IMG/VR virus record: IMGVR_UViG_3300045051_000720 | Coordinates: 124,001 to 188,000 of that record | DNA: 64,000 nt | Strand: one strand, 5' to 3' | In this document: positions 1 to 64,000 of the stretch, one piece after another | Numbering within the stretch: position 1 is the first letter of the stretch | How the letters are laid out: the number at the start of each line of letters is the position of its first letter | Translations under genes and position numbers: made by a program | The notes under the pieces: generated by a model | What the model saw: only the letters and a program-made list of their open reading frames with translations | The model's database searches: none | What the model was told of the DNA's origin: nothing

Positions 1-47
1 GCTGGAGCGGGACGCATTCAAGCTGTTGTTAGCCTAACCCCTACCTT

Positions 48-1448
48 ATGAGTAAGTCCCAGCCCAACCGTTACGATCAAGACACTGTCGCGCAGTTGCG
101 CACTCACCTCAAGGACTGCGAGAGCATCAGCGATGCGCTGACCGCTCTCCAAGAGCGCCTTCAGATCACGCGCGACCACGCGCAGCGCCTCAATCGCCAG
201 TACGCTTTCTGGGGCCGTGCCGAGGGGACCAAGGGTTACGACACCCCCCCACAAACCCCCAACGAAGAGCCCGAGAACGAGGCCGATCTACCCGGCGCGC
301 CGGGGACCCACGTGTCCTTCAAGGGTGACACGGGTGTCATCGATCTCGTGTCCGAGATGCCCAAGACGCTGGATGAGCTGCTCGCTGCCTGTCAAGTCGA
401 TCCTGAGATCTGGGAGGTCGAGCGGTACGTGTGCAATCAGTGGCAGATGGGCCGCAAAGACAAGCGGGTCAACCTCACGTGGAGAGAGGGCGTCGCTACG
501 GGTTTTGTCGACGACTCGGGCAAGATTGCCCGCGCGCCGCTGTGGCAGGTGAAGGCGTGGTTGCGGCGCAAGGTCGAGAAGACCACCCTCAACCTGATGC
601 TGGAGCAGTTCGCCCTAAAGGCGGCCAAACACGCGCCGCGCAAGTGGGTGTTCGAGCGACCCAAGCGCGCGAAAGGCGACTGTTGTTATGTGCTCAACGG
701 GCAGGACCTGCACCTCGCGAAGCTGGCGTGGTCACCAGAGACGGGCGGGGCGGACTGGGACATCAACATCGCGCGCAAGGTGGACGACGCTGCCGTCGAG
801 GATCTGATGGGTAAGGTGCCTATCGAGCGCATCGACGAGGTGATTGTGATCGTCGGCTCGGACCTCCTTCAGGTGGACAACGACAAGAGCACCACCACGG
901 CGGGGACGTATGTCGATTCCGACTCGCGCCTCGCCAAGGTCTACAATGTGGCCTGCGACATGCTCACGGCGCGCATCGAGCGGCTCGCCTCGCGTTTCAA
1001 GGTCAAGGCTATAGTCATCCCCGGCAACCACGATTCGACTGTGTCCTTCTTCCTCGGTCGCTATCTCGCGGCGTGGTTCCGTACCCACCCCAATGTTGAG
1101 GTGGACTCGCGTCCCCTCAGCCGCAAGTACCACGGGTTCGGCAAGACCCTTTTGACGTTTGACCACGGCGACGAGACCAAGATCAAGGACCTCCCGCTCA
1201 TCATCATGCGCGAGAATCAGGCGACTATCAGTCAGTACCGCTTCATGGAGGCCTTGACGGGCCACCTCCACCACGAGGAGAGCAACGACATCAAGGGTAT
1301 CGTGTTGCGCGTCGCGCCCGCGTTGTGCGCGGCTGACAAGTGGCACGCGCGCAAGGGTCTGGTTGGCTCGATTCGGCGTTCGCAAGGGTTGCTCTATCAG
1401 CGCGAGAACGGGCTGGAGGCCATCTACTATTCAACTCCCCTCGACTAA
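48..1448 (+). CDS. Calcineurin-like metallophosphoesterase with long N-terminal extension
   Basis: Motifs DLH, GSDLLQVD, PGNHD, DHGD, GHLHH in the order expected for this family. Confidence 0.8.
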   Translation: MSKSQPNRYDQDTVAQLRTHLKDCESISDALTALQERLQITRDHAQRLNRQYAFWGRAEGTKGYDTPPQTPNEEPENEADLPGAPGTHVSFKGDTGVIDLVSEMPKTLDELLAACQVDPEIWEVERYVCNQWQMGRKDKRVNLTWREGVATGFVDDSGKIARAPLWQVKAWLRRKVEKTTLNLMLEQFALKAAKHAPRKWVFERPKRAKGDCCYVLNGQDLHLAKLAWSPETGGADWDINIARKVDDAAVEDLMGKVPIERIDEVIVIVGSDLLQVDNDKSTTTAGTYVDSDSRLAKVYNVACDMLTARIERLASRFKVKAIVIPGNHDSTVSFFLGRYLAAWFRTHPNVEVDSRPLSRKYHGFGKTLLTFDHGDETKIKDLPLIIMRENQATISQYRFMEALTGHLHHEESNDIKGIVLRVAPALCAADKWHARKGLVGSIRRSQGLLYQRENGLEAIYYSTPLD

Positions 1449-2044
1449 TGACCGGCGACCTCCACATGATAGAGCAACTGGCCGCGCAGCGCCGCGCGCG
1501 AGGCGAGCCTGAGACCTTTTACCAACCCGTGACCAAAGACCTATCCGTTCACTTCTCCTCCGCCTCCAACGAATGGCAGACGCCGAGTTGGCTGTTTGAC
1601 CGCCTCAACGCCGAGTTCGCGTTCGATCTTGACGCTGCCGCCAGCGACGCCAACCATCTCTGTGCGCGATACTATACCGCCGAGCAGGACGCCCTCAAGC
1701 AGGACTGGGGGAAGGATGGTACGGTGGCTTTCATAAATCCCCCCTACGGGCGCCTTGGCCCGCGCTTCCTATCATATGGACACGAGCAGACCATCGCTCA
1801 TCCTCATTTAACCGCGGTCTTCCTTGTACCCGCCCGGCCCGACACCAAGGTATGGCACGAGCACTGCGCGCGCGGCGAGGTGCGCTTCATGCGGGGGCGT
1901 ATAGGCTTCATCAATCCCGCCCTGCCGTCGTTTCGCGCGGATGGTGATTTCAAGGTCTCACCCGCGCCTTTCCCCAGCGCCATCGTGGTCTTCGGCGCGA
2001 AGGCCAAGGCCGGGGTGACGAGTTACGTGGACTACCGAGTCTAG
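1448..2044 (+). CDS. Phage DNA N6-adenine methyltransferase (Dam-like)
   Basis: EWQTPSWLFDRLNAEFAFDLDAAAS, NPPY catalytic motif, VPARPDTKVWH; start placed at the TAATG overlap with the upstream stop. Confidence 0.9.
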   Translation: MTGDLHMIEQLAAQRRARGEPETFYQPVTKDLSVHFSSASNEWQTPSWLFDRLNAEFAFDLDAAASDANHLCARYYTAEQDALKQDWGKDGTVAFINPPYGRLGPRFLSYGHEQTIAHPHLTAVFLVPARPDTKVWHEHCARGEVRFMRGRIGFINPALPSFRADGDFKVSPAPFPSAIVVFGAKAKAGVTSYVDYRV

Positions 2045-2046
2045 CG

Positions 2047-2075
2047 TTGACGGTCGGGTCTAACCCGGCTATCCT
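2047..2075 (+). promoter_or_regulatory. Sigma70-type promoter of the helicase gene
   Basis: TTGACG-17-TATCCT, 8 nt before ATG 2084. Confidence 0.7.
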
Positions 2076-2083
2076 GAGCATAC

Positions 2084-3583
2084 ATGGCTTCGCTATACGC
2101 ACCGGAGGTGGAGGGCAACGCGTTGGCCCTCCTGCTCCAAGACCCATCAGTCTGGGGCGATTTCTATCTCATCAACCGGGATGATTGGTCCAAAGCCCAT
2201 CAGCCCCTGTGGGATGTGATTGCCCAGCAGCTCAATCAGACCCCGCCCGGGTCTGTGACCCCGATGATGTTGGCGGAGCGGCTTCGCGGGTTTGGCGTGG
2301 TGCTTGAGGGGGGATTTGACCCGTACGAATACCTCCAAGGCCTGACGACGCGCTACGTGGAGAAAAAAGAAGCCCCGCACCTCGCGCGCGAGTTGAAGCG
2401 CCTGACCGTGCGGCGCGAGTTGGTGGGCAAGATGGACGCGGCGAGAAAGGAGCTGGTGGCAACCCCGAATGCTACATTTGAATCGATGGCTGCTCTTGTA
2501 GAGAAGGCCTTGACATCAGTCACGACAGAGTATTACCGCCCCGAGGTAACCGAGGTGCTTGGTGAACATATCATAGAAGTGGTAGAGAAGCGGGCGGAGA
2601 AACCTCTTACCGCTGAGGAGTCAGGCTATCTTGGGCCGTTCAAATCAATCAACGAGACTATTGGCCCCCTCAGCTATCGAGGAAGCTATACGGTAGTAGG
2701 TAGCAGGTCTGGCGGCGGAAAGTCCTCATTGGCATGGTTTTACCAAACCTACCTCGCAGAGAAATTTGACCTGCCTATCCTTCATTGTGATGCCGCCGAA
2801 ATGACGGTGGAAGAGCTACAATGGCGTGCGGTGTGTGCGATGTCGGAAGGGGAGATCCCTTACTGGGCGGTGTTCCGGGGTCAGTGGAAAAACAACCCTC
2901 GTTGGGCATCACTCGTGCGCGACAAGATCTGGCCGCGCGTGCGTAAGTTGCGGGTTTACTACAAGAACATGGGGGTCATGTCGCCGCAGGAGCGCATTGC
3001 GTTTATCCGGCGGTTCTATTATCAAAAGGTTGGGAGGGGATCGCACCTCTTGATTAATGACGATTACCTCAAGGCCGTGCAATCGTTCAACCGTGAAGCT
3101 AAAGAACATCAAATGTTGGGCAACTACGTCAACGATCAGAAGAGTCTCATCACGGAGGAAATCGAGGCGTCTATCTGGACGGGTCTTCAGCTCAACCAGT
3201 CCGGTATCGTGACAGGGAAAAAAGAGGCGGACCTGAACGATTCTGAGGGGGCGTTCTCTCTATCCGACCGCATTCTCCAGCAGTCCACCCATTCCCTACT
3301 GCTGCGCTACAAGGTAACCGAACAGCTCGCGCGCGAGAAAAACCTGTTCGGCAACGTCTGCGCTATCCCTCTCAAGAAACGACAGCTCCTTGGCGAGAGA
3401 TACCAAGAGATGTTGTTGCCTATCAAGATGCCGAACGGGAAGTTTGTGCAGAACGCCGTGAACCTCGAAACGAAGGGGTTTTGGTATCGGGACTGCGGGA
3501 CGACGGCGGAGATGCTGAAGGTGTTGGGGCAGGGGGTTGTAGACATGGCTACGTCGGAGCAACCACAGACTCAACCTCTTTAA
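2084..3583 (+). CDS. dnaB: DnaB-like replicative helicase
   Basis: DnaB-like N-terminal domain, Walker A GSRSGGGKSS, Walker B LINDDYLK, QLNQ motif; next to primase. Confidence 0.85.
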   Translation: MASLYAPEVEGNALALLLQDPSVWGDFYLINRDDWSKAHQPLWDVIAQQLNQTPPGSVTPMMLAERLRGFGVVLEGGFDPYEYLQGLTTRYVEKKEAPHLARELKRLTVRRELVGKMDAARKELVATPNATFESMAALVEKALTSVTTEYYRPEVTEVLGEHIIEVVEKRAEKPLTAEESGYLGPFKSINETIGPLSYRGSYTVVGSRSGGGKSSLAWFYQTYLAEKFDLPILHCDAAEMTVEELQWRAVCAMSEGEIPYWAVFRGQWKNNPRWASLVRDKIWPRVRKLRVYYKNMGVMSPQERIAFIRRFYYQKVGRGSHLLINDDYLKAVQSFNREAKEHQMLGNYVNDQKSLITEEIEASIWTGLQLNQSGIVTGKKEADLNDSEGAFSLSDRILQQSTHSLLLRYKVTEQLAREKNLFGNVCAIPLKKRQLLGERYQEMLLPIKMPNGKFVQNAVNLETKGFWYRDCGTTAEMLKVLGQGVVDMATSEQPQTQPL

Positions 3584-4421
3584 TGCCGGCCCATCGTTCA
3601 TGAAGAATAGAGCACAGCTCAATAAATCGGTCCATCGACATATCTTGCTTCATGCTGTTGACTTCCCACGTACAAAAGACCAAGTTGCCTTTGACATAGC
3701 CACGTGTGGAATCTACTCTATCAAGACTCAGTGTCGCGCTCTCATTGGGACGGAACGTCAGCTCAGTCCCGGTGTAGTAACATTTCCCATCTTGCTTATG
3801 ATAAAGTGTGCGCAGGTAGTCAAGGTCTATATTATGCTCAAAGCCATGTTTGTCGCGGCGATCCAGCGACGATACCAAGCGTTGTTTCAATGCGCGCTCA
3901 AGGCTGTATTTACCCCATCGTCGCTCGTTCTCATAGGCGATGACTTGAGGGTACCGCTTACCATGAGGGATGTGATGGGTACGACAGCGGCTCGCGATAA
4001 CATCCGGCGTACGTCTTATTTCCGCCGCAATACCATCAATGCTTATACCTTCTTGTAGCCTTTGTATCACCAGTAGACGTTCTCGTTCGGTCCATCGTCG
4101 TTTGTGGGTGCGACGTGATATACCATGCATGGTGGCTAGATGCTTGATGCGGAAGACTGGTACCTTGAGAGATTTACCTAGATCCTTGAAGGTGCGTCCT
4201 TTGATGAGGTGTTCGGCCTCAATGATGGCTACAAGTTGGTCGTCGGGTATAGGTGGGATCGGTTTGCGAATACGCGGTAGACCGAGTTTCGCCAATCGCT
4301 TATCAACCCTATCTACCCCAAGACCCATCTTATTCGCTATCTCGCTAAGGGATAGGTGTTGGGAGTGTAACTCGCGTAGTCGGGCGTCATCGCCTTCCGT
4401 CCAATGTTTGTAGCCCTTCAT
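3549..4421 (-). CDS. HTH-repeat plus HNH-like (His-Me finger) endonuclease
   Basis: N-terminal WTEGDDARL/WTERERL HTH repeats; C-terminal CYYTG..SLDRVDSTRGYVKGNLVFC..VNSMK; ATG overlaps the stop of the upstream RHH gene; looks more AT-rich than its flanks. Confidence 0.75.
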   Translation of the reverse strand: MKGYKHWTEGDDARLRELHSQHLSLSEIANKMGLGVDRVDKRLAKLGLPRIRKPIPPIPDDQLVAIIEAEHLIKGRTFKDLGKSLKVPVFRIKHLATMHGISRRTHKRRWTERERLLVIQRLQEGISIDGIAAEIRRTPDVIASRCRTHHIPHGKRYPQVIAYENERRWGKYSLERALKQRLVSSLDRRDKHGFEHNIDLDYLRTLYHKQDGKCYYTGTELTFRPNESATLSLDRVDSTRGYVKGNLVFCTWEVNSMKQDMSMDRFIELCSILHERWAGIKEVESVVAPT

Positions 4422-4582
4422 AGTTTCTTCGTCTCCTTCCATCGCTTGTACTCAGCCCTGATGCCATGGGAGATAATGGTGACGAGTTTGAGACCGGTCG
4501 CCGAGGCCATCTCGCGCAGCATTGCGTCGATGTCGGCGGCCAGTTTGAGGTTCAGTCGCGGGGTGTTGGATGGTGTAGCCAT
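4418..4582 (-). CDS. Ribbon-helix-helix (CopG/Arc-like) DNA-binding protein, 54 aa, not in the ORF track
   Basis: Translated by hand: MATPSNTPRLNLKLAADIDAMLREMASATGLKLVTIISHGIRAEYKRWKETKKL; alternating beta strand then two helices; ATGA-coupled to the endonuclease. Confidence 0.7.
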   Translation of the reverse strand: MATPSNTPRLNLKLAADIDAMLREMASATGLKLVTIISHGIRAEYKRWKETKKL

Positions 4583-4687
4583 GCACTCCTATACACCCAC
4601 GGCGCGCCAGTTTATGACCACCCTCGGCGCGGCGCAGGTCGACATGGGAGTGGATGATCCCGCCAAGTCCAAGGCGCAGCCACTGTG

Positions 4688-5644
4688 ATGTCCTTCGACG
4701 ACCTCATTCGCGCGCGTCTAGAGAACGTCCGTACCACCTCGGACGGATGGACCGCAGCGTGTCCTGCATGTCGCGCTCAAGGCGCGGACAAACAAGGCAA
4801 CCATCTCAGGATCTGGCGTCACAGTAACGCGTTCAACTGCGCCAAGGCCGGTCCTGAGGACCGCGAGCACAACAAGGTGGTGCGCGCGATTCTATATCAG
4901 GATGCCGATCCTGACACCCTCGCCTCCCTCGATCTCCAGATCATCGATCCCGAACCCAAGCTGGAGGTCGAGAAGGTCTATCCCGACGAGTGGCTCACCC
5001 GACTGGTACCAGACCACCGCTATTGGATCAACCGGGGCATCAGCGAGGAGGTGTTGAGGAGGATGGAGGGGGGGCTTGCTCCGCCGGATGAAAAATCAAA
5101 GTTGTCAGGAAGATATGTGCTACCCATCCGCGATGAGAAGCATCGTATCGTTGGGTGGACAGGACGACTCGTCAGCGATGCGTCGTTTGGTCCCAAATGG
5201 AAACACCTATGTAAGGCGTCTAAGGTCGTCTATCCTATCCATGTGACCGGCGATGCCATCCGCGCGACGCAAAAGGTAGTGCTCGTAGAATCGCCCGGCG
5301 ACGGAATGTCTCTCGCGTCCGGGGCGGGCATGTGGAATTGGCTTATTCTCCTCGGCCTAAATCTCAATGCGCGAGTGTTGGGCCTGCTTGTTAGTGTCAA
5401 CCCCACCCACATCATCATATCGACCAATGCCGATACCGAGCGTGTCAACAAAGTCACTGGGGCTGTGACCCATCCGGGTCAAGACGCTGCGAACAAGCTG
5501 CGTGCCAAACTGATACCCTTCTTTGGCGAGGAAAGAGTGATCGTGAGGTTCCCTCCGGCGGCCATCGGGAAGGATTGGAATGAGATCTTGCTCAAAGCCC
5601 CTGACGAGTTGGCGGCGTTCAAGGCAGAGATCGATGCTTTATGA
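4688..5644 (+). CDS. DNA primase (Zn finger plus TOPRIM)
   Basis: CPAC..HLRI..C zinc finger; YVLPIRDE..IVGWTGR; TOPRIM VLVESPGDGMSL and STNAD. Confidence 0.85.
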   Translation: MSFDDLIRARLENVRTTSDGWTAACPACRAQGADKQGNHLRIWRHSNAFNCAKAGPEDREHNKVVRAILYQDADPDTLASLDLQIIDPEPKLEVEKVYPDEWLTRLVPDHRYWINRGISEEVLRRMEGGLAPPDEKSKLSGRYVLPIRDEKHRIVGWTGRLVSDASFGPKWKHLCKASKVVYPIHVTGDAIRATQKVVLVESPGDGMSLASGAGMWNWLILLGLNLNARVLGLLVSVNPTHIIISTNADTERVNKVTGAVTHPGQDAANKLRAKLIPFFGEERVIVRFPPAAIGKDWNEILLKAPDELAAFKAEIDAL

Positions 5645-6042
5645 AAACCCCCTATCAACGCTGGACCGAACGCACCCAAGATGGCCGCAAGATGGCGGCT
5701 GGTTGGGTCGGTGCCAAGCACACGCCCACCACCGAGTGCGAATGTGACGTGCGTGGCCATCCCAAACGCAGTATGCTTACGTGGGCGCATGGCCATTGGT
5801 GGTATATGCACACCGATAGCTGCGGCGGTATCCCTTACTGGCACTGCGAGGGAGATAAGCGTTACGCGTGGAAACGTGGTTGTTGGGGCTGTAACGCCAG
5901 CATCCATCGAGCTGACCTGTTGCTCAAAGCAGTCGTGTTGGACAGTGAGAGCGCGAAGGCTGAGCTGCGCGCCATGGGGTGGAAGGGCGACTATAACCCC
6001 TATGCCGGTCCCGGCGCGGACAGGAGTTGGCTGCATCCATGA
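5641..6042 (+). CDS. Hypothetical Cys/His-rich protein
   Basis: ATGA-coupled on both sides; several Cys/His pairs. Confidence 0.65.
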   Translation: MKTPYQRWTERTQDGRKMAAGWVGAKHTPTTECECDVRGHPKRSMLTWAHGHWWYMHTDSCGGIPYWHCEGDKRYAWKRGCWGCNASIHRADLLLKAVVLDSESAKAELRAMGWKGDYNPYAGPGADRSWLHP

Positions 6043-6971
6043 CCCACCCCATCCGTATTTCAGCGAGCCGCCTTAAGCAGCTCAAGGAGTGCACGATGGC
6101 GTTCTATCTCAAGGAGGTGGTCCGTTTACCTGACTCCTCCCATTGGAAGGCCCGACTTGGCACGTTGGCCCACCTCGTGTTTGAGTGCGTTCTCCACCCG
6201 CGCCGCGCCGCGCTGTTAGAACGCATCTTGCGCGCCGAGGCCTTCCAGATCGAGGACTATCCCGCGCTGGTGCGCCTCGTAGAATGGCAGTTCCGCCGGG
6301 AGGACATCACGCTGTCCAGTGTAGCCGAGGTGGGGGAGCTACTACAGGTGGCCTTCCATTGGGTCAAACCCTATTTCATCAACGCAGAGGGGGTGTTCAC
6401 GCCGCCGCCGCGCTATTATCGTGAGCACGAGTTCAAACTGGTGGTGGGAGATGCGGTGGTTAAGGGTTATATTGACCTGCTGATGGTATGGGAGGATCGG
6501 GCCTTGGTCGGGGATCTCAAAAGTCAACGCGAGAAATGGACGCGCGCTGACGTGCCTAACAACGTGCAGGCCGCCATCTATGCCCTAGCTACGTATCGCG
6601 AGTTTGGTCTCATCCCGGCGGTTGAGTTCATCATGCTGCGGCACCCGCCGTCTAAGCGGTGTCCTCGGAATCACATCCAGCGTGTTGAAGCCCCGTCTCC
6701 AATGGCCCTCGTCGGGCTCGAAGACTATATCGAGAGCATGTATCGGGTCGTCAACCAGTTCAGCTATGAGGACGCCTGCTCGCACCCCCATGATGACGAG
6801 GGTTTTTGCACCCGAGTTTGTCAGTTCCACAAGCCCTTTACCTATCATGCCGTGCTCAAGGACGGCGAGGTGGTGCGTACTTATTTGGAGACCCAGACTC
6901 CCGAGGTCAAGAAGGGTGAGACACTAGAGCAGAGGAGGCACGAAGGGTGCTTGCTCAGGTGGCGTGGTTAG
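6039..6971 (+). CDS. PD-(D/E)XK nuclease (RecB/Cas4-like exonuclease)
   Basis: ISASRLK..C, GTLAH, EHEF, VKGYIDLL..GDLKS, QAAIY, C-terminal C..C. Confidence 0.85.
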   Translation: MTHPIRISASRLKQLKECTMAFYLKEVVRLPDSSHWKARLGTLAHLVFECVLHPRRAALLERILRAEAFQIEDYPALVRLVEWQFRREDITLSSVAEVGELLQVAFHWVKPYFINAEGVFTPPPRYYREHEFKLVVGDAVVKGYIDLLMVWEDRALVGDLKSQREKWTRADVPNNVQAAIYALATYREFGLIPAVEFIMLRHPPSKRCPRNHIQRVEAPSPMALVGLEDYIESMYRVVNQFSYEDACSHPHDDEGFCTRVCQFHKPFTYHAVLKDGEVVRTYLETQTPEVKKGETLEQRRHEGCLLRWRG

Positions 6972-6974
6972 GGC

Positions 6975-7003
6975 TTGACTCCACCGGTCAACGTGGGTAG
7001 AGT
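6975..7003 (+). promoter_or_regulatory. Promoter with TTGAC-N7-GTCAA palindrome
   Basis: TTGACT-17-TAGAGT, 6 nt before ATG 7010. Confidence 0.75.
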
Positions 7004-7009
7004 GCCGTC

Positions 7010-8506
7010 ATGCGCTCTTATCCCAATGCCGCCGCAGCCCGCGCGGCCTGTATAAATCGTGGTGACGCCCAGTGGTTGCTCCCTATCGAGGGACGCCAAC
7101 CAGTCACGCTCATCGCCAACGACGAGATTTTTGTCGGGTTCGATGACAAGGTGTTCGAGCAGATCGTGAACGCCGCCGAGATGCCGGGCGCAGAGCGGGT
7201 AGTCATTGGGGCTGACGCGCACGTTGGCTTTGGCATCTGTGTGGGTACGACCGTGGTGTCGGAGACGCATGTTTATCCTCCCGTCGTGGGACCGGATGCA
7301 TGTTGTTCCCTCGCATTCCTCCAAACCGACCTGCCTGAGGATGCTATCAAGGACAAAACCGCGCGTCGTGCGCTCATCAATGCCATCACGGCGCGTATTC
7401 CCACGGGACTCGGCAATCGTCAAGCACCCAAGGCGCGCACGCTCAACCTTGAGGTACTGGTGTCAGTGGTTTGCGGAGGAGCGAGCGGGAACAATCTCCG
7501 CCTGTTAGGTATCCCCGAGGAGTGGGCGACTAAGTGCGAGCGGGCGGTCTATGGTCCTTCATTCGCGCGCCTGTCTGACCGCTTGCACGTCATCACCTGC
7601 GAACGCCCCGAGCTGTTACCTAAGTTGTTGGCTTTGGCGAGCTTAGGGGCCGGCAACCATTTTCTCAGCGGCGACATTGTGGACCTTGGCCGCATTGCCG
7701 GTACGCAAGGTCTCCCTGACGAGTTTGGTCTGCGTCAGGGTTGCTTCGGCTCGCTGTCGCATTGCGGGTCCAGAGGGTTTGGGTTTCAGTTGATGGCCTA
7801 TCATGAGCGCAAACTCAAGGCTCATTTTGAGCGGTGGGGCATTCCGTTTACAGGCGGCGATCACCACCTCATCTGCGCGCCCGTCGACACTCCTGAGGCG
7901 CGTGACTACATGCTCGACCTCGCGCTCGCGGCCAACTTCGCAGTCGTTAACCATCTCCTCATCCAAACCTATGTGTTGGAGGCCGTGCAGGAGGTTTTCC
8001 CCGGCGCGCGGGGCGACTTAGTCTATCACATCAGCCACAACGTGGGTCAACAAGAGGTCCTTGACGGACGACTCAAGTGGGTGTTCCGCAAGGGTGCGAC
8101 GCGGGCTTTCCCGGCAAACCATCCGGGGCTCAAGGGTTCTATCTATGAACGGATCGGTCATCCCATCCTACTGCCCGGCAACGCGCGCGATGGTAGTCTC
8201 ATCATGGTGGCACGACAGGGTGCCAAGACCGCCTCGTTTTCGGTCAACCACGGGGCCGGTAGATCGTTGGGGCGCAAAGAGGCTAAGCGGCGGTTGGTTC
8301 AGAAGGAGGTCGACCAAAATCTGCTTGACTCCGACGTAATGCACAATGGGCGGACTTACCCACTCGACGAGGCCCCGGGCGCCTACAAGGACTTCGATGA
8401 GGTCACGAGAAGCGTTGTGGCAGCAGGCCTTGCTACGGCTGTTGCGCGACTGACGCCGCGATTCGTTATCAAGGACTGTGATCCGTCACCGGAGGGCGCG
8501 GCATGA
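7010..8506 (+). CDS. rtcB: RtcB-family RNA ligase
   Basis: DAHVG, VGPDACC, LGAGNHF, HCGSRGFG, HNV, RKGAT, PGN, NHGAGR, EAPGAYKD. Confidence 0.93.
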   Translation: MRSYPNAAAARAACINRGDAQWLLPIEGRQPVTLIANDEIFVGFDDKVFEQIVNAAEMPGAERVVIGADAHVGFGICVGTTVVSETHVYPPVVGPDACCSLAFLQTDLPEDAIKDKTARRALINAITARIPTGLGNRQAPKARTLNLEVLVSVVCGGASGNNLRLLGIPEEWATKCERAVYGPSFARLSDRLHVITCERPELLPKLLALASLGAGNHFLSGDIVDLGRIAGTQGLPDEFGLRQGCFGSLSHCGSRGFGFQLMAYHERKLKAHFERWGIPFTGGDHHLICAPVDTPEARDYMLDLALAANFAVVNHLLIQTYVLEAVQEVFPGARGDLVYHISHNVGQQEVLDGRLKWVFRKGATRAFPANHPGLKGSIYERIGHPILLPGNARDGSLIMVARQGAKTASFSVNHGAGRSLGRKEAKRRLVQKEVDQNLLDSDVMHNGRTYPLDEAPGAYKDFDEVTRSVVAAGLATAVARLTPRFVIKDCDPSPEGAA

Positions 8507-10625
8507 ACACCCTCACTAAGGACGGACTCATTGGCTCCTCGGGCCTCGGTGTTGACGGGTCTGTTTTCTTCCACATCGCCGCCAACTACGCCGCCGGGCG
8601 CGGCAAGTGCTTTGTCGAGTGGTTTGGCCGAGGCGATTCGGCGCCCGACTGGAAGCGCATGACCCTCAAACGCGCGCACAAGGAGGGGAGACACATCATC
8701 GCCTGTGCGCATTGTGACAAGCCCGCCATCTCGTTGGACCATCTCTGGCCTTATCACAGCGAGATGAACTACTGCGCGGCGCATCGCGGGGCTTATCAAG
8801 CCTCACTCAAGGCTTGACTTGACCATCCAACCCCGCTACTCTGCCCCTAATGGACCTGACCGATCACTACACCACCCTCCTCGCTGAACTCGACAAGACC
8901 CTTTCGCTTGTCCGGTCCTTCTGGATCGAGTCGCGGGACGAGTTCGAGAAGCGGAAGAATCAGAAACGGCTGGATGAGCTACTCGATGAGCGGTTGCGCC
9001 TCATGCGTGCGCGCGACGCGGCAGAGGCCACAAAAAGACCGGTAGAGACACCCTTTGTCAAAAGCGTCAAGGTCAAGAAGGAGGCGAGATGACCCCCTTC
9101 GCCTACCATGTGACCGTTTGCTCGTGGGGCGAGATCGATTGGGAGAAGATCACACCCACCCTGCGCGCCGCCGTCCAGCGCATCATCACTGATTGCGAAC
9201 CCGACTGGGTCAGTCGCGAGAAGATTGATTTGCGCGCTTGCTTTGCTGATGAGACCGAGGTTAAGCTGGACATGTCGCTTCTCCGCGCCAAGGTCGATCT
9301 GGACATGGATGCTATCCGCGCCGAGGCTGAGGCCGCCATTGCCGAGAATGCGCGCGAGCAGGCTAAATGGCTCAAAACCATCAAGGGCACGGTCACCGGC
9401 TCGCCGTGGCTGTGCGATATGGGGTTGGACGATGTGGTCGCGGGTATGGTAGAGCAGCGCGAGTGGCGGTGGAAGACGATGGAGGAGATGGACTGGGACG
9501 CGTTGGAGGCATCGCGAGTATGATCACCCCCAAAACCGACGCCGATCTCCTCGCGTGCTATCGCGAGATGGTACTCAATCTGATGGGTCGGTTAGACCCC
9601 TATGGTCTGCCTCTCACGCCCGATGAGCAGGCCACTTTTATCCGCAGCGCCCTTTGGCAGGCCAAAACGATTCATGACAGCGAACCCTTCCTGCGCGGGC
9701 GGGTGGTGGAGACGCTGGACAAGGCAGTCGCTTTGAATCGACCCAAGACCAAGTCTTCATGAGCGAACCCCTCTCCTCCACCGATCCCCTCGTCATCGCG
9801 ACCCATGCCAAGTGGCTCGCTGCCGCCGAGAAAGGTCCGATTCCGGTCATCACCTGTGACGCAGATCTGATGGGCTATCTCGGTTTCACCGCGCGCGAGC
9901 AAGACTTGATTGCCACAGCCGCCAAGGAGCGCGGCTTATCCGTGCCCGAGTGGATGGCCCAAATCGTGGGCCGTCTCGCTAATCTGGGAGCCCCTTTTGA
10001 CTGTGGGCACCGCGGATTCCTATCCATCTACCCTCGCCCAGACGGCGGCACCCAATGCACCGCCTGCTCCAATGCTGCGCGTAATCTCGTTTCATGACCT
10101 TCAACATCAACAACCATGTTCGTGTCCGTCTCACGGACCTCGGACGCCAGATTCACCGCGCCGACTACGACGACCTCGTCAAACTCTGTGGTCATGTGCC
10201 CTATCCCTACACACCCGTTGCCGAGGACAAGGACGGATGGTCTGAGTGGCAGGCGTGGTGTCTTATGAGCCTGTTTGGCAAGCACTTGGGCAACGGGCGT
10301 CCGTTGCCGTTTGAGACTGTCATCCGCATTGAGGCTGTAGAGGAGACTGCAACAGAGCCATCATGAGCGAACCTAGTCAGGGTTGGGCTCCTCGCCTCGT
10401 CGCCAAGTGGTGCGACAACCGCGCCGCGCGCACCGAAGCCAAGCTGATCAAGCGGTGCCGCAGTGCCTATCGGGCTGGACCACTGGTGGAACCCGTCAAC
10501 CGCTTTGCCGATCTACTGGAGGAGCAGGTCAAGCGGAACACCGCCGAGTGGCGCAGGTTAGCCACACTGATGCGCGCGCAAGCGGACGAAGCCGCGACCG
10601 CGGGAGTGGCACCGAGCGTTCTAAC

Positions 10626-11318
10626 ATGACCAAACCCTACTGCTACCACACCCCCGCGGAGGTCCGTGAGTCGGGCCTTCTCTCTGGTCGCATTGACGCC
10701 ATCGAGGCCGAGATCGAGTCCCGCATCTCCGAGCCGCGCACAGCCGATGGTAAGGTCATTACCAGTGCCAAGCTGGCGGCGTTTCCAGACGGCACGCTTC
10801 TGCTCTACCCCCGCATGGACCACGACCCTGAGGGTCGCTACATCCGGCGCGAGCTGATGGCGGCAGTGCTCACCCCCGACGAGTTAAAACTGGTCAACGA
10901 CCATTGTCTCAGCGCGCAGAGCGCGGCGCGTGATTTGGCGCGGCTGGAAAAGGCGACCAAGCTGGACCACTGGGATGGGTGGGTCACAGATGGGGATGGG
11001 TTCTGGGACTCGGTCGAGAGCTATCTCGACGAGAAGGGTGACGAGATCGAAACCGGCGCGGAGGAGGCGGTACCGCTATACCTGTGGGTCGCCGTACCCC
11101 AACAGGTTGTACCCCACCTTGACGTGGCGGGTGTGGTCGAGCATTGGATTGACGATCGGGGATGGGAAGACTGCGACCTCGGCGCGTTCGAGGGAGTCGA
11201 AACCCTCCAAGCCGCACTGGATGCCTTTGTGCAGGCCAATGCCAAGGTGGTGTCGTACAGCTCCGATTACACACGCGCCGTGATGCTCAACAGCTATCTT
11301 GCCCATGACCCTCGCTGA
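10626..11318 (+). CDS. Hypothetical acidic phage protein
   Basis: Start at the ATGA overlap (MTKPYCYH); the upstream in-frame extension in the ORF track overlaps the previous gene. Confidence 0.7.
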   Translation: MTKPYCYHTPAEVRESGLLSGRIDAIEAEIESRISEPRTADGKVITSAKLAAFPDGTLLLYPRMDHDPEGRYIRRELMAAVLTPDELKLVNDHCLSAQSAARDLARLEKATKLDHWDGWVTDGDGFWDSVESYLDEKGDEIETGAEEAVPLYLWVAVPQQVVPHLDVAGVVEHWIDDRGWEDCDLGAFEGVETLQAALDAFVQANAKVVSYSSDYTRAVMLNSYLAHDPR

Positions 11319-11919
11319 ACGCTGCTTCGACCGTTCGCTCGCCGACGATGAGTTGTTTGATACCCTCCAAACCCTCCTTGGGGGATTGTCAACCGATCAG
11401 TGCCTCGAACCCGGCTTTGAGTGGCGGGTGACAGATTGCTGGGTGGACCCGTATGACGGGTCGGTGGAGATCGTCATACCGGAGGGACAGTCTGGGCTGA
11501 CGCGCGAGACCGCAGACAAGGTTCTCGCGTTGGGATTCGACATGGTCTACGAGAACCCACCCGCGCAAGAGAGAGCGATCGTATGGACCACTGGCGACGC
11601 GAGTTGGGCCGCCAACAAGTGGCGTGCGACCAGTGACAGGTGGGAGATAGCCAAGCTGCGCGCCCAACAGGAGGGGACCATCACCATCCCCACCGCCCCG
11701 CCGCGCGAACTGCTGGTCAGCATGGCGATGCGATTGTATCACGATTTCGGCATCGACCGTGACCCCGAGACTGATGGTGCCATCTACGGAGGCTGGTCTC
11801 CGGCCGAGCGCGAGGCTGTGCTTATCGAGATGGCTCAGCTCTATGAAGAGGTTGCCGGCAAGGGGTTCTATCAGTGGGATGGGGAACCCAACCAGCGTGA
11901 CGGCCTTTACAACCTATGA
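11305..11919 (+). CDS. Hypothetical protein
   Basis: Overlaps the upstream stop and is ATGA-coupled to the next gene. Confidence 0.7.
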   Translation: MTLAERCFDRSLADDELFDTLQTLLGGLSTDQCLEPGFEWRVTDCWVDPYDGSVEIVIPEGQSGLTRETADKVLALGFDMVYENPPAQERAIVWTTGDASWAANKWRATSDRWEIAKLRAQQEGTITIPTAPPRELLVSMAMRLYHDFGIDRDPETDGAIYGGWSPAEREAVLIEMAQLYEEVAGKGFYQWDGEPNQRDGLYNL

Positions 11920-12710
11920 GTCGCGTACCCCGATCGTTAGTAGAGTTGTTAGCCATGCCCGCGCCCCATGCGACCCATATCGTCGAGGCGTCGGCCGATG
12001 AACCGCGCTTCAGTATCAAGGCCGGCGACCGTTTCGAGGCTTATCCCTATGTCATGGACCCAACCGACAAATGGGTGTTGGTGCGTCGTGTGAGTGATGG
12101 TTATGAGCCCCACTGTACCGCCTATCGCAGTCAAGTCAAGATCGTTTCACGCTTATGACCCAACGCTATATCCTCGACATCGATCCCAACTGTTGCTATG
12201 TTCTCGTCCCGGTAGAACACCGCCGCAAATGGTTGCGGTGGGTCAGCGCGAACGATCAAAACGCCGACTACACCCTGCCCGCCTACGCGATCCCTCTGCG
12301 CGGCCGGTGTCGGGGTGATGGCTCGGCGGTGACGTTCACGGACCCGGCTGACCTCAAAGGCAATCCCCTCACATGATCCCCGATACCCTCATCACCAAGC
12401 CCGGGCGGGTTGCCCGTCTCTGTCAGAACCAACGATTGCTCACCAAACTGGCCGACCAGATTGGCGAGGCCCTGATGAAGGGGGATTGGTTGGCCATTGA
12501 GGGACTGGCTGATCAGGTCGTGGTCGTGGGCAACGACCTCGGCCTCGACGCCTATGAGGTAGACAAGGTCGAGAGGGGGGCGCGGTGAGCATGATGCCCT
12601 GTCTTTGTCTCACATTATAGCATTACCGTAACTCGTTTGGATGGCTAGACTTATATCGTATCCATCCGCTTTGTGTATCACAATATGTTCTTGTCGGTGT
12701 ATAGCGTGAT

Positions 12711-13682
12711 ATGCCACGCAAACGTGAGCGTTTTATCAAATGTGTTTACCTCGTCGGGTTCAAAGGTACACACAAGGTGTACATCGGGTCTAGCACACGT
12801 TGGCCATACCGGGCACGCGAACATCGCACAAATTTGCGTTTGGGTAAGCATCATAACGTCTATCTTCAACGCGCATATGCCGTCTACGGTCCTGAGGTAT
12901 GGGTTGAGGAATTAGAGCGTTTTGACGATGTGATAGCGATGCGCTACGGCGAACAAAAATGGATGGCTTTCTACCATAGTGACGACTCGAACTACGGTTA
13001 CAATCTTGTCCCAGAGGTAGTCAAATTCGGGACCTGTGGTTATCAATATACCCAAGCACAACGCACCGCGATGAGTCAGAAAAACAAAGAGAGGATGCAA
13101 GATTCAAAGGCTCGCCAAAAGGTGGCTAGTGGAGTTGCTCGCGTGTGGCGATACCAACCAGAGGTTTATCTTCAGAATCGAGTCGCGGCCAAAGAGTATG
13201 ATCTTTACGATCCGGAGGGATGCCGCGTGCATATCTGTGATCTTGGTCGATTTTGTCGAGAGCGCGGCTTGGTTTACGAAAAAATGTATAAGGTCGCTTC
13301 GGGGGTACGGATTGAATATGAAGGGTGGAAGCTGTATCCTGACCGTAAGAACAAGGTGAAGAAACCTTATGCGCTTATTAGCCCGTGGGGCGAGCGTTTT
13401 GAGGGCGTCGGGCTGCGCGCGTTCGCACTAAAGATGGGTTTACATCCTCGTACTATCGCCCTCGTCGTTCAAAAGCGAGTTAAGACGCACAAAGGATGGC
13501 GATGCGCTGACGTATCCGCCGATTGCGCTTTGGCCCATAAGGGACGCGACTATACGCTTATTGGTCCGTCAGGTGAGGAGATTCGTATCAATAACCTCAC
13601 GGCCTATTGCCGTAAGCACGGTTTATCATATGATATTATTCGCCACGGTGGACTGTCCCGGGGGTGGAAACGTAAAGAATGA
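12711..13682 (+). CDS. GIY-YIG homing endonuclease with three C-terminal DNA-binding repeats
   Basis: VYLVGFKGTHKVYIGSS..R..H, GYNL; three Y.L..P.G..L..FC...GL..GW repeats; looks AT-richer than flanks. Confidence 0.9.
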   Translation: MPRKRERFIKCVYLVGFKGTHKVYIGSSTRWPYRAREHRTNLRLGKHHNVYLQRAYAVYGPEVWVEELERFDDVIAMRYGEQKWMAFYHSDDSNYGYNLVPEVVKFGTCGYQYTQAQRTAMSQKNKERMQDSKARQKVASGVARVWRYQPEVYLQNRVAAKEYDLYDPEGCRVHICDLGRFCRERGLVYEKMYKVASGVRIEYEGWKLYPDRKNKVKKPYALISPWGERFEGVGLRAFALKMGLHPRTIALVVQKRVKTHKGWRCADVSADCALAHKGRDYTLIGPSGEEIRINNLTAYCRKHGLSYDIIRHGGLSRGWKRKE

Positions 13683-14458
13683 GCATACTACCGATATTCA
13701 CGTCTCACTACAGTGTCGGACATTCACTTCTCACCCTAGAGGAGCCCGGCAAGGGGAAGGCTGGCGGTCCCGTTAGTGTGTTTGACCTCGCACAAAGCGT
13801 TGGGCTGAAGGAGGTTGTGCTCGTTGACGGGAGACCTGACGGCTTTGTACAGGCCTATAAGGTGTCGACCAAGATGGGGGTCAAGCTGTGCTTCGGGATC
13901 AAGATGGTCGTTTGCGCCAACGCGGAGGACAAAAGCGATGACAGTCTCAGGTCGGAGTCGAAGGCTGTTGTGTTTGCGCGCGATACGGAGGGGTACCACA
14001 AGCTGGTGTCTGTCTGGAACCGTGCCAGCACGGCGGGTTTTTACTACTCGGCCCGCACGTCGTGGGCGTGGCTCAAGGAGCAGTGGTCGGATCATCTCTT
14101 GCTCGCTCTCCCGTGGGCATCGAGCTTCATCGCGCGCAACACGCTGACCTTTAACGCGATTGTTCCCACCCTCCCGGCCGCGCCTTGGGTGTTCAAGGAG
14201 ACTGATACGGATCTGCCCTTCGCCCGCCTCATCGACGCCGCGATAGACCGGTACGTGGCCGACACACCCGGCGCGCAGGTGGTGCCGATGAAGTCAATCT
14301 ACTACGCCCGTGATGAGGACCTGAAGCCCTACGTGGTGCTCCGTGCGATCCACAACAGGGCCACCTTCGAGAGACCCAAGGTGGACCACCTCAGCTCATG
14401 CGCTTTTTCCTTCCAACGCTGGAGGACCCTATGCCAACCCACACCCTCAACGGCGTAA
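13679..14458 (+). CDS. Stand-alone PHP domain of DNA polymerase III alpha
   Basis: FTSHYSVGHSLLTL, VVLVDG, KLCFGIKM, VVFARDTEGYHKL resemble the DnaE N-terminal PHP domain. Confidence 0.8.
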   Translation: MSILPIFTSHYSVGHSLLTLEEPGKGKAGGPVSVFDLAQSVGLKEVVLVDGRPDGFVQAYKVSTKMGVKLCFGIKMVVCANAEDKSDDSLRSESKAVVFARDTEGYHKLVSVWNRASTAGFYYSARTSWAWLKEQWSDHLLLALPWASSFIARNTLTFNAIVPTLPAAPWVFKETDTDLPFARLIDAAIDRYVADTPGAQVVPMKSIYYARDEDLKPYVVLRAIHNRATFERPKVDHLSSCAFSFQRWRTLCQPTPSTA

Positions 14459-14646
14459 CCTTTTCGCGCGACACCTTCATCACGTACTACGTGGCGGCGT
14501 GGCTGGCGTCGTGGTCTTCGCAAGTGAGGTTCACCGACCACCCCTATCTGAAACCGCACGCGTTCGTCCAGCCGGCAGATGAAGCCCTGCTATGCGCCGA
14601 GGCCGCGTGGGAGGCTCTGGTCGGGTTTCGGTCTGATGCGTCATGA
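14431..14646 (+). CDS. Hypothetical protein
   Basis: GGAGG before ATG; coupled to the next gene. Confidence 0.6.
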   Translation: MPTHTLNGVTFSRDTFITYYVAAWLASWSSQVRFTDHPYLKPHAFVQPADEALLCAEAAWEALVGFRSDAS

Positions 14647-14924
14647 CCGATTTCACTCGTGAGCCGCGCCAGTACGAAGATCCCTCTCAGCTGGTCTTCC
14701 CGCCCGAGCTACTCGCCAAGGCGATCTCAGCCAAGCCCTGTCGTCACCCCCGCACCGCGCGCCGGGTGGGTCCACGCATCCCCGCGCGTTACGGCTCATG
14801 GGCGACCGAGATGTGTTCGCGCTGCATGAGCTGGCGGTACGATCGGGGTGGATGCAAGGGCGATCGGTTCTGGCGCGGGCTGGACGAGATGGTAAGGTTG
14901 CTCCACCGCGAGGATGAGGATTGA
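14643..14924 (+). CDS. Hypothetical protein with C.H..C..C motif
   Basis: ATGA-coupled ORF. Confidence 0.6.
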   Translation: MTDFTREPRQYEDPSQLVFPPELLAKAISAKPCRHPRTARRVGPRIPARYGSWATEMCSRCMSWRYDRGGCKGDRFWRGLDEMVRLLHREDED

Positions 14925-14949
14925 CATGGGTGGTCAACGTGGCTATGAT
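14921..14949 (+). promoter_or_regulatory. Promoter with TTGAC-N7-GTCAA palindrome
   Basis: TTGACA-17-TATGAT; 6 nt later an 11-codon mini-ORF (14956-14991) ends GTGA-coupled to the exonuclease start. Confidence 0.75.
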
Positions 14950-14987
14950 GAGGTGATGACGCCCTGTGAACAGATGGAGGAGACGCA

Positions 14988-15641
14988 GTGATCGGCAGTG
15001 GTCTCACCCGCTATAGCGACGAGGTCTTTCTTTGCTGGGACACCGAGTCGTGCCATCCATCGCTTAATCTTGCTTACGCGCGCCCGTGGGAGCTGACCTA
15101 CGCTCTCGCCACGCTCAAGGGTGGGATTCAATCCATTCATACCCACCTGATCCGCTGGCCCAACATGGTGCTGACGGAGGACAATCCTTCCCTCGCCCAC
15201 TTTGATCCCGTCCGCTACGAACGCGAGGCGCGCGACCCGCGCGAGGTGTACGGAGAGTTCGGCCCGCTCCTGCGCAAGCATCGCTCGGTGTTTCACGGGG
15301 GGTTGGGGTTCGACGTGTACGTCGAGGGCGTCTGGCGGCGCGAGATCGGGCTGCGCGCCGACTATGAGTGGCTGCGCAATCCGGGGTGTCTGGACACCAA
15401 CTGCCTGTCCAAGGCGCTAAAGGGTCAGTGGACCCCCGACACCAGTTCGCCCGAGGCGTTTCTCGCGTGGCAGTATCGGGCTTATCATACCTTTCTCCCC
15501 AAAGGCACCAAGACCAAGTTGGGCGATATGTGCGTTGAGCTAGGTATCGAGTTTGATGCCAAGCAGGCGCACGGGGCCGAATATGACGTTACCCGCACGA
15601 TGGCCCTGCTCAAGGAGCTTGTGTTCAAGATCGAGGTATGA
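14988..15641 (+). CDS. DEDDh 3'-5' exonuclease (DnaQ/epsilon-like)
   Basis: WDTES, FHGGLGFD, LDT, HGAEYDV; GGAGG upstream of GTG; coupled to dnaE. Confidence 0.85.
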   Translation: MIGSGLTRYSDEVFLCWDTESCHPSLNLAYARPWELTYALATLKGGIQSIHTHLIRWPNMVLTEDNPSLAHFDPVRYEREARDPREVYGEFGPLLRKHRSVFHGGLGFDVYVEGVWRREIGLRADYEWLRNPGCLDTNCLSKALKGQWTPDTSSPEAFLAWQYRAYHTFLPKGTKTKLGDMCVELGIEFDAKQAHGAEYDVTRTMALLKELVFKIEV

Positions 15642-18184
15642 CCGCCTTCACTAGCCAGTTCACCCCGCTCGCGTTCCCCCATTTCGGGATGGTCAAGCTA
15701 CCATCCATCACGATCACACCTGAGCAGAAGGCCTCGGTCGGTCTTCCTGCCACCGCGACCAATCAAGCGTTCCTGCTCGCCTTGGCGCGGGCGGGGTATA
15801 CCAAACGGGAGGCGGTCATCCCTGTTCAGCGACGTAAAGAATATGGTGATCGGGTTAAACGCGAGCTGGCGACGTTCGAGGAGCTTGGGTTCACGGACTA
15901 CGTGTTGCTGGTCTGGCTGGTCATCAACAAGGCGCGCGAGCTGGGGGTGTTCATAGATTACGGAAGAGGCTCGTGCGCTGGGAGTTGCGTTTTTTGGCTG
16001 CTTGGCATCACGGGCGTCGATCCCATTGCCAAGCGCCTCCTCTTCGAGCGGTTCGTCTCGCGCGTGCGCTCCAAGAAACAGGTCATCGACGGCGAGACCT
16101 ACCTCCAAGGCGACCTGATTGCCGACGCCGACCTCAACCTCGGCACCGGTCTTGACCAGATCGTGGCGTGGCTGGAGACCCTCTACCCCGGCGCGGTGTG
16201 TAAGATCGTGACCCACGGCACCCTCAAGGGCAAGGTGCTCATCAACGACGTGTACAAGACCATGGAGGGGGCCTCGCAGGAGGAGTCGCAGCGCATCTCG
16301 GGGATGGTCGAAACCAAGTACGGGGTGGTTGAGGATGTGGCAGACGCCTACGAGAAACACCCCGACTTCAAGCAGTGGGCCGACAAGCACAAGGAGACCT
16401 ACGAGGTATGCCTGCGCCTGCGTGATCTGATCCGCCAGAGCGGTGTGCACGCCAGCGGCTACGTACTCTCCGCGCGCCCCTTCGATGGCTTTCTCCCCAT
16501 CCAGCTGAGCAAGGACAAGGAGATCATCTCGTGCTACGAGATGGAGGACGTGTGCAACTACGCCGTCAAGCTGGACCTACTCGGACTCATCACCAACAAG
16601 GTCGTCAAGGAGGTGATCGACGCGACGGGGGTGGACATCACCACGCTTAATCTCGACTCCGACCCGTTCATCTACGACCGTTTTCAAGATGGCAAGCTGC
16701 TCCCGTGGGGGCTATATCAGATCTCGGCGGACTGCGCATATGGCGTGACTGCCGCCATCAAGCCCAAGAACATATTCGAGCTGAGCGACGTGAACGCTAT
16801 AGCCCGCCCGGGAGCCCTAGCGTACCTCTCGGGCTACGTCGAGAACAAGGCGCAGTGCCCGCACCCGGTCTTCGAGACCATCCTCAAGCCGACGCGCTTT
16901 TATTGCTTATATCAGGAACAAATGATGCATATGGCTGTGGCTGTGGGGTTTACATTGGATGAGGCCGAGATCCTGCGCAAGATCGTGGGCAAGAAGCAGG
17001 TCGAGAAGGTCAAGGAGTGGAAGGACAAGATCTACGCGCGCGTGGCGCAGAGCAACCTGCCCGCCAATCTGGGCGACATCCTGTGGAAGATCCTTGAGGA
17101 CAGCGCGTCGTACTCGTTCAATCTGTCGCACTCCCTCTCCACGAGCTACCTGACCGCCCTCACGGTCTACCTCAAGTACCGCTACCCGAAGGAGTTCATG
17201 TGCGCGTGCTTGAACGCCGCCAAGGACATTGATGAGCGTCGTCAGATCGGGCAGGAGCTGGGCCAGTTGGGTATCAAGATCCTCCCCGCCGACATCATCA
17301 AGTCGCGCCCGCGCTTCACCATCGAGGGCGATGGTATCCGCTATGGGTTGGAAGCGGTGCGCGGCGTCAAGAGTTATGCCGACAAGCTGGGGTCGTTCAA
17401 CCGCGTGTTCGAGTCCAAGTTCACCATCTTCGAGGTTGCCAAGGCGGCCAAGATCAACATCTCGGTCCTGACCTCGCTCATCTACGCGGGTTGCCTCGAC
17501 TCCATCATCTATGATGGCTCATCCCGCGCCAAGCTCGCGCTGGAGGCCCAGCTTTACAACCTCTTGACACCCAACGAGAAGGTGCTCGCCAAACGGTATG
17601 CCGACGAGTACAAAGACGACCTGCTCGCGCTGGTGAGGGGTATCGGCGAGAAGAAGAACGAGAAGGGCAAACCGCTGATCCAGCCATCGCGCATGACGAC
17701 GCTACGTCGGGACTACGCCCCGTGTTGGGAGCAGTACACTGCCAACGCCAAGAACGAGCTGCTCACGAGCTACGTGATGGAGCGCCACCTGTTGGGCTTC
17801 TCTTACTCCGCCACGCTCCATGGGTGCTATGCGTCGCGCATACCAACCCTCATCCCCCTCAAGGACATCGCCCAACACAAGGGCACCAAGGAGGTCTTCA
17901 AGTGCGTGGCTATCGTTGAAGAGGGGAAGGTACACATCAGCCAAAAAGGTGCGCCCTATTATCGGGCAGACGTGTTTGACGACGACACCAGTGCGCGCAT
18001 CATGCTGCATGGAGCAGAAAGAGTCGAGTCGTGCAAGGGGTATAACGGCGACCTCCCCAAGGCCGGTGACATCATCACCCTCACGGGCCAGCTATCCGCG
18101 GATGGCAAGATGATCTTCGCCGATAACATCGTCGTGCAGCCCGCGCTCGTCAAACTCAAGAAGACCGACGCCCCCGAGATATGA
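15638..18184 (+). CDS. dnaE: DNA polymerase III alpha subunit (family C) lacking the PHP domain
   Basis: GRGSCAGS, ADADLN catalytic aspartates, GVHASG, KLDLLGL, ARPG, LYQEQMM, SYSFNLSHS..YLKYRYP; C-terminal OB fold. Confidence 0.93.
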   Translation: MTAFTSQFTPLAFPHFGMVKLPSITITPEQKASVGLPATATNQAFLLALARAGYTKREAVIPVQRRKEYGDRVKRELATFEELGFTDYVLLVWLVINKARELGVFIDYGRGSCAGSCVFWLLGITGVDPIAKRLLFERFVSRVRSKKQVIDGETYLQGDLIADADLNLGTGLDQIVAWLETLYPGAVCKIVTHGTLKGKVLINDVYKTMEGASQEESQRISGMVETKYGVVEDVADAYEKHPDFKQWADKHKETYEVCLRLRDLIRQSGVHASGYVLSARPFDGFLPIQLSKDKEIISCYEMEDVCNYAVKLDLLGLITNKVVKEVIDATGVDITTLNLDSDPFIYDRFQDGKLLPWGLYQISADCAYGVTAAIKPKNIFELSDVNAIARPGALAYLSGYVENKAQCPHPVFETILKPTRFYCLYQEQMMHMAVAVGFTLDEAEILRKIVGKKQVEKVKEWKDKIYARVAQSNLPANLGDILWKILEDSASYSFNLSHSLSTSYLTALTVYLKYRYPKEFMCACLNAAKDIDERRQIGQELGQLGIKILPADIIKSRPRFTIEGDGIRYGLEAVRGVKSYADKLGSFNRVFESKFTIFEVAKAAKINISVLTSLIYAGCLDSIIYDGSSRAKLALEAQLYNLLTPNEKVLAKRYADEYKDDLLALVRGIGEKKNEKGKPLIQPSRMTTLRRDYAPCWEQYTANAKNELLTSYVMERHLLGFSYSATLHGCYASRIPTLIPLKDIAQHKGTKEVFKCVAIVEEGKVHISQKGAPYYRADVFDDDTSARIMLHGAERVESCKGYNGDLPKAGDIITLTGQLSADGKMIFADNIVVQPALVKLKKTDAPEI

Positions 18185-19976
18185 CCCGTCCCACCTTCGT
18201 CACCTGTCAAGACCGCCTCACCCAACTGGTCGCCGAGGACCAGCCCGAGGACTACCTCTTTGACGAGCAACCCATTCGGGTAGGCAACGCCAAGCTGACC
18301 TCCTTCCTCGTTCACTACACCACGCGCGGCGGCGCACCCCGCGAGGCGCGGCTGGTGTTCGGCGGCGATCAGAGGCTGCTCTTCGCCTTCGTCATCGACC
18401 CCGGGATGTGTGGCCACGCGCTAGAGGAAGGCTTCGACGCGCAGAAGGCGGACGAACTGGCCACATTGCGCGTGGACGGGTTGGACGCGGTTGTGGGGTA
18501 CCTGAAGGGACTTGACACGCGCGGCTAACGCGGCTATGATGAGCACATGACCTTCCATCATCCCGTGATCACTCCCGACGCCGACGAGGCGGATGAAAAG
18601 CATTGGCGGCGCACGGCTGTCGGTGAGCAGATCAAATCAGCGTGGCAGGCCTATATCCTGCTTCCCCAACCTCACTGGCGCATCAGTGCCTTCTACACCT
18701 CGGACCGTGAGGTCGTATCCGGGCGTACGTCTTACAGGGCACCAAACAGCCTCAAAGCATGGTGCTCGGTTCTGCCTGAGCTAACGCGCAAGTGGGTGCG
18801 GCGATGGAGGGGGTTGGCGTGAAAAAGCGGGACATCGACACCCTTGTGGGGTATGCCATCCATGACTGGTGGCAGGTTGGTGACTACAGTCTATGTTTAC
18901 GTACCACCGGCCCGTCTGGCGGTGAGGCACATTGGGACATCCAGTTGGACGATGATGGTGGGGGCACCGGCAACGCCAGCCACGCTTATTTTGGCGACAT
19001 TCGTCTAAACGACCTGCTCGGTCACACCATCACCGCCGCGCGCCACGAGGACGAATCGTCCTATGGTGTGCTGTTGATCCTTGAGGCCGGCGATAAACGG
19101 GGGTGTATCCCCATCGTCCACGACCACAACGGGTACTATGGCTTCAGCTATGAGGTCGTGCCTTTCGTGCCATGAAGCAGTACTGCATTGTCTATGACCT
19201 CGACGGCGAGGCTTATGTCATACCCGCCACCAAGCGCAAGGCATGGGACACCTTCTTGGCTATTCCTGTGGACGACGAGCGCAAGGTACCCAAGTGGGCC
19301 GAGCGCATAGATAGCCCACTCTCAATCACCTTGACACGATGACTACCCACGAGTTCGCCCGTTCTCTCCTCGCGCTGCCTGACCTGCCGGTCTTCCATTT
19401 TGATCCCTCCCTCGCCGGGCTGGACGAGGAGATTGATCACTCACTCACCGAGCCCGTGGCCGAGGTGTGTCGCCCTGACCGCTGGGACAAGCGATGGAAG
19501 CCCTTCGTGACCATCAGCTCGGTCGAGGACCGTACGGAAGAGGCGGATGGCATCGACGCGATGCGCGACGACCGCCAGCGGCTCGATTGGGTGTTGGCCA
19601 TCCTCGCCACGCGCGGTACGGATGGGTTGAGAGACATCATCCCGTGGGAACCACCCTGCCCACCTGACCGCGATAGTCTCGACATCGCGATGGGGCGGTG
19701 TCCGACCCCCTAATGGCCGTCGTCGCCGACTTCATCTGCTCGGTGTGTCAGACCAAAAGGCACGAGCTGGTCGTGTGGGGCGAGTACGGCACGGTGTGTG
19801 CGGTCTGTCGGACTGAGCAGGTCAAGGCCGAGTCCTCCGCTAAACGCATGACCCTCAAGGGGTTGACGGCGTTGACGGTTGAGGAGAGGTTGGCGAGGCT
19901 AGAGGCGGAACTGTATGACCTCCCCGCGCTGCGGCGGCGAATCGAGGGTTTGGAAGCGGGTCAGGCTCGGTACTGA
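18181..19976 (+). other. Run of small hypothetical CDSs
   Basis: 18181-18528, 18547-18822 (promoter TTGACA-17-TATGAT at 18512-18540), 18819-19175, 19172-19342, 19339-19713, 19713-19976; all coupled by overlaps. Confidence 0.75.
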
Positions 19977-20019
19977 CGCATCACCCCATCGTGATGCGAC
20001 GATGGGTGTATATCCTCTT

Positions 20020-20790
20020 GGCCACGCGCTCTAGTAGGCGGCGGTGGAGTGTTACCGAGGCGGGAGACATCGAGCTACCGCCAAGTCTACCCCTATAATC
20101 CCCGCCGCGCTGGGTGTATAGTGGACGACGGACTAACACCCGCCGCGAGACACGTGTGTGATAACGCGATACTCGCTATGCCCAATCTCGATGCCGGAAG
20201 TCCCGGAGTGTCGGGCGCAGTTCGACGATGTTCGCAGCGCATATCAATAGACTGTCGGGGTAGCTCCCCTTCACCGCTCGCGACCAGACGGCTTGCTGAA
20301 AGGCAAGTGGCGTTCCTCGGATGACCCTCGCGCGGCTCTGACACGACTGACCTGTCCAGTGATGGATGGGCGAAACGGCTGGTTCGGGCAGTCCTGACTC
20401 GCGCATGGTCTAGTAGGTCGTCCCTGAAGCACCATGCTCACCTCGTCGCCCGGTTAACGGTCACGCTTGTCTTTCGTATCGGCAGGCAGCCACCGCACCC
20501 CAGTTGGGTTTCAAGCCCCTAGAGAGAGGTCGCTGGATGGAAAGGGCGATGTTGCGCCTCACGGTGCAGATGCTGCGGTAGATGTCGGCTAAACCGTTCC
20601 CCGGTCCCGCTTTGCTACGTTGGTCTCCTAGTCTCACCCCTTTTGGGGGTGGTGTCTTTTCCGACCCTAGGACCCAATGTAGCCATCCAGCGCGCCCTTA
20701 CGGGCGAGCAGGGAAGAGGGCTTCCCGTTCAGGGTCTGCCGACCCCTACCCAGCCCCTCAAACCCCAAAGCGGGAGGGTTAAGGCTAGGT
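20020..20790 (+). ncRNA. Candidate large structured non-coding RNA
   Basis: No credible ORF in about 860 nt. Many stems: CTTGCT-GAAA-GGCAAG, CACCCC-TTTT-GGGGGTG, CGCCC-TTAC-GGGCG, GGGAAG-AGGG-CTTCCC, and long-range CGCTGGATGG/CCATCCAGCG. Ends and strand are inferred. Confidence 0.6.
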
Positions 20791-20800
20791 GTGTCCACAC

Positions 20801-20829
20801 TTGACTCTCTCGGTCAACCCGCCTACCCT
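20801..20829 (+). promoter_or_regulatory. Promoter with TTGAC-N7-GTCAA palindrome
   Basis: TTGACT-17-TACCCT, 7 nt before ATG 20837. Confidence 0.75.
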
Positions 20830-20836
20830 AGGGTCT

Positions 20837-21430
20837 ATGGCTAAGGCTCCCGAGACAAGCGTGTGCGTGTTCAGTGACGAGAACCCGCCGCGGTACCGAT
20901 ACCTCCTAGACCACACCGTCGATGACACGGTCCCGAGCTACGCTCGAAAAACGGTCATCTTTATTCTCGCCAACCCCTCGGTCGCCAATCAGACCCAGCT
21001 AGACCGCACTCTGCGCCGCGCGCGAGGCTTCACCAAACGGTTAGGGGGTCATCATATGGCCATCCTCAACGCCTTCGCTTTCGTCAGCCAAGACCCGGCG
21101 GGAATGCTCAACGCAGATGACCCGGTCGGCCCGCTCAACGACCAGATCATCGCCAAGACCATCGCGCGCGAGGGGGTCCTTCATGTCATCTGCGGGTGGG
21201 GTCATCTGGGTACGCACCGTGGGCGCGACAAGGAGCTGATGGCGATGCTGCCGGGGCAGCTGTCCTGTTTGGGGCTGACCAAGGGTGGACAGCCTCGACA
21301 CCCCCTCTATCTCAAGGCCGACGCTCCTCTCCTGCCCTTTGGGTACGTGGTCAATCCGAGCTTGACATCACCATCCAACTCCGGTACGGTGAGCGCATGT
21401 CCTCCTCCCCCGACCTCATCCTCTGGGTGA
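20837..21430 (+). CDS. DUF1643 family protein
   Basis: RYRYLL, FILANPSVA..D.T, ILNAFAF..DP, GWG, TKGGQPRHPLY. Confidence 0.85.
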   Translation: MAKAPETSVCVFSDENPPRYRYLLDHTVDDTVPSYARKTVIFILANPSVANQTQLDRTLRRARGFTKRLGGHHMAILNAFAFVSQDPAGMLNADDPVGPLNDQIIAKTIAREGVLHVICGWGHLGTHRGRDKELMAMLPGQLSCLGLTKGGQPRHPLYLKADAPLLPFGYVVNPSLTSPSNSGTVSACPPPPTSSSG

Positions 21431-21492
21431 TCGTGGCGGTGGTGGTGGCGATTGTCATCTTCATCATCGACCAGATGGACCCGTTCGAATGA
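21397..21492 (+). CDS. Small single-TM protein, leaderless
   Basis: TTGACA-17-TACGGT (21362-21390) then 6 nt to ATG; coupled to the AAA gene. Confidence 0.6.
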   Translation: MSSSPDLILWVIVAVVVAIVIFIIDQMDPFE

Positions 21493-23000
21493 TCCCTGAT
21501 CTATCTCTCACCTCATGGGCCGGCATCGCCGCCGCTGGTGCCTTCATCGCCTCGGGATGGCGCACCATCCTTGCGGGATGCCGATGGGTATCCGACCTCA
21601 TCATCTGCCGCGTGATGCTCAAGGACGACACCGCGCGCGCGGTGATGGCGTATGCGTGGTCGAAGGGCAAGCGCAACCCGTTTGGGCTGAGGATGTTTGG
21701 CGGGTTGACTACGTTCGTCGCGCCCAAGCGAAGGGTTGAGGTTGTGGGTTACGAGAGTGTGACCAGCGAACCGGTGCTTTTCTGGATGGGTCGCGTGCCC
21801 ATGCTCATCAGTTGGGGTATGACCTGCAAGGAGCACGATCGGCTCAACGTGGGCAATCAGATCGGTGGGCCGGCGATGCCTACCACCCTGCGGTTCCTTC
21901 GCGGCACGTTGAATGTCGAGACTTTTATCGAGGCGGCCATCACCGCCTACAACCAGAAGCGACAGATGACTGACGACGCAACGCGCCGTCCCAAGCGGTT
22001 CAACGTCATCCGCATGACCGGCCCGGTGCGGGGCGAACACGAGTTGTCGATGAAAGGGTCGGGCTCTGAGAGCCCCAATAGCATCAGTGGTACCGCTTCC
22101 GATTTCCTCATTCAACTCCAGCGCGGTGAGATGCGCACGTTGACGTGGAAGCCCGAGGATTTGGTCGAACTGGGGTCGAGCGAGAAGCCCTTCACGCATC
22201 ACCCGGTCGCCCCCGACATCATGGCGGCGTTCGATGACATCGGGGGATGGCTCAAGCACGAGAACTGGTTTCGCTCGCGGGGTGTGCCGTGGAGACGGGG
22301 ATTCCTGATCCACTCGCCGCCCGGCGCGGGAAAGGACACGTTGATTCGCAACCTCGCCATCCAGCACGACCTTCCCATCTACGCCTTCGACCTGTCCACC
22401 TACGACAACCGCTCGTTCCCCGATGCGTACCGTGCGGTGATGCAGAACGCGCCCGCCATCGCGCTAATCAGTGACATCGACGCCGTGTTCAAGGGGCGCG
22501 AGAACGTCGCGGTCAAGGACAAGCAGCGCGAGGGGTTGACCTTCGACTGTTTGCTCAATACCCTCAGCGGCATCACCACGTCGGAGGGGGTCCTCCTGTT
22601 CATCACGACCAATCACATCGAGAGCCTCGATCCTGCACTCGGCCAACCGCGCAATGGGGATCATAAGTCCACTCGGCCCGGCCGCATCGACAAGGTGATT
22701 GAGATGGGCGCGATGCAGGAGCGCGAGCGGCGCTTGTTGGCCCAGCATGTGCTGAGTGACTGGCCCGACCAGATTGAGCCCACTGTCGTGGCGGGCGAGG
22801 GCGAGATGGCTGCCCAGTTCCAAGAGCGGTGCGCGCAGGTCGCGCTCAAGGCGTATTGGGAGAGGGGGCTGACCAGCGAGGTTGTACCTGTGGCGGCACG
22901 AGCGGTTGATGAATCGGCGCGACGCGAGGACGATAGTAAATGGGCAGATGAACAGGCGTTGATGCGCGCGCGACGTTTTATGCAAGCGAAATCCTTATGA
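21489..23000 (+). CDS. BCS1-like membrane-anchored AAA+ ATPase
   Basis: N-terminal TM segment; GVPWRRGFLIHSPPGAGK, ISDIDAVF, LTFDCLLNTLSG, FITTNHIESLDPAL, RPGRIDK. Confidence 0.85.
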   Translation: MIPDLSLTSWAGIAAAGAFIASGWRTILAGCRWVSDLIICRVMLKDDTARAVMAYAWSKGKRNPFGLRMFGGLTTFVAPKRRVEVVGYESVTSEPVLFWMGRVPMLISWGMTCKEHDRLNVGNQIGGPAMPTTLRFLRGTLNVETFIEAAITAYNQKRQMTDDATRRPKRFNVIRMTGPVRGEHELSMKGSGSESPNSISGTASDFLIQLQRGEMRTLTWKPEDLVELGSSEKPFTHHPVAPDIMAAFDDIGGWLKHENWFRSRGVPWRRGFLIHSPPGAGKDTLIRNLAIQHDLPIYAFDLSTYDNRSFPDAYRAVMQNAPAIALISDIDAVFKGRENVAVKDKQREGLTFDCLLNTLSGITTSEGVLLFITTNHIESLDPALGQPRNGDHKSTRPGRIDKVIEMGAMQERERRLLAQHVLSDWPDQIEPTVVAGEGEMAAQFQERCAQVALKAYWERGLTSEVVPVAARAVDESARREDDSKWADEQALMRARRFMQAKSL

Positions 23001-25148
23001 GCATCCACCTCACCCCCGAGGAACAGACGACCTTGACGATTGCCCTCGCCCTCGAAAATGAGGGCTTCACCTCCGCCGCGCAGTGGCTGCGCAATCAGAT
23101 TGCCGCGCTGAGGGGCATCAAATGGGATCAACCACCGCACCCGGGTGGGTGGGAGGCCGTGTTTCGCACTCATCGGGGAAGCTTACCACCAGTGGTGACC
23201 CCAACCCCAACCGCGCATCAACCGGCCATTCTGCCGGACCAGATTGTCGGCGCGCCGTTTGACGAGACCTTATGACCGTCGAGACCACAGACTACACTCC
23301 CGAGGGTAAGACCCTCTCCGATTGCTCTCCCGCCGAGTTGATGCACACTGTCCTTGCCATTCGTCAGCACGGTATGCTCCGGATGCACGCCGCCGAACGG
23401 TTGATGAACCGTATCAACGACGAGCTGGAGTCGCGCAAGCTGGGGTTATTCACCTACGAGGACAACGGCACCGATCCCGATGACAAGGGGATGGTGCACG
23501 CCATCGGGCCGCTTCAAGACACGTTACGCACCGACGACCATCATCACGTCATCCTCATCCGCAACGTGGACCGTCAGTACCGGGTCCTGACCGTCAATGG
23601 TCCGTTCTCCAAGGTGCGCGCCGAGGTGCGGGCATTTTGCGATGCGCCGTCTCGTCATCCCAAGGTCGAGCCCCTCGATTTGAGCAAAGGCCCTGTGGTC
23701 TTGCCCAGCGGGACTATCGTCGGGATGGTTGACCCATTTATTCCATGACCCTCACCGACCAAGACCTTGACAACCTCCTCGCCATCCTCGCTGAGCGAGA
23801 ACGACTCAAAGCGTTGACCAACCGCGCGCTGGTGTTGGAGGTGTTAGGCCACCCAGCCGCCGACGATCCAGTGGTGATCGAGCTGATGAACCGGGTGCTC
23901 CCCGGTTGGGAGCACGGCTTTACAGAGGAGGAGACTGAGTCATGATCCCCACCACCCTAGACGAGGCCGTCGATCAGATCATCGCCTCGATGTCCGAGGC
24001 CGCCAAGGCGGGCTGGCGTGCCTCCAAAGACGGGTATGCTGCGCGTCTGCATCGCGGCTTTGGTACCGCCCTCCGCAATGACTGGGGCCTCTGGTACAAC
24101 AAGACCCCCATTGCGCGGTGGTTCCAGTCATATGGGGTGCTCCATGCGGACGACCGCTCGGGGATCATCCTCGACGCCGTACACGCGCGCCTGAAGGGCC
24201 TCCCCTTCTCCATTGACGAACAGGCGGTCTACTACAAGGCGTGGTGGGCCAAGCGGGGGATGAACGCGGATGGCAGCCCGCGGACGGCGGTGAGGCGTCT
24301 GTTTGTCAAGAAGGACGGGTCGGTTACCGAGGACCCATCATGACCGACCACGTGTGCCGTCAACCGCAGACCTGCACCTGCTCCATTCAGGCCTTGGAGC
24401 CCGACGAGCAGTGTCCTATCCACGGCGCGGGCGAGTGGCCGCCGAGATGTGAGATCTGCGGACGGTTGATGCCATGGCCCAAGGAGGCCGAACCCCATGA
24501 CGACTGACGTATGGACCCCCTATGCCCAACAGGGCCACGGCAAGGGCCATTCTCCCGTACCTGAGGCCGGGTTCTACGGAGCGTTGCTCATAGGCACGTG
24601 CCTGCTCGCGTGGGTGTTGCGCAAGATCCGGCGATGAGCTTTTTACCCAATCCTGTTCCATCGAAAGGGAGGTCTCGCTACCCTCGCTGGACCCTGCGTG
24701 ACGGCACCAAGGTGAGGGTCGAAGATATGAGCGACGCTCACGTCAAACGCGCGATAGTCTACCTCGAACGCAAGGCCCAAGAGCGGTGGCCCGATTTTGT
24801 GCGCGAGTGCAACGCGGCGATTGGGTGTTGGGATGAGCAGATGGGCGGGACGACGGGTGTTGAAGACGCCCTAGAGGACGCAAACGGATGGACCGTCTGT
24901 CTCCACCCCATGCACGAGCATCTGGTCGCCGAGGCTGAGCGGCGCGGGTTGGAGGTGGAGCGATGATCCCCACTGACATCCTCCGTACTGCCGATATCCT
25001 CCGTACCATGGCGGCACGCCGTCCCGACTATCCCGTTTACACGGTATGGAACGCGCTGGTCATCTATATCCCCGAGGACCAGTGGATGAGTGCGGTGGAG
25101 CGTTATGCCGATGCGCTGGTGCCGGACTGGAGGACCCTATGCGACTAG
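22997..25148 (+). other. Run of small hypothetical CDSs
   Basis: 22997-23275, 23272-23748, 23745-23945, 23942-24343, 24340-24507, 24497-24637, 24634-24966, 24963-25148. Confidence 0.75.
23942..24343 (+). CDS. DUF6794-like protein
   Basis: TLDEA, HRGFGTALRNDWGLW, WF..YGVLHADDRSGIIL; family recalled from memory. Confidence 0.6.
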   Translation: MIPTTLDEAVDQIIASMSEAAKAGWRASKDGYAARLHRGFGTALRNDWGLWYNKTPIARWFQSYGVLHADDRSGIILDAVHARLKGLPFSIDEQAVYYKAWWAKRGMNADGSPRTAVRRLFVKKDGSVTEDPS

Positions 25149-25516
25149 CTATCATCGGGTTGCGCACCGCGACTGACTATGCCATCCTTGATGGGGTTAT
25201 GGCACGCCATTTTACCGCCCCGATGGGCAAACAAGACGATACGGTCGAGACCATCGTGACCGAGGTGATCAGCGGCGGGGCCGCAGGAGCAGACACCCTT
25301 GGCGCTCGCTGGGCTACTGAGCGCCAGATCAAGTTGACGGTGTTCAAGCCCGACTGGAACCGCTTCGGCAAGCGTGCGGGGTTCGTGCGCAACGAGGACA
25401 TCGTCGCGGCGGCGGATGTCGTGCTGGCGATTTGGGATGGCTCGTCAAAGGGCACCCAGAACAGCCTCTCTATCGCCAAGCGTCTCAAGAAGCCCACTAT
25501 CATCATCTACTCATGA
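25139..25516 (+). CDS. SLOG-family (YspA/DUF2493-like) protein
   Basis: LAIIG, ISGGAAGADTLGARWA, PDW..GKRAGFVRNEDIV, AIWDGSSKGT. Confidence 0.88.
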   Translation: MRLAIIGLRTATDYAILDGVMARHFTAPMGKQDDTVETIVTEVISGGAAGADTLGARWATERQIKLTVFKPDWNRFGKRAGFVRNEDIVAAADVVLAIWDGSSKGTQNSLSIAKRLKKPTIIIYS

Positions 25517-25570
25517 AACTCCCTTCCCATATCCTCAAGCAGGTCAAGTGGTTCGAGCATGGCACTATCC

Positions 25571-26812
25571 TCATTTGACGTGAGTCAAACGCTGACATTC
25601 CCGCTTCACAGGCCCCACAGTCGGGGCCTCCCCGGGCGTATCTTTCCGGCGTGCCTGCCGGTAGTTTTCGGCCAGCAAGCTGGTCGAAGAAGTGTCTTGC
25701 GTACGAAACGCCATAGCGCGGATATTCCGCGCGGCGTTGACATCACGGTCGTGGGTTATACCACAGACGCATGTCCAGTTTCGGTCGGCGAGAGTCAAAT
25801 CGCGCTTGATGTGACCGCATTCGGAGCACGTCTTGGACGACGGCTCGAAGCGACCTATCACGCGGACATTGACGCCATACCACCTAGCCTTGTACTCGAT
25901 CTGACGGCGCAGTTCGCGCCATCCTGCGTCCTGAATCGACCTGTTCAGGGCTCGCCCGCGACGAGATGTCGTGAGCATATCCGACACCGACAGATCCTCG
26001 ATGCACAGCGTGGTGGCGTGGCTCTTGCGCACCAGATAGCTGGACACCTTATGGAGGTTGTCGTTGCGGATGAAAGAGATACGTTCGTGGGTCAAGGCTA
26101 CACGTTGCCGCGCCTTGTTCCGATTCGCCGAGCCCTTGACCTTGCGCGACAGGCGGCGTTGTCGAATCTGAAGGCGGCGCAGGTACCGCTTCAACGCGCG
26201 CGGGTTCTCGAACCGTTGACCATCGCTCGTCACGATCAAATCCTTGAGACCAAAGTCAAGACCAAGAGCATGGTTCTCCTCGGCGAGTGGCGGCGTAGGC
26301 TCTGTCAACCCATCCTCAACCAAGATCGAGACGTAGATCTTGCCCGTTGCAACGCGCGAGACGGTGGTAGTCTTGATCTCACCGTCAAAACGGCGGTTGA
26401 AGCACCCCTTGAGGCCCTCACGGAAGCCGATCAGACTCACACGCTGAGTGCCGAAGTCAACTTTGGTCTTCTGAGGCAGCTGAAAGGAGTCATGTTGACC
26501 TTTGGCCTTGAAACGCGGGAACGAGGCTTGCCGATTGAAAAAACGCGTAAAGGCGGCATCAAGGTTGCGCAATGCCGATTGCAGAGCTGCCGCGGGTACC
26601 TCCTCCAACCACTGCGTTTCTTCTCTCTCTTTCAACTCGGGCAGATGTGCCTGAAGCTCGTAAAGCGATACACTCACCCCCGCCTCCATATATCGCGCCG
26701 TTTTCTCGGCGAGAGCCCAGTTGTAAATCCAGCGGACGCAACCAAACACCTTAGCCAGTTTAACTTGCTGGTCGGGGGTGGGGTAGATACGGTAGCGGTA
26801 TGCTTTGAGCAC
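25571..26812 (-). CDS. tnpB: TnpB RNA-guided endonuclease (IS200/IS605 family)
   Basis: KAYRYRIYP..FGCVRWIYN; RuvC GLDFGLKD, IEDL, RDVNAARNI; CSEC/CVC zinc finger; GTG start. Confidence 0.95.
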   Translation of the reverse strand: MLKAYRYRIYPTPDQQVKLAKVFGCVRWIYNWALAEKTARYMEAGVSVSLYELQAHLPELKEREETQWLEEVPAAALQSALRNLDAAFTRFFNRQASFPRFKAKGQHDSFQLPQKTKVDFGTQRVSLIGFREGLKGCFNRRFDGEIKTTTVSRVATGKIYVSILVEDGLTEPTPPLAEENHALGLDFGLKDLIVTSDGQRFENPRALKRYLRRLQIRQRRLSRKVKGSANRNKARQRVALTHERISFIRNDNLHKVSSYLVRKSHATTLCIEDLSVSDMLTTSRRGRALNRSIQDAGWRELRRQIEYKARWYGVNVRVIGRFEPSSKTCSECGHIKRDLTLADRNWTCVCGITHDRDVNAARNIRAMAFRTQDTSSTSLLAENYRQARRKDTPGEAPTVGPVKRECQRLTHVK

Positions 26813-26846
26813 GCTACGCTATACACCGAGCGTAACAGTGGCGATG
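25580..26846 (-). mobile_element. Solo-tnpB IS200/IS605 (IS1341-like) element
   Basis: Right end ends in TCAC after a GGCCCC/GGGGCC hairpin; TTTAC lies just outside the inferred left end; no tnpA; removing it joins the flanks in frame. Confidence 0.6.
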
Positions 26847-26948
26847 GTAAAGGGATTGTAAAACGTATTGTTGAGCTGCTCGCCCAGCTCAAGACCCAAT
26901 GCCCCGAACAGGCTTGACAGTCCGATTCAACTCCCCTAGACTGCTCCT

Positions 26949-29374
26949 ATGACCAATCGCGTTTGCCGCCGCCTTCGCAAGCTTTTGAATCTCCCTAGGG
27001 TCCCGAAGACCATGGGGACGGTTGACAGGCTGGCGTATAGAAACCTCAAGGCCAGATTCAAACGGTTGCCGGCACCCGCGCGCGCCATTTTCTTAGCCAA
27101 CCTCAAAACCCTCCAAGCATGAACCCCCAACCCAACCCCGAGATCGTCGAGGCCGTCGAGCAGATCGTCTCTACCATCGACATCATCGCGCTCAATCCGC
27201 GCATGTGGTATTCACTTGCCAAGGTTTATCGTACGGCGCTAGATGCCCTCGTGGCTGAAGGCTTCGCCCGCGAAGAGGCCATCACCATCCTGAGCCGCCA
27301 AGGGGCGGTGAAAGGCTGATATGACCGTCGCCGCCCTAATCAAGGCCCTCCAGAAGCAGGACCCCAAGGCCCACGTGATCCTGTCCAGCGATCCCGAGGG
27401 TAACCACCACTCGCCTCTCTACTCCGCCACTCCCGCCGTATGGGACGGCGAAGACCTCCGTCTGCGCGAATGGACGGATGACGATGTCTGCCTTGATCCT
27501 GACACGTGGAAGGCGATGAAGAGAGACCCCAAGATGCGCGCTATCCTTCTATCCCCCGAATCATGATCCTCGAAGACGCTATTGCCACCCTCATCGAATC
27601 TGCCCGCGAGCACGGTCTCCCTTCGGAGACCACTAATGCGTTGGTTGCTGACCTCCGCAAGGCTGCCAAGGAGGAGGCCGCATCTCGCGATAAGGTTTCC
27701 GCCCCCAAGACGCGCCTTGTGGCATTTCTGCGCTCATCTGATCCGGTCGTCATCCGCGCGGCCGAAGCCGGGGTATTTATTGCCTCGGTTCCTGACGACG
27801 CCTCTACCGCAACCTATAGCGGACAGAGTCTTCTTGGCCGCCTGCGTTCCGCCATCACCGCTCATAACGACGCACCCAAGGGCAAGCGCAAGGCCAAGGT
27901 GGTTATCCAGACGTGGCAGCAAGCCTTCGCGCATCTTCGCCCAAAGACCATCAAAGCCTCAGGCAGTGTGATCGGCATCAAGCAGAAGGGTACCCCCGCC
28001 GAGGTCGTGGTCCTGACCAAAGAGGAGGTCAAATGAGCGCGCTTGGTCGCATGTTTTTTATTCTCATCGGCACAGCATACATATCAGTGTTCGTGGGGGC
28101 TTCGTGGGTCCCAATGTGGGTTGCCGTTGTTTGGGGCACGATTCTCGGTCTTGCGGCAGAACCCCTCGCCAAATGGGTAAGGGAGGGCGCATGACCCCCG
28201 AGCGTAAGGCCGCATCGCGGTTGGGTTGGTTGCCGATTCTCGGCGCGATGTGGATCATCGTGTTCGTCTGCATCGTACCACCGATCTGGTATGTGTCTCT
28301 GCCTATCGCCCTTGTTTGCGGGATGATTCTAACCCATTACGAACCGGCGCTTTACCGCTGGGTCACCGCGCCCGAACGGGAGGTCAAATGAGCCCTACAT
28401 CTCTGGTCCCCGTTGCCAAGCAAGACGCCCTGCGCGCCGCCGAGGTGATGCTGAAAGACGTAGACAAGCGCCGTGCGGCAGAACGCACCAAAACGATCCA
28501 CGGGGTTCTTGACACACGCCGTGTGCGTACCGGCTGGTTCAAGACCCGTCCCATCACGCCCGACGAGGCTGAGCGGCTTGTTGACCAGCCCCACGACATC
28601 TTCGATGACGATTGGCGCCTTGGTCTGTGGCGTCTTGAGTACGAAGGCAACAAAACCCTTGCAGAACGCCTTCAGGCCGCCGTTCAGCTCACCTGCGACG
28701 GTACCATCTGGCTCAACCTAGAGGAGGCGGCGGTGGTGCAGTCCTTTCTATGAACACCTACCCGATCATCGACGTAGACTGGGTCAGCATGGTCGAACCC
28801 CTCACGCCCGGCTGGGACGTGTGGGAGGTGGATGCTGTGCTAGACACGGGCGACACCATCCATGGGACCATCATTGGCGACGGGGTCAACTCGTTCGACA
28901 TCGAGTCGTTCACGCCGGATGAGTAACCCCTATCCTCATCTGATCCGCGAGTACGCGGTCATTGACGAGATGGAGTACGACCGCCTCGGTAAGGCAGGTG
29001 TCCGTAAGCTCATGGCGGATGTAGAGGCAAAAGCCCGCGCGGTGGCCAAGCGGGTTGGCATCAAGCGCATCAAGGTTCGCGCCAAGAGGTGGGACTTGGA
29101 TGTGCTCTGCGGATTCACCGACTACCCCATGTACCTCTGCGGACCCGATGCGCCGCGCATCGAGACCGCGGCCGATGTGTTCAAGCACGTTTGGCATCTC
29201 AACAACCCTCGCGCGCGCTATGAGTGTGTGCTGGAGGACAAGGCCCTGTTCGACCAGAAGCGGCGTGAGTGGCTTGATGGGTTGGTAGCGCAGGCGCGCG
29301 CTGAGGGTATTGACTCCCTGCGTGAAACGTGGGCTCCCAACGTGATCGCTATGGTCAAGCGAAGGATGCGATGA
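26949..29374 (+). other. Run of small hypothetical CDSs, including two small TM proteins
   Basis: Promoter TTGACA-17-TAGACT at 26914-26942; ORFs 26949-27122, 27119-27319, 27321-27566, 27563-28036, 28033-28194 (TM), 28191-28391 (TM), 28388-28753, 28750-28926, 28919-29374. Confidence 0.75.
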
Positions 29375-29703
29375 ACCCCCTTCTCATCTGCTACCTCCTC
29401 GCCGTCCACTGGGTGGCGGATTTCGTGCTCCAGACCGACGAGATGGCGTTGAAAAAATCGACCTCCAACCGTTGGCTCACGGACCATGTGGCGGTCTATA
29501 CCTGTGCCCTAGCCTTCCTCACGCTCTCGCCGTGGTTCGCGCTTATCAATGGGTTTCTCCACTGGGGCACCGACTACGTCACCTCGCGCTGGACGACGCG
29601 GCTGTGGAAGGCCGAGCGGCGGCATGACTTTTTCGTCGCGATCGGTGTGGACCAGTTGGTTCACACCACTACGCTTGTGTTGACTGCCTATTGGTTTCTA
29701 TGA
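29371..29703 (+). CDS. DUF3307 family membrane protein
   Basis: HWVADFVLQT, L..HVAVY, LHWGTD, IGVDQLVH. Confidence 0.88.
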   Translation: MNPLLICYLLAVHWVADFVLQTDEMALKKSTSNRWLTDHVAVYTCALAFLTLSPWFALINGFLHWGTDYVTSRWTTRLWKAERRHDFFVAIGVDQLVHTTTLVLTAYWFL

Positions 29704-29960
29704 CCAAGACCCTCATCCTCCACCTCTGGCCCGCCAACAACATGGCCGAGCTGCTCGACGGCAAGACCACCGTGTTTATCGGCAACACGTGGGACTGGCA
29801 TCCCGGTTGTCACGGCACGACCCTTCGCTTGCGACGCAAGCTGGTTGACATCAAGTGGCCCGATTACGTGAGGGGGCCGCACGCAGTCGCCCAGATGATC
29901 GCCGAGCAGGTCGGCGCGCGGCTCAAGGTCAAGGTGTACAAGCGGGCGTGGAGGCGATGA
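29700..29960 (+). CDS. Hypothetical protein
   Basis: ATGA-coupled on both sides. Confidence 0.65.
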   Translation: MTKTLILHLWPANNMAELLDGKTTVFIGNTWDWHPGCHGTTLRLRRKLVDIKWPDYVRGPHAVAQMIAEQVGARLKVKVYKRAWRR

Positions 29961-31183
29961 TTCGGGCCTTGACACGCCTGTTCAACCCTGATAAGGTGTC
30001 GTCCATGATCGTCTCTACCAACCCCGGCGTGCTTGACATGAGGGGGCTTAGGCTGTTTGGCTTATCGGCCAAGGTCAACGAGAACCCGCGCGGGATGTTC
30101 GGGTCTGGTCTCAAACATGCCGTCGCCATTCTACTGCGCACCGGCCATACCGTCACGCTGTACCGAGGGCTGGAGCGTCACGTCTTCGGCGTCAAGCCCA
30201 TCGAGATGCGTGGCAAGGACTTCAAGGTCGTCACGCTCGATGGCGAGGAGCTAGCCTTCGGCACCGATCTCGGGCCACATTGGACCGTCCCCATGGCCTA
30301 TCGCGAGATCCACTCGAACGCGCTGGACGAGAAGGGCGAGACCACCCGGATGACCGAGTACACCCCGCGCACCGACCAGACCGCCATCGTGGTCGAAGGG
30401 GCCGAATATGAACGGGCCTACAACCAGCGCGATCTCATCTTCCTGTCCACAACCCCCATCCTGTCCACTGACAAGCTGGACATCCACGCTGGGTCGAGCC
30501 GCTATGCCTACTATCGCGGCGTGCAGGTGTACGAGCTGCCGCGCCCGTCTCTGTACACCTACAACCTGCGCCACCTGTCCTTCGGGCTGACCGAAGACCG
30601 CACCCTCAAGGACTCGTGCGACATCCATTGGCGGGTCGCCGAGGCCGTGGCGCAGATCACCGATGAGACCTTCCTGCGCACCGCGCTCTTGGCTCCCGAG
30701 AGTGCATTCGAGCACATGATCGGAGGCTCGTGGTCCGAAGAGCCAACCGATGCCTTTGTTGCGGCTTATCGCACCCTGCGCGAGGCTGGTCACGCGGCAG
30801 ATTTGACCTCGTTGGCTAACGCCACCTATCTGCGCAAGCACAAGACCCTTCCCCTGCCCCCTCCGGTCACCCTAACCCGCATCCAACAGATGCAGCTCGA
30901 CAAGGCCATTGCGTTTTGTGTGCGAGCGGGCTGGACAGTCACCGATTACCCCATCGTGGTCGTCCCCCACGCCCATGGTAACCTGCTCGCGCTGGCGGAG
31001 GACGGTAAGATCGTCCTGACGATCCGGCTGTTCGACATGGGGGTCGCGGAGGTTGTCAATGCGCTTTTCGAGGAGTACACCCACCTCACCACGGGGTACC
31101 GCGACATGACGCGCGAGATGCAGTCGCATCTGATGCGTCAGGTGGTGTGTGCCAAAGCCGAGCTAGTCGGCGAGGTTCTATGA
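29957..31183 (+). CDS. GHKL (HATPase_c-like) ATPase protein with permuted motif order
   Basis: GMFGSGLKHA (G2-like) comes before AYREIHSNALDE (N-box-like); possible C-terminal EEYTH metal motif. Confidence 0.7.
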   Translation: MIRALTRLFNPDKVSSMIVSTNPGVLDMRGLRLFGLSAKVNENPRGMFGSGLKHAVAILLRTGHTVTLYRGLERHVFGVKPIEMRGKDFKVVTLDGEELAFGTDLGPHWTVPMAYREIHSNALDEKGETTRMTEYTPRTDQTAIVVEGAEYERAYNQRDLIFLSTTPILSTDKLDIHAGSSRYAYYRGVQVYELPRPSLYTYNLRHLSFGLTEDRTLKDSCDIHWRVAEAVAQITDETFLRTALLAPESAFEHMIGGSWSEEPTDAFVAAYRTLREAGHAADLTSLANATYLRKHKTLPLPPPVTLTRIQQMQLDKAIAFCVRAGWTVTDYPIVVVPHAHGNLLALAEDGKIVLTIRLFDMGVAEVVNALFEEYTHLTTGYRDMTREMQSHLMRQVVCAKAELVGEVL

Positions 31184-31623
31184 CCCTCCTCTGGCCCATG
31201 CAACCCATCGAGCGCCATTTGACTCAACAAGCGGCCCATATCCCCGAGGAGGGGGTCTACCTCAAGTCGCGTCACGTCCACGATTTCGTCGGCCACACAT
31301 GGGTGGACAAAACCGGCGCGACCAAGACCTTCTGCATCGACGGTGGGCTGGACTACCAACGCCGCGTCGGCGACCTCGATCTCATCGACGCGGGCCGGGT
31401 GGTTGACTGGTCGATTTGGTCGGATGACGAGTTCGAGGTCTACCGGGACCACCTGCTCTGGGGCACCTATGGCCCCGATGGTGACCAACCCCTCCGCTGG
31501 GTCCCGCTCAAGGACTGTACGCTTGACCATCTCAAGGCCATCCAGAGGACCCAATCGCACATCGTTGGCACGATAGCCGAGAAGGTCGTGGACTGGTGGG
31601 TTAAGGAGAAGGAGGGGCTATGA
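31180..31623 (+). CDS. Hypothetical phage protein
   Basis: ATGA-coupled; SRHVHDFV..IDGG..Y.R..WGTYG. Confidence 0.7.
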   Translation: MTLLWPMQPIERHLTQQAAHIPEEGVYLKSRHVHDFVGHTWVDKTGATKTFCIDGGLDYQRRVGDLDLIDAGRVVDWSIWSDDEFEVYRDHLLWGTYGPDGDQPLRWVPLKDCTLDHLKAIQRTQSHIVGTIAEKVVDWWVKEKEGL

Positions 31624-32120
31624 CCTACGACCCCCACGTCTGGCTGGTATGGAGCCGGGAACACAACGCTTGGTGGCGACCCGCCGCGGCGGGGTATTGT
31701 ACCAGCGTGCTGGACGCCGGGCGCTTCACGCTTGAAGAGGCCACCGATCACTGCAATCTGCGCTCGCGCGTGGCTGGGGAACAAGACCCCGAGGTGATGA
31801 TCCATGTGGACGATGCCCTCAAGGGACCGCACGGGCTGGATGACTATGCGCAATGCCGAGAGTGGATAGATGAACTGGACCCCCTGCTATGGGTCCCACC
31901 CACCACCAAGACACCCGCGCAGCAGTTCCGCGAGCTGAAGGAAAGCAGCGAACGGTTCCGCTGCGAGGTGATCGACCTGCGTTGTGCCCTCACCCAAGCC
32001 GAAGCTGAACTACGTGTGGGCGATAAATACTCGGTCTTGGCTGCGCTCCAGACCATCCGAGACGCTCTCGCCGCACAGGTGCCGCGCGAACCGGCCAATG
32101 GGACGGGATGGAAAAGCTAA
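31620..32120 (+). CDS. Hypothetical phage protein
   Basis: WLVWSREHNAWWRP..GY..AGRF, a motif common in phage hypotheticals; ATGA-coupled. Confidence 0.7.
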   Translation: MTYDPHVWLVWSREHNAWWRPAAAGYCTSVLDAGRFTLEEATDHCNLRSRVAGEQDPEVMIHVDDALKGPHGLDDYAQCREWIDELDPLLWVPPTTKTPAQQFRELKESSERFRCEVIDLRCALTQAEAELRVGDKYSVLAALQTIRDALAAQVPREPANGTGWKS

Positions 32121-32326
32121 TGGGCTTCGCACTTCCAACTTGTCAGCCTCCCACCCGCTGCTACGGCTGCCGTCATGGTGAGGTTTGGACAAACCCCGCT
32201 GGTCATGCCACCCTATGGTGCAACCGAGCCCAGCGCGCGGCGCGGGTGAAGCGCAGCAAGGCTTTGTTTACCGTAGCCCAGCTCAACTCAACCCCTCGCC
32301 CGAAGTGGTGCCCGCTTTCTTCATGA
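32108..32326 (+). CDS. Hypothetical Cys-motif protein
   Basis: C..C, WC, P.WCP; coupled to the next gene. Confidence 0.6.
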   Translation: MEKLMGFALPTCQPPTRCYGCRHGEVWTNPAGHATLWCNRAQRAARVKRSKALFTVAQLNSTPRPKWCPLSS

Positions 32327-32754
32327 CTCCTGACCAATCCGATCCTCTCCCTGACTCTGGCCAACGCGCCCAGTTCGCAACCGGCGCAGTGCGCGATCTT
32401 TCCCTTGGGAAGGGTCACTTTCACTCGATCCCTCCCATCGCTTTGCGTAAGCTGGCGAAGCGGTTCGAGGACGGCGCACGGAAGTACGCTAAAAATAATT
32501 TTGCCAAAGGTATCCCCCTCAGTCACTTCCAAGACAGCTTGACGCGTCATATCCTTGCTTGGGCAGAAGGCGACGAGACCGAAGACCACGCTGGAGCCAT
32601 CTTGTGGAACGCCGCCGTGATGATCTGGACCGACGAGGAAATCAAGGCTGGTCGACTACCCAAAGAGCTGGACGACCTTCTATACCGCAACCGATGCACG
32701 ACTACATCCGCCTCCACTCCGGCCGACGCTTCCACTTCCTCAAGCCCGCGCTGA
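32323..32754 (+). CDS. dATP/dGTP diphosphohydrolase domain protein (DUF5664-like)
   Basis: FATGAVRD..GKG..IP..AL..LA..FEDGARKY..NN..KG..SL.RH..AW.EG..EDHAGA. Confidence 0.85.
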   Translation: MTPDQSDPLPDSGQRAQFATGAVRDLSLGKGHFHSIPPIALRKLAKRFEDGARKYAKNNFAKGIPLSHFQDSLTRHILAWAEGDETEDHAGAILWNAAVMIWTDEEIKAGRLPKELDDLLYRNRCTTTSASTPADASTSSSPR

Positions 32755-33203
32755 ACGAGCTGTGCATCGAGGACGTAGCGCACGCCCTTGCTTACATCTG
32801 CCGATTCACTGGCCACACCCGCCAGCACTACTCGGTAGGGATGCACTCGTGTCTGGTGAGCGACATCCTCCCGCAAGACCTCAAGCTGTGCGGTCTCTTA
32901 CACGATGCAAGCGAAGCATATTGCAACGATCTCGCAGCTCCGCTTAAGGCCGTGCTGCCTCAATATGTCGAGCTGGAGAATCGCGTGCAACGCCTCATCG
33001 CGCGCAAGTGGCGGTTACCCTATCCCTTCCCTGCCGCCGTCAAGACTGCCGATATGACTCTACTGGTCAGTGAGATCCGTGATCTCGTGCCCAAGGGCCA
33101 ATGGAGAGAGTACCCCTACACGCCGCTCGATTATCGGATCAGACCTTGGACGCCTGAGCGCACGCGGCGCGAGTTCATGCGGCGGTTTCGCCGGTTGACA
33201 TGA
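32694..33203 (+). CDS. HD-domain nucleotidase (YfbR-like)
   Basis: IEDVAHALAYICRF.GH..YSVGMHS, LLHDASEAY.ND..PLK. Confidence 0.88.
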   Translation: MHDYIRLHSGRRFHFLKPALNELCIEDVAHALAYICRFTGHTRQHYSVGMHSCLVSDILPQDLKLCGLLHDASEAYCNDLAAPLKAVLPQYVELENRVQRLIARKWRLPYPFPAAVKTADMTLLVSEIRDLVPKGQWREYPYTPLDYRIRPWTPERTRREFMRRFRRLT

Positions 33204-33254
33204 TACGCGTTTCCACGCATAGACACACCCCCTAAACCCTGCTATCCTCTCCCT

Positions 33255-33833
33255 ATGGACCTTCTCGCCTCTCTCATCAAGGGTCTGAAGACCCCTCCCG
33301 AAGACACATCCCTCTGGGGTCGTCTGCTCTCCCACTGGTGGGAGGTCAAGTGGTGGTGGGGGGATCATATCTGGTCACACGCGCCGCGCTGGCTGAGGCA
33401 TAGCTGGAGGTCATTCGCGCGCTGGTGGCACGAGCAGATCACTTGCCGCATCAACCCGCGCCAGCGATGGTTCACCAAGCAGATCCCGCGGACTTGGACC
33501 GAGAAGGAGGAGCTGATCGAGCTATGCCTCTACGCCGCCATCATCCACTTCGTTGAGGGCGAAGACTGCTTCAACACCACCACCATTGACGAACCCCTCG
33601 CGAGCGAGCTGCGTGCCGTATACGACTGGGCCAAAACCGGCCGCGCCGCGGCGTTGGCGGCTCAACAGGCCTCGTGGCATCCCGGTGCATGGGAGATGTG
33701 TGGAGTCACCATCGGCGAGGGCGTGGAGCGGGGGTCCACGGAGGAATATCGCCGTCTTGGCGACGAGATCGAGGCACGGGACACCAGATGGCTTCAGTGG
33801 ATCGTGGTCAACCGCGCGCACCTATGGACCTAG
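33255..33833 (+). CDS. Trp-rich hypothetical protein, leaderless
   Basis: TAGACA-17-TATCCT then 6 nt to ATG. Confidence 0.7.
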   Translation: MDLLASLIKGLKTPPEDTSLWGRLLSHWWEVKWWWGDHIWSHAPRWLRHSWRSFARWWHEQITCRINPRQRWFTKQIPRTWTEKEELIELCLYAAIIHFVEGEDCFNTTTIDEPLASELRAVYDWAKTGRAAALAAQQASWHPGAWEMCGVTIGEGVERGSTEEYRRLGDEIEARDTRWLQWIVVNRAHLWT

Positions 33834-34060
33834 ACGCCTTCACCACCACCGTCCTCTTCGTCGCCGCCATTGGATGGTCGGCGCTGGGCATCGCGATGTG
33901 CCATGAGCTGTACCATCTGGCCCCAACGTGGCGATGGAAGGCGTTTCTCATCGCAGCGGGCGGCCCAGCGGTCTGGGGCGTCGCGCTGTATCGAGGATTC
34001 AAGGCCCTCCGCCATAGGGTTCTTCACCACTTCGGCGTCGACCACTTCAGCTGCTCATGA
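33824..34060 (+). CDS. Small membrane protein
   Basis: Two hydrophobic segments; coupled to the next gene. Confidence 0.6.
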   Translation: MDLDAFTTTVLFVAAIGWSALGIAMCHELYHLAPTWRWKAFLIAAGGPAVWGVALYRGFKALRHRVLHHFGVDHFSCS

Positions 34061-34296
34061 CCCCTCAAGCCATCGCCACTCTCGCCGCCAGTCTGGGGTT
34101 CGACATCACACTGGACGGCGAGACCGTCCGGCTGGACGAGGATGTGTGGGTCTTGGACGATGAGTCGGGGGTCGAAGCGTGGGACAGGTATGTCGAGATC
34201 TGCCGGGTGTTGCACGCCCATGGGCTTGACATGCCCTTTGGTCTCGTTACCATAGAGCACGATCACATCAGCGGTGTAATTACTGCGCCCTTATGA
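34057..34296 (+). CDS. Hypothetical protein
   Basis: ATGA-coupled ORF. Confidence 0.6.
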   Translation: MTPQAIATLAASLGFDITLDGETVRLDEDVWVLDDESGVEAWDRYVEICRVLHAHGLDMPFGLVTIEHDHISGVITAPL

Positions 34297-34303
34297 ACAG
34301 AGC

Positions 34304-34332
34304 TTGACACTCTTGGTCAATCCTGCTATACT
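34304..34332 (+). promoter_or_regulatory. Phage-type promoter driving the second tnpB
   Basis: TTGACA-17-TATACT with GTCAA palindrome; 7 nt to TTG 34340. Confidence 0.8.
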
Positions 34333-34339
34333 GTAACTG

Positions 34340-36109
34340 TTGAAGACTCTCATCTACCGCTTCCGACTTGCTCCTAGCGTGCATCAATGTGCCATGATTG
34401 AGGCGAGTAACACACAACTGTGTCGGGTATGGAATGCTTTAGTAGGTGCCACCAAGCACGCCGAGCACGAATGCAAGCATGGACGCAAGACTTGCGTGGT
34501 CAAGCGATTAACTGATTTGCTGACCCAGAAGAAAGTCGTCGGGATGCGCGCGGCTGCCGTGAAAAAGCTGGCAGAATCCAAAGCAATATCATTAACGGAT
34601 GCCAACAATCTTCTCACCCGCGAGCAGGTCGCCCGTGAGAGTCGCACGATTGTGCGCAAGAATGGAACCAAAGCGCGACGGTGTTCTATTCGTAAGCTGG
34701 CGTTGGCCTATGCCATTGCTACGGTAGGTCATCAGATCAACCGCTTCGGAGTGGAATCCGCCGCGTTTTGGGGAGTGATTGAAAAATTCAAAACCTCTAC
34801 CGCCGACTATCCATTGGGCAAACGGGGTGCGCCCCGATTCAAACGAGTGGGTGATAACGTGTCCATGCAGGCTCAGACCAAGAATCAACACGTCAAGGAG
34901 GGGGTCGTTGACCTATCGCGTTTAGTCGGTTCTAGTTGTTCCTGTGTCCACATGATTCAACACCGCCCGATTCCAGACGGCGCGATTGTCAAGCAGATGG
35001 CCGTGGTTAAGCAAAATGACCGGCTGTTTGTGGCCATCTTTGTTGATGTGCCAGATGCGGCGGCGCAAAAGAGTTTAATGGCAGCTAGTGGAGCGACGGC
35101 TGGTATTGATCCCGGCCGTAAGACGGCAGTGTCGCTCAGTTCTACAGACGGAACAATCCAACAGGTTGTCTCGCCCCCACTCTTGCGGGACAAACGGTTC
35201 ATGCGTCGCACGGCGCGGTTGGCACGCAAGTTGGACAGGCAACGCCGCTTTGCCAATCCAGACCGCTACAATGAGGATGGCACCTTCAAGCGCGGAGCGC
35301 GCGGTGTGTGGGTGACAACCAAGGGAATGACTAAGACCCAAAAGCGTGCGAACGATTTGCGTCGCCGTCTTGTGGATGTACGCACAGAGCACTATCGTCT
35401 CAAAGCGCGCGAAGTGTTGAATCAGTTTGACCACGTTGGGATCGGTACATGGCGGCCCAAGGGTGCGCCGGGTGAAGGACAAGCCAAACGCGCACAGTTG
35501 CGCAAGGACGCAGATAACGCTTTGGGTCAATTCGCGGGTATCCTTCGGGACTATGCTGCGCGCAATGTGACCCCCAAGAAGATCTACGATATCAATGAGG
35601 TCAACACCACCCGTCGTTGCATCAATTGTGGCGAGATGACGGGGCCGAGTGGGTTGTCCAACCTTGGGGTGCGCGAGTGGACGTGTTCCCACTGTGGTGC
35701 CCACCATCAGAGAGACTTTGCTAGTGCGCGAGCTATCGCTCTGCGCACTCAAATCGTGGCCGATACGCATTTGGTTAACGATGGTCCAACGACCAAAATT
35801 CAGCCTGTTCGTTATGCCGCAAAGCGTAACAAACGAAGTGGGTTGGTGGCGACACCAATCAATGTGCCCGTGGAACAGGAAGCGGAGGCCGCGAGGTCCC
35901 GTCTGAGTAAAAACGGTGCTCGTGCGAGTGCCCCAGTGGTAGACCATCCGGCCGATTGCACTCGCGTGCGAAAAGCCAATGCTGACGAAGGCTCTAGCAA
36001 TATCCTCGCGTCAGAGCCAGCTACCAATGCCTGCAAAGGTAACCATCGCTCGCATAGTTGCGCCGTAGAACTTGAGTCCACGGTAGTTGTGGAGGAACAC
36101 TCACTATGA
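34340..36109 (+). CDS. tnpB: Large TnpB/Cas12f-like protein with rearranged RuvC
   Basis: YRFRLAP..CRVWNALV; AGIDPGRK (RuvC-I); HVGIGTW where IED is expected; INEVNTTRRCINCG; WTCSHCG.HHQRD..SARAI; then about 110 aa of low-complexity tail. Confidence 0.85.
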   Translation: MKTLIYRFRLAPSVHQCAMIEASNTQLCRVWNALVGATKHAEHECKHGRKTCVVKRLTDLLTQKKVVGMRAAAVKKLAESKAISLTDANNLLTREQVARESRTIVRKNGTKARRCSIRKLALAYAIATVGHQINRFGVESAAFWGVIEKFKTSTADYPLGKRGAPRFKRVGDNVSMQAQTKNQHVKEGVVDLSRLVGSSCSCVHMIQHRPIPDGAIVKQMAVVKQNDRLFVAIFVDVPDAAAQKSLMAASGATAGIDPGRKTAVSLSSTDGTIQQVVSPPLLRDKRFMRRTARLARKLDRQRRFANPDRYNEDGTFKRGARGVWVTTKGMTKTQKRANDLRRRLVDVRTEHYRLKAREVLNQFDHVGIGTWRPKGAPGEGQAKRAQLRKDADNALGQFAGILRDYAARNVTPKKIYDINEVNTTRRCINCGEMTGPSGLSNLGVREWTCSHCGAHHQRDFASARAIALRTQIVADTHLVNDGPTTKIQPVRYAAKRNKRSGLVATPINVPVEQEAEAARSRLSKNGARASAPVVDHPADCTRVRKANADEGSSNILASEPATNACKGNHRSHSCAVELESTVVVEEHSL

Positions 36110-36149
36110 GTGGGCGAAAGTTCGTTCAATGCGGCCTCACCACATGCGC
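35860..36149 (+). ncRNA. Putative omega-RNA overlapping the tnpB 3' end
   Basis: 11-bp stem 35921-31/35958-68; crossing pairs CTGACG/CGTCAG and GGCTCT/AGAGCC; junction closed by GAACTT/AAGTTC; then TTCAA at 36125-36129. The 5' end is a guess. Confidence 0.6.
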
Positions 36150-38164
36150 CAGACCCTCTGCTACCTTGACACCCCTCGCGCGTGTGTGGACCTCATCGAC
36201 CGGCTCAACGCCGAATATCGCCGCGAGTTCGGGCGCAGGTTGACGGTTGATATGACTCTCACTGTAGGGTCGCACCGTGATTTCCCATCGCGCCGTGATG
36301 GGACACCCCGCGATGAGTACAGCATCACCTTGCACGCGGACCCCGTAACCCAAGCCCCCGAGATCACATGGCTCATATCGAACACCCAGATCCCCGCAGC
36401 GTGAAATGGCTTTACAAGATCCGCACCTATATCGCGCCTCCCATTGAGGTGGGTTCGAGATGGGTGTGTCGCTCAGACAAGGGTAATCCGTTCGTCGAGT
36501 ACGCCTACGAGGTCGAGGCCGTTGAGAACGGCTTCGTGACCTATCGCTATATCCAACCCAAGACTGGGTATCGGTATAGCGAACTCAGTTCACTCAGTGT
36601 CTCGTCTTTCCGCATCTGCTACTGCCCCCTTATCACATGACCATTCCGCTTCTCGACTGGGCCTCGGCCAACCCATGGTTGGCGTTTGGGCTATCGTTCC
36701 CCACCGCCATGGTCATCGTCAGCATGGCATGGCTCGTTGCCGCGTCGTGCGAGAACGCGATGAACCTGATTTTGCGCCTCGTCAATCAGGTGGTCAACGG
36801 GGCAGTCATCCTATTTCGCGGCTACGCTCCCATGCCTGACGAGCCCGAGCCTGACGAACAGAAATGACCCTGCTGGTGGTGTTGGGGGTGTGCATCGTGT
36901 TGGCGTTTTTCAACCATGACGACTGATTTCTTCGGCCTCTTCAATCCGCCCGGTCGGTACGGGAAGGTCATCAACTACGGGAGGACGACCGCCGTCACGT
37001 TGACCGGCTCGCCCGAGTTCCGCGCCAAGGGGTATAATCTGTTTGCGTCCTTCGGCAGCACCGACAGCACGGACCTCCCGGTTATCCGCAAGGCCGACCG
37101 ACCTGACACCGATTGGTTTTGCCTCCCTCTCGCGCGCATCGAGAGCGCGGTGCGGCTGTACCTCTATGGTCAACTGCGACAGGCGGCGCCCAAACGGGAG
37201 ATCCGCGACGAGGAGGGCGACCTCCTTGAGATCGTCTGCGACACCGAGCCCGCGCTGTGGGAGGAGGCAAGTACACTCGCCGCGTGGTTTGTACAGGAGA
37301 TGCCAGCCGACTGGGACGCCATCCCGGCGGACGACTGGGTCACGCTCCCCCATGATGAGTACACCCTCGGCGAGGCGCGGTGCGCGACGCTGCCGGTGGG
37401 GCGAGAGGATTGATTCGGGATTGACTTGACATCGCCGTTCAACCCTGAGACACTCCCTCTATGTTCGATCCCAAATACGGCCCCAACTGGGGCTTCGCCA
37501 TCCCTGACAAACGAGAACGCCCGCCCATCGACATCGACCCGCGCGAGTGGGCTCGACGCACGCAGAGCAAGAGCTACATCCGCCGCATTAAGCGGTCCGT
37601 GCAGTCCGTCGATGGCTACTTTATGCGATGCCGTGGGCGGATGAGGGGACTAACGGGTCACCAGCGCGATGCGTGTCACTATTTCGCTGCCGTCAACACC
37701 GTCGAGGACTACCGCCGTGGGCGTAGTCGGACGGACACCAACGCCGCGCCCAAGGACAGCCTCCTTTACTGATGAACACTACATACCTCCTCCTCACCCT
37801 TATTGTCATTGCCATCGCCGTTGGGGGATGGATCGTGGCAATATATTCCTCCTACAACAGCACGACGGAGACGGTTGGTGTGGCGACTGGCATCATCGGC
37901 TCAATCGTCAGTCTGGCTCTCGTCCTCGCCAGCTTTGGCGGCAATGGTACCCCCACCACCGATGAAACCACCTCCTTCTCTCTCGAACGCACTCCCTACC
38001 GAGTCATCCTCAAAGCGTTTGACCGCGAGGTCACGTTCACCGATGCGTTCACGGTCGCCAATGCGGACCGCATCGAGAGGGTGCGTCGCACCACCCAGCA
38101 CAACGCGTGGGGGTTGGAGGTCGGTAACCCGACCATCGCGGCGGTGTTCAAAGAGACCAAGTGA
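36129..38164 (+). other. Run of small hypothetical CDSs
   Basis: 36129 (or 36144)-36404, 36401-36640, 36637-36867 (TM), 36916-37413, 37461-37772 (promoter TTGACA-17-GACACT at 37426-37454), 37772-38164 (two TM). Confidence 0.7.
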
Positions 38165-38177
38165 TCCCTCGGGAGGC

Positions 38178-38684
38178 ATGATCCGCCACACTCTCGTCCG
38201 CTTGGTCTCGTTCGGGGCGATCCTTTGGCTGATGGCCGGTGTTGTTCGCGCCCAGCCTACGCAAGCGGACCCCTTTCGTTCGTATCTGGTCAGCGTAGAG
38301 GGGTATCGTCAGGCCCCTTATCGCGATCAGAATCATTGGGCCGTGGGCGTGGGCCACAATTTATCTTCGCACAAACAGCCCGTTCGTACCTACTCCCGCG
38401 CCCAAATCGACTCTTTCTACCAAGACGATCTCGCGATTACCCTGCGCGCGGCGCGGGGTGGGGTAAGGGATTTCGATACGCTGCCCCTCAGTGCGCGGCA
38501 GGTGGTGGTGGGACTCATCTGGACCACCGGCCCGGCTGGATTCAGGGGGTTCACGCGCTTCCGTCAGGCCCTATCCACCCGCGACTACCACGATGCTGCG
38601 CGAGAACTTCGCGCTTCGAAATGGTGGACCCAAGTCGGCCAAGCCCGCGCGCGGCGGGCGTATGAGGCGTTGATGAGACTATGA
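38178..38684 (+). CDS. Phage lysozyme (GH24/T4-like) with signal peptide
   Basis: GGGAGG before ATG; hydrophobic leader ending VRA-QP; VEGYRQAPYRD..WAVGVGH, G..GF..F..AL..Y..AA.E..SKW..QV. Confidence 0.8.
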   Translation: MIRHTLVRLVSFGAILWLMAGVVRAQPTQADPFRSYLVSVEGYRQAPYRDQNHWAVGVGHNLSSHKQPVRTYSRAQIDSFYQDDLAITLRAARGGVRDFDTLPLSARQVVVGLIWTTGPAGFRGFTRFRQALSTRDYHDAARELRASKWWTQVGQARARRAYEALMRL

Positions 38685-40120
38685 TTGACATCACCCGACC
38701 TGTTCAGCTCAATAAGCTTCGCGAGCAACGCGAGGGGTTGCTCCCTACCGGTTATTGGTGCAAGGCATTTCTGCTGGAGGTACCGACCGTAGGACAGACG
38801 CTTCGCGCGGCCCGCTATGAACGTGCGCGCCAGCGTCCCGAGGAGCCGGAGTCGGTCAAGATCGAAGGGCTTTACGTCTCATCCCCCGTACGCACCATCA
38901 CCGAGCGCGAGGACGGGTCGTTGGTGTGCGAGACCATGAACAGCACATGGGCGATTGTTCAGCTTGACAGTGGGGTTCAACCCGCCCAAGATGACACCCA
39001 TGAAGGTCACGCACCCCCAAATCCTGCTCCTCCGCAAGGTGCGGAAGCCCCTGCCCCCGCCAACGGTAGTGATCCCCGACAAGAAGCGCGCGGCGGCGCG
39101 CAAGCGGGTTAAGGTCAAACCATGATCATCGCTCTCATCCTCTGGACGCTCATCGGTGGGTACTGGTACTACCAGACCACCTCCCTCTGGGCGGAGCGTC
39201 TGCTTTGGATCTCCATCCCACTGGGTGGCCCCGGCGTGTGGGTCATGGAGTGGGTGTTTCGGCGGGAGGACGTATGATCCAACCCAACTACCGCCGCGGC
39301 ACGCGTTACTTCTACGTGCATTCCGCCAGCCTTGCCTGTGTTCATCTCGGACTGGGTGAGTCCTTCCGCGTTTATACCAAACGCCCCAGCCCGGCTAGTG
39401 AGTTCCATCGGGTCGAACTGAATGTGGTCCGGACCAAAGCCGAGGCGCGGGCGCTGGAGCGCAAGTGGGCCAAGGTGCGGGCACAGCGTGCGAGTCAGGC
39501 TTCCTCATGAACACCCTTTTCGACGCCATCAACAACGCCTGCGCGGCCCTGCCGGACAACTGGACTGTCCATGTTCACGCTGAGAACGGCGCGGCGTGGG
39601 TTGAGCTGGAGGCACCCGATTTCGAGACCTTCGAGCCGTCGTGTCCCGATGATCCGCTCTCCACACAGATCGAACAGCTCATCGAGTTGGCACAGGCTAA
39701 GGCAAACTGACCATGCCCACGTCACCGCTATCCGAACTGACCCCCGAGCAAATCCAATCCCTGCTTGACCGCACCGATTGGTCCTCCTACTGGTGCGACG
39801 TAGCCGAACGCGTCAACGAGGGGTGTGAGCAGTACGAGCGGGCAAGCGCGGCGACGATTGGGGCACTCCGCTAACGCCCGATCTGAACCCATGCCGATAT
39901 GAAGACATCGCACGAACTCGCGCGGGAGTTGCTCGCGCTGCCCGAGGGTAAGATATGGCATTACGATCCCTCCTATGCGGACTCCGCCACGTGGGAGGAG
40001 GACCACACTGTCGCGGAGCCGGTGATTGAACCACATCTCATCCAGAACGACAGCCGGCGGTACTACCTCATCAAGGGAGACCGCCCTGACTGGGCCAAGG
40101 ACCGCGTGAAACCCCTTTAA
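38681..40120 (+). other. Run of small hypothetical CDSs
   Basis: 38681-39112, 39122-39277 (TM), 39274-39510, 39507-39710, 39713-39874, 39899-40120. Confidence 0.7.
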
Positions 40121-40124
40121 TCCT

Positions 40125-40295
40125 ATGCTCAACTACGCCCTCGTCTTCCTCGTCATCGCGATCCTATCTGGTGTCCTCGGCTTTGGGGTGCTGGTTGGCA
40201 CCGCCGCGCTCGTCGCGAAGGTGAGCTTCGTTGCCTTTCTAGTCCTGTTCCTGTACGCCCTGTTCGGGGGCGAACTGCCATCCAATGAACCCTAA
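40125..40295 (+). CDS. DUF1328 (UPF0391/YtjA-like) small membrane protein, not in the ORF track
   Basis: Translated by hand: [56 protein letters not shown]. Confidence 0.85.
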
Positions 40296-40557
40296 TCCAC
40301 TCAACCAACCCGGCGACGTAATCGCCTACCCGAAACTCGGGCGCGGGCAATGGGTCGTTGTCGCGACCTGCATGACAGGTGGCGGGACAGGTCACGGGCC
40401 GGGCGATGTGTACCCAGACGGTCACCAGCTCATCTTGCGGCGGCTCAAGGGTGATGTCGTTGACTGGACGGTGCCCGAGAAGCGGTTCTATCAATCGGGG
40501 TCTTTTGTCGACAGTGTGATGCTGCCTTACCTCAAGCCAGTCAGGAGGTTGGGATGA
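40285..40557 (+). CDS. Hypothetical protein
   Basis: Overlaps the upstream gene and is coupled to the next. Confidence 0.65.
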
Positions 40558-40757
40558 TCACTCTCGAAGGGGGCAAGTACACGGTTGAACTGGCGCCTGA
40601 TGGGCGTCTTCGCGCCCTCCGCCACGGCAAGGAGTGGCGAGACCTGACGGGCGACAAGCTGGTTTTGGCGTTGGTGCACGAGGTGGAGAGGCTGCGCGGC
40701 AAACACACTGCCCGCCAATATATCGACGGCGAGGACGATCACGGGGCGGCGTGGTAG
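40554..40757 (+). CDS. Hypothetical protein
   Basis: GKYTV..G.LRALRHG.EWRDL.GDKLVLAL motif seen in phage hypotheticals. Confidence 0.65.
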   Translation: MITLEGGKYTVELAPDGRLRALRHGKEWRDLTGDKLVLALVHEVERLRGKHTARQYIDGEDDHGAAW

Positions 40758-41282
40758 AGACTACGTATTTTCCACACCCCCGCACGCGTGCAAAACCGTG
40801 CGATTTGCATTTTTAGCCTTGACCAGACGCCTTGCCTCTGGCACTATCTCTTTCCATCGTGACTCCCCAAACGGTCTGCTGTCCAGCTCCGCCGCCTTGC
40901 TGGACTAGCCAAGCTTCTTATTCGCGCGGTACGTTGAGGATCATTCAGGTGGTCCTCCCCTGTTCGGTGCATTATGTGCTCACTCTCAACCACATGCCCA
41001 TTGCCGACGATGACGACATCACCCCCCTTGTCCGTCTAGCCGAACACGAGTGGGCGGAGTGCTCAAGCGCGCGCCGCGCGGGATAGAGCACGTCACCGTG
41101 CAGGATAGCGGTCGGAGTAAGTATAGTCCCCTACCTCACGATCAGCCCTTCGCTGATTGTTGTTGACAACGGGGTCTGGTAGAGTAGCGTCCATGCACTC
41201 ATCCAACCTCGGATCACCACTGGCAACCACCCACGACGGGCGGCCCGGTGAATGGTTCGGGACTTGGCGATGAGGATACTCA

Positions 41283-41945
41283 ATGAACGCTACATCCCCA
41301 ATCGCCACTGGCGATCTGAAGACGGACGGCAACTCGCCGCTCTCGACCGTACCCACCAACATCGATCAACGCCTCGCCGAGATCGAAACCGAACGCGCGC
41401 GGCTCGTCGCGCTTGATGAAGAAAAGAACCGTCTGCTTCGCGAGAAGGAGATCGCGCTGGCCAAGCGGCGGCAGGAGACCCTCGCCACGTTGCCCGGCCT
41501 GTTGCAGGTTGGGTCGCTCAATGAGGTGCTCGATCTGATCCGCAACAGCGGAACGGTGCGGCCCGCCGCTTCGCGCACGAGTGGCGCCCGTATCCCCGAA
41601 TCGACGCGCGCACAGGCCCGTCAGATGCTCGAAGCCGGTACGCCCGTCAACAAGGTCGCAAAGGCCTTGCGTATCGGCGAGGCCACGGTGTGGCTCTGGA
41701 AACGGAGCTGGGGTCTGACCAAGACCCGCACCGTGAAGGCCGCCAAGACCAAACCCGCCAAACGGCGCAACGCCCAGCCCGGCGCGCTGAGTGAAACCGA
41801 GCACGATCGGCTGATCGCGGAGCTGAAGGAGGGCAAGGTGCCCGTGGCGAAGCTGGCGAAGCAGTATCGCAGGTCGAGGGCGCGTATATATCAGATAGCC
41901 AACCACTTAGGCATCCCGACGCCCAGCCTGCGTCACGCCGCCTAG
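41283..41945 (+). CDS. H-NS-like coiled-coil plus two HTH DNA-binding protein
   Basis: N-terminal coiled coil, LPGLLQVGSLNEVL, RIPESTRAQARQMLEAG..VAKALRIGEATV, K/A-rich linker, second HTH. Confidence 0.6.
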   Translation: MNATSPIATGDLKTDGNSPLSTVPTNIDQRLAEIETERARLVALDEEKNRLLREKEIALAKRRQETLATLPGLLQVGSLNEVLDLIRNSGTVRPAASRTSGARIPESTRAQARQMLEAGTPVNKVAKALRIGEATVWLWKRSWGLTKTRTVKAAKTKPAKRRNAQPGALSETEHDRLIAELKEGKVPVAKLAKQYRRSRARIYQIANHLGIPTPSLRHAA

Positions 41946-41982
41946 TCGTTGACACTCGCCTTGAGGGTGGCTATGATAGAGG

Positions 41983-42519
41983 ATGCTCGATCAAGCCACC
42001 CTCAAAGAGTGGGTTCATTACGACCCCGAGACCGGCGTTTTCACGCGCCTCAAGGTAAACACCGTACGGTGGCAGTGCCTTGTCGGACAACCAGTCACCA
42101 ATCGCCGTCACGGTTATATCCGCGTCTACATTGGGAGGCGGGAGTATCCGGCCCACCGCCTAGCATGGCTCTACATGACAGGGGCATGGCCGAAGGTACA
42201 ACTGGACCATATCAACCGCGTCAAGACCGACAATCGGTGGAGCAACCTGCGCGAGGCCACCATAGTTCAAAATGCCGGCAACGTTCCGCCCCAGCATCGT
42301 AAAACACATGGCCGTATGGGCAAGCAGTCCGGTGTCCGTGGTGTCTATTGGCGGGGAGGCTCACCCGTCGACACCAAATGGGTTGCTCATCTCGACAACA
42401 AGCACCTCGGCGCGTTTGATACCATCGACGAAGCCAAGGCGGCCTACGAGGCGGCAGCAAAGGCCAAATGGGGTGAGTTCGCGCACGTCTGGGACCTGAG
42501 AGAGTCAGTCCAGTCTTGA
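41983..42519 (+). CDS. HNH endonuclease with AP2-like domain
   Basis: AHRLAWLYMTG, DHINRVKTDNRWSNLREAT, GVRGV..W.A..LG.F..EA..AY; promoter TTGACA-17-TATGAT at 41949-41977. Confidence 0.92.
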   Translation: MLDQATLKEWVHYDPETGVFTRLKVNTVRWQCLVGQPVTNRRHGYIRVYIGRREYPAHRLAWLYMTGAWPKVQLDHINRVKTDNRWSNLREATIVQNAGNVPPQHRKTHGRMGKQSGVRGVYWRGGSPVDTKWVAHLDNKHLGAFDTIDEAKAAYEAAAKAKWGEFAHVWDLRESVQS

Positions 42520-42550
42520 CAGACCAGTTCAACGCCCCTATATTGGGCGC

Positions 42551-44043
42551 GTGAAGAAGACACTGACATCGGGCAAGGCCCGGACCATTGGGAAGGGGCG
42601 CACTCGCCTTGACGCCGCCGAGAAACGCCGCGCCAACCGTGGCACGCGGCAAGTGCTCAAGCGCGAGACCGAGGTACTCGGCTGGCTGGGTCAACGCATC
42701 CCATGATCTACCTCGTCTCTGCCCACAACGCCATCGGCACCAAAAGCCGCGCGTTTGGCTGGTTCAGTACCGACCGCGAAGCCGACGAAGCTGTGGCCAA
42801 CGACATCGGTGGCCTGCGGGAGGCTCTGTATGACTGGGTGGTCATCGAGAGCCAACCGTCCGGCATCCACGCGACCGCGCGGGTGGTGAGGTGGTATAGA
42901 TGGGGTGATGGGTGGTATAGATCACGCACCGCGCCCGAGTGGGCGAAGGGGATGTGCAATCTGGGAGGGGTCGGATGACCCGACAACGCGCTTTCCAGAT
43001 CGCCCACCGCGAGGCGGGTCTCTGCACCCAGTGTTCTGAACCCGCGGCCAAGGGTGCGACTCGTTGTGCCAAGCACCTCAAGGCGGCGCGGCTGGAGGCA
43101 CGGAAGCGGGCGGGGTGCAAGGCTTGGCGGGCTGGTGCGAGGGGTCGCCCACCCAAAGGATAGCGGTTTAGTACCCCGCGAGACACCGCCCCGCTTTTTT
43201 CGCTTGACGGCGGTGGTCAACTCGGGTACCTTGGCGCCATGACCCAACGCACGACCATCCGCCAGATGTGGGAATACGGAGCAAACGCCGAAGGGTCATT
43301 GGTGCTAGCAAAACCCCTTGAGGGGTGGACCTGTAAAGGTCAATCCGTGTTGGTCGTGCCCTACAATCCAACCTGCCGTCTCGCCACGATCAAACGGACG
43401 ACCAAAACCCTCTGGCCACGCGCCAAGGGCAAGCGCCGTGAGGAGATGGAGGCGCTGGTGATGTACGTGCTCGGCACCGCTTTGACCCCATCTCGGCGCC
43501 CGCGCTGGATGCCATCAAGCGTGGGGTCAACGAAGCCGGGTTGGTTCTAGGGACTTGACCCTATAGACACCACCGCACGACCTGCTATCCTCCAGCCATG
43601 CTCACCAAATCTGACACCGAACTCTGCACCATCATCCTCAACCGATGGGCGAGTCGCACTCGCCGTGCGGAGGCCCTGACCACTTTGGTCACCCGCCGCG
43701 AGGCGACCTCTTACGAGGCGGGAGTCAGATATGGCCATGCGCGAGGCAGTGCCACGGCGGACGCACGGAGGGGACAATGACCCTTATCGATCTGCTCACC
43801 CGCGCCGGGAGCGACCTCAAGCACCAACGGCTTGACGAATCGTTCGTGTCCATGCGACAGAGAAAAACCCATGCTGAGGTTACTTTTTCGACCGAACCGG
43901 AGGTTGCGGCGCAACTCGCGCGCAGTATGTTGACTAATCAAGCGGCCGACTACGTGGGCATTGTCGTGTGGGTGCCGGCGTCGGCCTTCACTCAACACCG
44001 CGACGACGATCTCGTGATCAGAGGTCATTCGGCAACGCCTTGA
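42551..44043 (+). other. Run of small hypothetical CDSs behind three leaderless promoters
   Basis: 42551-42706 (promoter 42516-42544), 42703-42978, 42975-43163 (C..C..C..H), 43239-43550 (promoter 43204-43232), 43598-43780, 43777-44043. Confidence 0.7.
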
Positions 44044-47000
44044 ACGAAAATGGCTTACAAATGCTCAGACCCCAAGTGCGGTAAGGTCCAAGTTGCCTCC
44101 ACCCGTTGCCTAGCCTGTGGCGCGATCTGCTTGCCCCACGTCCTGCCGTGCTCGCCTGCTGGTGCCGATTGCGCTTCAACCACGATGCCGATCACTTCAC
44201 TACCTACAATTTGGGAGGCGTTCTGCGACGCCAGTTACTACGATATGTGGGCCGTGCGCCGCACAACCGAGACCGGCTGGGGTGAGTGCTTCCACCTCAA
44301 CAGCAAGGCTGAGGCCGAAGGGCTGACCAAGCTGCTCAATGACCACAGTGTGCCTTGAGGACGAAAACATGGACCTCGCTGACTACCTTCGCCGCATCGC
44401 CGCCGTTCCGCTGACCTCCGGAACCACGCGCTACGTTCCCGCGTTGTGCCGTCCTTGGCGGCGCAAACAGTGAATGACATGACCTTCATCGTCATTAGCT
44501 GCCTCGCGGCGCTATTCGTTATGCTGTTCGCACACAACGATTGCCGGTAGAACGAACCTGACATGAAAAATCCATTCGACGCCAACCTAAGCAACGACGC
44601 CCTGCGCGAGATTCGCGCCATACTAGAGCGCGAGATGGCCGAACTCATGCGGGTCACTTCTCTTTGCTCTTACGCGCCCGCAATCGAAACGGGCCGCGCC
44701 AACATCGCCAAGGTTCGTAGCCTTATCGCCGCCATCGACGCCGCCCAGTCCTGAACGACCATGAGCAAAATCCCCGACGCATTAGACCTCGCTCGCGAGG
44801 CACTTGACGAAGCCGAGTCCGAGATCAACGCGGTGCTTGATAGCTCGACACCGGAATGGCGTGCGCTTCACGCGCTTCATTCCGCGCTATCCTATCTGCG
44901 GATCGCAATCCGCGAAAACCGCGATTCAACAGCCCGCGCCGCGAACGTCGCAAGCTGTCTCGCCAACGGAATCCAGCCGGACTGACAGAACGAACCATCT
45001 TACGCCCCCTTGAGGCTTAGCCACTCTGGCACTCACCGGGGCACGCTTTAACCGAACGAGCCATCTTGACCATGAGCATTATTCGAGGCCATTGCTTCAC
45101 CAACTTAGACGAGTACAAGCACGAGGAGTGGCCGGAAGCGTTTGTCGCCGTGCCGCGCGAAGGCGCTTCGCTCTATCGCTGACAACGTGGATTCCTGACC
45201 CGCGAACGAACCGAACCGATGACCAACGACGAGCGAGATTTACTTGTGAAAGTGCTATGCACGCAGGACGGGCGCGGGCCTGTCGTGAAACGTAACTCGA
45301 TGCGTTGCTCATTGCTGAGCGTGTCGAGATCCAGCGCGAGAATGCCAAGCTGCGCGAGGAAATTGCCCGACGGAACCGACTCGACCAAATGCCGCACCAC
45401 CACGGCGCAACGGCCTCGGAGTGAGGCGAACGAAGCTATGAACGACAACTGCACCCCATGGCAGGCAACGCCAGCAGGCGACCTGCGGAACCAGATAATG
45501 AACTCCAACATCCCGAAGAACGAGCGGGAGTGGTGGGCAGCGCGCTGCATAAAAGAACTTGAACGCAAGAACGCCAAGCTGCACGAGGCGCTGACAAAAG
45601 CGGAAGCGCACGACGAATCACTCCACGCTTTCGACGACCTGCAATGCTTTGTCGATGACCCTGACACGCGTAACGAGTATTGGCCTGAATACTGCCGCCG
45701 CTGCAACCAACGGCAGGCGCTTGGAACGTCGTGAACGAAAATATGGACACACCACTATTCAGACCCGAAGCGGTTGCGGCATTTAACGCATTCGCCGAGG
45801 CGTTATCAGGGGCGCCGGAAATCCGTCGCCTTACCGCAGTAATCGACTCGCACCATCAGCTCGCGGCCAAATGCCGTTCGCTGCTTTACAACGGCGGAGC
45901 CGGGCCGAATGCCTCACAGCTTCAGCGGGTGGACGCCATGCTCCGCACCATCGCCGGCCTGCCGCCAACCTGACCCGAACAAACCATGAGCGCCCCAACC
46001 TGTCCCCGTTGTGCCTCGCATCGCGTGTCCCGTGTGGGACTGCGCCGCTACGTGTGTGCCGCGTGCGGCAAGGCGTGGAGCGTTCGCAAACCGGCCTGCA
46101 ATTGCCGCCAGTGCCGAACCAAACGCGGATGGAAGTAGGTCCATCGAACGATATGCAAATCGAACTCGTGAGCGGCCCGTACAACGGGCGACGAATCGAA
46201 GACTTGGGAACGGTCGCAATCCGCATGGAGATAGCGGAGCGTTGGCCGCAGCAGGATGGCGACAAGTGCGGTGCTGCCGTGTACGAGCCGAATGCCGAGC
46301 GCACACACGCATTCTGGCTGAACAACGTGTGGGACGGAACCCACGTCGAAACAATCGAGTAACCGAACGAACATGAAACGACTCCGCACCAAGTTTACCG
46401 ACGATTTCCACTTCCGCCGCGCGCTGGAAACCGAACTCAAGCAGCGCATCGCCGACCGTGACTGGCTCAACCGGCAAATCAGACATATCCGTGCCGTCCT
46501 GCGGCTGCGTACGAACTGAATGACATGCACTCGCTTTATTGGCTTTTCTTCCGCTCCCTCGCGTGCCGCCCCAGCATCGGGTTGCGCTGGCGTGTGTGGG
46601 CATGGATTAGCCGGCGCATTTCAGCCGCGAAGCACCGGGCGCGCGGCAACAAGTTTTAACCGAACGAAGGGGCTGATTTTACCATGAACAAGGTCATCAC
46701 CGACGAGATGGTTGCGCAGCTTTCCAAACTCGAAAAGCTGCTGTTTTCTCTGCACCGCGACGAGTCCGACGCCGTGGCGTATAACCAACTCGGCTACGCA
46801 TGGATCAGCTTGAAGCAGGCCCGCGAAGCGATTTTAGGCGAGATGCGCGACGAGCATTTGCTGGGCGAGCAAATCGACGTGTGGAAAGTCTCGGATGGCT
46901 CGTCATCGTATTACACGACCGACGAAGCCGCCGCGAAAACCGAGGCCGAAGGCTGCGACGACATCACCATTTCGCGCGTGAGAATGGCGCGGAAGATTTA

Positions 47001-47790
47001 CGACAACCTGCCCGAGTTCGCGGGCTTCTGAGGCGAACGAACAATCACACCGATGAATCTATCCGAACTGAGGGGTTACAAACGCGGGCAGCGCGAGGGT
47101 GAGAAAATGCGCGCTCAACTGTTGCGCATGGCTGACTGGCTCGCGCGAACCCGCGCTGCTGCGCTCAAAATGGAGCAGCAGAACCGCGGCCGTTTCGACT
47201 CGCTCGCCGACTCTTGCAAGGCCGATGCGGCCAACGCGGAGAAGATGGAACGCGATTGCCGGGATGCGGCGAAGTAAACCACCGGAACGAAAAGGAACTA
47301 TGACTTGGCACACTCTTTCCAGCATTTACCACGGCACCCGCCTCACTGAATTGCTCGCCGCCGCGTGTGACGATGGCATCGGCATCATCGCTCGCTGGAC
47401 CCGTCGCGAAGACGGCGCGTGGGATGTTGAGGCAATGGACACCGAAGGCACAGACGGCATGAAGCCAGTGACGGAGTTTGACGAAGGCGAGTCGGTGCCA
47501 CCGGAGCCGCCATCGGCGGAGGCGGAGCCAAAAGCAGAGGACGAGAGCGAGATTTGGCCACCATGCCCCAAGTGTGGCAGTCAGCAGAGTTACGCGGTTG
47601 TCGGCACCCAGCGACGGTGCTGTACCAACTGCCGAACTAAGTTCTGGCCGGAGACCAACGCAACCAAATGAACAAAGACCACAACTGGGAGGCATGGAAA
47701 TCCGGCTTCATGAGCGGAGCGTTTCTAGCGATCTGCGTCATGTGCAGCATCATCTACCTCGTGACCCACTGGACCCGTTGAACGAAACGA
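44042..47790 (+). repeat. Dispersed GAACGA(A) motif at gene junctions
   Basis: GAACGAA at 44042, 44550, 44988, 45204, 45428, 45733, 46365, 46662, 47035, 47285, 47780; variants at 44753, 45054, 45977, 46146; mostly between a stop and the next start. Confidence 0.75.
44050..47781 (+). other. Cluster of very small CDSs, mostly not ATGA-coupled
   Basis: 44050-44358, 44563-44754, 44761-44985, 45438-45734, 45743-45973, 45986-46138 (Zn ribbon), 46153-46362, 46373-46519, 46684-47031, 47053-47277, 47300-47671, 47668-47781 (TM). Confidence 0.65.
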
Positions 47791-47829
47791 ACGCTGCGAA
47801 ATCACGTAAGTCACTCGGCAGATCGCCCA

Positions 47830-47875
47830 TTTTCGACATCCAACGACAGGCCTTTTCGACATCCAACGACAGGCC
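47830..47875. repeat. 23-bp perfect tandem duplication
   Basis: TTTTCGACATCCAACGACAGGCC twice. Confidence 0.9.
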
Positions 47876-47892
47876 TTTCCTACGACTTTCCC

Positions 47893-49182
47893 ATGAACAA
47901 CGACATTGCCTCGCGCATCCTCGCTTCGATTGCCGCCCTTCCGGTGCATGAGCAAGCCGATGCGATTTCATCCCTCATCGGCTCGGCGCTCTATCAGATG
48001 CCCCTAGCTACGGTCAACGAGGTCCGCGCCGAGATCGCGGGCCAGTTCGATCCCACCATTCCAATTGTCCGCACCACACTCGATCTGATTGATGGGCATC
48101 TGGCGCTGCGCGAGATCGGCGCGATCAACGAGCCATGACCGAGGTCGCACGCCACCTTTCCAATCTGTCGTCGGTCCCGGGCTGGAACCTGACCACGGAC
48201 AAGGTCACCGCGCGGGCGTTATTGGCGCACGAGTGGGTGTTCTGTCAGGGCGACATGCGGGACATCTGCGTTCGGCATCTCGGGCTGGGCGTGTACAAGG
48301 TCTGGACGGAACCACGATGACTGGCTGGCGCACCTTCCGCTGCGCGTGCGGGCTGGCCTTTGAGGAGGCCACTCGCGACGCGCTTTCTCCTTCGCTCACT
48401 ATCTGCCCGCGCTGCAATGAGGAGTGTTTTCCTGATGCTCATCGACTTGACGATCTGGCCACCCACATGGGCAACCTGACCATGCCATGGTCGGCGCGGG
48501 TGAGGGTTTTGGGGGATTTGCCCTAGAGACAACGCCATCTGATCTGCTACCTTTTCACCATGTCCACCCATTTCCCTCAATCCTCCGGTGGGTCCATCTA
48601 CTTCCCCTGTTCACCCGACCAGTTCGCGGTGTTCAAGCGGGGCGATAGGGTCGTGCGCACAGCGGTCAGCGTCCCCTCTTCCTTTGAGTGGATAGAGAGC
48701 GGTGAGCCGCCGCAGAAGGACAAGGTCTATGTGGTTCGCGACTACCACTACGGCTACGCCGAGACCAACGGCGGTCGCCCCCCTGTCTATGGCCAAATCC
48801 TCAATCTGGTCGAGTGCGTGTGTCATAGGACCCCGCAAGGACTTGAATACGGCTGGTTTCACGCGGGTTTTCGTAAGGTGACCGAGGAGGAGATCGCCGC
48901 GCGAGTGGCCCAGACACAGGAGGTTTCTTTATGACCACATCTATACCCCAATGGGTTCTCGACGCCGCCTCCGAGATCGGAGGGATCGGCGAGCATGGTG
49001 TCCAGCGCACCGCCCAGATCATCGCCAAGCACTGCCGCGCGAGTGATCGCTACCGGGCTGCTCTGGTCGCGCTGGTGGGTTCCGATGATCCCAAGACCCT
49101 GCGGGGCATCCGCGCCTATACGGTTCAGTATGCCCCCAACGAGACCGCCATTCTCAACGCCATCGATCTGTTGCTCGAATGA
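47893..49182 (+). other. Run of small hypothetical CDSs
   Basis: 47893-48138, 48135-48320, 48317-48526, 48560-48934, 48931-49182. Confidence 0.7.
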
Positions 49183-49559
49183 ACTGGCGCGCCATGGCCA
49201 AGGCCCCGAAGGACGGGACCCATATTCTGCTCGCCTACCCCTCGTTCAGCGACAACGGTCAGGTCTATGTGGGGATCGGGAGGTGGGTGGATTGCCCACC
49301 CCAAGCCGCGGTCGAGCGCGAATGCCGTGAGGCTTATGACCAACACCGTCCTGTTGTGCCTGTCGATCCGGGCAAACCCCACTGGGAGGTCGCCTATGTC
49401 GCGGAGCTGGAGCACGGCGGGGCCTATAACGGCCACTCCTACGAAGCGCGCTCGGCAACCATCCACCATCCGTTTGGTTGGATGCCGTTGCCCAAGACGC
49501 CCAAGCGTATGTGGCGAGCGACCGCGTCGTTGTCCTACCTGTCCTACCTGAGGGATTGA
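49179..49559 (+). CDS. DUF551-like phage protein
   Basis: WRAMAKAPKDGTHILL..W..HPFGWMPLP. Confidence 0.7.
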   Translation: MNWRAMAKAPKDGTHILLAYPSFSDNGQVYVGIGRWVDCPPQAAVERECREAYDQHRPVVPVDPGKPHWEVAYVAELEHGGAYNGHSYEARSATIHHPFGWMPLPKTPKRMWRATASLSYLSYLRD

Positions 49560-49598
49560 CCCTATTGCGCGCGCCGCGCGGTGTGTTACCATCCGACC

Positions 49599-50144
49599 AT
49601 GAAGACCATCACCCTTCATCGCCTCAAGACCATCCTTGAGAACCTGACCCACGCCACGCCCGTGGGTGTCATCGCTTTGACCACCGCGGACTGCCGCGCC
49701 AAGGGGCCAACCGGCCCCAACCCATGGGGCAAGGATGGCGTCAAGAAACTGACTCGGCTTAACGCTATGATCGGCACGGACCACGAGCTGTCCATCCAGC
49801 GCCAACAGGCCCGCGAGGGTCAGGAAGCCGATTTCCTCGCTGCGCCGCGCTCATGGGGCGTTCGGATCGGACCGGGGTTGGTTGAGCATAGGGGGCAGTA
49901 CTATTTGCCTCTCCAACTCAGTCCCGTCAACGCGGTGCGTCCATTATACTTGGTCCCCCGAGAACGCGGGGCCAAGACCATCCTCACCGCCGTACCCAAG
50001 GAAATCGTTGCACCGTGGTTATCACCCGCGCGGGATGAGCGTGTCTATCAGGGGGTAGTCCGACCGGTAGTTAGGCGCGATCTAAGGCTTGACAGTATCG
50101 TTAGCATCACTCTTGGCGGGGAGAAGTATCGCATTAGATCTTGA
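49599..50144 (+). CDS. Hypothetical phage protein
   Basis: Promoter-like TTGCGC..TACCAT upstream; typical composition. Confidence 0.7.
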   Translation: MKTITLHRLKTILENLTHATPVGVIALTTADCRAKGPTGPNPWGKDGVKKLTRLNAMIGTDHELSIQRQQAREGQEADFLAAPRSWGVRIGPGLVEHRGQYYLPLQLSPVNAVRPLYLVPRERGAKTILTAVPKEIVAPWLSPARDERVYQGVVRPVVRRDLRLDSIVSITLGGEKYRIRS

Positions 50145-50169
50145 CACTAGGCATCGTTTGGCAACACTT
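50141..50169 (+). promoter_or_regulatory. Promoter upstream of the pentamer array
   Basis: TTGACA at 50141; weak -10 (AACACT/ACACTT) ends 3-4 nt before the first repeat. Confidence 0.55.
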
Positions 50170-50172
50170 AAA

Positions 50173-50569
50173 GGCGGGGCTTGGCAGGGCTGGGCACGGC
50201 GGGGCACGGTTAGGCAAGTGTAAGGCAAGGAACGCGGTTCGGTATGGCAACGCGGGGCGACGCCGGGTTTGGCCGGGCGTGGCCGGGCGCGGCGAGGTTG
50301 GGTTAGGCATGGAACATGGTGTGGTGAGGCTGGGTATGGCGGGGCATGAGTAGGGCGAGGAACATGGTAGGGCAAGGCTGGGCGCGGCTGAGCAGGGTCA
50401 GGTCCGGTACGGCTAGGCTCGGTTAGGCAAGGTCCGGGGCAGCGCGAGGTGTGGCACGGCTTGGCTGGGCAACGCACGGCCGGGTCCGGCGAGGCAAGGA
50501 ACGAGGTGAGGTGGGGCAGGGCAGCGCGCGGCGTGGTCAGGCAGGGCTTGGCAGGGCAACGCAAGGTCC
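50173..50569 (+). repeat. GGY-NN pentamer array, putative guide RNAs (VIPR-like)
   Basis: Parsed by hand: 63 GGY-NN plus 7 CGC/AGC-NN pentamers, five 7-nt GGAAC/GGTCC-NN separators and two 6-mers, total 397 nt. Confidence 0.92.
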
Positions 50570-50602
50570 GAGGCGCGACGGTCTATCCGCGCACAATTTC
50601 TC

Positions 50603-50631
50603 TTGACAGTAGGCTCTAACATCACTACCTT
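50603..50631 (+). promoter_or_regulatory. Promoter of the RAMP-like gene
   Basis: TTGACA-17-TACCTT; gives a leader of about 70 nt, unlike most promoters here. Confidence 0.7.
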
Positions 50632-50709
50632 CACATTATCTCCAATAGGCACCTACGCTCAGACAATCACGTCAACGAGCATCACTCGTGACCGAACGAG
50701 ACAACGCAC

Positions 50710-51372
50710 ATGCAAAAGTATAATATCGCACTCGTTGGGGCAAATCCGCTCCTTCTTCATCACGACAACATCTCGTGGGCTGGGCTCATGAACGAATGGA
50801 ATACGGACCCCGCGAACAAAGCCAAGTCCGTCGCGGGCGACGACCGCACTCCCGCTCACCGTTGGATTGGTTGTCTATACCACGAGGGTGGTCGTCTCAT
50901 CGTCCCCAGCGATAACCTCATGACTATGCTGCGTGAGGGTGGCGCGCGATGTCCGACTGGAAAGAAAGGCGCGACGTTCAAACGTCAGACCCAATCCGGG
51001 CTGGTTGTCGACCAGAGCGGATGGTCCTTGACTGTTGATGGCAAGGAAATCCCCTATGATCCTATTGCCAAGCTTATCGACGAGCCCGACTTCACCAAGC
51101 ACGAGAAGACGGTAGCGAAGATGGGTTTTGCGCTGTTTGTTAAACGCGCCCGTGTCAACCAGACCAAACATGTCCGTGTGCGTCCTCGGTTCGACCGTTG
51201 GGAGGCGGCGGGCTCCATTACCGTGTTCGACGATACTATCACTGACCGCGTACTCGAAGACATCCTCAAGTTTGGAGGTCGTTACGCCGGTCTTGGCGAT
51301 TGGCGTCCATCATCCCCGAAATCCCCCGGACCATTCGGAACCTTCACGGTGACCGTTTCCCCCGCATCATGA
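50710..51372 (+). CDS. RAMP/Cas7-like RNA-binding protein (Vipr-like)
   Basis: N-terminal IALVGANPLLLH strand; RVRPRFDRWE..ITV; C-terminal Gly-rich loop GGRYAGLGDWRP..GPFGTFTV; next to the pentamer array. Confidence 0.75.
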   Translation: MQKYNIALVGANPLLLHHDNISWAGLMNEWNTDPANKAKSVAGDDRTPAHRWIGCLYHEGGRLIVPSDNLMTMLREGGARCPTGKKGATFKRQTQSGLVVDQSGWSLTVDGKEIPYDPIAKLIDEPDFTKHEKTVAKMGFALFVKRARVNQTKHVRVRPRFDRWEAAGSITVFDDTITDRVLEDILKFGGRYAGLGDWRPSSPKSPGPFGTFTVTVSPAS

Positions 51373-51842
51373 GCGCAACAACCAAACTCTTCGGCGGCGG
51401 CGTTCCTACTCAACCCGAGGTTGAAAGCCTGATCAAACGATTTGGTGTTCCTGCGGTAGGGACATCGATTCTCTATGTCGATATTGCGGCTACCATTGGA
51501 CATCCTGTTCGTAGCAATCGCTATCTCGCTGTAGTATCAAGGTGGCGTAAACGTCTGTTCCAGCAGCATAATCTATTGCTGGACCCTATTCATGGTGAAT
51601 CCTATACGGTCTGTAACAACAGCCAACGTATTTCCCACAGCACTGGCAAGTACAAAAGCGGCCTTCGGCATATTCGACGTGCGTCCGAAGTAGCTGCTCG
51701 GACCGACACAGAAGGATTGCTTCCCGACGAGATGCGGGCTCGCGACCATATCGTCAAGACCGGTAATGCTTTGCAGCTAGCGGCGGCCACTGCCGCACGG
51801 CAACTCAAATATGTTGCGCCGGGGCTACCTCAGTCAACGTGA
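51369..51842 (+). CDS. Partner protein coupled to the RAMP-like gene, possible winged helix
   Basis: ATGA overlap; same atypical codon style; VGTSILY..IA..G..RY..VVSRWRKRL..L..G.SY. Confidence 0.65.
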   Translation: MSATTKLFGGGVPTQPEVESLIKRFGVPAVGTSILYVDIAATIGHPVRSNRYLAVVSRWRKRLFQQHNLLLDPIHGESYTVCNNSQRISHSTGKYKSGLRHIRRASEVAARTDTEGLLPDEMRARDHIVKTGNALQLAAATAARQLKYVAPGLPQST

Positions 51843-51864
51843 AGATGTCACGTACCGTTTTACC

Positions 51865-52302
51865 ATGACCATCGTTGACACCTCCACCCGCCTCCCCACC
51901 ACCCCCGGACCCTACGCGGTTCTGGTCAAACCCGCACAGGGCTACCACCGCGCCATTGAGACCGGCGTGAGCTGGGATGGGTCATGGAAAGGGACCGATG
52001 ATCCCGTCGTCGCGTGGGTTGACACCGCCGCGCGCGTTGCCGTTGTGCCTTCTCCGACTCAGGCGGTTGAACCCTCATCCTATTCCCTCACCCTCGTGGG
52101 CTTCGATCCTACCAGCAAGATCGGCGTGATCAAGCTCGTGCGCGAGCTGACGGGGCTCGGGTTGGCTGAATCCAAAGCGACGGTCGAGGCCCTTGCGATC
52201 AAACCCCTCATGATCAAGGAGAATGCTTCTCGCGCCGAGGTAACCGCACTGGACACCCGTCTGCGCGCGGCGGGTGGGGTGACCAAACTGGAGGCCGTAT
52301 GA
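51865..52302 (+). CDS. Ribosomal protein bL12 (L7/L12) C-terminal domain fused to a phage N-terminal domain
   Basis: YSLTLVG..KIGVIKLVRELTGLGLAESKATVE..P.MIKENASRAE..L.AAGG. Confidence 0.88.
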   Translation: MTIVDTSTRLPTTPGPYAVLVKPAQGYHRAIETGVSWDGSWKGTDDPVVAWVDTAARVAVVPSPTQAVEPSSYSLTLVGFDPTSKIGVIKLVRELTGLGLAESKATVEALAIKPLMIKENASRAEVTALDTRLRAAGGVTKLEAV

Positions 52303-53456
52303 CCGACCGACTCAAAGGCTGCACTGTGATCTTCGATCACGACATCCGCGTGGATGACGCCGAGGCCCTACTCAATGCTATACGCATGATCAAAGGTGTC
52401 CAATCGGTCGAACCCTCCATCAGCACGAGCGAGGATTGGATGGCCGCGCGCAAGGCGAAGACTGATATGATCAATGCCTTCCAGACGTGGCTCAACGAGC
52501 AGTGGGACAAGCGATGAACCGTTCCACTTTTCTCCGTACCATCCTCGCCGCCCCAGCCGCGCTGTGGGCTTTGACCCGTCCCACCCACGCGGTCGATTGG
52601 CGCAAGGAGGTAGACCCCAAGCTACCCCGCGTTCGCGCGGCGGTGTGCTATCAGCGGTTCTACACCAAACTGACCGAGCGTGTCGTCCCACTGCGCGGGC
52701 CTTACAGTGTGCCGCTCCGAACCCATTGGATTGTCGGAAGTACGGCCGAGGGTGACACCGACCGCTTCCGCCAGCTCGAACGGTTCGAGCGTGGCGAGTG
52801 GGTGGTCGAAGACTGTTGGCGCGAGCAGGGAAGAAAACGCATCAGGGGTTCGCTCCAACTGAACCGATGGTCCTACGTCTCTAATCGTGCGTCGTGGGCG
52901 CGGGACATCGTTGCTATCGCGCGGTGGTCAGAGTGGGAGACGACATGACCCACCCAACAGATCTCCGCGATACCGTCAGTTCCCGCATCCGCCGCACGGT
53001 CGCGGCCAAGGCTTACAACCGCATCCATGCGTTCAACGCGGGCCGCGCCGAACCCCTCACCGATGACGAAACCCACTGCTGGGCGGCGGGCTTCATTCAA
53101 GGCTACCTGCTGCGCCGCAACGAGCAGGCCAAGAAGAAGACGCGGTGAACCCCGTCCGTCAGCGGGTCGTTGAGAACCCAACCCTGATCGTGGACACCAC
53201 CACCGCCGCGATGGTGGCTTGGCTTCGCGCCGCCGGCTTCGTGGATGGCGATCTCAAGGACATCTCGGACCGCCCACCCGAGGGCGTGTACCTGCGTCGG
53301 GGCACCACCTACGTGTTTATCGCGACCTACGAAGGTCGCTTCTGCGAGGCCATCATCGAGCGACTAGACCAACCCAAACAGCCCAAGCGGAGGGTGGTTG
53401 GTACTGGGACGATTGCGCGATCGATGGACGAGCTGGTGGTGGTCATAGGGTCTTGA
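52299..53456 (+). other. Run of small hypothetical CDSs
   Basis: 52299-52517, 52514-52948, 52945-53148, 53145-53456. Confidence 0.7.
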
Positions 53457-53497
53457 CCCTACTTGACAACCGCGTTCAACTCGGGTAGGGTACCACG

Positions 53498-53962
53498 ATG
53501 TCATCCTGCACCTGTCAATCCTGCCAAGGAGCTTGTAAGCGCAAACCCGGCTGGTTCAAGCCCGGTGAGGTTGAAGCCGTGGCCGCGTTCATGGGGTTGA
53601 CGCTGCCCGAGCTGTTCGCCAAACACTTGGCGGCGGATTGGTGGGAGGATAGCGAACCTACCTTCGTGCTCTCTCCCGGCATCATCCGCTTTGGTGAGCC
53701 CCACGTGGGCACCGAGATGCCCGGCAACCCGCTGGGCCAGTGTGTGTTCTACAAGGATGGGCGCTGTTCCATCCATAAGGTCAAGCCTTTTGAGTGCCGG
53801 GCCTACCATCATGAGCTGACTCACGAACAGGTCAAAACCAACCATCGCGCGGCCTTCGAGGCTTGGGCCATGCCCGAGCACCAGAAGCAGATCGCGGACC
53901 TGTTGGGCCGCGAGCCGGTGGCTGAGTCGTACAGCATCTTTGACTCCTTCATGTGGCGATGA
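53498..53962 (+). CDS. YkgJ-like cysteine-cluster protein
   Basis: C.C..C..AC, CVFY..G.CSIH..KP..CR.Y; promoter TTGACA-17-TAGGGT at 53463-53491. Confidence 0.8.
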   Translation: MSSCTCQSCQGACKRKPGWFKPGEVEAVAAFMGLTLPELFAKHLAADWWEDSEPTFVLSPGIIRFGEPHVGTEMPGNPLGQCVFYKDGRCSIHKVKPFECRAYHHELTHEQVKTNHRAAFEAWAMPEHQKQIADLLGREPVAESYSIFDSFMWR

Positions 53963-56900
53963 AACCCGAACGCCGTCACAGTCGGTCCGAGTGCAAGAAG
54001 ATGGACCGCTTCCTCAAGGACCACGCGTGGGGTGGCTACTGGTACCGCCCGCACAAGCTGCGCAAGATCAGGTACACGGACGCCGACATCGCACTCCTGC
54101 TTGAGGCCCGCAATGCGGCGCAAGAGGCTGGTCGCCGTCGCATGGTGGCGCGCGGGTTGTGGCAGTACGCGCAAGCTGGTGAACTGACCCTCGAACAGGC
54201 CAAGCGGTGGGTGGCCGAGGGCAAGCGATTGCCTGACGAGGTGCTGAAGGAGCATGGGCTGGTCGGGCCTTCGTATTCATGAGCCTCGCCTCTCGCCAAC
54301 GTGAACTCGCCCGTCGTCTGTCCAATCCTCCGCGCAACCCTACTTCGTCCGAACGACGCCGTGGTGCTCCACCCCTCAAGCCCGAGGAGTGGGAACGGTT
54401 GCGGGCATGGCAGGTGGCCCAGCGCGCGGCTCTGTGCGGCCCATGGTTGCCGTGGCCGGATGGCGAGCTGATACCGATCCCCACACCCGATCTCTATCCC
54501 GACCCCCTATGACCACCCGTCTTCCGTGGCCAGAGGTCCAGCGCCTGTACGTGGGCCGCACCTTTCGGCGGCGCACGCCCCGGCAGGAGACTCGCTGGGT
54601 GACCGATGTCACGCTCCGCGGGGACGTGGTTTATCAGTTTGACCGGAACCGCTCATGGACCAAAATCGCGCCACAGGCTGAGTGGCTAGACTGGGTCGCC
54701 AAGGCCAAGGAGATCGCATGACCACACGACGCTCGTTCCTCGCTACCCTTGCCGCGCTGCCCGTGGCCGGGCTGGCTATCGCGCGAGCACTGGCCTCGCC
54801 ACTACCCCCACCTCCGGCTAGCACCATCACGCTATTCGGCTGCACCACGCGTGCGCAAGCCAAGCGGGCCGCGCTGTGGTACCGGCAGTGTGGCTGGAAG
54901 AGCAACCCGGCGTGGGTGATGTACAACCATCTGGTCGCGACACACGGCCCAGCCGCCGTGGACCACAAGTCCTTCGCCCGGCTGGCCGCGTACTGTGACG
55001 AACCCGTGAAGAAGATCTAGAGGAAGGACCTGTCTCATGACCAATTGGACTCCCTCAACCCACTGGGACCACGCCATCCCTACCTCCATTCCCGAGGTCA
55101 TTGCGCTGCTCGAACGGCGCATCGAGGTCCATGCCAAGTGGCTGGACTGGTTTGAGAACGGTCCTAGCGCCGAAACCGCCCGCGCGACAGAGGAGGGAGT
55201 TGGATGCGCTGCGTCGCAACGCGCGTATATCGCCCAGTATCGGGGCGCTATCGCGGCGCTTAGGGACAACACCCTATAGACACCGCGCGTTCGATCCGCT
55301 ACCGTCTCGCCATGACTCCACGCACCGACGCCCAAGTCTGCCGACTAACCAAGCCCCTGACCGGGTTTGCGTCCTATCCCGACACCACTGAGGTCGTGCC
55401 GGCAGAACTGGCTCGTGAACTGGAGCGGCGTTTGACCACCCTTGGCGGCATCCAAACCCTCTGCTCAGAAGCCGCCCGCGCGTTACGTCAGATCAAGGAC
55501 CTCGCCAATGTCAACGAGCACACGCGCCAGATGCTGGTCAGCATTGGCAACAACCTCAACGAAGCATCACGTCGATGAACCCCCTCTCCTACGACGATCT
55601 ACTCGCCGCCAACCGCGCGGCCAATGCTCTGATCTCCCAACAGGCCGATGAGATGGCCGCGCTCCAAGCTCGCCTAGACCAGATCGCCGCCGCCCTAAGC
55701 CACCCTGAGGCCACCCATGCCGAGGTGCTGGAGGACATCGCCATCCTCAGGCAGCTCATGTGCGCTGGGCGCGACCTAGAGGACACCGTAAAACGGTATC
55801 TCGAACGGCGCGACGCTGGCTACCCAAAGGTCGCTGAGGAGTACGTGCAGGGTATGCGGCGGGACGTGACCAAGTGGGAAGGGGTCAACCGCCGGGACCC
55901 AGCGTTCATCTCGTCATGAGTATCCGGCCTTCCCCTCTCGCTCTTGACATCGCGCGTCATTTGGTCGGTGAGTGGTCAATCGGCCTCGTGTGGCGTGACG
56001 ACGATAAGACCGACATTGGGTTCGCGACCGAAGAGGAGATCGCCGCCGCGATTGACACCATCCTCCTCCCCCGCCTCGCCGCGCACGCTGATGCCATCGA
56101 GGACGCCCTGAACGGGTCTGTCGATTCCCGCCCCTATCCTGACGGTCCCAATCTGGACCGCGACACCCGCGCCGCGCTGCGCAAGAGCCTTGAGGAGTTG
56201 AAACCATGACCCGTGCCGAACGCCGCGAACGCGCGCAACGCATCGTTGCCGACCTAAACGACAGCAGTGACGAGTGCCTGATGGCCCTAGACGACCTGCT
56301 CATCCTCGATCTGGAGGACGCCCTTGCCGCGCTGGTGTGGTCCTGTACTCCCACCCGCATCCCATCCGATGTCGGGTATCCCGGCGTCAAGGCTCCCGAT
56401 AAGAGAGTGCTCGAAACCGCGCGCCGCCTTCTGCCATGAACACCCCCGACCTTCCCGATGACATCAGAGACGCCATCGACCGCGCCGCGCGTGCGGTTCG
56501 CCGCCGTCATCAACACCGCGCCGGCTATCTGGTTGACAAGGATGGTCCCTTCGTAGCCGAGCCTTCGCTCGACGACTTCGCCGAGGACATCGCCGACCAG
56601 CTCGTGATCCCACTGGCCCGGCGAGACGCGCAGGTTGAGGCTTTGCTCGCTGCCATCGAGGAGGCTATCTCGTTGAACGACAACGGGATGAGCGCGCTGG
56701 CGTGGGAGCGGCTGCGCAGTGCCATCACCACTTTGACATGAAGACCCGTTCCCGCAAAGCCCACGCACGGTTCAACGCCTCGCTGGGGATCAAGCCTCGA
56801 TTTGAAGGACTCCCGCCCGCCAAGGAGATGGGCCTCAAGCACGAGGAGTGGGTCGCGCTGATTCACATTCGCAAACTTTACGGTGAGGTCCGTGATGGGT

Positions 56901-57040
56901 TGAACTACCTCACCATTGACCAGTGCGAGGCCAAGCTCGCGGAGGCCGAGTCGTGTCTCAGACTCCATTTTCCTGATTGGACCAGTCAACGTCTAGTCCA
57001 GATGTCCCAAGAGGACCTTTACGAGAGCGCGGCTGGGTGA
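53959..57040 (+). other. Run of small hypothetical CDSs
   Basis: 53959-54282, 54279-54512, 54509-54721, 54718-55020, 55037-55279, 55312-55578, 55575-55919, 55916-56209, 56206-56439, 56436-56741, 56738-57040. Confidence 0.72.
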
Positions 57041-57106
57041 TATTCCCCAGCCATATGAGGGACACACCCTATGGTGTTCCACCGCCGGTCTGCTATACTA
57101 GACACC

Positions 57107-60100
57107 GTGAATACACCTATCCTCTCAGTTACCTTGACCGCCGCGCAGGGCCGCACCCTGCTTGCCTCTCTTCCCGAGGCCCCCGAAGGCTTGACCTACA
57201 TCTGCATCGGCCCCAACGTCTGGGGCTCCGCCAAGGTGGCGTCGAGCGCCGCGAAACGAGCGCGCGAGGAGGGTGGTGGCAAGGGACCCTACATCATCCA
57301 TCTGGTCAACGGGGGTGCCGAGGTTGACTGCGTGAGCGGCAACCTCTACTACGCCAAGAGCACGACTGGCCTTCAACTCGGCATCGCCCGATTCAAGCAA
57401 TGAACCAACCTGTCGCCAATCCCGGCTATGACGGCACCGTCAAGGTGCTGCGCGAGGCTGGGTACCACTGCACCCGCCAGTTCCGCTGTTCCGACTCCAT
57501 GCGGAAGGGCTACATCCCCTGCGAGGAGCTGATGGAGGTCTGGCTGGGACCCAAGGGCGTCCTCATCGTGCAGAAGTGGACCAAGGGTTGCGGCGCGCAG
57601 GTCTACCTTGGCTGGGGTGCTGGTCAGACCTTTGACGAGCTGAAGGCGGCGTTATGACCAAGACCGACCGATTCGCCAAGGCGCTCCTCGAAAACGGCTT
57701 TCGTGAGTACCGCCAAGACGGTAAACGTGCGTTCGAGCGTAGCGGTAACCGTCGTCACGCGAGCTTTACCCTGCTAGGCAACGGGTGGGTTCATGTGTAC
57801 ACGCGCGAGTTCCCTGCCCGGGAGGGATGGGCCATATACAACTGCCGCGTCAGTGAGGCGCGCAAACTGATTGGATGGGTATGAGCACCACCAAACGCCC
57901 CCGCGCCACGAAGCGTGTCCGCACGACGCTCGACGTACTCCATCGCCGTCGCTACGATCTGTTTGCCTTGACTACCGAGGAAAATGCCAAACTGCGCCAC
58001 GCCCTCCAGCTCCACATCGATTTTCTTGACTCCCTGCCTCGGGGTTGGCTGGGTCGCACGGTCGCGGACATCGGCCTCCTCAACGACGCCTACCTTGCCT
58101 CGCGTGCGGTGGGTGTGGTCAGCCGGAAGGAACGATGAGCACGCTACTCAAGCGCAAGGTCACTCGCATCACGCAGTCTTCACTCGACGGCTGCTTTGGT
58201 CCCGACCGGGGTCGGCGTATCGCCATTACTCTGGTCCCCGGCACGGATGTCATCCCCGATCTCATCGTCCTCCGTCCCCACGGCACGCGCCGGCCCGAGT
58301 CAATCGCGGCCATCGATTGCTATGCGTACGCGATGAGGTGTCGCGTTTCCAAAGCCCAGCGCGACAAAGCCCTCGCCAAGGCCCAAGCAATCAAGGCCCG
58401 CAAGGACGCGGCGAAGCGCGAGCGTGAGCTGGCGCGGGCGGTACGGAGGGAGCAATCATGAACCGCGAGCGTATCGACCTCTGCGCCGTCTGCGTCCCGG
58501 TCATCAAGGACCGCTTCATGCACGCGGCTGACCTATTCGAGCCCTTCAAGGTGCTCATCGAGGAGCCCATCCACATCTCGGGCTACATTGCCGAGGGCAA
58601 CGATACCGCGTCCTGCATCACCAAGACCCGTGCCGCGCTAGAGAAGACCGGCGACTATCGGGTCATCGCCATCTGGTGCTTGCAGCATCCAGAGGGAGCC
58701 TATCGTGACGAGACGGTCAAGGTGGTCAGCACCGGTCACGGCTGGTGTCTATTCCACGAGCTGTTGGAGCGGTATCAGTATCCGGTTGAGGTCTCTCCCC
58801 TATAGACATCCCCATCCAACTCGTCTATCCTCCCACCATGAACACCTTCGTCATGCTTTCCGACTGCGTGGACCCCAGCGACCCCCAAGGTCGCACCTAT
58901 CGCGAGATCAACGCCGCGAAGACACACGGCATCCCCATTGGCGCGCTTGTCGAGATCGGTCATCTCGACTATCCCTCCCCGATGGACGGCGCGCGGCTGT
59001 TTGTTGTCGCGCATAACCGTGATTGTGACGGCACTCCCCTGTATGCCCTCTGCGCGGACCCCGAGGACACAATCGTCCAGCGTAAGGGATTCGCCAACGA
59101 CAAATGGCATCATGGGTACAGCGAGGACAGTCTGACGGTTATCCGACCATGACCCACCCCCTCACCAACGCTCCTCTCTTCCGCGGCGAGCTGATCAACG
59201 GCGAACCCGCGCGGTTCTACGTGTGGGAGCCACTAGGCAACGCCCAAGAGGTCTGCCACCGATTCGATGACGAGTGCCTAGCCACGCAATGTGCGGTGAG
59301 ACTCGGCACGACAGTGGAGGTCGAATGAGCCACACCCGCCGCGATCATCCTCCCGCCGCCGGCCTTCACGGCGACTCCGTGATGGACGAACCCCACAAGG
59401 GCATCTGGCACCGCCAAGACCACCACTACGGCGACCAGCGCAAGATGCGCGCCAAGGCCAAGGTGGCGATTCGGCGGCGTGACCGCAAGCGGTTGGGCAA
59501 GCCGACTGAGGAGTCGGGGGTGATCGAACCGGTGGCCAAGCGCACGCGATTCGGGTCCATCAAATGAGCTTTATCCGTTGCCTGTCCAACCCCGAGGGTC
59601 TGTACGTTTACCATGACGTATGCGGCTTCATCTCCGTCCACGGGCCTGTCAATACCCGAATCGGGTTGCGCGACTGGGGTACCCTCAAGCGAATCTACCG
59701 CGCTAACCGCATTGCCGACATGGATGGCAAACGCCTCAAGGTCACCCACGACGTGACCGTGAACCAGCGCGGGCGAGAGGTAGACAGGAGCAAGTGGTCT
59801 CTTCGGCGCCGCGTGTCCGGCCCGCGCTGTGACCTCAAGGTCCGCATCGCCATCTTGCACAGGCGCACGTGGCACCGATTCTACCTCTGGGAGGTCACCT
59901 ATCGCTACCTGATGGACAACGCCATCGCGCAGGACGATTGGGCACGTGACAAGCGCATGGTACGCATATGATCCTCTCCATCAGCGCGCCGTTCTGGCAG
60001 GTCGAGAAGTGGACCCACTCATGGCGCCATCGCGTGTGCCTCATTGAAGGCTTGACCTGCATCCAAGGCCAGACCCACTACAACGGGAGCACCCCTACCG

Positions 60101-60396
60101 CCATTGTGGTCGATGCCACCATCGCGCCGATTGTGCTGCGCCTGAACGAGCTGGGCCACACGACCCAGTTCTCATGCAGTGGGCTGAAGGAGGATCATGA
60201 CGATCCCCGCTGGGGGCACTTCGACGGGACGCATTGGGCCTATCTGGCGTTTGACCAGTGTGATCCCACTCTCGCGCCGCGCGGGGTGGTGGTCCAAGAC
60301 ACCCACCATGTCCATTGGACCTTCAGCCGTCAACTCACCCATCTCCGCACGCAATGGGAAGAGCTGGCGGCGCGGTTGGGAGTGGAGCTGTTGTAG
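57107..60396 (+). other. Run of small hypothetical CDSs
   Basis: 57107-57403, 57400-57657, 57654-57884, 57881-58138, 58135-58461, 58458-58805, 58838-59152 (promoter TAGACA-17-TATCCT at 58803-58831), 59149-59328, 59325-59567, 59564-59971, 59968-60396. Confidence 0.72.
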
Positions 60397-60445
60397 GGTA
60401 AACACCCTGCTTGACGGGCCACCCATCATCGAGTAACCTACCACC

Positions 60446-63400
60446 ATGCGCTATCACTATCTCCTCACTCTCTCCACCTTCTGCCTTGGCTGGGCCGCGA
60501 TCGATGTAGTCAAGGGAACCATCAAGACATCGACCCATGGGTTCACCCTCGCCGCGCTGGCGCTGGTTGTGATCTATCTGGCGATCAAGGAGGCTCGTTC
60601 ATGAAAGCCATCGGCTATATCACCGTCACCATCCTCGCCATCGTCCTCTCCACCATCTGGGGCGGCTATATCCTCTCGATCCTGTGGTCGTGGTTCATGG
60701 TCAAGGCATTCGCCCTGCCCGTACTCACCACCGGCCAAGCGATTGGCGTCTCGCTGGTTGTCGGTTACTTCCATCGGGGACTGGCTACCACCAAGACCAA
60801 GGAGGAAGACTCGTTTGGTGAAACGCTTGCCCGTTCGGCGGCGATGGGGTTCGTGTTTCCCTTGGTGTTCCTCGCGATTGGGTGGGTTGTTCATGTCTGC
60901 GTTGGTTGACCCATGACACCTACCTACCTCGTCTGGGTCAAAGGCCCTCGCGGAACCAAGCTGCTCCCCATCCAAGCGGGCGACCGCATCTCTTGCCGCC
61001 GCACCGTCAAGCCGCGCAATGTGCTCGGGACGGTGTTGGAGGTCAAGGGTGGTCTCCGCGTCGAACTGGACCCCTACGACAGCAACGAGGTCAGTCTGCC
61101 GGGTGGCGAGATGACCCTCCGCCCGCGCTGGTTGGTGGGCGCATGGCGCGATGGGATTCACCTTCACGATCTGCCCGAGAACGCCTCGCGATGACCGATC
61201 AACCCTCACCCCTCGCCATCAAGCTGGCCGCGCGTTTCCATCCCAAGGGACCAGACGCCGCCGCGCAGGTCCAATCCGTCCTCGACTCCCACCAGTGCGA
61301 CGAATGGGAGCGCAAGCGCGCTGAGAACGCGCGCCAACCCCGATTCGCTGACAACATCTGGGTCAAACGCGCCCGCGCGCCGTCCTATGTCGCGGAGTGG
61401 CTCACCCTCTCTCTGGCTCCCGCAGAGGACGATCACCCCTATCGGGTTCAGCTCCGGCGGTATTGCACGCCGGGCCGCATTGCGACCTACTCGTTTGACA
61501 TGCAGATTGCCGCGTGCGCGGGCGTAGGTCCGCGGTTCCGGTACTATAGCGAGCCGTGGTGCCCCATCGCCAAGGCCATCCAGATGGCGCAGGTTGATCT
61601 CGACAGGCCACAGGTGGTCGCACTGTGCGTGAAGGCGTTCGAGGTTGAGTGCATCGTCCGTGCCTACGGGCACGAGTTTATCTGGCTGCTTGACATCCTC
61701 GCGCCGAAATCGCGCACCTACCGCGCGGTCAAGCGGGTATGCGACCAGACCATGGAGGCGCGAGCGACGCGTCTCAAAACCTCGAAACCATGAAACCCCG
61801 CCTCTACATTGCCTTCGGCTATCACCTGTCCTGCATCGCGGACGAGCACCGCTCGGCCAACGGCTCTTGTCAGGTCAGCGTGGCCGCGCTGGTGCCGACC
61901 AAGAAACGGTTCGCGGAGCTGCTGTGTGAGATGGGCCGTGGGAACGTAACCCCGCGCGACGTGAACAGCACCCTGCGTACCCTCAACACCTACTGCCTCG
62001 TACAGGTAGCGCACGAACACATGGCTGTGTACCCCACCGTGACCGCGGCGGTAGTGAAGGTCAACACCCTCTACTATAGCCCGGACGGCCACTGCATGGA
62101 GGGGTACGTAAAGGAATGGTTTGAGGTCACGTCTCGGTCATGAACACCGAGCCCCTATCCACTTTCCTGCGTTCCGCCATCGCATTGCTCGACAGCGTGA
62201 CCGGACAGACGCGCATCCAGCGTTTTCTCTACCTCCGTTACGACCTGCTTAACCTCCACTATCCCCATGAGCCGTTCGGCGTCGATCAGGGCACTCCTGA
62301 CGTGTTCGCCGAGATGCTGTCCTATGTCACAGGCGCGCAACCTATTCCCGAGCGCAAGCCCGGGTCGGATGCCCAAACGGACCAGACCTATTGGCGACGC
62401 TACCGTGACTGGCTGCGGCAGTATGTCGTGAGGTAGATTCCCTATTGCGCCCCGCCACAGACCTGCTACCATCCCCCGTGACATGAAGCGCCTGCCCTAC
62501 ATCAACCCGTGCTTCCGCAAGCACCTTGACGGGACATGGAGCTGGCGCGCGGTTGTGTTCGCCAGTACGCCCCCTAACGCATACCAACGTCGCCACGGGT
62601 TCATGCAGATGGCCCATTGCACACTCGAAATGGCCACCTCGCCTCAGCCCACTCTTGAGGAGGCCGAAGCCGATCTAAAGGCCGCGCTCAAGGTGCTTGG
62701 GCTCTCTCGCGCCAAGTCCTCGCCACGCTCATGAACCACCTCCTCTTCACCATCTCTGTGCCCACCCGCGCGCGCAAGCCCGAGATCATTGACCGCGAAT
62801 GGGAACGCATCAAGCGCCGGCTTGAGCGAGCAGCGACCCGATCTAAGGACCCCGAGCGGCGCGCTGTGGTGACGCCTGTGGTTCAACACCTCTCATGACT
62901 GACCTCACCCCCCTATCCGACGAGCTGAGCGACCTCGACACCATCGACGAGACCGCCATCCGCTGGCTCCTCGATCTCAAGGACATCGGCGAGCGCGCCT
63001 CATCGCGGCTGTTTGAGCGTTGTGCCTCTATCCTATCCGTCGCGCGGCAGTGTCGGGACACCCATCTGTACATCCCCTTCCACAAGGCTTATCATCGTAC
63101 CCATGAGGCTTTAGTCGGCACACTATTCGAGGGCCATGGTTCCATCGACACCTTCGAGGTCTATACCGAGAGGGTCACTCTCAACACCATCTCGTACGGA
63201 CGGCACGGTGACGGCGATGAACATTGGAAGCTCTCCTTTCCCATCGCGTGGCTGTGGATGTCATATGACGACGTGAAGCTGCTGTGCAACGCCGAGCTGG
63301 ATGTGTTGGCGACCAAAGAGTGCCGCAAAGAGGACGTTGTCAAGGCCATCCGCGAAGCCGCCGAGCGCGCCAAGCTGGTGGAGTTGCGTGCCAAATACCC

Positions 63401-63924
63401 CGACCTATGACCTACCGCACCGCCACCCGCCGTCTGATGAAACGGTTGCGCGATGTATGTCGGAGCATCGCATCTGGCTACCATCCCAGTTGGTGGTTGA
63501 CGTGGCGATGGCCCGACTAAACACCTTTCTCCATGACCCTTTACCTCCGCGCTCTCTGGCGGCTGCTCTTGTTCAAAACCAGCGCCCCAATGACCGATCA
63601 TCAGTACCACACCATGATGGCACAGGCTGGCGCGCGGTGCCGGCACTGCGGGCTGCATCTATGATCTCATCTCTCAAACCCGACCCCGCCATCCTCGGAC
63701 CGATTGACGAGGCCCTGACCGCCTTTTATCCTGACCCTTGGACCTATCGGCACGAGGAGGGGGTAGCGTACTGGCGATGGCTCTGTGTGGATCGAATCGT
63801 GACACCGGAAGAGCTGGGTGTCATGCTGGACACCGTGCGCGGACTCAACCCGCGCGGGTTTTTTCGAGGGACGGTACTAGGCAAGCCGCTGACGGCTATT
63901 TTCTTCTATCCCGCGTTCTCGTAG
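60446..63924 (+). other. Run of small hypothetical CDSs
   Basis: 60446-60604 (TM), 60601-60909 (TM), 60913-61194, 61191-61793, 61790-62143, 62140-62436, 62483-62734, 62731-62898, 62895-63410, 63407-63520, 63508-63924. Confidence 0.68.
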
Positions 63925-63973
63925 GGTAATCCCCCCGCTAGACAGACCCCAATCGATCGGCTATCCTGCTCTC

Positions 63974-64000
63974 ATGACCATCCAACCCGCCATTGGCGAC
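63974..64000 (+). CDS. Start of a gene cut by the window edge
   Basis: TAGACA-17-TATCCT then 6 nt to ATG. Confidence 0.55.

What the first reader, a model, noticed from the sequence alone, without database searches (positions are those of the whole stretch)
4588..26828. Second promoter-like motif, GGTGTATA-N7-start, shared by three nuclease units and the ncRNA
GGTGTATA lies exactly 7 nt before the start of the RHH-nuclease cassette (minus strand, near 4590), the GIY-YIG gene (12696-12703) and tnpB1 (minus strand, near 26820). The last two share the 13-mer CGGTGTATAGCGT. It also occurs at 20005 and 20113, at the 5' end of the ncRNA candidate. I see no shared -35. Inference: a separate promoter class, for an alternative or phage sigma factor or a late phase, that unrelated selfish nucleases have each adopted. 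My search was by eye and not exhaustive.
Basis: partly seen in the sequence, partly recalled or inferred. Interest (0 to 1): 0.6.

Follow-up and report, generated by a model that had tools for sequence, protein, structure and literature searches.

The report
Phage late-gene promoter used by selfish nucleases
GGTGTATA is most likely the core of this soil jumbo phage's promoter for virion (late) genes, probably read by a sigma factor the phage encodes, and several mobile nuclease genes sit directly behind their own copy of it; this is a new example of a known strategy, with no transcript data yet.

Summary
GGTGTATA occurs 5 times in the window (0.5 expected) and 26 times in the 219-kb phage genome (2-6 expected). 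About 22 of the 26 copies lie between genes or at gene ends and point at the next gene.

It is not specific to nucleases. Most copies head the terminase, portal, capsid, tail and tRNA units. Uncultured relatives keep it at the same intergenic positions while the flanks diverge. It is the most enriched 7-mer upstream of genes.

About ten sites, two of them in the window, also carry ATAAWY exactly 12 nt upstream.

The 7-nt spacing occurs at four sites, all mobile nuclease units; two more nuclease units have 9 nt. It matches the leaderless layout of the genome's roughly 49 canonical TTGACA-N17-TAnnnT promoters, where the start codon lies 4-9 nt after the -10.

The phage encodes an ECF-like sigma factor next to the terminase gene, behind a conserved host-type promoter. 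The likely cascade is host sigma, then phage sigma, then GGTGTATA late promoters. The closest known parallel is phiEco32 gp36 (tAATGTAtA, starts 6-8 bp downstream).

No RNA data exist, so start sites, timing and the sigma assignment are inferred.

The parts
4590..4597 (-). GGTGTATA core, 7 nt before the ATG of the RHH-like ORF
4610..4615 (-). Upstream ATAAAC element, exactly 12 nt 5' of the core (-35-like)
   Evidence: about ten genomic sites have the same spacing
4418..4582 (-). 54-aa ORF with a ribbon-helix-helix look (no Pfam hit); first gene of a reverse-oriented two-gene cassette
3549..4421 (-). 290-aa protein with repeated HTH modules. Its C-terminal HNH-like motif was read by eye only. 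Its start overlaps the stop of the small ORF.
   Evidence: HTH_28, HTH_23; the nuclease call is an inference
12696..12703 (+). GGTGTATA core, 7 nt before the ATG of the GIY-YIG-like ORF; no clear upstream element
12711..13682 (+). 323-aa ORF with a GIY-YIG-like N-terminal motif seen by eye; Pfam gives no hit
20005..20012 (+). GGTGTATA core, 29 nt after the stop of the upstream gene, at the start of a 0.86-kb stretch with no called gene
20095..20100 (+). ATAATC element, exactly 12 nt upstream of the core at 20113
20113..20120 (+). GGTGTATA core in bipartite form, inside the same stretch with no called gene
19977..20836 (+). If the two sites fire, it is transcribed, but its nature is unresolved.
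   Evidence: No Rfam match; fold z-score 0.10; no nhmmer match in eight related loci
26820..26827 (-). GGTGTATA core, 7 nt before the GTG of TnpB1; no upstream element
25571..26812 (-). TnpB1 (OrfB_IS605, Cas12f1-like TNB and HTH_OrfB domains), a lone reverse-oriented gene
20801..20836 (+). For contrast, a canonical promoter of the other class: TTGACT-N17-TACCCT-N7-ATG, leaderless

Best explanation
GGTGTATA is the -10-like core of a promoter class specific to this phage lineage. It drives the packaging, head, tail and tRNA units, which are the presumed late genes. Transcription would start about 6-8 nt downstream of the 8-mer. Where the start codon lies 7-11 nt downstream, the mRNA is leaderless or nearly so, the same layout as the genome's many canonical TTGACA-N17-TAnnnT promoters. 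A subset of sites adds a -35-like ATAAWY at a fixed 12 nt upstream. The most likely reader is host core RNA polymerase carrying the phage's ECF-like sigma factor (245 aa, genome 15442-16179, outside the window). That gene lies two genes upstream of the terminase gene, behind a conserved host-type promoter, which gives a cascade of host sigma, phage sigma, late promoters. Six mobile nuclease units carry their own copy at 7-9 nt from the start codon: a LAGLIDADG gene, two small-ORF-plus-HTH-nuclease cassettes, two GIY-YIG-type genes and TnpB1. Four of the six are reverse-oriented islands in the + strand blocks, which read-through from neighbouring genes cannot express. Their product would therefore be made only from their own transcript, late in infection. 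Shown here: enrichment, position, orientation, conservation, and the presence and fold of the sigma-like protein. Inferred: promoter activity, start sites, timing, and which sigma reads the motif. As a rough split, I put about 0.8 on the motif being a late-class promoter and about 0.5 on this particular sigma being its reader.
For: 1. Enrichment. The genome has 26 copies against 2-6 expected. TGTATAG and GTGTATA are the most enriched 7-mers in the 70 nt upstream of genes, read in gene orientation.
2. Position and strand. 19 of 26 copies fall in the 18% of the genome not covered by my gene calls, and 4 of the 7 scored as coding lie at gene starts or ends or at a conserved internal start. All of these point at the next gene or RNA on the same strand.
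3. Users. Downstream units include the operon that holds the sigma gene, the portal-side gene after the terminase, an 839-aa gene and its nested 388-aa frame, the gene before the capsid-like gene, the tape-measure gene, several tail genes and the tRNA array.
4. Conservation. In relatives whose sigma homologue is 54-67% identical, GGTGTATA is invariant at orthologous junctions while the flanks diverge, and TATAAA-N12-GTGTATA is conserved before the capsid-side gene. Structural-module loci of relatives hold 7, 6 and 4 copies against fewer than 1 expected. Four replication-module loci hold 0, 1, 0 and 0.
5. Need for a promoter. The lone reverse-oriented genes need their own promoter and show no TTGACA-type one.
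6. Not a primary-sigma -10. In the TATAnn register the last base is T in only 2 of 26 copies. To my knowledge primary sigma depends strongly on that T.
7. A candidate reader. The 245-aa protein hits Pfam Sigma70_r2 above its cut-off. In the model, residues 8-88 superpose on ECF sigma-2 domains (Z 8-8.8, rmsd 2.2-2.5 A) and residues 160-245 on sigma-4 domains (Z 7.9, rmsd about 2 A). Nearly all top matches are sigma factors. Its operon has a conserved TTGACA-N17-TAnnAT promoter.
8. Precedents. phiEco32 gp36 promoters are a single element, tAATGTAtA, with starts 6-8 bp downstream (PMC8948821). ECF promoters use an AAAC-type -35 and a CGTA or CGTC -10 (PMC5758882). T4 intron homing endonucleases are made from late promoters (PMC2988022).
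Against: There is no transcript evidence: only DNA runs hold this phage. The host is unknown, so its own sigma repertoire cannot be excluded. 'Late' is deduced from gene function, not measured. The fold matches have middling Z scores for helical domains, and Foldseek E-values were 0.015 or weaker. The sigma-like family shows no detectable sequence relation to phiEco32 gp36. The gap between AAAC and GTA is about 2 nt shorter than I recall for typical ECF promoters. Three copies (genome 38963 +, 102386 +, 110918 -) lie inside genes or antisense to them and look like chance. The site at genome 214338 overlaps a canonical TTGACA-N17-TATCAT promoter, so not every copy need belong to the class.
Confidence: 0.65

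Rival explanations
1. The motif is an extended -10-type promoter read by the host's primary sigma factor, with no phage sigma involved. A phage protein would disable -35 recognition late in infection, so that -35-independent GGTG-TATA promoters take over. This is how Thermus phage P23-45 works with gp39.
For: TATA fits the first four bases of a -10 hexamer, and its distance to start codons equals that of the canonical promoters in this genome. P23-45 middle and late promoters are of the extended -10 class and survive gp39 (PMC7403470). One site (genome 214338) merges with a canonical TTGACA-N17-TATCAT promoter.
Against: The base at the -7 position of the TATAnn register is T in only 2 of 26 copies. 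The TG lies directly against TATA, not one base away as I recall for a classical extended -10. A fixed-distance ATAAWY element at about ten sites is not expected for a -35-independent class. The phage lineage conserves a two-domain sigma gene two genes upstream of the terminase gene.
Confidence: 0.2
2. The motif is read by the second phage sigma-like protein (223 aa, genome 64951-65622), and the 245-aa protein serves another class or another role.
For: That protein has weak Sigma70 region 2 and region 4 hits and matches a PHROG sigma family. It also sits behind a canonical promoter, at genome 66920.
Against: No third enriched upstream motif was found that the 245-aa protein could read instead. 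Only the 245-aa gene was shown to travel with the motif-rich packaging module in relatives. Conservation of the 223-aa gene was not examined.
Confidence: 0.1
3. The motif is not a promoter. It is an operator for a phage DNA-binding protein, or an RNA processing or stability signal at the 5' ends of units.
For: Its reverse complement, TATACACC, differs by one base from the TAGACACC -35 box of the early-type promoters at 157-204 kb. Both are often followed or preceded by TAGGG or CCCTA, which could hint at one binding protein. An RHH-like ORF follows one site.
Against: The motif is strictly strand-oriented toward genes. Its geometry matches a -10 element. It is the only candidate signal in front of the lone reverse-oriented genes. 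It is linked to a co-conserved sigma gene.
Confidence: 0.04
4. The occurrences are chance or a by-product of composition.
For: Three intragenic or antisense copies look random. The order-5 Markov expectation rises to 11.7, but that model is largely fitted to the sites themselves.
Against: No shuffle of the window reached 5 copies. The genome has 26 copies against 4 for the reversed word. The motif is conserved at orthologous sites in relatives with 53-60% GC.
Confidence: 0.01

Closest known systems
[quoted passage not shown]
   Same: A single strongly conserved -10-region element containing TGTATA, read by a phage-encoded ECF-like sigma on host core polymerase. Starts lie 6-8 bp downstream, and the promoters sit in front of middle and late genes (PMC8948821). 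The 7-11 nt motif-to-start-codon distances here fit that geometry.
   Different: No detectable sequence relation between the two sigma proteins (hhalign probability below 1%). gp36 lacks region 4, whereas the protein here models with a sigma-4-like domain, and some sites have a -35-like box. The 5' half of the motif is GG here rather than AA. The phage is a 219-kb lambda-J-type tailed phage from soil, not a coliphage podovirus.
Salmonella phage 7-11 gp47 late promoters (GTAAtg-N16-aCTA)
   Same: A bipartite late promoter read by a phage sigma that has region 4. It lies at genome positions equivalent to those of related phages even though the motif itself differs.
   Different: Different sequence elements, and only a subset of sites here is bipartite.
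ECF (group 4) sigma promoters, e.g. B. subtilis sigma-W (tgaAAC -35, CGTA -10)
   Same: An AAAC-type upstream box and a GTA-containing downstream box (PMC5758882). The protein has a two-domain sigma-2/sigma-4 architecture.
   Different: The gap between the boxes is about 2 nt shorter here, by my recollection of the typical spacing. The 8-bp core is longer and invariant. Most sites lack the upstream box. The protein carries a roughly 70-residue linker with five invariant cysteines, which I do not know from typical ECF sigmas.
T4 late promoters (TATAAATA with gp55) and late-promoter control of T4 homing endonucleases
   Same: A single -10-type late element. Intron homing endonucleases are produced only from transcripts that begin at a late promoter directly upstream of the gene (PMC2988022).
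   Different: T4 restricts translation with an RNA hairpin over the ribosome-binding site. Here the proposed restriction is a leaderless start codon at the transcript's 5' end. No gp55, gp33 or clamp relationship was tested.
Thermus phage P23-45 middle and late promoters (extended -10 class)
   Same: Late promoters that work without a -35 box (PMC7403470).
   Different: Those are read by the host primary sigma after gp39 displaces sigma-4. Here the -7 T is missing and a phage sigma is present.

Membership tests
Bacterial-type promoter (-10-like element upstream of a transcription start) | Over-represented, strand-specific, and located upstream of genes | tested here: met
   26 copies against 2-6 expected; 19 of 26 lie outside my gene calls and about 22 lie between genes or at gene ends, all co-oriented with the next unit; top-ranked upstream 7-mer
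Bacterial-type promoter (-10-like element upstream of a transcription start) | RNA 5' ends a few nucleotides downstream | not testable with these tools
   Only DNA runs hold the phage and no RNA run was found
Bacterial-type promoter (-10-like element upstream of a transcription start) | Conserved at orthologous positions in relatives while flanks diverge | tested here: met
   Alignments A2 and A3; copy counts in loci L102-L107
Late (virion-gene) promoter class | Sites concentrated in front of packaging, head and tail genes | tested here: met
   Sites lie before the portal-side, capsid-side, tape-measure and tail genes. Relatives show enrichment in structural loci and none in replication loci.
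Late (virion-gene) promoter class | Activity late in infection | not testable with these tools
   No time-course data, and the host is unknown
Primary-sigma (sigma-70/sigma-A) -10 hexamer TAnnnT | Conserved A at -11 and T at -7 | tested here: not met
   In the TATAnn register the sixth base is T in 2 of 26 copies. The genome's 49 canonical promoters were retrieved with a pattern that requires that T.
Sigma-70 family protein (the 245-aa candidate reader, genome 15442-16179) | Region 2 (core binding and -10 recognition) | tested here: met
   Pfam Sigma70_r2 at 28-29 bits against a cut-off of 24. Model residues 8-88 superpose on ECF sigma-2 domains, Z 8-8.8, rmsd 2.2-2.5 A.
Sigma-70 family protein (the 245-aa candidate reader, genome 15442-16179) | Region 4 (-35 recognition) | tested here: inconclusive
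   No Pfam region 4 hit. Model residues 160-245 superpose on sigma-4 domains at Z about 7.9 and rmsd about 2 A, which is a middling score for a small helical domain.
Sigma-70 family protein (the 245-aa candidate reader, genome 15442-16179) | Binds core RNA polymerase and directs initiation at GGTGTATA | not testable with these tools
   Needs biochemistry. No complex prediction was attempted because the host polymerase is unknown.
phiEco32 gp36 sigma family | Sequence homology to gp36 | tested here: not met
   hhalign of alignment A1 against gp36: probability 0.2%, 16 aligned columns
Leaderless mRNA arrangement | Start codon at the distance from the -10-like element where transcription would begin | tested here: met
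   Spacing of 7 nt at four sites, 9 nt at two, 10-11 nt at four. The 49 canonical promoters place ATG or GTG 4-9 nt after the hexamer. The 5' ends themselves were not mapped.

The most novel reading that the evidence does not exclude
A previously undescribed lineage of soil jumbo phages runs its late programme with its own ECF-like sigma factor, which carries a five-cysteine (probably zinc-binding) linker and reads GGTGTATA, with an optional ATAAAC box. Mobile nucleases of four unrelated families have each converged on a leaderless copy of this promoter. Transcription start and translation start then coincide, so the nuclease is made only late and only from its own transcript. That would be a hairpin-free equivalent of the T4 homing-endonuclease control.
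Probability: 0.4. Interest if true: 0.55.

Novelty: new member of a known kind. Interest (0 to 1): 0.42.

Why it matters
The result gives a ready-made promoter map, with early-type and late-type classes, for an uncultured 219-kb soil phage lineage that has no close cultured relative. It also yields a testable sigma-promoter pair that could serve as an orthogonal expression part. It shows how homing endonucleases and a TnpB element plug into a phage's temporal programme: they carry the phage's late promoter in a leaderless layout. For annotation, it warns that start codons in this lineage should be called from promoter geometry rather than from Shine-Dalgarno sites.

Tried and rejected
- Close relatives: megablast of 8 kb of the window against cultured phages found nothing. 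tblastn with DnaE found only matches below 30% identity. A DnaE-based scan of IMG/VR found no relative. Relatives were reached only through protein word searches plus contig look-ups.
- RNA evidence: the run search found only three DNA metagenome runs (rhizosphere and landfill) and no RNA run. Read laying was therefore not used, since contigs cannot show 5' ends.
- tRNA explanation: the GGTGTATAGC-TAGG sites are not tRNA genes. The 14 tRNAs lie elsewhere.
- Rfam: no family matches in the window at gathering scores, and only chance-level hits appear in 19500-21000.
- ncRNA candidate: fold z-score 0.10 for 20127-20790, and no nhmmer match in eight related loci. I could not support it as a structured or conserved RNA.
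- Single-subunit RNA polymerase (PF00940): no hit, but the control genomes did not ring either, so the result is uninformative.
- Homology of the sigma-like family to phiEco32 gp36 or to the phage's second sigma-like protein: none detectable.
- Host assignment through TnpB1: the best matches are Acidobacteriota/Blastocatellia MAGs at about 40% identity and actinomycetes at about 35%, too distant to name a host.
- Whole-record motif counts in relatives through the genome search handles: those records are not held.
- The two small-ORF-plus-HTH cassettes are not close paralogues. They share only weak HTH similarity.
- GAACGAA was considered as a third promoter class. It sits 0-15 nt before start codons inside an operon, so it is more likely a translation or junction signal.

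Full report
**What the window is.** The window is bases 124001-188000 of a 219,464-bp virus record that is about 96% complete and about 60% GC. It has no close relative among cultured phages. The only sequencing runs that hold it are DNA runs: two rhizosphere metagenomes and one landfill metagenome. The window covers the replication module, with DnaB-like helicase, RtcB, DnaE-type polymerase and an AAA ATPase, followed by the start of a long block of small + strand genes.

**Checking the observation.** GGTGTATA occurs five times in the window at the stated coordinates. The expectation is 0.53, and none of 100 shuffles reached five. The 7-nt distance to the start codon is exact for the RHH-like ORF (ATG 4582, minus strand), the GIY-YIG-like ORF (ATG 12711) and TnpB1 (GTG 26812, minus strand). 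The shared 13-mer is real. The sites at 4590 and 20113 carry ATAAAC and ATAATC exactly 12 nt upstream.

**The genome-wide picture.** The whole genome has 26 exact copies, against 4 for the reversed word and 2.3-5.6 expected under Markov orders 1-4. Nineteen copies fall in the 18% of the genome that my rough gene calls leave uncovered. Four more lie at gene starts or ends or at a conserved internal start. All of these point toward the next gene or RNA on the same strand. Three copies (genome 38963 +, 102386 +, 110918 -) lie inside genes or antisense to them, which is about the number chance would give. In an unbiased count of 7-mers in the 70 nt upstream of all called genes, TGTATAG and GTGTATA rank at or near the top, ahead of the -35 and -10 words of the other promoter classes. 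Close variants (AGTGTATA and others) add further sites with the same context.

**Which units carry the motif.**
- The plus-strand block at 13.8-31 kb holds a membrane protein, the sigma-like gene, an ERCC4 nuclease, the terminase, a portal-side gene, an 839-aa protein and a capsid-like protein.
- The minus-strand block at 31-63 kb holds a lambda-J-type tail fibre, the tape measure and other tail genes.
- Motif sites head the operon at 13805, the gene after the terminase (20420), the 839-aa gene (23238) and a nested 388-aa frame inside it (24590).
- They also head the gene before the capsid-like gene (25803), the tape-measure gene (44339) and a run of tail-region genes (38595, 47349, 49779, 50831, 51727, 52886, 62659).
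- Two copies precede the minus-strand array of 14 tRNAs.

The motif is therefore first of all the signal of the virion-gene modules.

**Conservation in relatives.** Homologues of the sigma-like protein (49-70% identical) lie on syntenic uncultured contigs. In those loci GGTGTATA sits at the same junctions. One is after the terminase. Another is 10 nt before the ATG of the large gene. A third is inside that gene, before a conserved internal ATG. A fourth is before the capsid-side gene, as TATAAA-N12-GTGTATA. In alignments of these junctions the 8-mer is an invariant island in otherwise diverged non-coding sequence. Structural-module loci of relatives hold 7, 6 and 4 copies against fewer than 1 expected. 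Four replication-module loci of relatives hold 0, 1, 0 and 0. That contrast explains the copies in our replication-module window: they belong to inserted or unusual units, not to the replication genes.

**The other promoter class, and why 7 nt.** A strict pattern was searched: T[TA]GACN, 15-18 nt, TAnnnT, 4-9 nt, then ATG or GTG. It finds 49 sites, almost all on the coding strand directly at gene starts, and almost all with a 16-17-nt spacer. These look like primary-sigma promoters whose transcripts begin at or next to the start codon, that is, leaderless mRNAs. A TAGACA/TATCCT variant, often preceded by a CTAGGG-N6-CCCTA inverted repeat, dominates the block of small genes at 157-204 kb. If TATA in GGTGTATA is read as the start of a -10-like element, a 7-nt gap puts the start codon 5 nt after the hexamer. 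That is the same geometry as these canonical promoters. Across the GGTGTATA-type sites the gap is 7 nt at four, 9 nt at two, 10-11 nt at four, and 13-67 nt at the rest. So the 7-nt gap is the leaderless form of the class, not its definition.

**The selfish units.** All four 7-nt sites and both 9-nt sites head mobile-type nuclease units:
- a LAGLIDADG gene (genome 90040-90975, minus strand);
- a small ORF plus HTH-repeat protein (120017-121196, minus strand);
- the RHH-like ORF plus HTH/HNH-like protein of the window;
- the GIY-YIG-like gene of the window;
- TnpB1;
- a GIY-YIG/NUMOD3 gene (216194-216901).

Four of the six are reverse-oriented islands inside + strand blocks. They need their own promoter, and no TTGACA-type one is present. 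Related phages show the same habit at a GIY-YIG gene (9 nt) and at a reverse-oriented 134-aa gene (7 nt). It is not universal. An HNH gene and a LAGLIDADG gene sit inside late operons with no site of their own. TnpB2 (window 34340-36109) has a canonical TTGACA-N17-TATACT promoter. A LAGLIDADG gene in one relative also has a TTGACA-type promoter.

**A candidate reader.** The genome has a Sigma70 region 2 match above Pfam's cut-off in a 245-aa ORF at 15442-16179. Sixteen homologues share five invariant cysteines in a central linker. The AlphaFold model has a mean pLDDT of 76, with both end domains above 90. It retrieves almost only sigma factors. Residues 8-88 superpose on ECF sigma-2 domains (Z 8-8.8, rmsd 2.2-2.5 A). 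Residues 160-245 superpose on sigma-4 domains (Z 7.9, rmsd about 2 A). The operon containing this gene has a TTGACA-N17-TAAGAT promoter, with TTGACA-N17-TATCAT at the same place in two relatives. This fits a cascade in which the host sigma makes the phage sigma, which then reads the GGTGTATA promoters. A second, weaker sigma-like ORF (223 aa, genome 64951-65622) also exists, so the assignment is not unique.

**Why not the host primary sigma.** In the only register that gives T and A at the first two hexamer positions, the last position is T in 2 of 26 copies. To my knowledge primary sigma depends strongly on that T. In addition, the invariant GGTG lies directly against TATA.

**Known parallels.**
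- Phage phiEco32 uses a single element, tAATGTAtA, read by its ECF-like sigma gp36, with starts 6-8 bp downstream (PMC8948821). The two proteins are not detectably related.
- ECF promoters pair an AAAC-type -35 with a CGTA or CGTC -10 (PMC5758882).
- The rival model is the Thermus phage P23-45 scheme: a host sigma reading extended -10 promoters after a phage protein disables -35 recognition (PMC7403470).

**How the nuclease arrangement would work (inference).** If transcription starts 6-8 nt after the motif, the 7-nt sites yield mRNAs that begin at the start codon. Such a codon would be used efficiently only when it lies at the 5' end. The nuclease would then be made only from its own late transcript, not from any longer RNA crossing the gene. 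This would reach the same outcome as the T4 intron endonucleases, which are translated only from late-promoter transcripts because longer RNAs hide the ribosome-binding site in a hairpin (PMC2988022).

**The ncRNA.** The two sites at 20005 and 20113 open a 0.86-kb stretch with no convincing ORF. I found no Rfam family there. Folding stability is not unusual (z = 0.10). The related loci in hand hold no homologue. If the promoters are active the stretch is transcribed, but I cannot say what it is.

**Limits.** Gene calls are my own rough codon-usage calls. The host is unknown; TnpB1's best matches are about 40% identical, in Acidobacteriota MAGs. No RNA data exist, so promoter activity, start sites, timing and the sigma-promoter pairing are all inferred.

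**Verdict.** It is a new member of a known kind, of moderate interest.

Noticed in passing
window 2047, 6975, 8814, 14921, 18512, 20801, 21362, 26914, 29969, 33220, 41949, 42516, 43204, 43564, 53463, 55277, 58803, 60411, 63939 (starts of the -35 box, + strand): Canonical T[TA]GACN-N16-17-TAnnnT promoters with ATG or GTG only 4-9 nt after the -10. There are 49 in the genome. Most transcription units therefore look leaderless, which matters for start-codon calling and hints at a host rich in leaderless mRNAs.
   Followed up: partly
window 33220-64000 and genome 188-204 kb, e.g. window 43564, 55277: A subclass of these promoters uses TAGACACC as its -35 box and TATCCT as its -10, often preceded by the inverted repeat CTAGGG-N6-CCCTA. 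TAGACACC differs by one base from the reverse complement of GGTGTATA, and both are often next to TAGGG or CCCTA. Whether this is coincidence or a shared binding protein is unresolved.
   Followed up: partly
window 44042-47786 (+): GAACGAA(C) recurs 0-15 nt before the ATG of about ten of a dozen copies in front of consecutive small genes, in a stretch with high AT skew. It may be a non-Shine-Dalgarno translation signal or a repeated gene-junction cassette.
   Followed up: no
window 34340-36109 (+): A second TnpB-like ORF (589 aa from my call, with a Cas12f1-like TNB domain) sits behind a TTGACA-N17-TATACT promoter and has a TTG start 7 nt after the -10. The two TnpB genes therefore use different promoter classes.
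   Followed up: partly
L009:15442-16179 (+) (genome 15442-16179, outside the window): An ECF-like sigma factor with a roughly 70-residue linker carrying five invariant cysteines. It is conserved at 49-70% identity on at least 15 uncultured contigs and always lies two genes upstream of the ERCC4-terminase pair.
   Followed up: yes
L012:4951-5622 (-) (genome 64951-65622): A second sigma-like ORF (223 aa) with weak region 2 and region 4 hits and a PHROG sigma-family match. Its promoter class is unknown.
   Followed up: partly
L010:4590-4597 (+) (genome 24590), and L102:19882, L104:18864: A GGTGTATA site inside the 839-aa gene lies 11-14 nt before a conserved internal ATG (the product begins MATPS). 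It would give a nested 388-aa product, as with scaffold or protease nested genes.
   Followed up: partly
L012:17638-17645 and 18635-18642 (-) (genome 77645, 78642): Two GGTGTATA sites lie upstream of the minus-strand array of 14 tRNA genes (genome 70578-75572). The tRNAs may therefore be expressed with the late class.
   Followed up: no
L102:6658-6669 and L104:8371-8382: At the divergent junction of the two structural blocks, relatives have a near-palindrome, RGTGTATACACY, where own-strand and opposite-strand motifs overlap. It looks like a back-to-back pair of promoters.
   Followed up: no
L112:1694-4597 and 7755-9311: A 196-kb relative has two stretches of 1.5-2.9 kb with no called gene near its AAA ATPase gene. 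These are possible large non-coding regions analogous in position to window 19977-20836, though with no sequence similarity.
   Followed up: no

What the first reader, a model, noticed from the sequence alone, without database searches (positions are those of the whole stretch)
20020..20790. About 770-nt ORF-free, ornately structured region: candidate giant phage ncRNA
This is the largest coding gap in an otherwise packed window. It holds a GAAA-capped stem (20292-20307), hairpins at 20635-51, 20693-706 and 20711-26, and GGCGG/CCGCC (20037/20078). Two long-range helices cross each other as in a pseudoknot: 20531-40 with 20683-92 (10 bp) and 20584-89 with 20738-43. CTAGTAGG occurs twice (20031, 20410) and resembles loop-E AGUA strands. 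Size and complexity recall GOLLD and ROOL RNAs of phages. I see no RNase P, tmRNA, or group I/II intron signatures. A replication origin is the alternative.
Basis: partly seen in the sequence, partly recalled or inferred. Interest (0 to 1): 0.72.

Follow-up and report, generated by a model that had tools for sequence, protein, structure and literature searches.

The report
Non-coding promoter-to-terminator unit in jumbo phage
The 860-base gap is truly non-coding and probably yields a roughly 0.5-kb untranslated RNA from one of the phage's own promoters, but it is not a giant ornately folded RNA like GOLLD or ROOL, and syntenic relatives lack it.

Summary
The window comes from a 219-kb uncultivated jumbo phage from a rhizosphere metagenome. 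The gap spans 19977-20836, between a 92-aa zinc-ribbon-like gene and a DUF1643 gene, just downstream of a DnaE-type polymerase.

It is non-coding:
- No frame shows a codon signal.
- No frame hits a protein family or finds a homologue.
- A variant from another metagenome carries three 1-nt deletions.

It is not "ornately structured". The body 20127-20662 folds no better than shuffles (z = +1.5). Only 20525-20760 stands out (z = -3.3). The long-range "pseudoknot" helices and the CTAGTAGG repeat are at chance level. Rfam gives nothing.

What the gap does contain:
- Two copies of a genome-wide bipartite promoter motif (ATAAW-N12-GGGTGTATA), at 20004 and 20095-20121.
- About 500 nt of untranslated sequence.
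- The best terminator-like hairpin of the neighbourhood (20634-20652).
- A conserved host-type leaderless promoter for DUF1643 (20801-20829).

Four syntenic relatives lack the gap. Fragments from two other metagenomes carry it at 93-100% identity, better conserved than the flanking genes. Their changes preserve two small hairpins.

Best reading: a lineage-specific, promoter-to-terminator non-coding transcription unit. Transcription is inferred, not shown. Interest is moderate.

The parts
19698..19976 (+). Upstream 92-aa gene with paired CxxC motifs and a coiled-coil tail. It forms the left border of the gap.
   Evidence: The codon score is positive. It has no Pfam or PHROG family. Its 3' end is co-linear with the gap in the X3 contig at about 91% identity.
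19977..20006 (+). Two overlapping 8-bp hairpins directly after the stop codon. They look like a terminator but have no T tract.
   Evidence: (I15, I16). The local z is about -2.
20004..20013 (+). Promoter-motif copy P1 (GGGTGTATAT), without the upstream ATAAW box.
20034..20090 (+).
   Evidence: For 19970-20125 the z is only -1.5.
20095..20121 (+). Promoter P2, a full bipartite motif: ATAAT, then 12 nt, then GGGTGTATAG. The predicted start is near 20128.
   Evidence: It is one of 7 full copies in the genome, against 0.04 expected. GGTGTATA occurs 26 times against 4.1 expected. 18 of the 26 copies lie 0-67 nt upstream of a same-strand start codon. The X3 contig is identical from 19988 to its end at 20117, i.e. 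through P1 and all but the last 4 nt of P2.
20128..20633 (+). Untranslated body of the predicted transcript, with neither a coding signal nor excess folding.
20292..20307 (+). Hairpin H1: a 5-bp stem with a GAAA loop closed by a U.G pair.
   Evidence: In the X4 variant 20294 T>A and 20305 A>T swap U-A for A-U, while the loop changes.
20351..20370 (+). Hairpin H2: an 8-bp stem including G.U and U.G pairs, with a GUGA loop.
   Evidence: In the X4 variant deletions of 20353 and 20367 plus G20354C replace the two wobble pairs with one C-G. This gives a perfect 7-bp stem with the same loop.
20525..20760 (+). The only clearly structured segment. It holds an extended hairpin 20614-20682 with a terminator-like apex, then hairpins at 20693-20706 and 20711-20726.
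   Evidence: z = -3.26, with 0 of 200 shuffles folding as well. 150-nt windows give z about -3.3 on both strands.
20634..20662 (+). Intrinsic-terminator-like hairpin (8 pairs, 5 of them G-C) followed by TGTCTTTTCC. This is the predicted 3' end of the P2 transcript.
   Evidence: It is the top-ranked such site in 10001-30000.
20801..20829 (+). Host-type promoter of the DUF1643 gene: TTGACT, 17 nt, TACCCT, then 7 nt to the ATG at 20837 (leaderless).
   Evidence: The four relatives that lack the gap have TTGACA at the same offset from the ATG, though the -10 hexamer is a clear TAnnnT only in the window and L005. An analogous TTGACA-17-TATGAT sits 6 nt before the ATG at 18547.
20837..21430 (+). DUF1643 gene, the right border of the gap.
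   Evidence: Pfam PF07799 at 1.4e-29. The start codon aligns with those of the relatives.

Best explanation
The gap is a lineage-specific, non-coding intergenic module in a hypervariable stretch of the phage's replication-gene cluster. Read 5' to 3', I propose it works as follows.
1. Hairpins at 19977-20006 end the upstream operon.
2. Two copies of the phage's own promoter class follow. The second, P2 (20095-20121), is a full consensus copy and fires rightward from about 20128.
3. RNA polymerase makes an untranslated RNA of about 530 nt. It is mostly unstructured apart from a few small conserved hairpins (H1 and H2).
4. Transcription stops in the hairpin cluster 20614-20726, whose first hairpin (20634-20652) carries a T tract. 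This insulates the next gene.
5. The DUF1643 gene is expressed separately, as a leaderless mRNA from its own conserved host-type promoter (20801-20829).

Shown: the non-coding status, the promoter motif and its genome-wide behaviour, the terminator-like structure, the absence from relatives, the high conservation in two other metagenomic variants, and the hairpin-preserving changes.

Inferred: that P2 is active, that the RNA ends at 20660, and that the RNA itself is the selected product (a regulatory or decoy RNA whose hairpins are protein- or RNA-binding modules).

The general claim, a non-coding module of transcription signals, I put at about 0.75. The specific claim, that it makes a functional stand-alone ncRNA, I put at about 0.4.
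For: Non-coding:
- Codon log-odds are below 0 in all six frames across 19940-20830, while the flanking genes score +0.2 to +0.4.
- The ten longest stop-to-stop frames have no Pfam or PHROG hit at E <= 1.
- ORF 20049-20324 has no homologue among 5.8 billion protein clusters.
- ORF 20582-20782 has only one low-complexity hit among 1.8 billion representatives.
- No frame opens under single-stop read-through.
- The X4 variant has three 1-nt deletions, and no frame is preserved in it.

Promoter:
- GGTGTATA occurs 26 times against 4.1 expected.
- 18 copies sit 0-67 nt before a same-strand start codon, and two lie upstream of the tRNA array.
- 7 copies carry ATAAW at a fixed 12-nt offset, against 0.04 expected, and P2 is one of them.

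Terminator.

Separate DUF1643 promoter: TTGACA/T lies at a fixed offset from the ATG in the window and in four relatives.

Constraint:
- The X3 contig has 12 listed differences in the 135 coding nt before the stop codon, but only 1 in the first 141 nt of the gap.
- The X4 contigs match 20246-20417, 20408-20558 and 20767-20845 at 93%, 99% and 96%. No X4 contig matches the roughly 2.1 kb of flanking genes at 80% or more.
- 9 of the 12 changes in 20246-20417 fall in hairpins H1 and H2 and keep both helices.
Against: - There is no transcript evidence. No RNA run could be listed.
- The body is less stable than shuffles (z = +1.49). This is not what a structure-dependent RNA would show.
- The region is missing from four syntenic relatives, so it is dispensable for the phage type.
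- No homologue was found beyond near-identical fragments, so a real covariation test was impossible.
- The comparative evidence rests on a few 151-286-nt low-depth contigs.
- High identity relative to the flanks can also come from recent recombination (phage mosaicism).
- Coordinated changes in hairpins can arise by template switching in quasi-palindromes, without selection.
- The MFE-retention test of the X4 variant is only suggestive (P = 0.085).
Confidence: 0.42

Rival explanations
1. Evolutionary debris. The gap would be the remains of a promoter-bearing gene cassette (a moron or homing-endonuclease-type insertion) whose ORF has decayed. Only the promoters and terminators would still act, and the sequence between them would have no function.
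For: - The gap lies in a hypervariable slot where relatives carry zero to four unrelated small genes.
- One relative carries an HNH gene in that slot.
- The same promoter motif precedes genes of atypical composition elsewhere in the genome, one with a GIY-YIG-like motif.
- The body has neither coding nor structural signal.
- The X4 variant differs by single-base deletions.
Against: - No frame retains any family similarity at E <= 1 or any similarity to the relatives' genes.
- GC content equals the genome average, unlike the low-GC endonuclease-like genes.
- The sequence is 93-100% identical in variants whose flanking genes are more diverged. Neutral debris could show this only after very recent transfer.
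- Changes cluster in two hairpins and preserve them.
Confidence: 0.25
2. A cis-acting leader or insulator. P1 and P2 would add a second, phage-timed input to the DUF1643-AAA operon. The hairpin cluster would act as an attenuator or antitermination target, and the RNA would have no role in trans.
For: - The promoters point toward DUF1643 with no gene in between.
- The structured, terminator-like cluster lies just before the DUF1643 promoter.
Against: - DUF1643 has its own conserved promoter and a leaderless start in all five genomes.
- A 710-nt leader with no evident ribosome-binding site before the ATG would be a poor template for translation (read from the sequence).
- Relatives express the same operon without this region.
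Confidence: 0.12
3. A replication origin, possibly transcription-activated: a promoter plus downstream DNA structure, as at the T4 and T7 origins (from general knowledge).
For: - It lies in the replication-gene cluster, 1.8 kb downstream of the DnaE-type polymerase.
- It contains promoters and hairpins that are equally stable on both strands.
- The cumulative GC-skew maximum is at genome position 141,052, about 3 kb upstream, on a plateau that includes the gap.
Against: - There are no iterons and no repeats above chance.
- There is no AT-rich unwinding tract; GC is 0.59-0.62 throughout.
- The skew signal is weak and broad, and it is a maximum rather than a minimum.
- The adjacent AAA protein resembles BCS1 and p97 unfoldases, not initiators.
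- The region is absent from syntenic relatives, which would then need another origin.
Confidence: 0.07
4. One or more small proteins. Candidates are the 67-aa GTG ORF that starts directly after P2 (20121-20324), the 58-aa minus-strand ORF 20461-20637, and a 14-aa ORF at 20536 preceded by a GAGAGG box.
For: - GTG follows P2 at +0, as at some other copies of the motif.
- Both X4 substitutions in 20408-20558 are synonymous in the minus-strand ORF.
Against: - Codon scores are negative.
- No homologues were found.
- The C-terminus of the 67-aa ORF is not preserved in X4.
- No promoter motif occurs on the minus strand.
- Two synonymous changes in one of six frames is within chance.
Confidence: 0.06
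5. One reading: a giant, ornately folded RNA in the manner of GOLLD or ROOL, spanning most of the 770-860 nt.
For: - The size is similar, it lies in a phage, and it is non-coding.
- The whole-gap z is -2.1 on the + strand.
- Several GNRA-type loops can be read from the sequence.
- Two hairpins are kept through compensatory changes.
Against: - No covariance-model match.
- The body has z = +1.49.
- The long-range helices are at chance level.
- It is not next to tRNAs.
- There is no family of homologues.
Confidence: 0.05

Closest known systems
GOLLD and ROOL large ornate RNAs of phages and prophages (bioRxiv 10.1101/2024.12.08.627333; PMC5737381)
   Same: It is a non-coding region of several hundred nucleotides inside a phage genome.
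   Different: There is no match to any Rfam model. There is no excess folding over most of its length. It is not adjacent to tRNA genes. No homologue family exists on which conserved architecture could be shown.
Stand-alone phage non-coding transcription units, meaning a promoter-to-terminator small or medium RNA in an intergenic region (for example lambda OOP, from general knowledge)
   Same: It has its own promoter and a terminator-like hairpin, no ORF, and lies between operons.
   Different: At about 530 nt it is much longer than typical phage sRNAs. No antisense target was found in the phage genome; one search found only the promoter repeat. Transcription is not demonstrated.
Morons and mosaic cassettes of phage genomes, meaning promoter- and terminator-flanked insertions between conserved genes (from general knowledge)
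   Same: Its distribution among syntenic relatives is patchy. It is flanked by its own promoter and terminator. It sits in a hypervariable slot, and it is more similar between phages than its flanks are.
   Different: A moron carries a protein gene, and here no ORF is credible.
Transcription-activated phage origins, namely the T4 ori(uvsY)/ori(34) and the T7 primary origin (from general knowledge)
   Same: A phage promoter followed by non-coding DNA, located in the replication-gene region.
   Different: There is no AT-rich unwinding element and there are no iterons. It is absent from relatives.

Membership tests
GOLLD / ROOL / OLE / raiA / HEARO and other Rfam large RNAs | A match to the family covariance model at or near the gathering score | tested here: not met
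   There were 0 matches at gathering thresholds over the whole window and over the rest of the genome apart from tRNAs. At E <= 10 over 19900-20900 the best match is Fibro-purF at 20.7 bits, against a gathering score of 60.
GOLLD / ROOL | Extensive conserved secondary structure across most of the RNA | tested here: not met
   The body 20127-20662 has z = +1.49. Only 20525-20760 is structured. The long-range helices are at chance level.
GOLLD / ROOL | Typical genomic context next to tRNA genes in phages or prophages (from general knowledge) | tested here: not met
   There are no tRNAs in the window. The 14-tRNA array is at genome 70.5-75.6 kb, about 70 kb away.
Structured ncRNA in general | Statistically supported covariation in an alignment of diverged homologues | tested here: inconclusive
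   Only one partial variant (X4) is diverged enough to test. Two hairpins are kept by compensatory changes. No further homologues were found.
Stand-alone non-coding transcription unit | Its own promoter, a terminator, and no ORF in between | tested here: met
   P2 is one of 7 full consensus copies. There is a terminator-like hairpin at 20634-20662. No coding signal was found. All three are sequence predictions.
Stand-alone non-coding transcription unit | A detected transcript with defined ends | not testable with these tools
   No RNA run could be listed. The phage is known only from metagenomes.
RNase P, tmRNA, tRNA, group I/II introns | A model match | tested here: not met
Phage replication origin | Iterons or repeated initiator-binding sites, plus an AT-rich unwinding element | tested here: not met
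   Repeats are at chance level. GC is 0.59-0.62 across the gap.
Phage replication origin | A strand-composition switch at the site | tested here: inconclusive
   The cumulative GC-skew maximum is at genome 141,052, which is 3 kb upstream, on a broad low-amplitude plateau.
Protein-coding gene or pseudogene | Codon bias, homologues, or a frame preserved between variants | tested here: not met

The most novel reading that the evidence does not exclude
The gap would be a mobile, self-promoted non-coding RNA cassette that moves between otherwise divergent jumbo phages of soil and water. It would be kept at 93-100% identity because the RNA itself serves the phage, for example as a decoy or sponge against a host defence, or as a partner of the co-linear zinc-ribbon protein. 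That would be a new class of phage ncRNA with no relative in Rfam.
Probability: 0.15. Interest if true: 0.65.

Novelty: new member of a known kind. Interest (0 to 1): 0.35.

Why it matters
If the predicted RNA is real and functional, it would be an accessory ncRNA of an uncultivated jumbo-phage lineage that has no cultured or catalogued relatives. It would also be an example of a non-coding cassette exchanged between phages.

The more solid by-products are regulatory:
- The phage has a clear bipartite promoter class of its own, ATAAW-N12-GGGTGTATA.
- It also has a host-type TTGACA-17-TAnnnT class that drives leaderless genes.

Together these give a first transcription map for this genome and a hint about its host. 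As it stands, the finding is a well-delimited candidate, not a discovery. It lacks transcript evidence and a homologue set.

Tried and rejected
- **Annotated phage records.** Similarity searches, both near and distant, found no match.
- **Relatives via flanking proteins in IMG/VR.** The DUF1643 protein, the 92-aa protein and DnaE all found none.
- **Homologues of the 92-aa protein.** None.
- **The gap itself, sought with pseudo-protein patterns.**
  - IMG/VR: none.
  - JGI metagenomes: the first scan found none. The second gave one hit, L007, which proved spurious. It has no DNA similarity, and tblastx gave only that one 27-residue match in the gap plus a scatter of equally short matches elsewhere.
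  - GTDB genomes: none.
- **Exact 22-mer from the most conserved stretch.** No match in IMG/VR or in the GTDB genome contigs.
- **The genome search 'relatives'.** Not available for a virus record.
- **Exact look-ups of two gap ORFs as called genes.** Not on record.
- **RNA sequencing runs.** None was listed.
- **Alternative genetic codes.** No frame opens under read-through of any single stop codon, and the 14 tRNAs include no suppressor. Rejected.
- **Terminal inverted repeats of a MITE-like element** (CTAGTAGGCGG at 20031 against CCGCCTAC...CTAG at 20819). Rejected. It is at chance level, and the right arm overlaps the DUF1643 promoter; L003, which lacks the gap, has a similar CTACCCTG between TTGACA and its ATG.
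- **GC-rich 10-12-mers repeated across the genome** (for example ACCCGCCGCG). These are ordinary coding-sequence words.
- **CRISPR-repeat mimicry by the hairpins.** No CRISPR-DR model matched at E <= 10, and the host is unknown.
- **Literature on DUF1643.** Uninformative.

Full report
**Context.** The window is bases 124,001-188,000 of a 219,464-bp IMG/VR virus contig with 59% GC, estimated to be 96% complete. The only run holding nearly all of the queried stretch 19700-21100 is a rhizosphere metagenome. Genes around the finding lie on the + strand:
- a split DnaE-type polymerase, with its PHP domain at 13679-14458 and its core at 15638-18184;
- six small ORFs;
- the gap;
- a DUF1643 gene at 20837-21430 (Pfam E = 1.4e-29);
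- an AAA ATPase at 21489-23000, whose closest solved relatives are BCS1 and p97-type unfoldases.

**The observation.** The ORF-free stretch is 19977-20836, or 860 nt. A codon-usage log-odds score trained on the phage's own long genes is negative in all six frames from about 19940 to 20830. The flanking genes score +0.2 to +0.4 per codon. A crude genome-wide gene call makes this the largest uncalled stretch of the window, and the other large stretches all contain ORFs of at least 145 aa.

Against dinucleotide shuffles, long-range inverted repeats of 8-10 nt give P about 0.08-0.10, and direct repeats give P = 0.17-0.34. Neither is above chance. Short hairpins are moderately enriched, with 6 stems of at least 6 bp against 1.6 expected, P = 0.017.

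Folding results:
- The whole gap gives z = -2.1 on the + strand and -1.1 on the - strand.
- The signal is local. 150-nt windows are unremarkable from 20100 to 20550 (z from -0.6 to +1.4). They are strong only at 20550-20750 (z about -3.3 on both strands) and mild at 19950-20100.
- The putative transcript body 20127-20662 folds worse than 94 of 100 shuffles (z = +1.49).
- The segment 20525-20760 beats all 200 shuffles (z = -3.26).

So "ornately structured" and "pseudoknot" are not supported. A structured 3' segment and a handful of hairpins are.

**Not a known RNA and not a protein.**
- Rfam gives no match at gathering thresholds anywhere in the genome apart from tRNAs. It gives nothing meaningful at E <= 10 in the region. 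ARAGORN finds nothing in the window.
- The ten longest stop-to-stop frames have no Pfam or PHROG hit at E <= 1.
- The 91-aa ORF has no homologue in 5.8 billion protein clusters. The 66-aa ORF gets only a low-complexity hit at E = 1.9e-4.
- No frame resembles the small proteins of related contigs.
- Reading through any one stop codon does not open a frame, and the phage's 14 tRNAs include no suppressor.

**What the gap does contain.** The 8-mer GGTGTATA, usually as gGGTGTATAGc, occurs 26 times in the genome against 4.1 expected. In the window, 8 near-matches occur against 1.5 expected.
- Eighteen copies lie 0-67 nt upstream of a same-strand start codon, often exactly 7 nt upstream, which implies leaderless or near-leaderless mRNAs.
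- Two more copies lie upstream of the minus-strand array of 14 tRNAs.
- Seven copies carry ATAAW exactly 12 nt upstream, against 0.04 expected.

This is a bipartite promoter class specific to this phage. The inference rests on position and orientation, not on transcript data.

Two copies lie in the gap. P1 (20004-20013) lacks the upstream box. P2 (20095-20121) is a perfect full copy. Neither is followed by a credible ORF.

About 510 nt downstream lies the best terminator-like hairpin of the surrounding 20 kb, at 20634-20652 followed by TGTCTTTTCC. It forms the apex of an extended hairpin at 20614-20682, and two more G+C-rich hairpins follow.

Finally, TTGACT-17 nt-TACCCT-7 nt-ATG precedes the DUF1643 gene. 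The four related contigs have TTGACA at the same offset from their ATG, with a clear TAnnnT hexamer only in the window and L005. A perfect TTGACA-17-TATGAT sits 6 nt before the ATG at 18547. DUF1643 therefore has its own host-type, leaderless promoter and does not need the gap.

**Comparative evidence.** Four metagenomic contigs share the gene order DnaE, small genes, DUF1643, AAA. Their DUF1643 proteins are 64-75% identical to the window's. In all four the DUF1643 gene follows the preceding small gene after 31-54 nt. None contains anything similar to the gap.

The slot between the homologue of the 91-aa gene (18547) and DUF1643 holds zero, one or four unrelated small genes in three of these relatives. 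The fourth contig, L005, begins too close to DUF1643 to show the slot. The gap is thus lineage-specific and lies in a hypervariable slot.

Short assembled contigs from other metagenomes do carry it:
- **Second rhizosphere sample (X2).** Identical sequence.
- **Aquatic sample (X3).** One contig spans 19842-20117. It has 12 listed differences in the 135 coding nt and only one (19987, in a hairpin loop) in the first 141 nt of the gap.
- **Drinking-water sample (X4).** Contigs cover 20246-20417 (9 substitutions and three 1-nt deletions), 20408-20558 (2 substitutions) and 20767-20845 (3 differences). After the last of these, the DUF1643 coding sequence becomes unalignable, and no X4 contig matches the roughly 2.1 kb of flanking genes at 80% or more.

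The gap is therefore better conserved than its flanks at both borders. Either selection or recent modular exchange could explain this.

Nine of the 12 changes in 20246-20417 fall in two small hairpins and preserve both:
- In H1 (20292-20307) a U-A pair becomes A-U, while the GAAA loop is replaced.
- In H2 (20351-20370, GUGA loop) two deletions, one on each arm, plus G20354C replace adjacent G.U and U.G pairs with a single C-G. The result is a perfect 7-bp stem.

A randomisation test that places the same mutations at random gives P = 0.085 for retaining the folding energy. That is suggestive only. The G.U pairs make these helices specific to the + strand, which is the strand the promoters transcribe.

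No further homologues could be found in IMG/VR, JGI metagenomes, GTDB genomes or annotated phages. A proper covariation test was therefore not possible. No RNA run could be listed.

**Interpretation.** The best-supported model is a non-coding module of transcription signals that encloses one untranslated transcription unit:
1. Upstream-operon terminator hairpins.
2. P1 and P2.
3. An RNA of about 530 nt with a few conserved hairpins.
4. A terminator and insulator cluster.
5. The independent leaderless promoter of DUF1643.

Termination before DUF1643 makes functional sense. A leaderless gene read from a 710-nt leader with no evident ribosome-binding site would be poorly translated (inference). 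I put the module-of-signals claim at about 0.75. I put the claim that the RNA itself is a selected, trans-acting product at about 0.4.

The rivals, in order:
1. Debris of a decayed promoter-bearing cassette (0.25). The hypervariable slot and the featureless body favour it. The conservation pattern, the hairpin-preserving changes and the lack of any protein remnant count against it.
2. A cis leader or attenuator for the DUF1643-AAA operon (0.12).
3. A transcription-activated origin (0.07). There are no iterons and no AT-rich tract, the AAA protein is not an initiator, and the GC-skew maximum is broad and 3 kb away.
4. Small proteins (0.06).

**Comparison with known systems.** The region fails every tested defining feature of GOLLD, ROOL and the other large Rfam RNAs: model match, pervasive structure and tRNA context. 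It works most like a stand-alone phage non-coding transcription unit, or like a moron-type cassette without a protein. It is a new member of that broad, known kind.

**Verdict.** The region is non-coding and probably transcribed, but it is not giant-ornate. Interest is 0.35. The most novel reading not excluded is a mobile, self-promoted ncRNA cassette shared among divergent jumbo phages, with probability about 0.15.

Noticed in passing
Window 4589-4615 (-), 12695-12704 (+), 20004-20013 (+), 20095-20121 (+), 26819-26828 (-), and 21 further copies in the genome: A phage-specific bipartite promoter-like motif, ATAAW-N12-GGGTGTATA(G). The core 8-mer occurs 26 times against 4.1 expected. It usually lies 0-67 nt, often exactly 7 nt, before a same-strand start codon, which implies many leaderless or near-leaderless genes.
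   Followed up: yes
Window 18512-18540, 20801-20829, 14921-14949, 26914-26942; also L003-L006 upstream of DUF1643: A second, host-type promoter class, TTGACA-17-TAnnnT. It sits 6-7 nt before ATG start codons (leaderless). The TTGACA box upstream of DUF1643 is conserved in four related contigs. The leaderless design may hint at the host group.
   Followed up: partly
Window 13679-18184: The DnaE-type polymerase appears split. A PHP-domain ORF lies at 13679-14458. Two ORFs without a family follow, at 14643-14924 and 14988-15641. The polymerase core lies at 15638-18184 and matches the PHROG profile only from position 324. Whether the intervening ORFs are mobile insertions was not examined.
   Followed up: no
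Genome 70,578-75,572 (outside the window; locus L011): An array of 14 tRNA genes lies inside a tract of about 6 kb without called genes. Thirteen are on the minus strand. Two copies of the promoter motif lie 2-3 kb upstream.
   Followed up: partly
Genome 20,420 (+) and 38,588 (-) (outside the window): Here the promoter motif precedes genes of atypical codon usage. One is a 262-aa protein with CxxC pairs. The other is a 277-aa protein with a GIY-YIG-like motif. They are possibly homing endonucleases carrying the phage's own promoter.
   Followed up: no
Genome 208,900-210,795 (outside the window; locus L016): Another 1.9-kb tract without a called gene contains a copy of the motif at 209,767 (+). 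No start codon with an ORF of at least 25 aa occurs within 90 nt of it. Rfam finds nothing there.
   Followed up: no
Genome-wide, with the maximum at genome 141,052 (window 17,052): Cumulative GC skew rises from about 72 kb to about 141 kb and then falls to about 217 kb, although nearly all genes from 76 to 212 kb are on the + strand. The switch is therefore not explained by gene orientation.
   Followed up: partly
Window 19698-19976: The 92-aa gene bordering the gap has two CxxC pairs (zinc-ribbon-like) and a coiled-coil tail. It has no homologue in the protein collection. It is co-linear with the gap in the X3 variant.
   Followed up: partly

Follow-up and report, generated by a model that had tools for sequence, protein, structure and literature searches.

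GAACGAA, a stop-linked heptamer between tiny genes in arrays of uncultured phages

In a 3.7-kb run of tiny genes in an uncultured phage genome, the ATGA stop-start coupling common elsewhere gives way to short spacers that carry the motif GAACGA, which raises the question of what this motif marks and how it might act. The analysed stretch, termed the window, comprises 64,000 nucleotides (positions 124,001 to 188,000 of IMG/VR virus record IMGVR_UViG_3300045051_000720). To test whether the motif is enriched at gene junctions over background, as the earlier note had demanded, its copies were counted inside and outside the island. GAACGA occurs 33 times on the plus strand of the window, and 16 of these copies lie in 44,042-47,786 (6% of the window), with none on the minus strand there. 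The heptamer GAACGAA occurs 12 times on the plus strand, 11 of them in the island. Over the whole window and both strands, 52 copies were found against 38.3 +/- 6.3 expected. Of the 16 island copies, 14 lie in intergenic spacers of an array of about 17 tiny genes and two are located within genes (45440, 45518), while two further junctions carry one-mismatch variants. Only 1 of 17 island junctions is an ATGA overlap, in comparison to 57 of 104 outside. The tiny ORFs are real genes, as all 18 score best in their annotated frame and their GC3 of 0.72 compares with 0.75 in core genes. The observation of the earlier note is therefore confirmed and turned out to be broader than reported. The features of the locus, all on the plus strand, are as follows.

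43564-43591 (+), sigma70-like promoter (TAGACA-16-TG-TATCCT; 9/12 match with TG extension) at the head of the operon that contains the island; its TGCTATCCT box ends 6 nt before the ATG at 43598, so the first gene would be leaderless
43598-43780 (+), first ORF of the operon, 60 aa; the annotated frame scores best
43777-44043 (+), 88-aa gene (phrog_6851, unknown function), ATGA-coupled to the previous ORF, its TGA overlapped by the first heptamer
44042-44048 (+), GAACGAA copy 1, overlapping the TGA at 44041-44043, 1 nt before the ATG at 44050
44050-44358 (+), array gene, 102 aa, Cys-rich
44359-44365 (+), one-mismatch variant GGACGAA directly after the TGA at 44356-44358
44369-44473 (+), array gene, 34 aa
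44471-44481 (+), motif-less junction variant TGAATGACATG, with an identical copy at 46517-46527
44479-44550 (+), array gene, 23 aa, hydrophobic
44550-44556 (+), GAACGAA copy 2, overlapping a TAG
44563-44754 (+), array gene, 63 aa
44753-44759 (+), GAACGAC copy 3, overlapping a TGA
44761-44985 (+), array gene, 74 aa
44988-44994 (+), GAACGAA copy 4, 2 nt after the TGA, opening the pseudo-cassette
44986-45071 (+), pseudo or 'empty' cassette, an 86-nt spacer with no credible ORF, bounded by GAACGA(A/G)CCATCTT repeats
45054-45060 (+), GAACGAG copy 5, preceded by TTTAACC
45072-45182 (+), array gene, 36 aa
45204-45210 (+), GAACGAA copy 6, the only island copy far from the annotated stop (21 nt), although an out-of-frame TGA lies 5 nt upstream of it
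45219-45424 (+), frameshifted gene, read in two frames that switch near 45290-45305, a tandem paralogue of the next gene (RENAKLREE against RKNAKLHEA)
45428-45434 (+), GAACGAA copy 7, within TGAGGCGAACGAA (identical 13-mer at 47029)
45438-45734 (+), array gene, 98 aa
45733-45739 (+), GAACGAA copy 8, overlapping a TGA
45743-45973 (+), array gene, 76 aa
45977-45983 (+), one-mismatch variant GAACAAA, 3 nt after the TGA
45986-46138 (+), array gene, 50 aa, zinc-ribbon-like
46146-46152 (+), GAACGAT copy 9, abutting the ATG at 46153
46153-46362 (+), array gene, 69 aa
46365-46371 (+), GAACGAA copy 10 (TAACCGAACGAA)
46373-46519 (+), array gene, 48 aa
46525-46659 (+), array gene, 44 aa, preceded by the TGAATGACATG junction
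46662-46668 (+), GAACGAA copy 11 (TTTTAACCGAACGAA)
46684-47031 (+), array gene, 115 aa, with homologues at 75-77% identity in sequence L003 and in the array of phage genome L004
47035-47041 (+), GAACGAA copy 12, the point where homology to L004 and L003 ends
47053-47277 (+), array gene, 74 aa
47285-47291 (+), GAACGAA copy 13
47300-47671 (+), array gene, 123 aa, with a widespread N-terminal domain of about 72 aa plus a zinc ribbon; a 61% homologue sits in the array of phage genome L151
47668-47781 (+), last array gene, 37 aa, at the only ATGA-overlapped junction in the island
47780-47786 (+), GAACGAA copy 14, overlapping the TGA of the last gene, with no gene following for 111 nt
47830-47875 (+), perfect 23-bp tandem duplication (TTTTCGACATCCAACGACAGGCC x2) between the array and the next gene at 47893, possibly a regulatory site of the next unit and not part of the motif system
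50694-50700 (+), isolated junction copy GAACGAG, 2 nt after a TGA and 9 nt before the ATG at 50710

Several details of the earlier note were verified, namely the GAACGA(A/G)CCATCTT repeats at 44988 and 45054 that flank a 66-nt unit without a credible ORF, the 23-bp duplication near the end of the island, the presence of CCGAACGAG at 50692-50700 before the gene at 50710, and the absence of an attC-like palindrome; no inverted repeat of any kind was found associated with the motif. Other details had to be corrected. One stop-to-motif distance is 21 nt (45182 to 45204) and falls outside the proposed 0-10 nt, the preceding CC is not conserved, the motif tracks the upstream stop rather than the downstream ATG, and the designation 'RAMP-like' for the gene at 50710-51372 has no support from Pfam or NCBIfam.

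The conserved unit is a stand-alone heptamer. Only 7 nt are conserved (about 13 bits), no spaced partner was detected from -45 to +55, and the mean information outside the 7-mer is 0.09 bit. No palindrome or hairpin was found, and the motif is moderately unpaired (unpaired probability 0.58). Analysis of 44 junctions from six genomes revealed that the heptamer is anchored to the upstream stop codon and not to the start. In 42 of these junctions the motif lies -2 to +9 nt from the stop, while the distance to the start ranges from 0 to 107 nt with the mode at 0-2 nt. In 16 of 18 spacers of at least 20 nt the motif is found in the 5' half, and uniform placement was rejected in all of 200,000 trials. 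The minimal junction TGAACGAATG keeps the whole heptamer rather than collapsing to ATGA. The motif lies upstream of 41 ATG and 3 GTG starts, but also follows terminal genes that have no downstream gene for 79-111 nt (position 47780 of the window and position 11385 of L151), and in L004 it is located 22-66 nt before the next start. Outside the arrays, a mild depletion of the sense strand was observed (3 copies against 8.5 expected, P=0.03), with no depletion on the antisense strand.

The same architecture marks similar gene arrays in at least five other unrelated uncultured phages. The five metagenomic phage genomes, designated L004/L005, L017, L081/L147, L148 and L151, have 59-63% GC and share no backbone genes. 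GAACGA emerged unprompted as the top post-stop 6-mer in L017 and L081. Three single-gene cassettes are shared between arrays with different neighbours, and homology stops at the heptamer. The L147/L148 homology starts at G1 of one heptamer and ends at the next heptamer, and the homology between the window, L004 and L003 ends at 47039-47041, although the 5' breakpoint of the window against L004 lies inside the ORF. In L147 the array is wedged between terS and terL next to a tyrosine recombinase, which is a generic Xer-like enzyme and not IntI. Within the window, no recombinase-sized gene was found within about 6 kb of the island. The motif is thus a real and apparently undescribed punctuation mark, for which any function is inferred from sequence alone.

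The interpretation offered in the earlier note is partly supported. It had proposed scars of a site-specific gene-shuffling system, a translation or RNA-processing signal like the start-associated sequences (SAS) of cluster K mycobacteriophages, or a donor-specific ribosome-binding motif. The cassette-like behaviour required by the first proposal is real, but the machinery expected of a site-specific system is absent. The second proposal is the closest in spirit and belongs to the class of explanation preferred here, yet the geometry is the opposite of SAS, as the motif is stop-anchored with a variable distance to the ATG and has no Shine-Dalgarno core. The third proposal is not supported, as codon usage in the island is native, the spacing is not Shine-Dalgarno-like, a reference (E. 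coli) 16S rRNA has no UUYGUUY complement, and the motif also follows genes without a close downstream gene.

Comparison with described systems showed that the motif is not an integron site, a Shine-Dalgarno sequence or a promoter, and neither a cluster K SAS nor an L5 stoperator, although the latter two are the nearest analogues. SAS/ESAS elements (PMC3203893) are likewise short asymmetric repeats in one orientation, with 11-19 copies per genome restricted to the non-structural half; they sit in the tiny gaps between genes, sometimes include the upstream stop codon, show a strong ATG preference, are associated with genes of different families and have no proven function. However, SAS is 13 bp long (GGGATAGGAGCCC), contains a Shine-Dalgarno core, sits a fixed 3-7 bp from the start, has 17-bp inverted repeats at half of its copies and is confined to one phage cluster, whereas GAACGAA is 7 nt long without such a core or extension and is shared by unrelated phages. 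The stoperators of cluster A mycobacteriophages (L5 gp71-type repressors; PMC9283540) are also asymmetric sites in short intergenic spaces, present in many copies, oriented with transcription and frequently overlapping stop codons. They are 13 bp long, bound by a two-domain monomeric repressor, spread over the whole genome including promoters, and vary in sequence with immunity group, whereas here 7 bp are conserved in one contiguous array, the sequence is identical across unrelated phages and no repressor was identified. Integron gene cassettes resemble the island in their co-oriented, promoter-less, mostly tiny ORFs of unknown function downstream of one promoter, each followed by a site with a 7-nt conserved core, in the sharing of single cassettes between arrays with different neighbours, and in empty and duplicated cassettes. 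In the arrays studied here there is no attC palindrome (the spacers are only 5-25 nt long) and no inverse core, the window has no IntI and the L147 recombinase is not integron-type. PeSL (promoter-early/stem-loop) cassettes in hyperplastic regions of T4-type phages and the 'boundary/linker' sequences of lambdoid phages are repeated intergenic elements that flank small accessory ORFs and are thought to promote modular shuffling between phages; PeSLs are 50-70 bp and contain a promoter and a hairpin, while neither was found here and only 7 nt are shared. The GGAG targets of the T4 RegB endoribonuclease are a short linear RNA motif concentrated between early or accessory cistrons, but GGAG is there because it is the Shine-Dalgarno sequence; GAACGAA is not, and no nuclease is known for it. 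Finally, the ribosome termination structure (PMC7518266) is a control element placed immediately 3' of the stop codon that decides between re-initiation and insulation in operons, but it is a stable secondary structure with no sequence consensus, whereas GAACGAA is a sequence with no structure.

Several other explanations were weighed. An action at the DNA level as a cassette junction is possible but doubtful. In this view the heptamer, with its occasional 12-18-nt extended sub-families, would be the crossover or microhomology site through which single genes are inserted, deleted, duplicated and swapped between arrays of co-infecting phages, an integron-like gene-capture logic without attC hairpins in which each mobile unit is an ORF plus its 3' heptamer. 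The unit is indeed a gene plus a 3' tag, including the last gene of the array, with a tag at the head of the array, and this reading is further supported by the shared cassettes and their breakpoints, the pseudo-cassette with its duplicated GAACGARCCATCTT, the tandem paralogue pair, the position of the L147 array and junction sub-families shared by non-homologous genes (TGAGGCGAACGAA and TTTTAACC(G)GAACGAA). On the other hand, no flanking recombinase-binding arms, inverted repeats or hairpins were found, the window has no recombinase-sized gene within about 6 kb of the island, the L147 enzyme is not IntI-like, 7 nt is too short for known phage homologous recombination, breakpoints at gene borders are expected in phage mosaicism anyway, one 5' breakpoint (window against L004) lies inside the ORF, and the near-perfect conservation of each copy is hard to maintain by rare recombination events alone. 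Less likely is a stoperator-like site for a repressor or roadblock protein that stops RNA polymerase between genes and silences the accessory array until it is needed. The asymmetry, single orientation, intergenic placement and stop codon overlap match published properties of stoperators (PMC9283540; PMC3203893), L147 carries an integrase-family gene, L004 has a Cro/CI-type HTH gene inside the array, and a protein with two HTH motifs lies 2 kb upstream of the island. Besides the short conserved sequence and the confinement to one array, it speaks against this reading that the identical sequence occurs in unrelated phages, whereas repressor-specific sites normally diverge with immunity type, that no shared DNA-binding protein was found among the sequences examined, and that the stop-proximal bias in long spacers is not required.

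An endoribonuclease site appears equally unlikely. A sequence-specific phage- or host-encoded RNase would cut the polycistronic mRNA at each heptamer, as T4 RegB does at intergenic GGAG, and either release monocistronic, near-leaderless mRNAs or shut the array off. A linear, unstructured, sense-strand motif and its depletion outside the arrays fit this model, which also tolerates any distance to the next start and explains the copies after terminal genes, and half of the junctions would yield leaders of 7 nt or less in a host that evidently translates leaderless mRNAs. Nevertheless, housekeeping RNases are not known to have 7-nt specificity, no shared nuclease gene was found, anchoring to the stop is not what a generator of leaderless mRNAs would need, and a cut within a heptamer that overlaps TGA or TAG could destroy the stop codon. 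A start-associated signal for the downstream gene, either a non-Shine-Dalgarno ribosome-binding site or enhancer or a motif imported with foreign genes, is improbable. The motif is purine- and A-rich, unpaired and located upstream of start codons, and most array genes lack a Shine-Dalgarno sequence, but in long spacers it sits at the far end from the start, other uncoupled genes of the same genomes do not use it, and the spacing, the terminal copies, the reference 16S rRNA and the native codon usage argue against it as outlined above. An artefact of chance, composition or coding repeats is effectively refuted. In low-GC viral contigs the same heptamer is purely coding, with ATGAACGAACGAATT encoding MNERI... 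in tiny paralogues, which shows that the string can be enriched for trivial reasons. In the six genomes with about 60% GC, however, the copies are non-coding and flank non-homologous genes, and 42 copies were found in 15 kb of arrays against about 1 expected.

The explanation preferred here, which remains tentative, is that GAACGAA is a sense-strand mRNA punctuation signal that closes each cistron in promoter-less arrays of accessory genes. In the window, the sigma70-type promoter (43564-43591) probably gives a long polycistronic mRNA whose first gene is leaderless. Elsewhere in this genome internal genes are translated through ATGA overlaps, and other uncoupled genes have a -10 box 6-7 nt before the start; the sequence TGCTATMCT occurs four times, all on the plus strand (0.3 expected), each 6-7 nt before a start codon. 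The array genes, in contrast, mostly do not overlap, mostly lack a Shine-Dalgarno sequence and have no promoter of their own, while the heptamer sits within reach of the terminating ribosome. Coupling by termination-reinitiation is known to collapse at gaps of about 20 nt (PMC10666635), so non-overlapping cistrons need something extra, and the region just 3' of stops is a known control point for re-initiation (PMC7518266). The near-perfect conservation of each copy argues for a function used in every infection, and the identical heptamer in genomes without shared backbone genes points to a common host factor. The analysis itself establishes the motif, its strand specificity, its stop-anchoring, the lack of any partner element or structure, its recurrence in six unrelated genomes and cassette sharing with breakpoints at the motif. 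In contrast, it is inferred that the heptamer acts on RNA, that it acts at termination or re-initiation and that its reader is a host factor; the computational data do not distinguish RNA-level from DNA-level action, and no reader was identified. The reference 16S rRNA lacking a complement and the copies after terminal genes or, in L004, 22-66 nt before the next start also speak against this reading, as re-initiation is inefficient at such distances in the tested model organisms (PMC10666635). Hints to the host are limited to a 38%-identical backbone protein in an Opitutaceae prophage that lacks the motif and to the source sample, which is rice-root iron plaque. We propose that the heptamer would be read on the mRNA at or just after translation termination by a factor common to the hosts of these phages, either the ribosome itself or a ribosome-associated RNA-binding factor, and would hand the ribosome over to the next cistron or insulate one cistron from the next. 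Any gene carrying its own 3' heptamer could then be plugged into such an operon and still be expressed, and the tag at the 3' end of every gene would also define portable single-gene cassettes, a consequence that would explain the exchange seen between arrays.

The window comprises bases 124,001-188,000 of a 219-kb jumbo-phage contig (IMGVR_UViG_3300045051_000720), which originates from a rice-root iron-plaque metagenome. Nearly all genes of the window are located on the + strand and include replication-type genes (DnaB, RtcB, a Pol III alpha-like polymerase and a PD-(D/E)XK nuclease), a TnpB-like gene, an HNH-AP2 endonuclease and a protein with an L7/L12 C-terminal domain. No cultured phage was found to be related. 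A nucleotide search of the island against GenBank phages returned no match, tblastn searches with the 230-aa, 123-aa and 115-aa proteins revealed no cultured relatives, and the Pol III alpha-like protein remained below 30% identity. Neither tRNAs nor any curated Rfam covariance model (0 hits at gathering threshold) were detected in the entire window. Searches against Pfam, PHROGs and NCBIfam provided nothing useful for the island proteins beyond zinc ribbons and one PHROG of unknown function. The following features of the window were used or observed in this analysis:

10626-11318: member of a 230-aa phage protein family (L004 10370-11050; L017 10001-10681) with more than 90 homologs in metagenomes and one in Opitutaceae TAV4 prophages, which folds with a pLDDT of 92 in structure prediction but has no Pfam family and no PDB fold match by Foldseek; it lies adjacent to the arrays in L004 and L017.
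33240-33248, 34324-34332, 43583-43591 and 57091-57099 (+): extended -10 box TGCTATMCT.
34340-36109: long (589 aa) TnpB/Cas12f-like protein (OrfB_IS605 plus TNB domain) with a TTG start behind one of the leaderless-type promoters; the non-coding stretch just 3' of it may encode its guide RNA.
41283-41945: protein with two transposase/resolvase-type HTH motifs but no catalytic domain, about 2 kb upstream of the island.
41983-42519: HNH-AP2 homing-endonuclease-like gene following the two-HTH protein.
44,042-47,786 (+): island of tiny genes with GAACGA(A) junctions.
45219-45424: frameshifted copy of a tandem paralog pair inside the array, which could be a pseudogene, a sequencing error or a programmed frameshift.
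47830-47875: perfect 23-bp tandem duplication, unique in the window, in the 111-nt gap between the array and the next gene, which may be an operator or iteron of the next unit.
50692-50700: isolated copy of the motif outside the island.
51811-52302: 163-aa protein whose C-terminal 70 residues are a ribosomal L7/L12 C-terminal domain (Pfam 5e-14; NCBIfam L12 5e-13, below cut-off) fused to an unknown N-terminal half; as L12 C-terminal domains recruit translational GTPases, this may be a phage factor that tampers with host translation.

The observation made in the earlier note, an island of tiny genes separated by GAACGA(A), holds. GAACGA occurs 33 times on the + strand of the window and 16 of these copies are found in 44,042-47,786, with none on the - strand there, while GAACGAA occurs 12 times with 11 copies in the island. 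The island is an array of about 17 genes of 23-123 aa, plus two leading genes. All 18 ORFs score best in their annotated frame with a coding model trained on the long genes and their GC3 (0.72) matches that of the core genes (0.75), so they are genuine, native-looking genes. Fourteen junctions carry GAACGA(A), two carry one-mismatch variants, two carry an identical TGAATGACATG junction and one is an ATGA overlap. Outside the island, 57 of 104 junctions are overlaps and essentially one (50694) has the motif. The 66-nt 'empty' unit, the 23-bp duplication and the copy at 50692-50700 are all as the note described them. The most enriched post-stop 6-mer genome-wide is ACCCCC/CACCCC (10 against 1 expected), as many ATGA-coupled genes start with ATGACC(CC) (Met-Thr-Pro), which is a coding side-effect of overlap coupling.

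Alignment of 35 sites revealed information only at the seven positions GAACGAA, with position 7 being A in 31 of 35 sites. The mean information elsewhere from -45 to +55 is 0.09 bit, the highest value is 0.35 bit and no spaced partner exists. This excludes bipartite promoters of the sigma70, ECF (GAAC..CGT) or sigma54 type and any attC-like or recombinase-arm architecture. No inverted repeats are associated with the motif and no flanking hairpin was found. The motif is moderately unpaired (0.58), which equals the accessibility of in-gene copies.

The heptamer follows the stop codon and not the start codon. Over 44 junctions in six genomes, the motif starts -2 to +9 nt from the upstream stop in 42 cases, with the overlap T-GAACGAA as the mode, while the distance to the next start ranges from 0 to 107 nt with its mode at 0-2 nt. 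In 16 of 18 spacers of at least 20 nt the motif lies in the 5' half, and uniform placement never reproduced this in 200,000 trials. The last gene of an array is also followed by the heptamer, although no gene follows for 79-111 nt (window 47780; 11385 in the metagenomic phage contig L151). The shortest junctions (TGAACGAATG, TAGAACGAATG) pack stop, heptamer and start into 10-11 nt rather than collapsing to ATGA. Examples of natural junctions are TGAACGAAAATG and TAACCGAACGAA+15 nt+ATG.

A sigma70-like promoter at 43564-43591 with an extended -10 box (TGCTATCCT, 43583-43591) ends 6 nt before the ATG at 43598. The box TGCTATMCT occurs four times in the window (0.3 expected), always on the + strand and 6-7 nt before a start codon, which implies leaderless first genes, and several other genes have a TANNNT box at the same distance. 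No promoter-like site lies between the array genes, and the one terminator-like match on the + strand (44498-44510) falls inside the 23-aa gene and is below the chance rate. These phages therefore use three junction types, namely ATGA overlaps, spacers with a -10 box for leaderless starts and GAACGAA spacers. A start-anchored -10-like box was observed in L142/L143/L144, a 52% GC relative carrying the 230-aa family, in which about ten genes are preceded by (C)TAACT(T), then about 6 nt, then ATG, suggesting one leaderless transcript per gene. This locus also carries a HipA-like toxin gene.

The motif is not private to this phage. A homolog of the 115-aa gene led to the contig L004/L005, which has 8 GAACGAA copies on the + strand, all just after stops in the uncoupled 3' half. 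A backbone gene shared by the window and L004 led to L017, with 5 consecutive junctions. A protein-independent pattern scan of IMG/VR identified L081/L147, an HK97-like siphovirus in which 8 consecutive junctions of an accessory array (methyltransferases and small ORFs) lie between a terS-like gene and an integrase-family gene followed by terL, while the ATGA-coupled structural genes have no copy. The MT-A70 gene of that array led to L148, and the 123-aa gene of the window led to L151, with 10 consecutive junctions. All six genomes have 59-63% GC, and GAACGA emerges unprompted as the top post-stop 6-mer in L017 and L081. Relatives of the same gene families in phages of other GC content and the Opitutaceae prophages lack the motif. 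The pattern scan, which required 3 copies, was saturated by unrelated coding or long repeats (the MNERIKEL paralogs, L102, L111 and L131), so that it provides no prevalence estimate. Many of its low-GC hits are a different, coding repeat family, in which ATGAACGAACGAATT encodes the N-terminus MNERI... of tiny paralogs (ATGAACGAA coding cases). In the IMG/VR contigs L022, L082, L085, L036, L117 and L030 (35-42% GC), arrays of such tiny paralogous genes all start ATGAACGAACGAATTAAAGAACTT (MNERIKEL...) behind a GGAG Shine-Dalgarno sequence. L102, a viral contig with 50% GC, contains at 7097-8100 an unexplained structured array of six repeats of about 100 nt of the form GGTTCTCTGAACGAA(A/G)CCGCTTCGCAAGAGGCGGTTTCC, each with a hairpin. 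In L151, large near-palindromes (…GTGCGTGACA(T/A)AACC(C/T)AGCTGCTAGG…) at 8031-8112 and 13259-13321 lie in the spacers that open two gene runs and look like operators, and GTACTTCTTTTCTCCCTACA-ATG occurs twice (2115, 2761).

Three gene families occur singly in arrays of unrelated phages with different neighbors, namely the 115-aa gene (window and L004), MT-A70 (L147 and L148) and the 123/128-aa gene (window and L151). For the 115-aa gene, nucleotide homology between the window, L004 and the array-less contig L003 ends at 47039-47041, which is the downstream heptamer, and L003 keeps only a decayed TAACG there. For MT-A70, identity between L147 and L148 jumps from chance level to 83-88% exactly at G1 of the upstream heptamer and runs to the downstream TGAAC(G/A)AA. 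One 5' boundary (window against L004) lies inside the ORF because of an N-terminal fusion. Within the window, a pseudo-cassette is bounded by GAACGARCCATCTT and a tandem paralog pair has one frameshifted copy. In addition, junction sub-families extend the identity to 12-18 nt and include the stop codon (TGAGGCGAACGAA and TTTTAACC(G)GAACGAA), the latter being also present in L004. The interpretation offered by the earlier note is supported in part. Lack of enrichment at junctions and breakpoints away from the motif had been set beforehand as grounds for rejecting it, but the motif is enriched at junctions and the breakpoints do coincide with it.

The element was compared with the systems that it most resembles. 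Integrons share co-oriented, promoter-less cassettes behind a common promoter, as all array genes are on the + strand behind the promoter-like site at 43564-43591, and they share the occurrence of individual cassettes in different arrays with different neighbors. However, the element is not an integron. An attC site, an imperfect palindrome of about 55-141 bp with core and inverse core after each ORF, is absent from spacers of 5-25 nt, and the window has no recombinase-sized gene within about 6 kb of the island. The neighbors scanned gave no IntI-type hit, and the recombinase next to the L147 array matches only generic Xer models, far below cut-off, and no integron-integrase model. The start-associated sequences (SAS) of cluster K mycobacteriophages (PMC3203893) share the single orientation (0 copies on the - strand in the arrays), the location among non-structural, accessory genes and the ATG preference (41 of 44 downstream starts), but they have a 13-bp consensus, GGGATAGGAGCCC, that contains an SD core and is fixed 3-7 bp upstream of the start codon. 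The stoperators of cluster A phages (PMC9283540) share the short intergenic location with an orientation tied to transcription, but they are 13-bp asymmetric sites spread over the genome including the early promoter, while GAACGAA copies are confined to one contiguous array per genome and none lies in the promoter at 43564-43591. Stoperators are bound by a monomeric repressor with an HTH and a stoperator domain, and no repressor candidate is shared among the genomes. GAACGAA is a member of neither the SAS nor the stoperator family, although these two are its nearest analogs. PeSL or moron-type cassettes carry their own promoter and stem-loop terminator in each spacer, neither of which was found here, and the spacers are too short. 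The motif is not a Shine-Dalgarno site, as its spacing differs from the expected value of about 5-9 nt and GAACGAA has no complement (UUYGUUY) in a reference 16S rRNA, in which only two 6-mers match, both in variable helices. Pairing with an antisense or sRNA seed was considered and rejected; the only non-coding TTCGTTC (36121) lies just 3' of the TnpB-like gene. The literature library searched contained no mention of the motif in such a role.

The near-perfect conservation of each copy, the strict sense orientation and the identity across unrelated phages argue for recognition in every infection by a factor shared through the host. Placement within the footprint of the terminating ribosome points in the same direction, as does the absence in the arrays of overlaps, SDs and promoters. 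Termination-reinitiation fails at gaps of about 20 nt (PMC10666635) and the region just 3' of stops is an established control point for re-initiation (PMC7518266). An mRNA-level punctuation signal acting at termination and hand-over is therefore tentatively favored, and cassette portability would follow from each gene carrying its own 3' tag. A mild depletion of the heptamer from the sense strand outside arrays (3 observed against 8.5 expected, P=0.03; antisense 5 against 7.7) fits an orientation-specific activity. While the element, its geometry, its recurrence and the breakpoints were established from the sequences, its function, its action on mRNA and its recognition by a host factor are inferred. 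The copies after terminal genes, the 22-66-nt distances in L004 and the lack of an identified reader speak against the favored reading. BLASTP and phmmer comparisons among the window, L004, L017, L147 and L151 found only the cassette genes and the 230-aa backbone gene, which is also present in relatives without the motif, and no trans-factor candidate shared by the six genomes was found in the partial sequences examined. Two scans of genome contigs with the 230-aa family did not identify a host, and the only hints are a 38%-identical homolog in Opitutaceae TAV4 prophages, which lack the motif, and the rice-root source sample.

The rival explanations cannot be excluded computationally. A recombination or microhomology junction is possible but considered somewhat less likely than the favored reading, a stoperator-like DNA roadblock, whose binding protein would be inferred by analogy only, and a RegB-like cleavage site are both doubtful, and a start-linked translation signal is improbable. 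A further reading, likewise doubtful, is that GAACGAA is the 3' tag of a minimal mobile gene-cassette system in phages. The same 7-nt element would then make a promoter-less gene expressible in any tagged operon and would also serve as the junction through which single genes move between arrays of unrelated phages that share a host. This would be a functional counterpart of integrons that needs neither attC hairpins nor a dedicated integrase.

The heptamer is a real, statistically overwhelming and apparently undescribed intergenic element. Short asymmetric intergenic repeats are known from mycobacteriophages, and the element differs from them in being a bare heptamer, anchored to stop codons, confined to accessory-gene arrays and shared across unrelated phages that exchange single cassettes. 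It adds a third, geometrically distinct case to the two known phage intergenic repeat families, the stoperators and the SAS, the mechanism of the latter still being open. In practice, the tag is a search key for accessory or early gene arrays and their correct tiny-gene boundaries in metagenomic phage genomes of this group, and a handle for identifying their still unknown host. Phage accessory regions full of tiny unknown genes are where anti-defense and host-takeover functions are found, yet how such genes are added to operons without breaking expression is poorly understood. A 7-nt, stop-anchored tag shared by unrelated phages would be a simple plug-in rule for gene expression in hosts that rely on leaderless and overlap-coupled translation, and if it also mediates exchange, it would be a new route of gene flow between phages.

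What the first reader, a model, noticed from the sequence alone, without database searches (positions are those of the whole stretch)
50141..51842. GGY-NN pentamer array beside a RAMP/Cas7-like gene: candidate RNA-guided system with a gapped code
Seen: 397 nt (50173-50569) parse almost fully into 5-nt units with a constant GGC/GGT (sometimes CGC/AGC) and a variable dinucleotide. The array has its own TTGACA promoter and sits directly upstream, on the same strand, of a 220-aa gene with a RAMP-like first strand (GANPLLLH) and a Cas7-like Gly-rich loop (GLGDWRP..GPFGTF). A partner gene is coupled to it, and both genes look codon-atypical, as if acquired together. Known: RAMP/Cas7 proteins polymerise along guide RNAs with a fixed nucleotide period. 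Inference: the constant GGY binds each subunit and the NN pairs spell a non-contiguous DNA target, giving a phage a programmable silencer against rival phages or the host. From memory this fits the recently reported VIPR systems (target read as NN-x-NN-x); that link should be verified.
Basis: partly seen in the sequence, partly recalled or inferred. Interest (0 to 1): 0.95.

Follow-up and report, generated by a model that had tools for sequence, protein, structure and literature searches.

The report
VIPR guide-RNA locus in a large phage
This is a genuine VIPR locus, a recently described phage system in which a Cas7-like protein and GGY-NN repeat RNAs are thought to silence rival DNA; it is a new example of a known kind, not a new kind.

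Summary
Positions 50173-50569 are the only strongly 5-nt-periodic tract in the 64-kb window. They parse completely into 63 perfect GGYNN units, 7 near-units, 2 irregular units, 2 single bases and five 7-nt marks (four are GGAACNN).

The 220-aa gene downstream is a Vipr protein. It matches solved SUSP1 Vipr by sequence (E 2.8e-5 alone, 1.1e-11 as a family profile) and models as a Cas7/Csm3-like fold. It keeps the residues that hold the two G's and the Y in the SUSP1 structure. The coupled 157-aa gene is a distant Vap1 homologue, with a winged-helix-like domain and two long helices.

In 80 of 80 related IMG/VR loci the vipr gene lies next to such tracts. GGYNN runs number 428 on the vipr strand and 4 on the other. 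NN positions change 4-7 times faster than GG positions.

This clade differs from the characterised SUSP1 type. Its array is contiguous, has no structured tails, and is divided by 7-nt GGAACNN marks.

No natural target was found, because only exact-match scans were possible. Transcription, RNP formation and silencing are inferred by homology. The promoter claim is only partly supported.

The parts
50088..50097 (+). First CTTGACAGTA box. It is followed by CATCACT and GGCGGGG and lies inside the 3' end of ORF 49581-50144. It looks like a duplicated promoter/leader stub.
50140..50149 (+). Second box, CTTGACACTA, 24 nt upstream of the array. It is the candidate array promoter (-35-like), but no canonical -10 follows.
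50173..50569 (+). vrRNA array: 397 nt of GGY-NN pentamers in six segments.
50173..50217 (+). Guide segment v1: 9 perfect units. NN series: GG TT AG TG AC GG AC TA AA. It is followed by the irregular stretch G-TGTAA-GGCAA (50218-50228).
50229..50235 (+). 7-nt punctuation mark GGAACGC.
50236..50310 (+). Guide segment v2: 15 units, of which 2 are CGC near-units.
50311..50317 (+). 7-nt punctuation mark GGAACAT.
50318..50347 (+). Guide segment v3: 6 perfect units. It is followed by the irregular stretch G-AGTAG-GGCGA (50348-50358).
50359..50365 (+). 7-nt punctuation mark GGAACAT.
50366..50440 (+). Guide segment v4: 15 units, including 1 AGC and 1 terminal GGG near-unit.
50441..50447 (+). Degenerate 7-nt mark AGCGCGA. 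This is my parse; the alternative reading is a bare 2-nt register shift at 50436-50437.
50448..50497 (+). Guide segment v5: 10 units, including 1 CGC near-unit.
50498..50504 (+). 7-nt punctuation mark GGAACGA.
50505..50569 (+). Guide segment v6: 13 units, including 2 CGC near-units. It is the last segment and has no terminal GGAAC mark.
50573..50592 (+). Weak hairpin after the array (GCGCG ... CGCGC). It folds no better than shuffled sequence, so it is not a convincing tail or terminator.
50602..50611 (+). Third CTTGACAGTA box, ~100 nt upstream of vipr. It is the candidate promoter of vipr-vap.
50710..51372 (+). vipr: a 220-aa RAMP/Cas7-fold protein. H17, R158, D197, W198 and R199 align with the GGY-contact residues of SUSP1 Vipr.
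51369..51842 (+). vap: a 157-aa Vap1-like accessory protein with a winged-helix-like N-terminal domain and two long helices. Its ATG overlaps the vipr stop codon.

Best explanation
The locus 50088-51842 is a VIPR (Viral Interference Programmable Repeat) system carried by a 219-kb phage contig. What follows is the proposed mechanism, by homology with SUSP1 VIPR.

1. The 397-nt array is transcribed on the + strand, probably from the TTGACA box at 50141.
2. Vipr protomers bind the RNA one per pentamer. H17 and D197 read G1, R158 and W198 hold G2, and R199 with helix 1 (D68/N69) forms the pyrimidine pocket for Y3. The NN dinucleotides are left exposed on a helical filament.
3. The 7-nt GGAACNN marks have a purine where the pocket needs a pyrimidine, and they shift the register by 2 nt. 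They therefore divide the transcript into six guides of 6-15 units, either as filament breaks or as processing sites.
4. Each guide pairs with double-stranded DNA by the NN-x-NN-x rule (1-nt skip), specifying 12-30 bases.
5. No nuclease is present. Together with the winged-helix Vap1-like partner, the complex most likely blocks transcription of a competing mobile element (rival phage, prophage or satellite) rather than cutting it.

Shown here: the array format, Vipr homology, the fold, conserved contact residues, Vap1 homology, conserved linkage, and strand bias and NN hypervariability across relatives.

Inferred: transcription, RNP assembly, the role of the marks, the skip rule in this clade, silencing, and the target class.
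For: Vipr identity:
- phmmer hit to PDB 36pp 'SUSP1 Vipr protein', E 2.8e-5. The family profile gives E 1.1e-11.
- hhalign to the phage wV8 Vipr gives 98.7% probability, E 2e-16, over 188 columns.
- Full-length match to phrog_4652, E 3e-16.
- AF2 model with pLDDT 86. All 50 listed Foldseek PDB hits are CRISPR effector-complex entries (mainly type VII, type III-A Csm and standalone Csm3), best E 9e-6.

Contact residues: SUSP1 H17, R138, D177, W178 and R179 (paper 10.64898/2026.04.26.720927) align to H17, R158, D197, W198 and R199. All five are invariant in 24 relatives.

Array: unique 5-nt periodicity. All GGYNN runs are on the + strand, against 0.24 expected.

Relatives:
- 80 of 80 IMG/VR loci have periodic tracts beside vipr.
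- 428 runs lie on the vipr strand and 4 on the other.
- 112 inter-run gaps are exactly 7 nt, mostly GGAACNN.
- NN entropy is 3.88 of 4 bits.
- Substitution frequency is 0.38-0.42 at NN, 0.05-0.07 at GG and 0.09 in flanks.

Vap:
- A homologue is adjacent in 69 of the other 79 loci.
- hhalign to wV8 gp095 (Vap1 position) gives 93.6%, E 2e-7.
- Foldseek BFVD hits include proteins of Gordonia phage Trine and Felixounavirus adrianh.

Context: the window belongs to a viral contig and encodes phage replication genes. There is no CRISPR array, no Rfam family and no nuclease domain in vap.

Literature: a GGY>GGA change abolishes silencing in SUSP1 (fig. S12 legend). This supports GGAAC acting as a break.
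Against: - No natural target was found. Exact 1-nt-skip scans of IMG/VR, JGI metagenomes and GTDB genomes gave nothing for sub-patterns of v2, v4, v5 and v6. v1 gave a single chance-level hit.
- 162 guides of this clade scored no better with skip 1 than with skips 0, 2 or 3 against the 1.29 Mb of DNA held.
- No canonical -10 follows the TTGACA boxes.
- There is no structured 3' tail like that of type II vrRNAs.
- The SUSP1 K33 backbone contact has no clear equivalent in the weakly aligned N-terminal bundle.
- Vap similarity to solved DNA-binding winged-helix proteins is weak (E >= 0.035).
- Expression and binding are untested.
Confidence: 0.92

Rival explanations
1. It is a VIPR system used for the phage's own gene regulation or host takeover. 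The guides would target the phage's own genome outside this window, or host genes, rather than rival mobile elements.
For: No rival-element target was found. About 155 kb of the 219-kb contig could not be read: the look-up of the flanks returned no DNA. The locus sits among early/replication genes.
Against: There is no match above control skip rules inside the 64-kb window. Two guide sub-patterns had no exact match in 185,579 species genomes. The published systems show no self-targeting, and their targets are satellites and prophages.
Confidence: 0.1
2. It is a decaying or inactive VIPR locus. The array has accumulated degenerate units and irregular junctions and no longer yields working guides.
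For: The array has 7 near-units, 2 irregular units, one degenerate mark and no terminal mark after v6. No target was found.
Against: Both ORFs are intact and translationally coupled. All GGY-contact residues are kept. 63 of 72 units are perfect. The VIPR paper reports frequent internal degeneracy in working vrRNAs, and related loci show the same kind of single-base variants.
Confidence: 0.07
3. The tract is not a guide array but a G-rich repeat with another role. Candidates are a coding repeat (a 160-aa ORF is open on the - strand at 50082-50564), a G-quadruplex or regulatory element, or a slippage-prone microsatellite.
For: ORFs are open across the tract on both strands. The tract is 70% GC and G-rich.
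Against: A 5-nt period with 7-nt register shifts is incompatible with a reading frame. Variation among relatives falls on two of every five positions, not on codon third positions. The tract keeps its strand relative to vipr in 428 of 432 runs across 80 loci. TRF finds no true microsatellite.
Confidence: 0.01
4. It is a fragment of a CRISPR-Cas system (a stray Cas7) or a TIGR-Tas-like system.
For: The best structural matches are Cas7/Csm3 subunits.
Against: The window has no CRISPR repeats. The two proteins give no Pfam, NCBIfam or PADLOC cas hits. Identity to Cas7 is only 9-15%, whereas SUSP1 Vipr is detectable by sequence. The 5-nt repeat has no spacer-repeat structure.
Confidence: 0.01

Closest known systems
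Type II VIPR of Escherichia phage SUSP1 and other Felixounavirus phages such as wV8 (bioRxiv 10.64898/2026.04.26.720920, .720927 and 2026.10.15.759431; PDB 36pp)
   Same: - It is a two-gene vipr-vap module in a phage.
- The Vipr proteins are homologous, with the same GGY-contact residues.
- The Vap is Vap1-like.
- GGY-NN pentamer guides lie on the gene strand, in segments of 6-15 units against 9-16 reported.
- NN positions are hypervariable.
- No nuclease is present.
   Different: - Vipr identity is only ~23%, and there is a 7-residue insertion after GDWRP in the G-loop.
- SUSP1-type vrRNAs are separate ~100-nt units, each with a repeated leader and a ~60-nt structured tail (on wV8). This array is contiguous and tail-less, and is divided by 7-nt GGAACNN marks.
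- The array lies only upstream of vipr.
- Y is C in ~78% of units, whereas it is mostly T in wV8.
- The host phage is a 219-kb contig with 60% GC.
'Staggered' vrRNA arrays mentioned for other VIPR types (fig. S18 of 10.64898/2026.04.26.720920)
   Same: Both are contiguous arrays in which the end of one vrRNA abuts the start of the next, without long tails. The 2-nt register shift at each mark would make successive guides 'staggered'.
   Different: Only the legend is held, not the figure. It speaks of 1-nt overlaps and does not mention a GGAACNN motif, so I could not establish that the two are the same.
Class 1 CRISPR Cas7 backbones (type III Csm3, type VII Cas7)
   Same: They share the RRM core, thumb and glycine-rich loop, and one subunit binds per fixed RNA period with periodic base flipping. 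They are the top structural matches.
   Different: - The period is 5 nt with three bases sequestered, against a 6-nt period with one base flipped.
- There are no repeat-spacer array, cas genes or adaptation module.
- The target code is gapped.
- The system is encoded by a phage.

Membership tests
VIPR system | A Vipr protein: a RAMP homologue (RRM core, G-loop, thumb) related to the characterised Vipr. | tested here: met
   PDB 36pp SUSP1 Vipr, E 2.8e-5 (single sequence) and 1.1e-11 (profile). hhalign to wV8 Vipr 98.7%. AF2 pLDDT 86 with Cas7/Csm3 top fold hits.
VIPR system | Residues that sequester GGY: SUSP1 H17, R138, D177, W178, R179. | tested here: met
   They align to H17, R158, D197, W198 and R199, all invariant in 24 relatives. 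The Y-pocket residues E71/M72 align to D68/N69. The equivalent of K33 is unresolved.
VIPR system | An adjacent tandem GGYNN (YNNGG) repeat tract of at least 4 units, on the gene strand. | tested here: met
   63 perfect units in six segments at 50173-50569 on the + strand. It is unique in the window.
VIPR system | GGY conserved and NN hypervariable among related loci. | tested here: met
   NN entropy is 3.88 of 4 bits. Substitution frequency is 0.38-0.42 at NN, 0.05-0.07 at GG and 0.09 in flanks.
VIPR system | A minimal locus with a vap accessory gene, and no cas genes or CRISPR array. | tested here: met
   A coupled 157-aa gene is conserved beside vipr in 69 of the other 79 loci. It is homologous to the Vap1-position gene of wV8 (93.6%). 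There are no CRISPR-like repeats and no cas or defence HMM hits.
VIPR system | Viral or proviral genomic context. | tested here: met
   IMG/VR contig of 219,464 bp. Phage DNA polymerase, helicase, primase and exonuclease in the window.
VIPR system | vrRNAs are expressed and co-purify with Vipr, and the RNP binds dsDNA by the 1-nt skip rule and represses transcription. | not testable with these tools
   This needs sRNA-seq, pull-down, binding and reporter assays.
VIPR system | Natural targets in competing mobile elements, at 80% or more NN match under the 1-nt skip rule. | tested here: inconclusive
   Only exact-pattern scans were possible. They gave 0 hits for v2, v4, v5 and v6 sub-patterns and 1 chance-level hit for v1. 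There is no signal in the DNA held.
VIPR type II (SUSP1 / P. fulva clades) | Each vrRNA ends in an invariant structured 3' tail (a pseudoknot in the SUSP1 clade). | tested here: not met
   No repeated tail is present in the window, only 7-nt marks. wV8 shows ~60-nt repeated tails in the same analysis. Folding energies are no better than shuffles.
VIPR type II (SUSP1 / P. fulva clades) | A vap1-family DNA-binding accessory protein. | tested here: met
   hhalign 93.6% to wV8 and 86% to the LESphi2 neighbour gene. BFVD fold hits include the Trine and adrianh proteins. The model has a winged-helix-like topology. PDB fold hits are weak.
VIPR type II (SUSP1 / P. fulva clades) | Placement in the type II clade of the published Vipr phylogeny. 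| not testable with these tools
   The type labels (fig. 5A, fig. S16, data S4) are not held as text.
CRISPR-Cas class 1 (Cas7) | A repeat-spacer array and associated cas genes. | tested here: not met
   No such repeats are present. There are no cas family hits.

The most novel reading that the evidence does not exclude
The tail-less array divided by 7-nt GGAACNN marks is shared by most close relatives: 112 of the inter-run gaps are exactly 7 nt. It may be a vrRNA biogenesis or phasing mode not yet described. In it, a purine at the Y position plus a 2-nt register shift would end one Vipr filament and start the next, replacing the structured tail that caps type II guides. This would be a minimal 'repeat' that punctuates guides, arguably closer to a CRISPR repeat-spacer logic than the SUSP1 layout is.
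Probability: 0.3. Interest if true: 0.5.

Novelty: new member of a known kind. Interest (0 to 1): 0.35.

Why it matters
The finding shows that a VIPR locus can be recognised from raw sequence alone. It also adds a well-resolved example from a 219-kb, 60%-GC environmental phage, far from the enterobacterial and Pseudomonas models.

The clade it belongs to has more than 1,600 detectable homologues, and arrays were linked to vipr in all 80 loci examined. It offers many natural guides in a compact, tail-less format. If the 7-nt GGAACNN mark is enough to delimit guides, that would simplify multiplexed VIPR arrays for programmable silencing. It would also bear on how guide boundaries evolved before CRISPR repeats. 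The general mechanism itself is already published, so the gain is incremental.

Tried and rejected
- Second Vipr: the other 220-aa ORF in the window (41283-41945) is unrelated.
- Curated libraries: Pfam, NCBIfam and PADLOC give no hits for vipr or vap.
- RNA families: no Rfam family in the window, so it is not a hammerhead-interspersed array.
- TRF does not detect the array, because 40% of its positions vary.
- Sigma-70 promoter scan: the TTGACA boxes are not called, and the terminator-like sites found are not at the array end.
- RNA folding of the leader, tail and last segment is no better than shuffles.
- A search for a conserved 3' tail motif across loci found only one other locus sharing GGTCTATCC.
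- Self-targeting and targeting of related VIPR loci: no signal above the control skip rules.
- Exact NNx scans: seven of IMG/VR, two of JGI metagenomes and two of GTDB genomes. All were empty except one v1 match in L081 (11901-11926, - strand). That match straddles the stop codon of an unannotated 314-aa ORF and is out of codon register. No other guide hits that contig. With 18 specified bases it is at about the chance level for a collection of this size (my estimate).
- Empty-site test: the flanking L7/L12-like gene has no other relative in IMG/VR.
- Walking along the source contig returned gene calls but no DNA.
- VIPR type: the papers' supplementary tables are not held, so the type could not be read off.
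Full report
**1. The observation**

The tract 50173-50569 has a real 5-nt period. Base autocorrelation is 0.53 at lag 5 and 0.51 at lag 10, against 0.21-0.34 at lags that are not multiples of 5. A sliding scan of the whole 64-kb window finds sustained periodicity only at 50121-50600, with scores up to 0.62 on a background of -0.02 +/- 0.09. All nine runs of four or more GGYNN units lie here on the + strand. There are none on the - strand or elsewhere, and shuffles give 0.24.

A register-aware parse accounts for every one of the 397 bases:
- 63 perfect GGY-NN units
- 7 near-units (5 CGC, 1 AGC, 1 GGG)
- 2 irregular units and 2 extra G's
- five 7-nt marks: GGAACGC, GGAACAT, GGAACAT, a degenerate AGCGCGA, and GGAACGA

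The marks cut the array into six segments of 9, 15, 6, 15, 10 and 13 units.

**2. The protein**

ORF 50710-51372 (220 aa) has no Pfam, NCBIfam or PADLOC match. The positive evidence is as follows.
- It matches phrog_4652 over its full length, E 3e-16.
- It matches the solved 'SUSP1 Vipr protein' (PDB 36pp) directly, E 2.8e-5.
- A profile of 24 relatives raises that match to E 1.1e-11.
- hhalign to the Vipr of the SUSP1-family phage wV8 gives 98.7% probability over 188 columns.
- The AlphaFold model (pLDDT 86, pTM 0.82) has as its top 50 PDB neighbours only CRISPR effector-complex entries, mainly type VII, type III-A Csm and standalone Csm3. The best E-value is 9e-6.

The structure paper (10.64898/2026.04.26.720927) names the residues that hold the GGY motif: H17 and D177 for G1, R138 and W178 for G2, and R179 with E71/M72 for Y3. 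In the alignments these fall on H17, D197, R158, W198, R199 and D68/N69 of this protein. The first five are invariant in the family alignment. The K33 backbone contact has no clear counterpart in the poorly aligned N-terminal bundle.

**3. The partner gene**

The ATG at 51369 overlaps the vipr stop codon (ATGA). The 157-aa product has no family hit. However, a homologue lies beside vipr in 69 of the other 79 loci, whereas the genes flanking the pair in this window are not conserved there.

Its model (pLDDT 92) has a helix-strand-helix-helix-hairpin domain followed by two long helices. PDB fold hits are weak (E >= 0.035) but are mostly winged-helix DNA binders. In BFVD it matches proteins of Gordonia phage Trine, a phage that also carries a Vipr homologue, and of Felixounavirus adrianh.

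A profile of 36 homologues aligns to the gene just downstream of vipr in wV8, the Vap1 position, at 93.6% probability and E 2e-7. It aligns to the equivalent gene of Pseudomonas phage LESphi2 at 86%. I call it Vap1-like.

**4. Relatives**

The Vipr protein has 1,629 detectable homologues in the large protein collection. A scan of IMG/VR returned 80 loci at 48-67% identity, and showed that the window is positions 124001-188000 of IMGVR_UViG_3300045051_000720, a contig of 219,464 bp.

- Every one of the 80 loci has 5-nt-periodic tracts directly upstream of vipr, directly downstream of it, or after vap.
- Runs of four or more GGYNN units number 428 on the vipr strand and 4 on the other.
- Gaps between runs are 7 nt in 112 cases, mostly GGAACNN, and arrays in the closest loci are bracketed by the mark on both sides.
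- Over 3,106 distinct units, Y is C in 89% and NN entropy is 3.88 of 4 bits.
- In alignments between related loci, the substitution frequency is 0.38-0.42 at the two N positions, 0.05-0.07 at the G's and 0.09 outside the arrays.

**5. Context**

The window encodes a phage DNA polymerase, DnaB-like helicase, primase, exonuclease, RtcB, a homing endonuclease and a transposase-like protein, nearly all on the + strand. There are no tRNAs, Rfam families or CRISPR-like repeats.

The motif CTTGACANTA occurs three times in the window, all in this locus (50088, 50140, 50602), against 0.16 expected. Two copies precede the array and one precedes vipr. None has a canonical -10, and the sigma-70 scan does not call them, so promoter function is plausible but unproven.

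GC3 is lower in vipr (0.62) and vap (0.49) than in most neighbours (0.58-0.83). That is a weak hint of separate ancestry.

**6. What is known**

VIPR is described in three preprints held in the library. According to these papers:
- The locus consists of Vipr, a vap gene and vrRNAs of 9-16 GGY/NN repeats.
- One protomer binds per repeat.
- dsDNA is read as NN-x-NN-x.
- The outcome is transcriptional repression of satellites and prophages.
- There are seven types with varied array layouts.
- Vap1 is needed in natural SUSP1 infection.

**7. Differences from the characterised type**

In wV8, each vrRNA is a separate unit with a repeated leader and a ~60-nt tail. In this window the same analysis finds no tail, only the 7-nt marks. 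The RNA folds no better than shuffled sequence.

A GGY>GGA change abolishes silencing in SUSP1 (fig. S12 legend), and the Y pocket excludes purines. From this I infer that GGAAC stops the filament in register and so delimits guides. This layout may be what the first paper calls 'staggered arrays' (fig. S18). Only the legend is available, so identity is open.

**8. Targets**

Under the 1-nt skip rule, no guide matches the window or the 80 loci better than under skips of 0, 2 or 3. Nor do 162 guides from the whole clade against the 1.29 Mb of DNA held.

The collection scans accept exact patterns only. Sub-patterns of v2, v4, v5 and v6 with 20-22 specified bases gave nothing in IMG/VR, JGI metagenomes or GTDB genomes. 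v1, with 18 specified bases, gave one match, in L081. That match straddles a stop codon, is out of codon register, and is not accompanied by other guides. I treat it as chance. The target class is thus inferred from the published systems, not shown.

**9. Verdict**

This is a genuine, apparently intact VIPR locus. I put the confidence at about 0.92. It is a new member of a known kind. The mechanism is assigned by homology and conserved contact residues. The one feature that might be undescribed is the tail-less array punctuated by GGAACNN marks.

Noticed in passing
window 50088-50097, 50140-50149, 50602-50611: CTTGACANTA occurs only three times in 64 kb, all in the VIPR locus (0.16 expected). 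Each copy is followed 11-16 nt later by CA(T/A)CACT. The first copy, together with the GGCGGGG that follows it, looks like a duplicated promoter/leader stub inside the end of ORF 49581-50144. These could be locus-specific promoters or operator sites, for example for the winged-helix Vap.
   Followed up: partly
window 51811-52302 (+): A 163-aa ORF overlaps the last 32 nt of vap and carries a ribosomal protein L7/L12 C-terminal domain (PF00542, E 5e-14). This is an unusual domain for a phage gene. IMG/VR holds no other relative.
   Followed up: partly
window 50161, 50246, 50468, 50555: GGCAAC(G/A)C recurs four times. The degenerate in-frame units of this array are almost all CGC after GGCA(A/G), whereas related loci use TGC, GCC, GTC or AGC. 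It may be a variant of the GGAAC mark with an inserted C that preserves the register.
   Followed up: partly
window 50218-50228 and 50348-50358: Segments v1 and v3 both end with the same irregular motif before the GGAAC mark: G + (T/A)GTA(A/G) + GGC(A/G)A.
   Followed up: no
window 47830-47875: A perfect tandem duplication of a 23-nt unit (TTTTCGACATCCAACGACAGGCC) lies in an intergenic stretch.
   Followed up: no
window 34340-36109 (+) and 12711-13682 (+): A transposase-like gene (phrog_506, E 1e-34) and an HNH homing-endonuclease gene sit inside the phage replication region. There is also an RtcB RNA ligase at 7010-8506.
   Followed up: no
L082 (phage wV8) 2259-2316 and 3652-3709: The 'DR_4' repeat regions annotated in the 2009 wV8 record coincide with the conserved vrRNA tails of the SUSP1-type VIPR locus. 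They were annotated long before the system was recognised.
   Followed up: partly
window 48-1448 region; Logan SRR24010766: The same exonuclease protein, with the same neighbouring genes, occurs on a 32-kb contig of an independent sequencing run. The phage, or a near-identical one, has therefore been sampled more than once.
   Followed up: no
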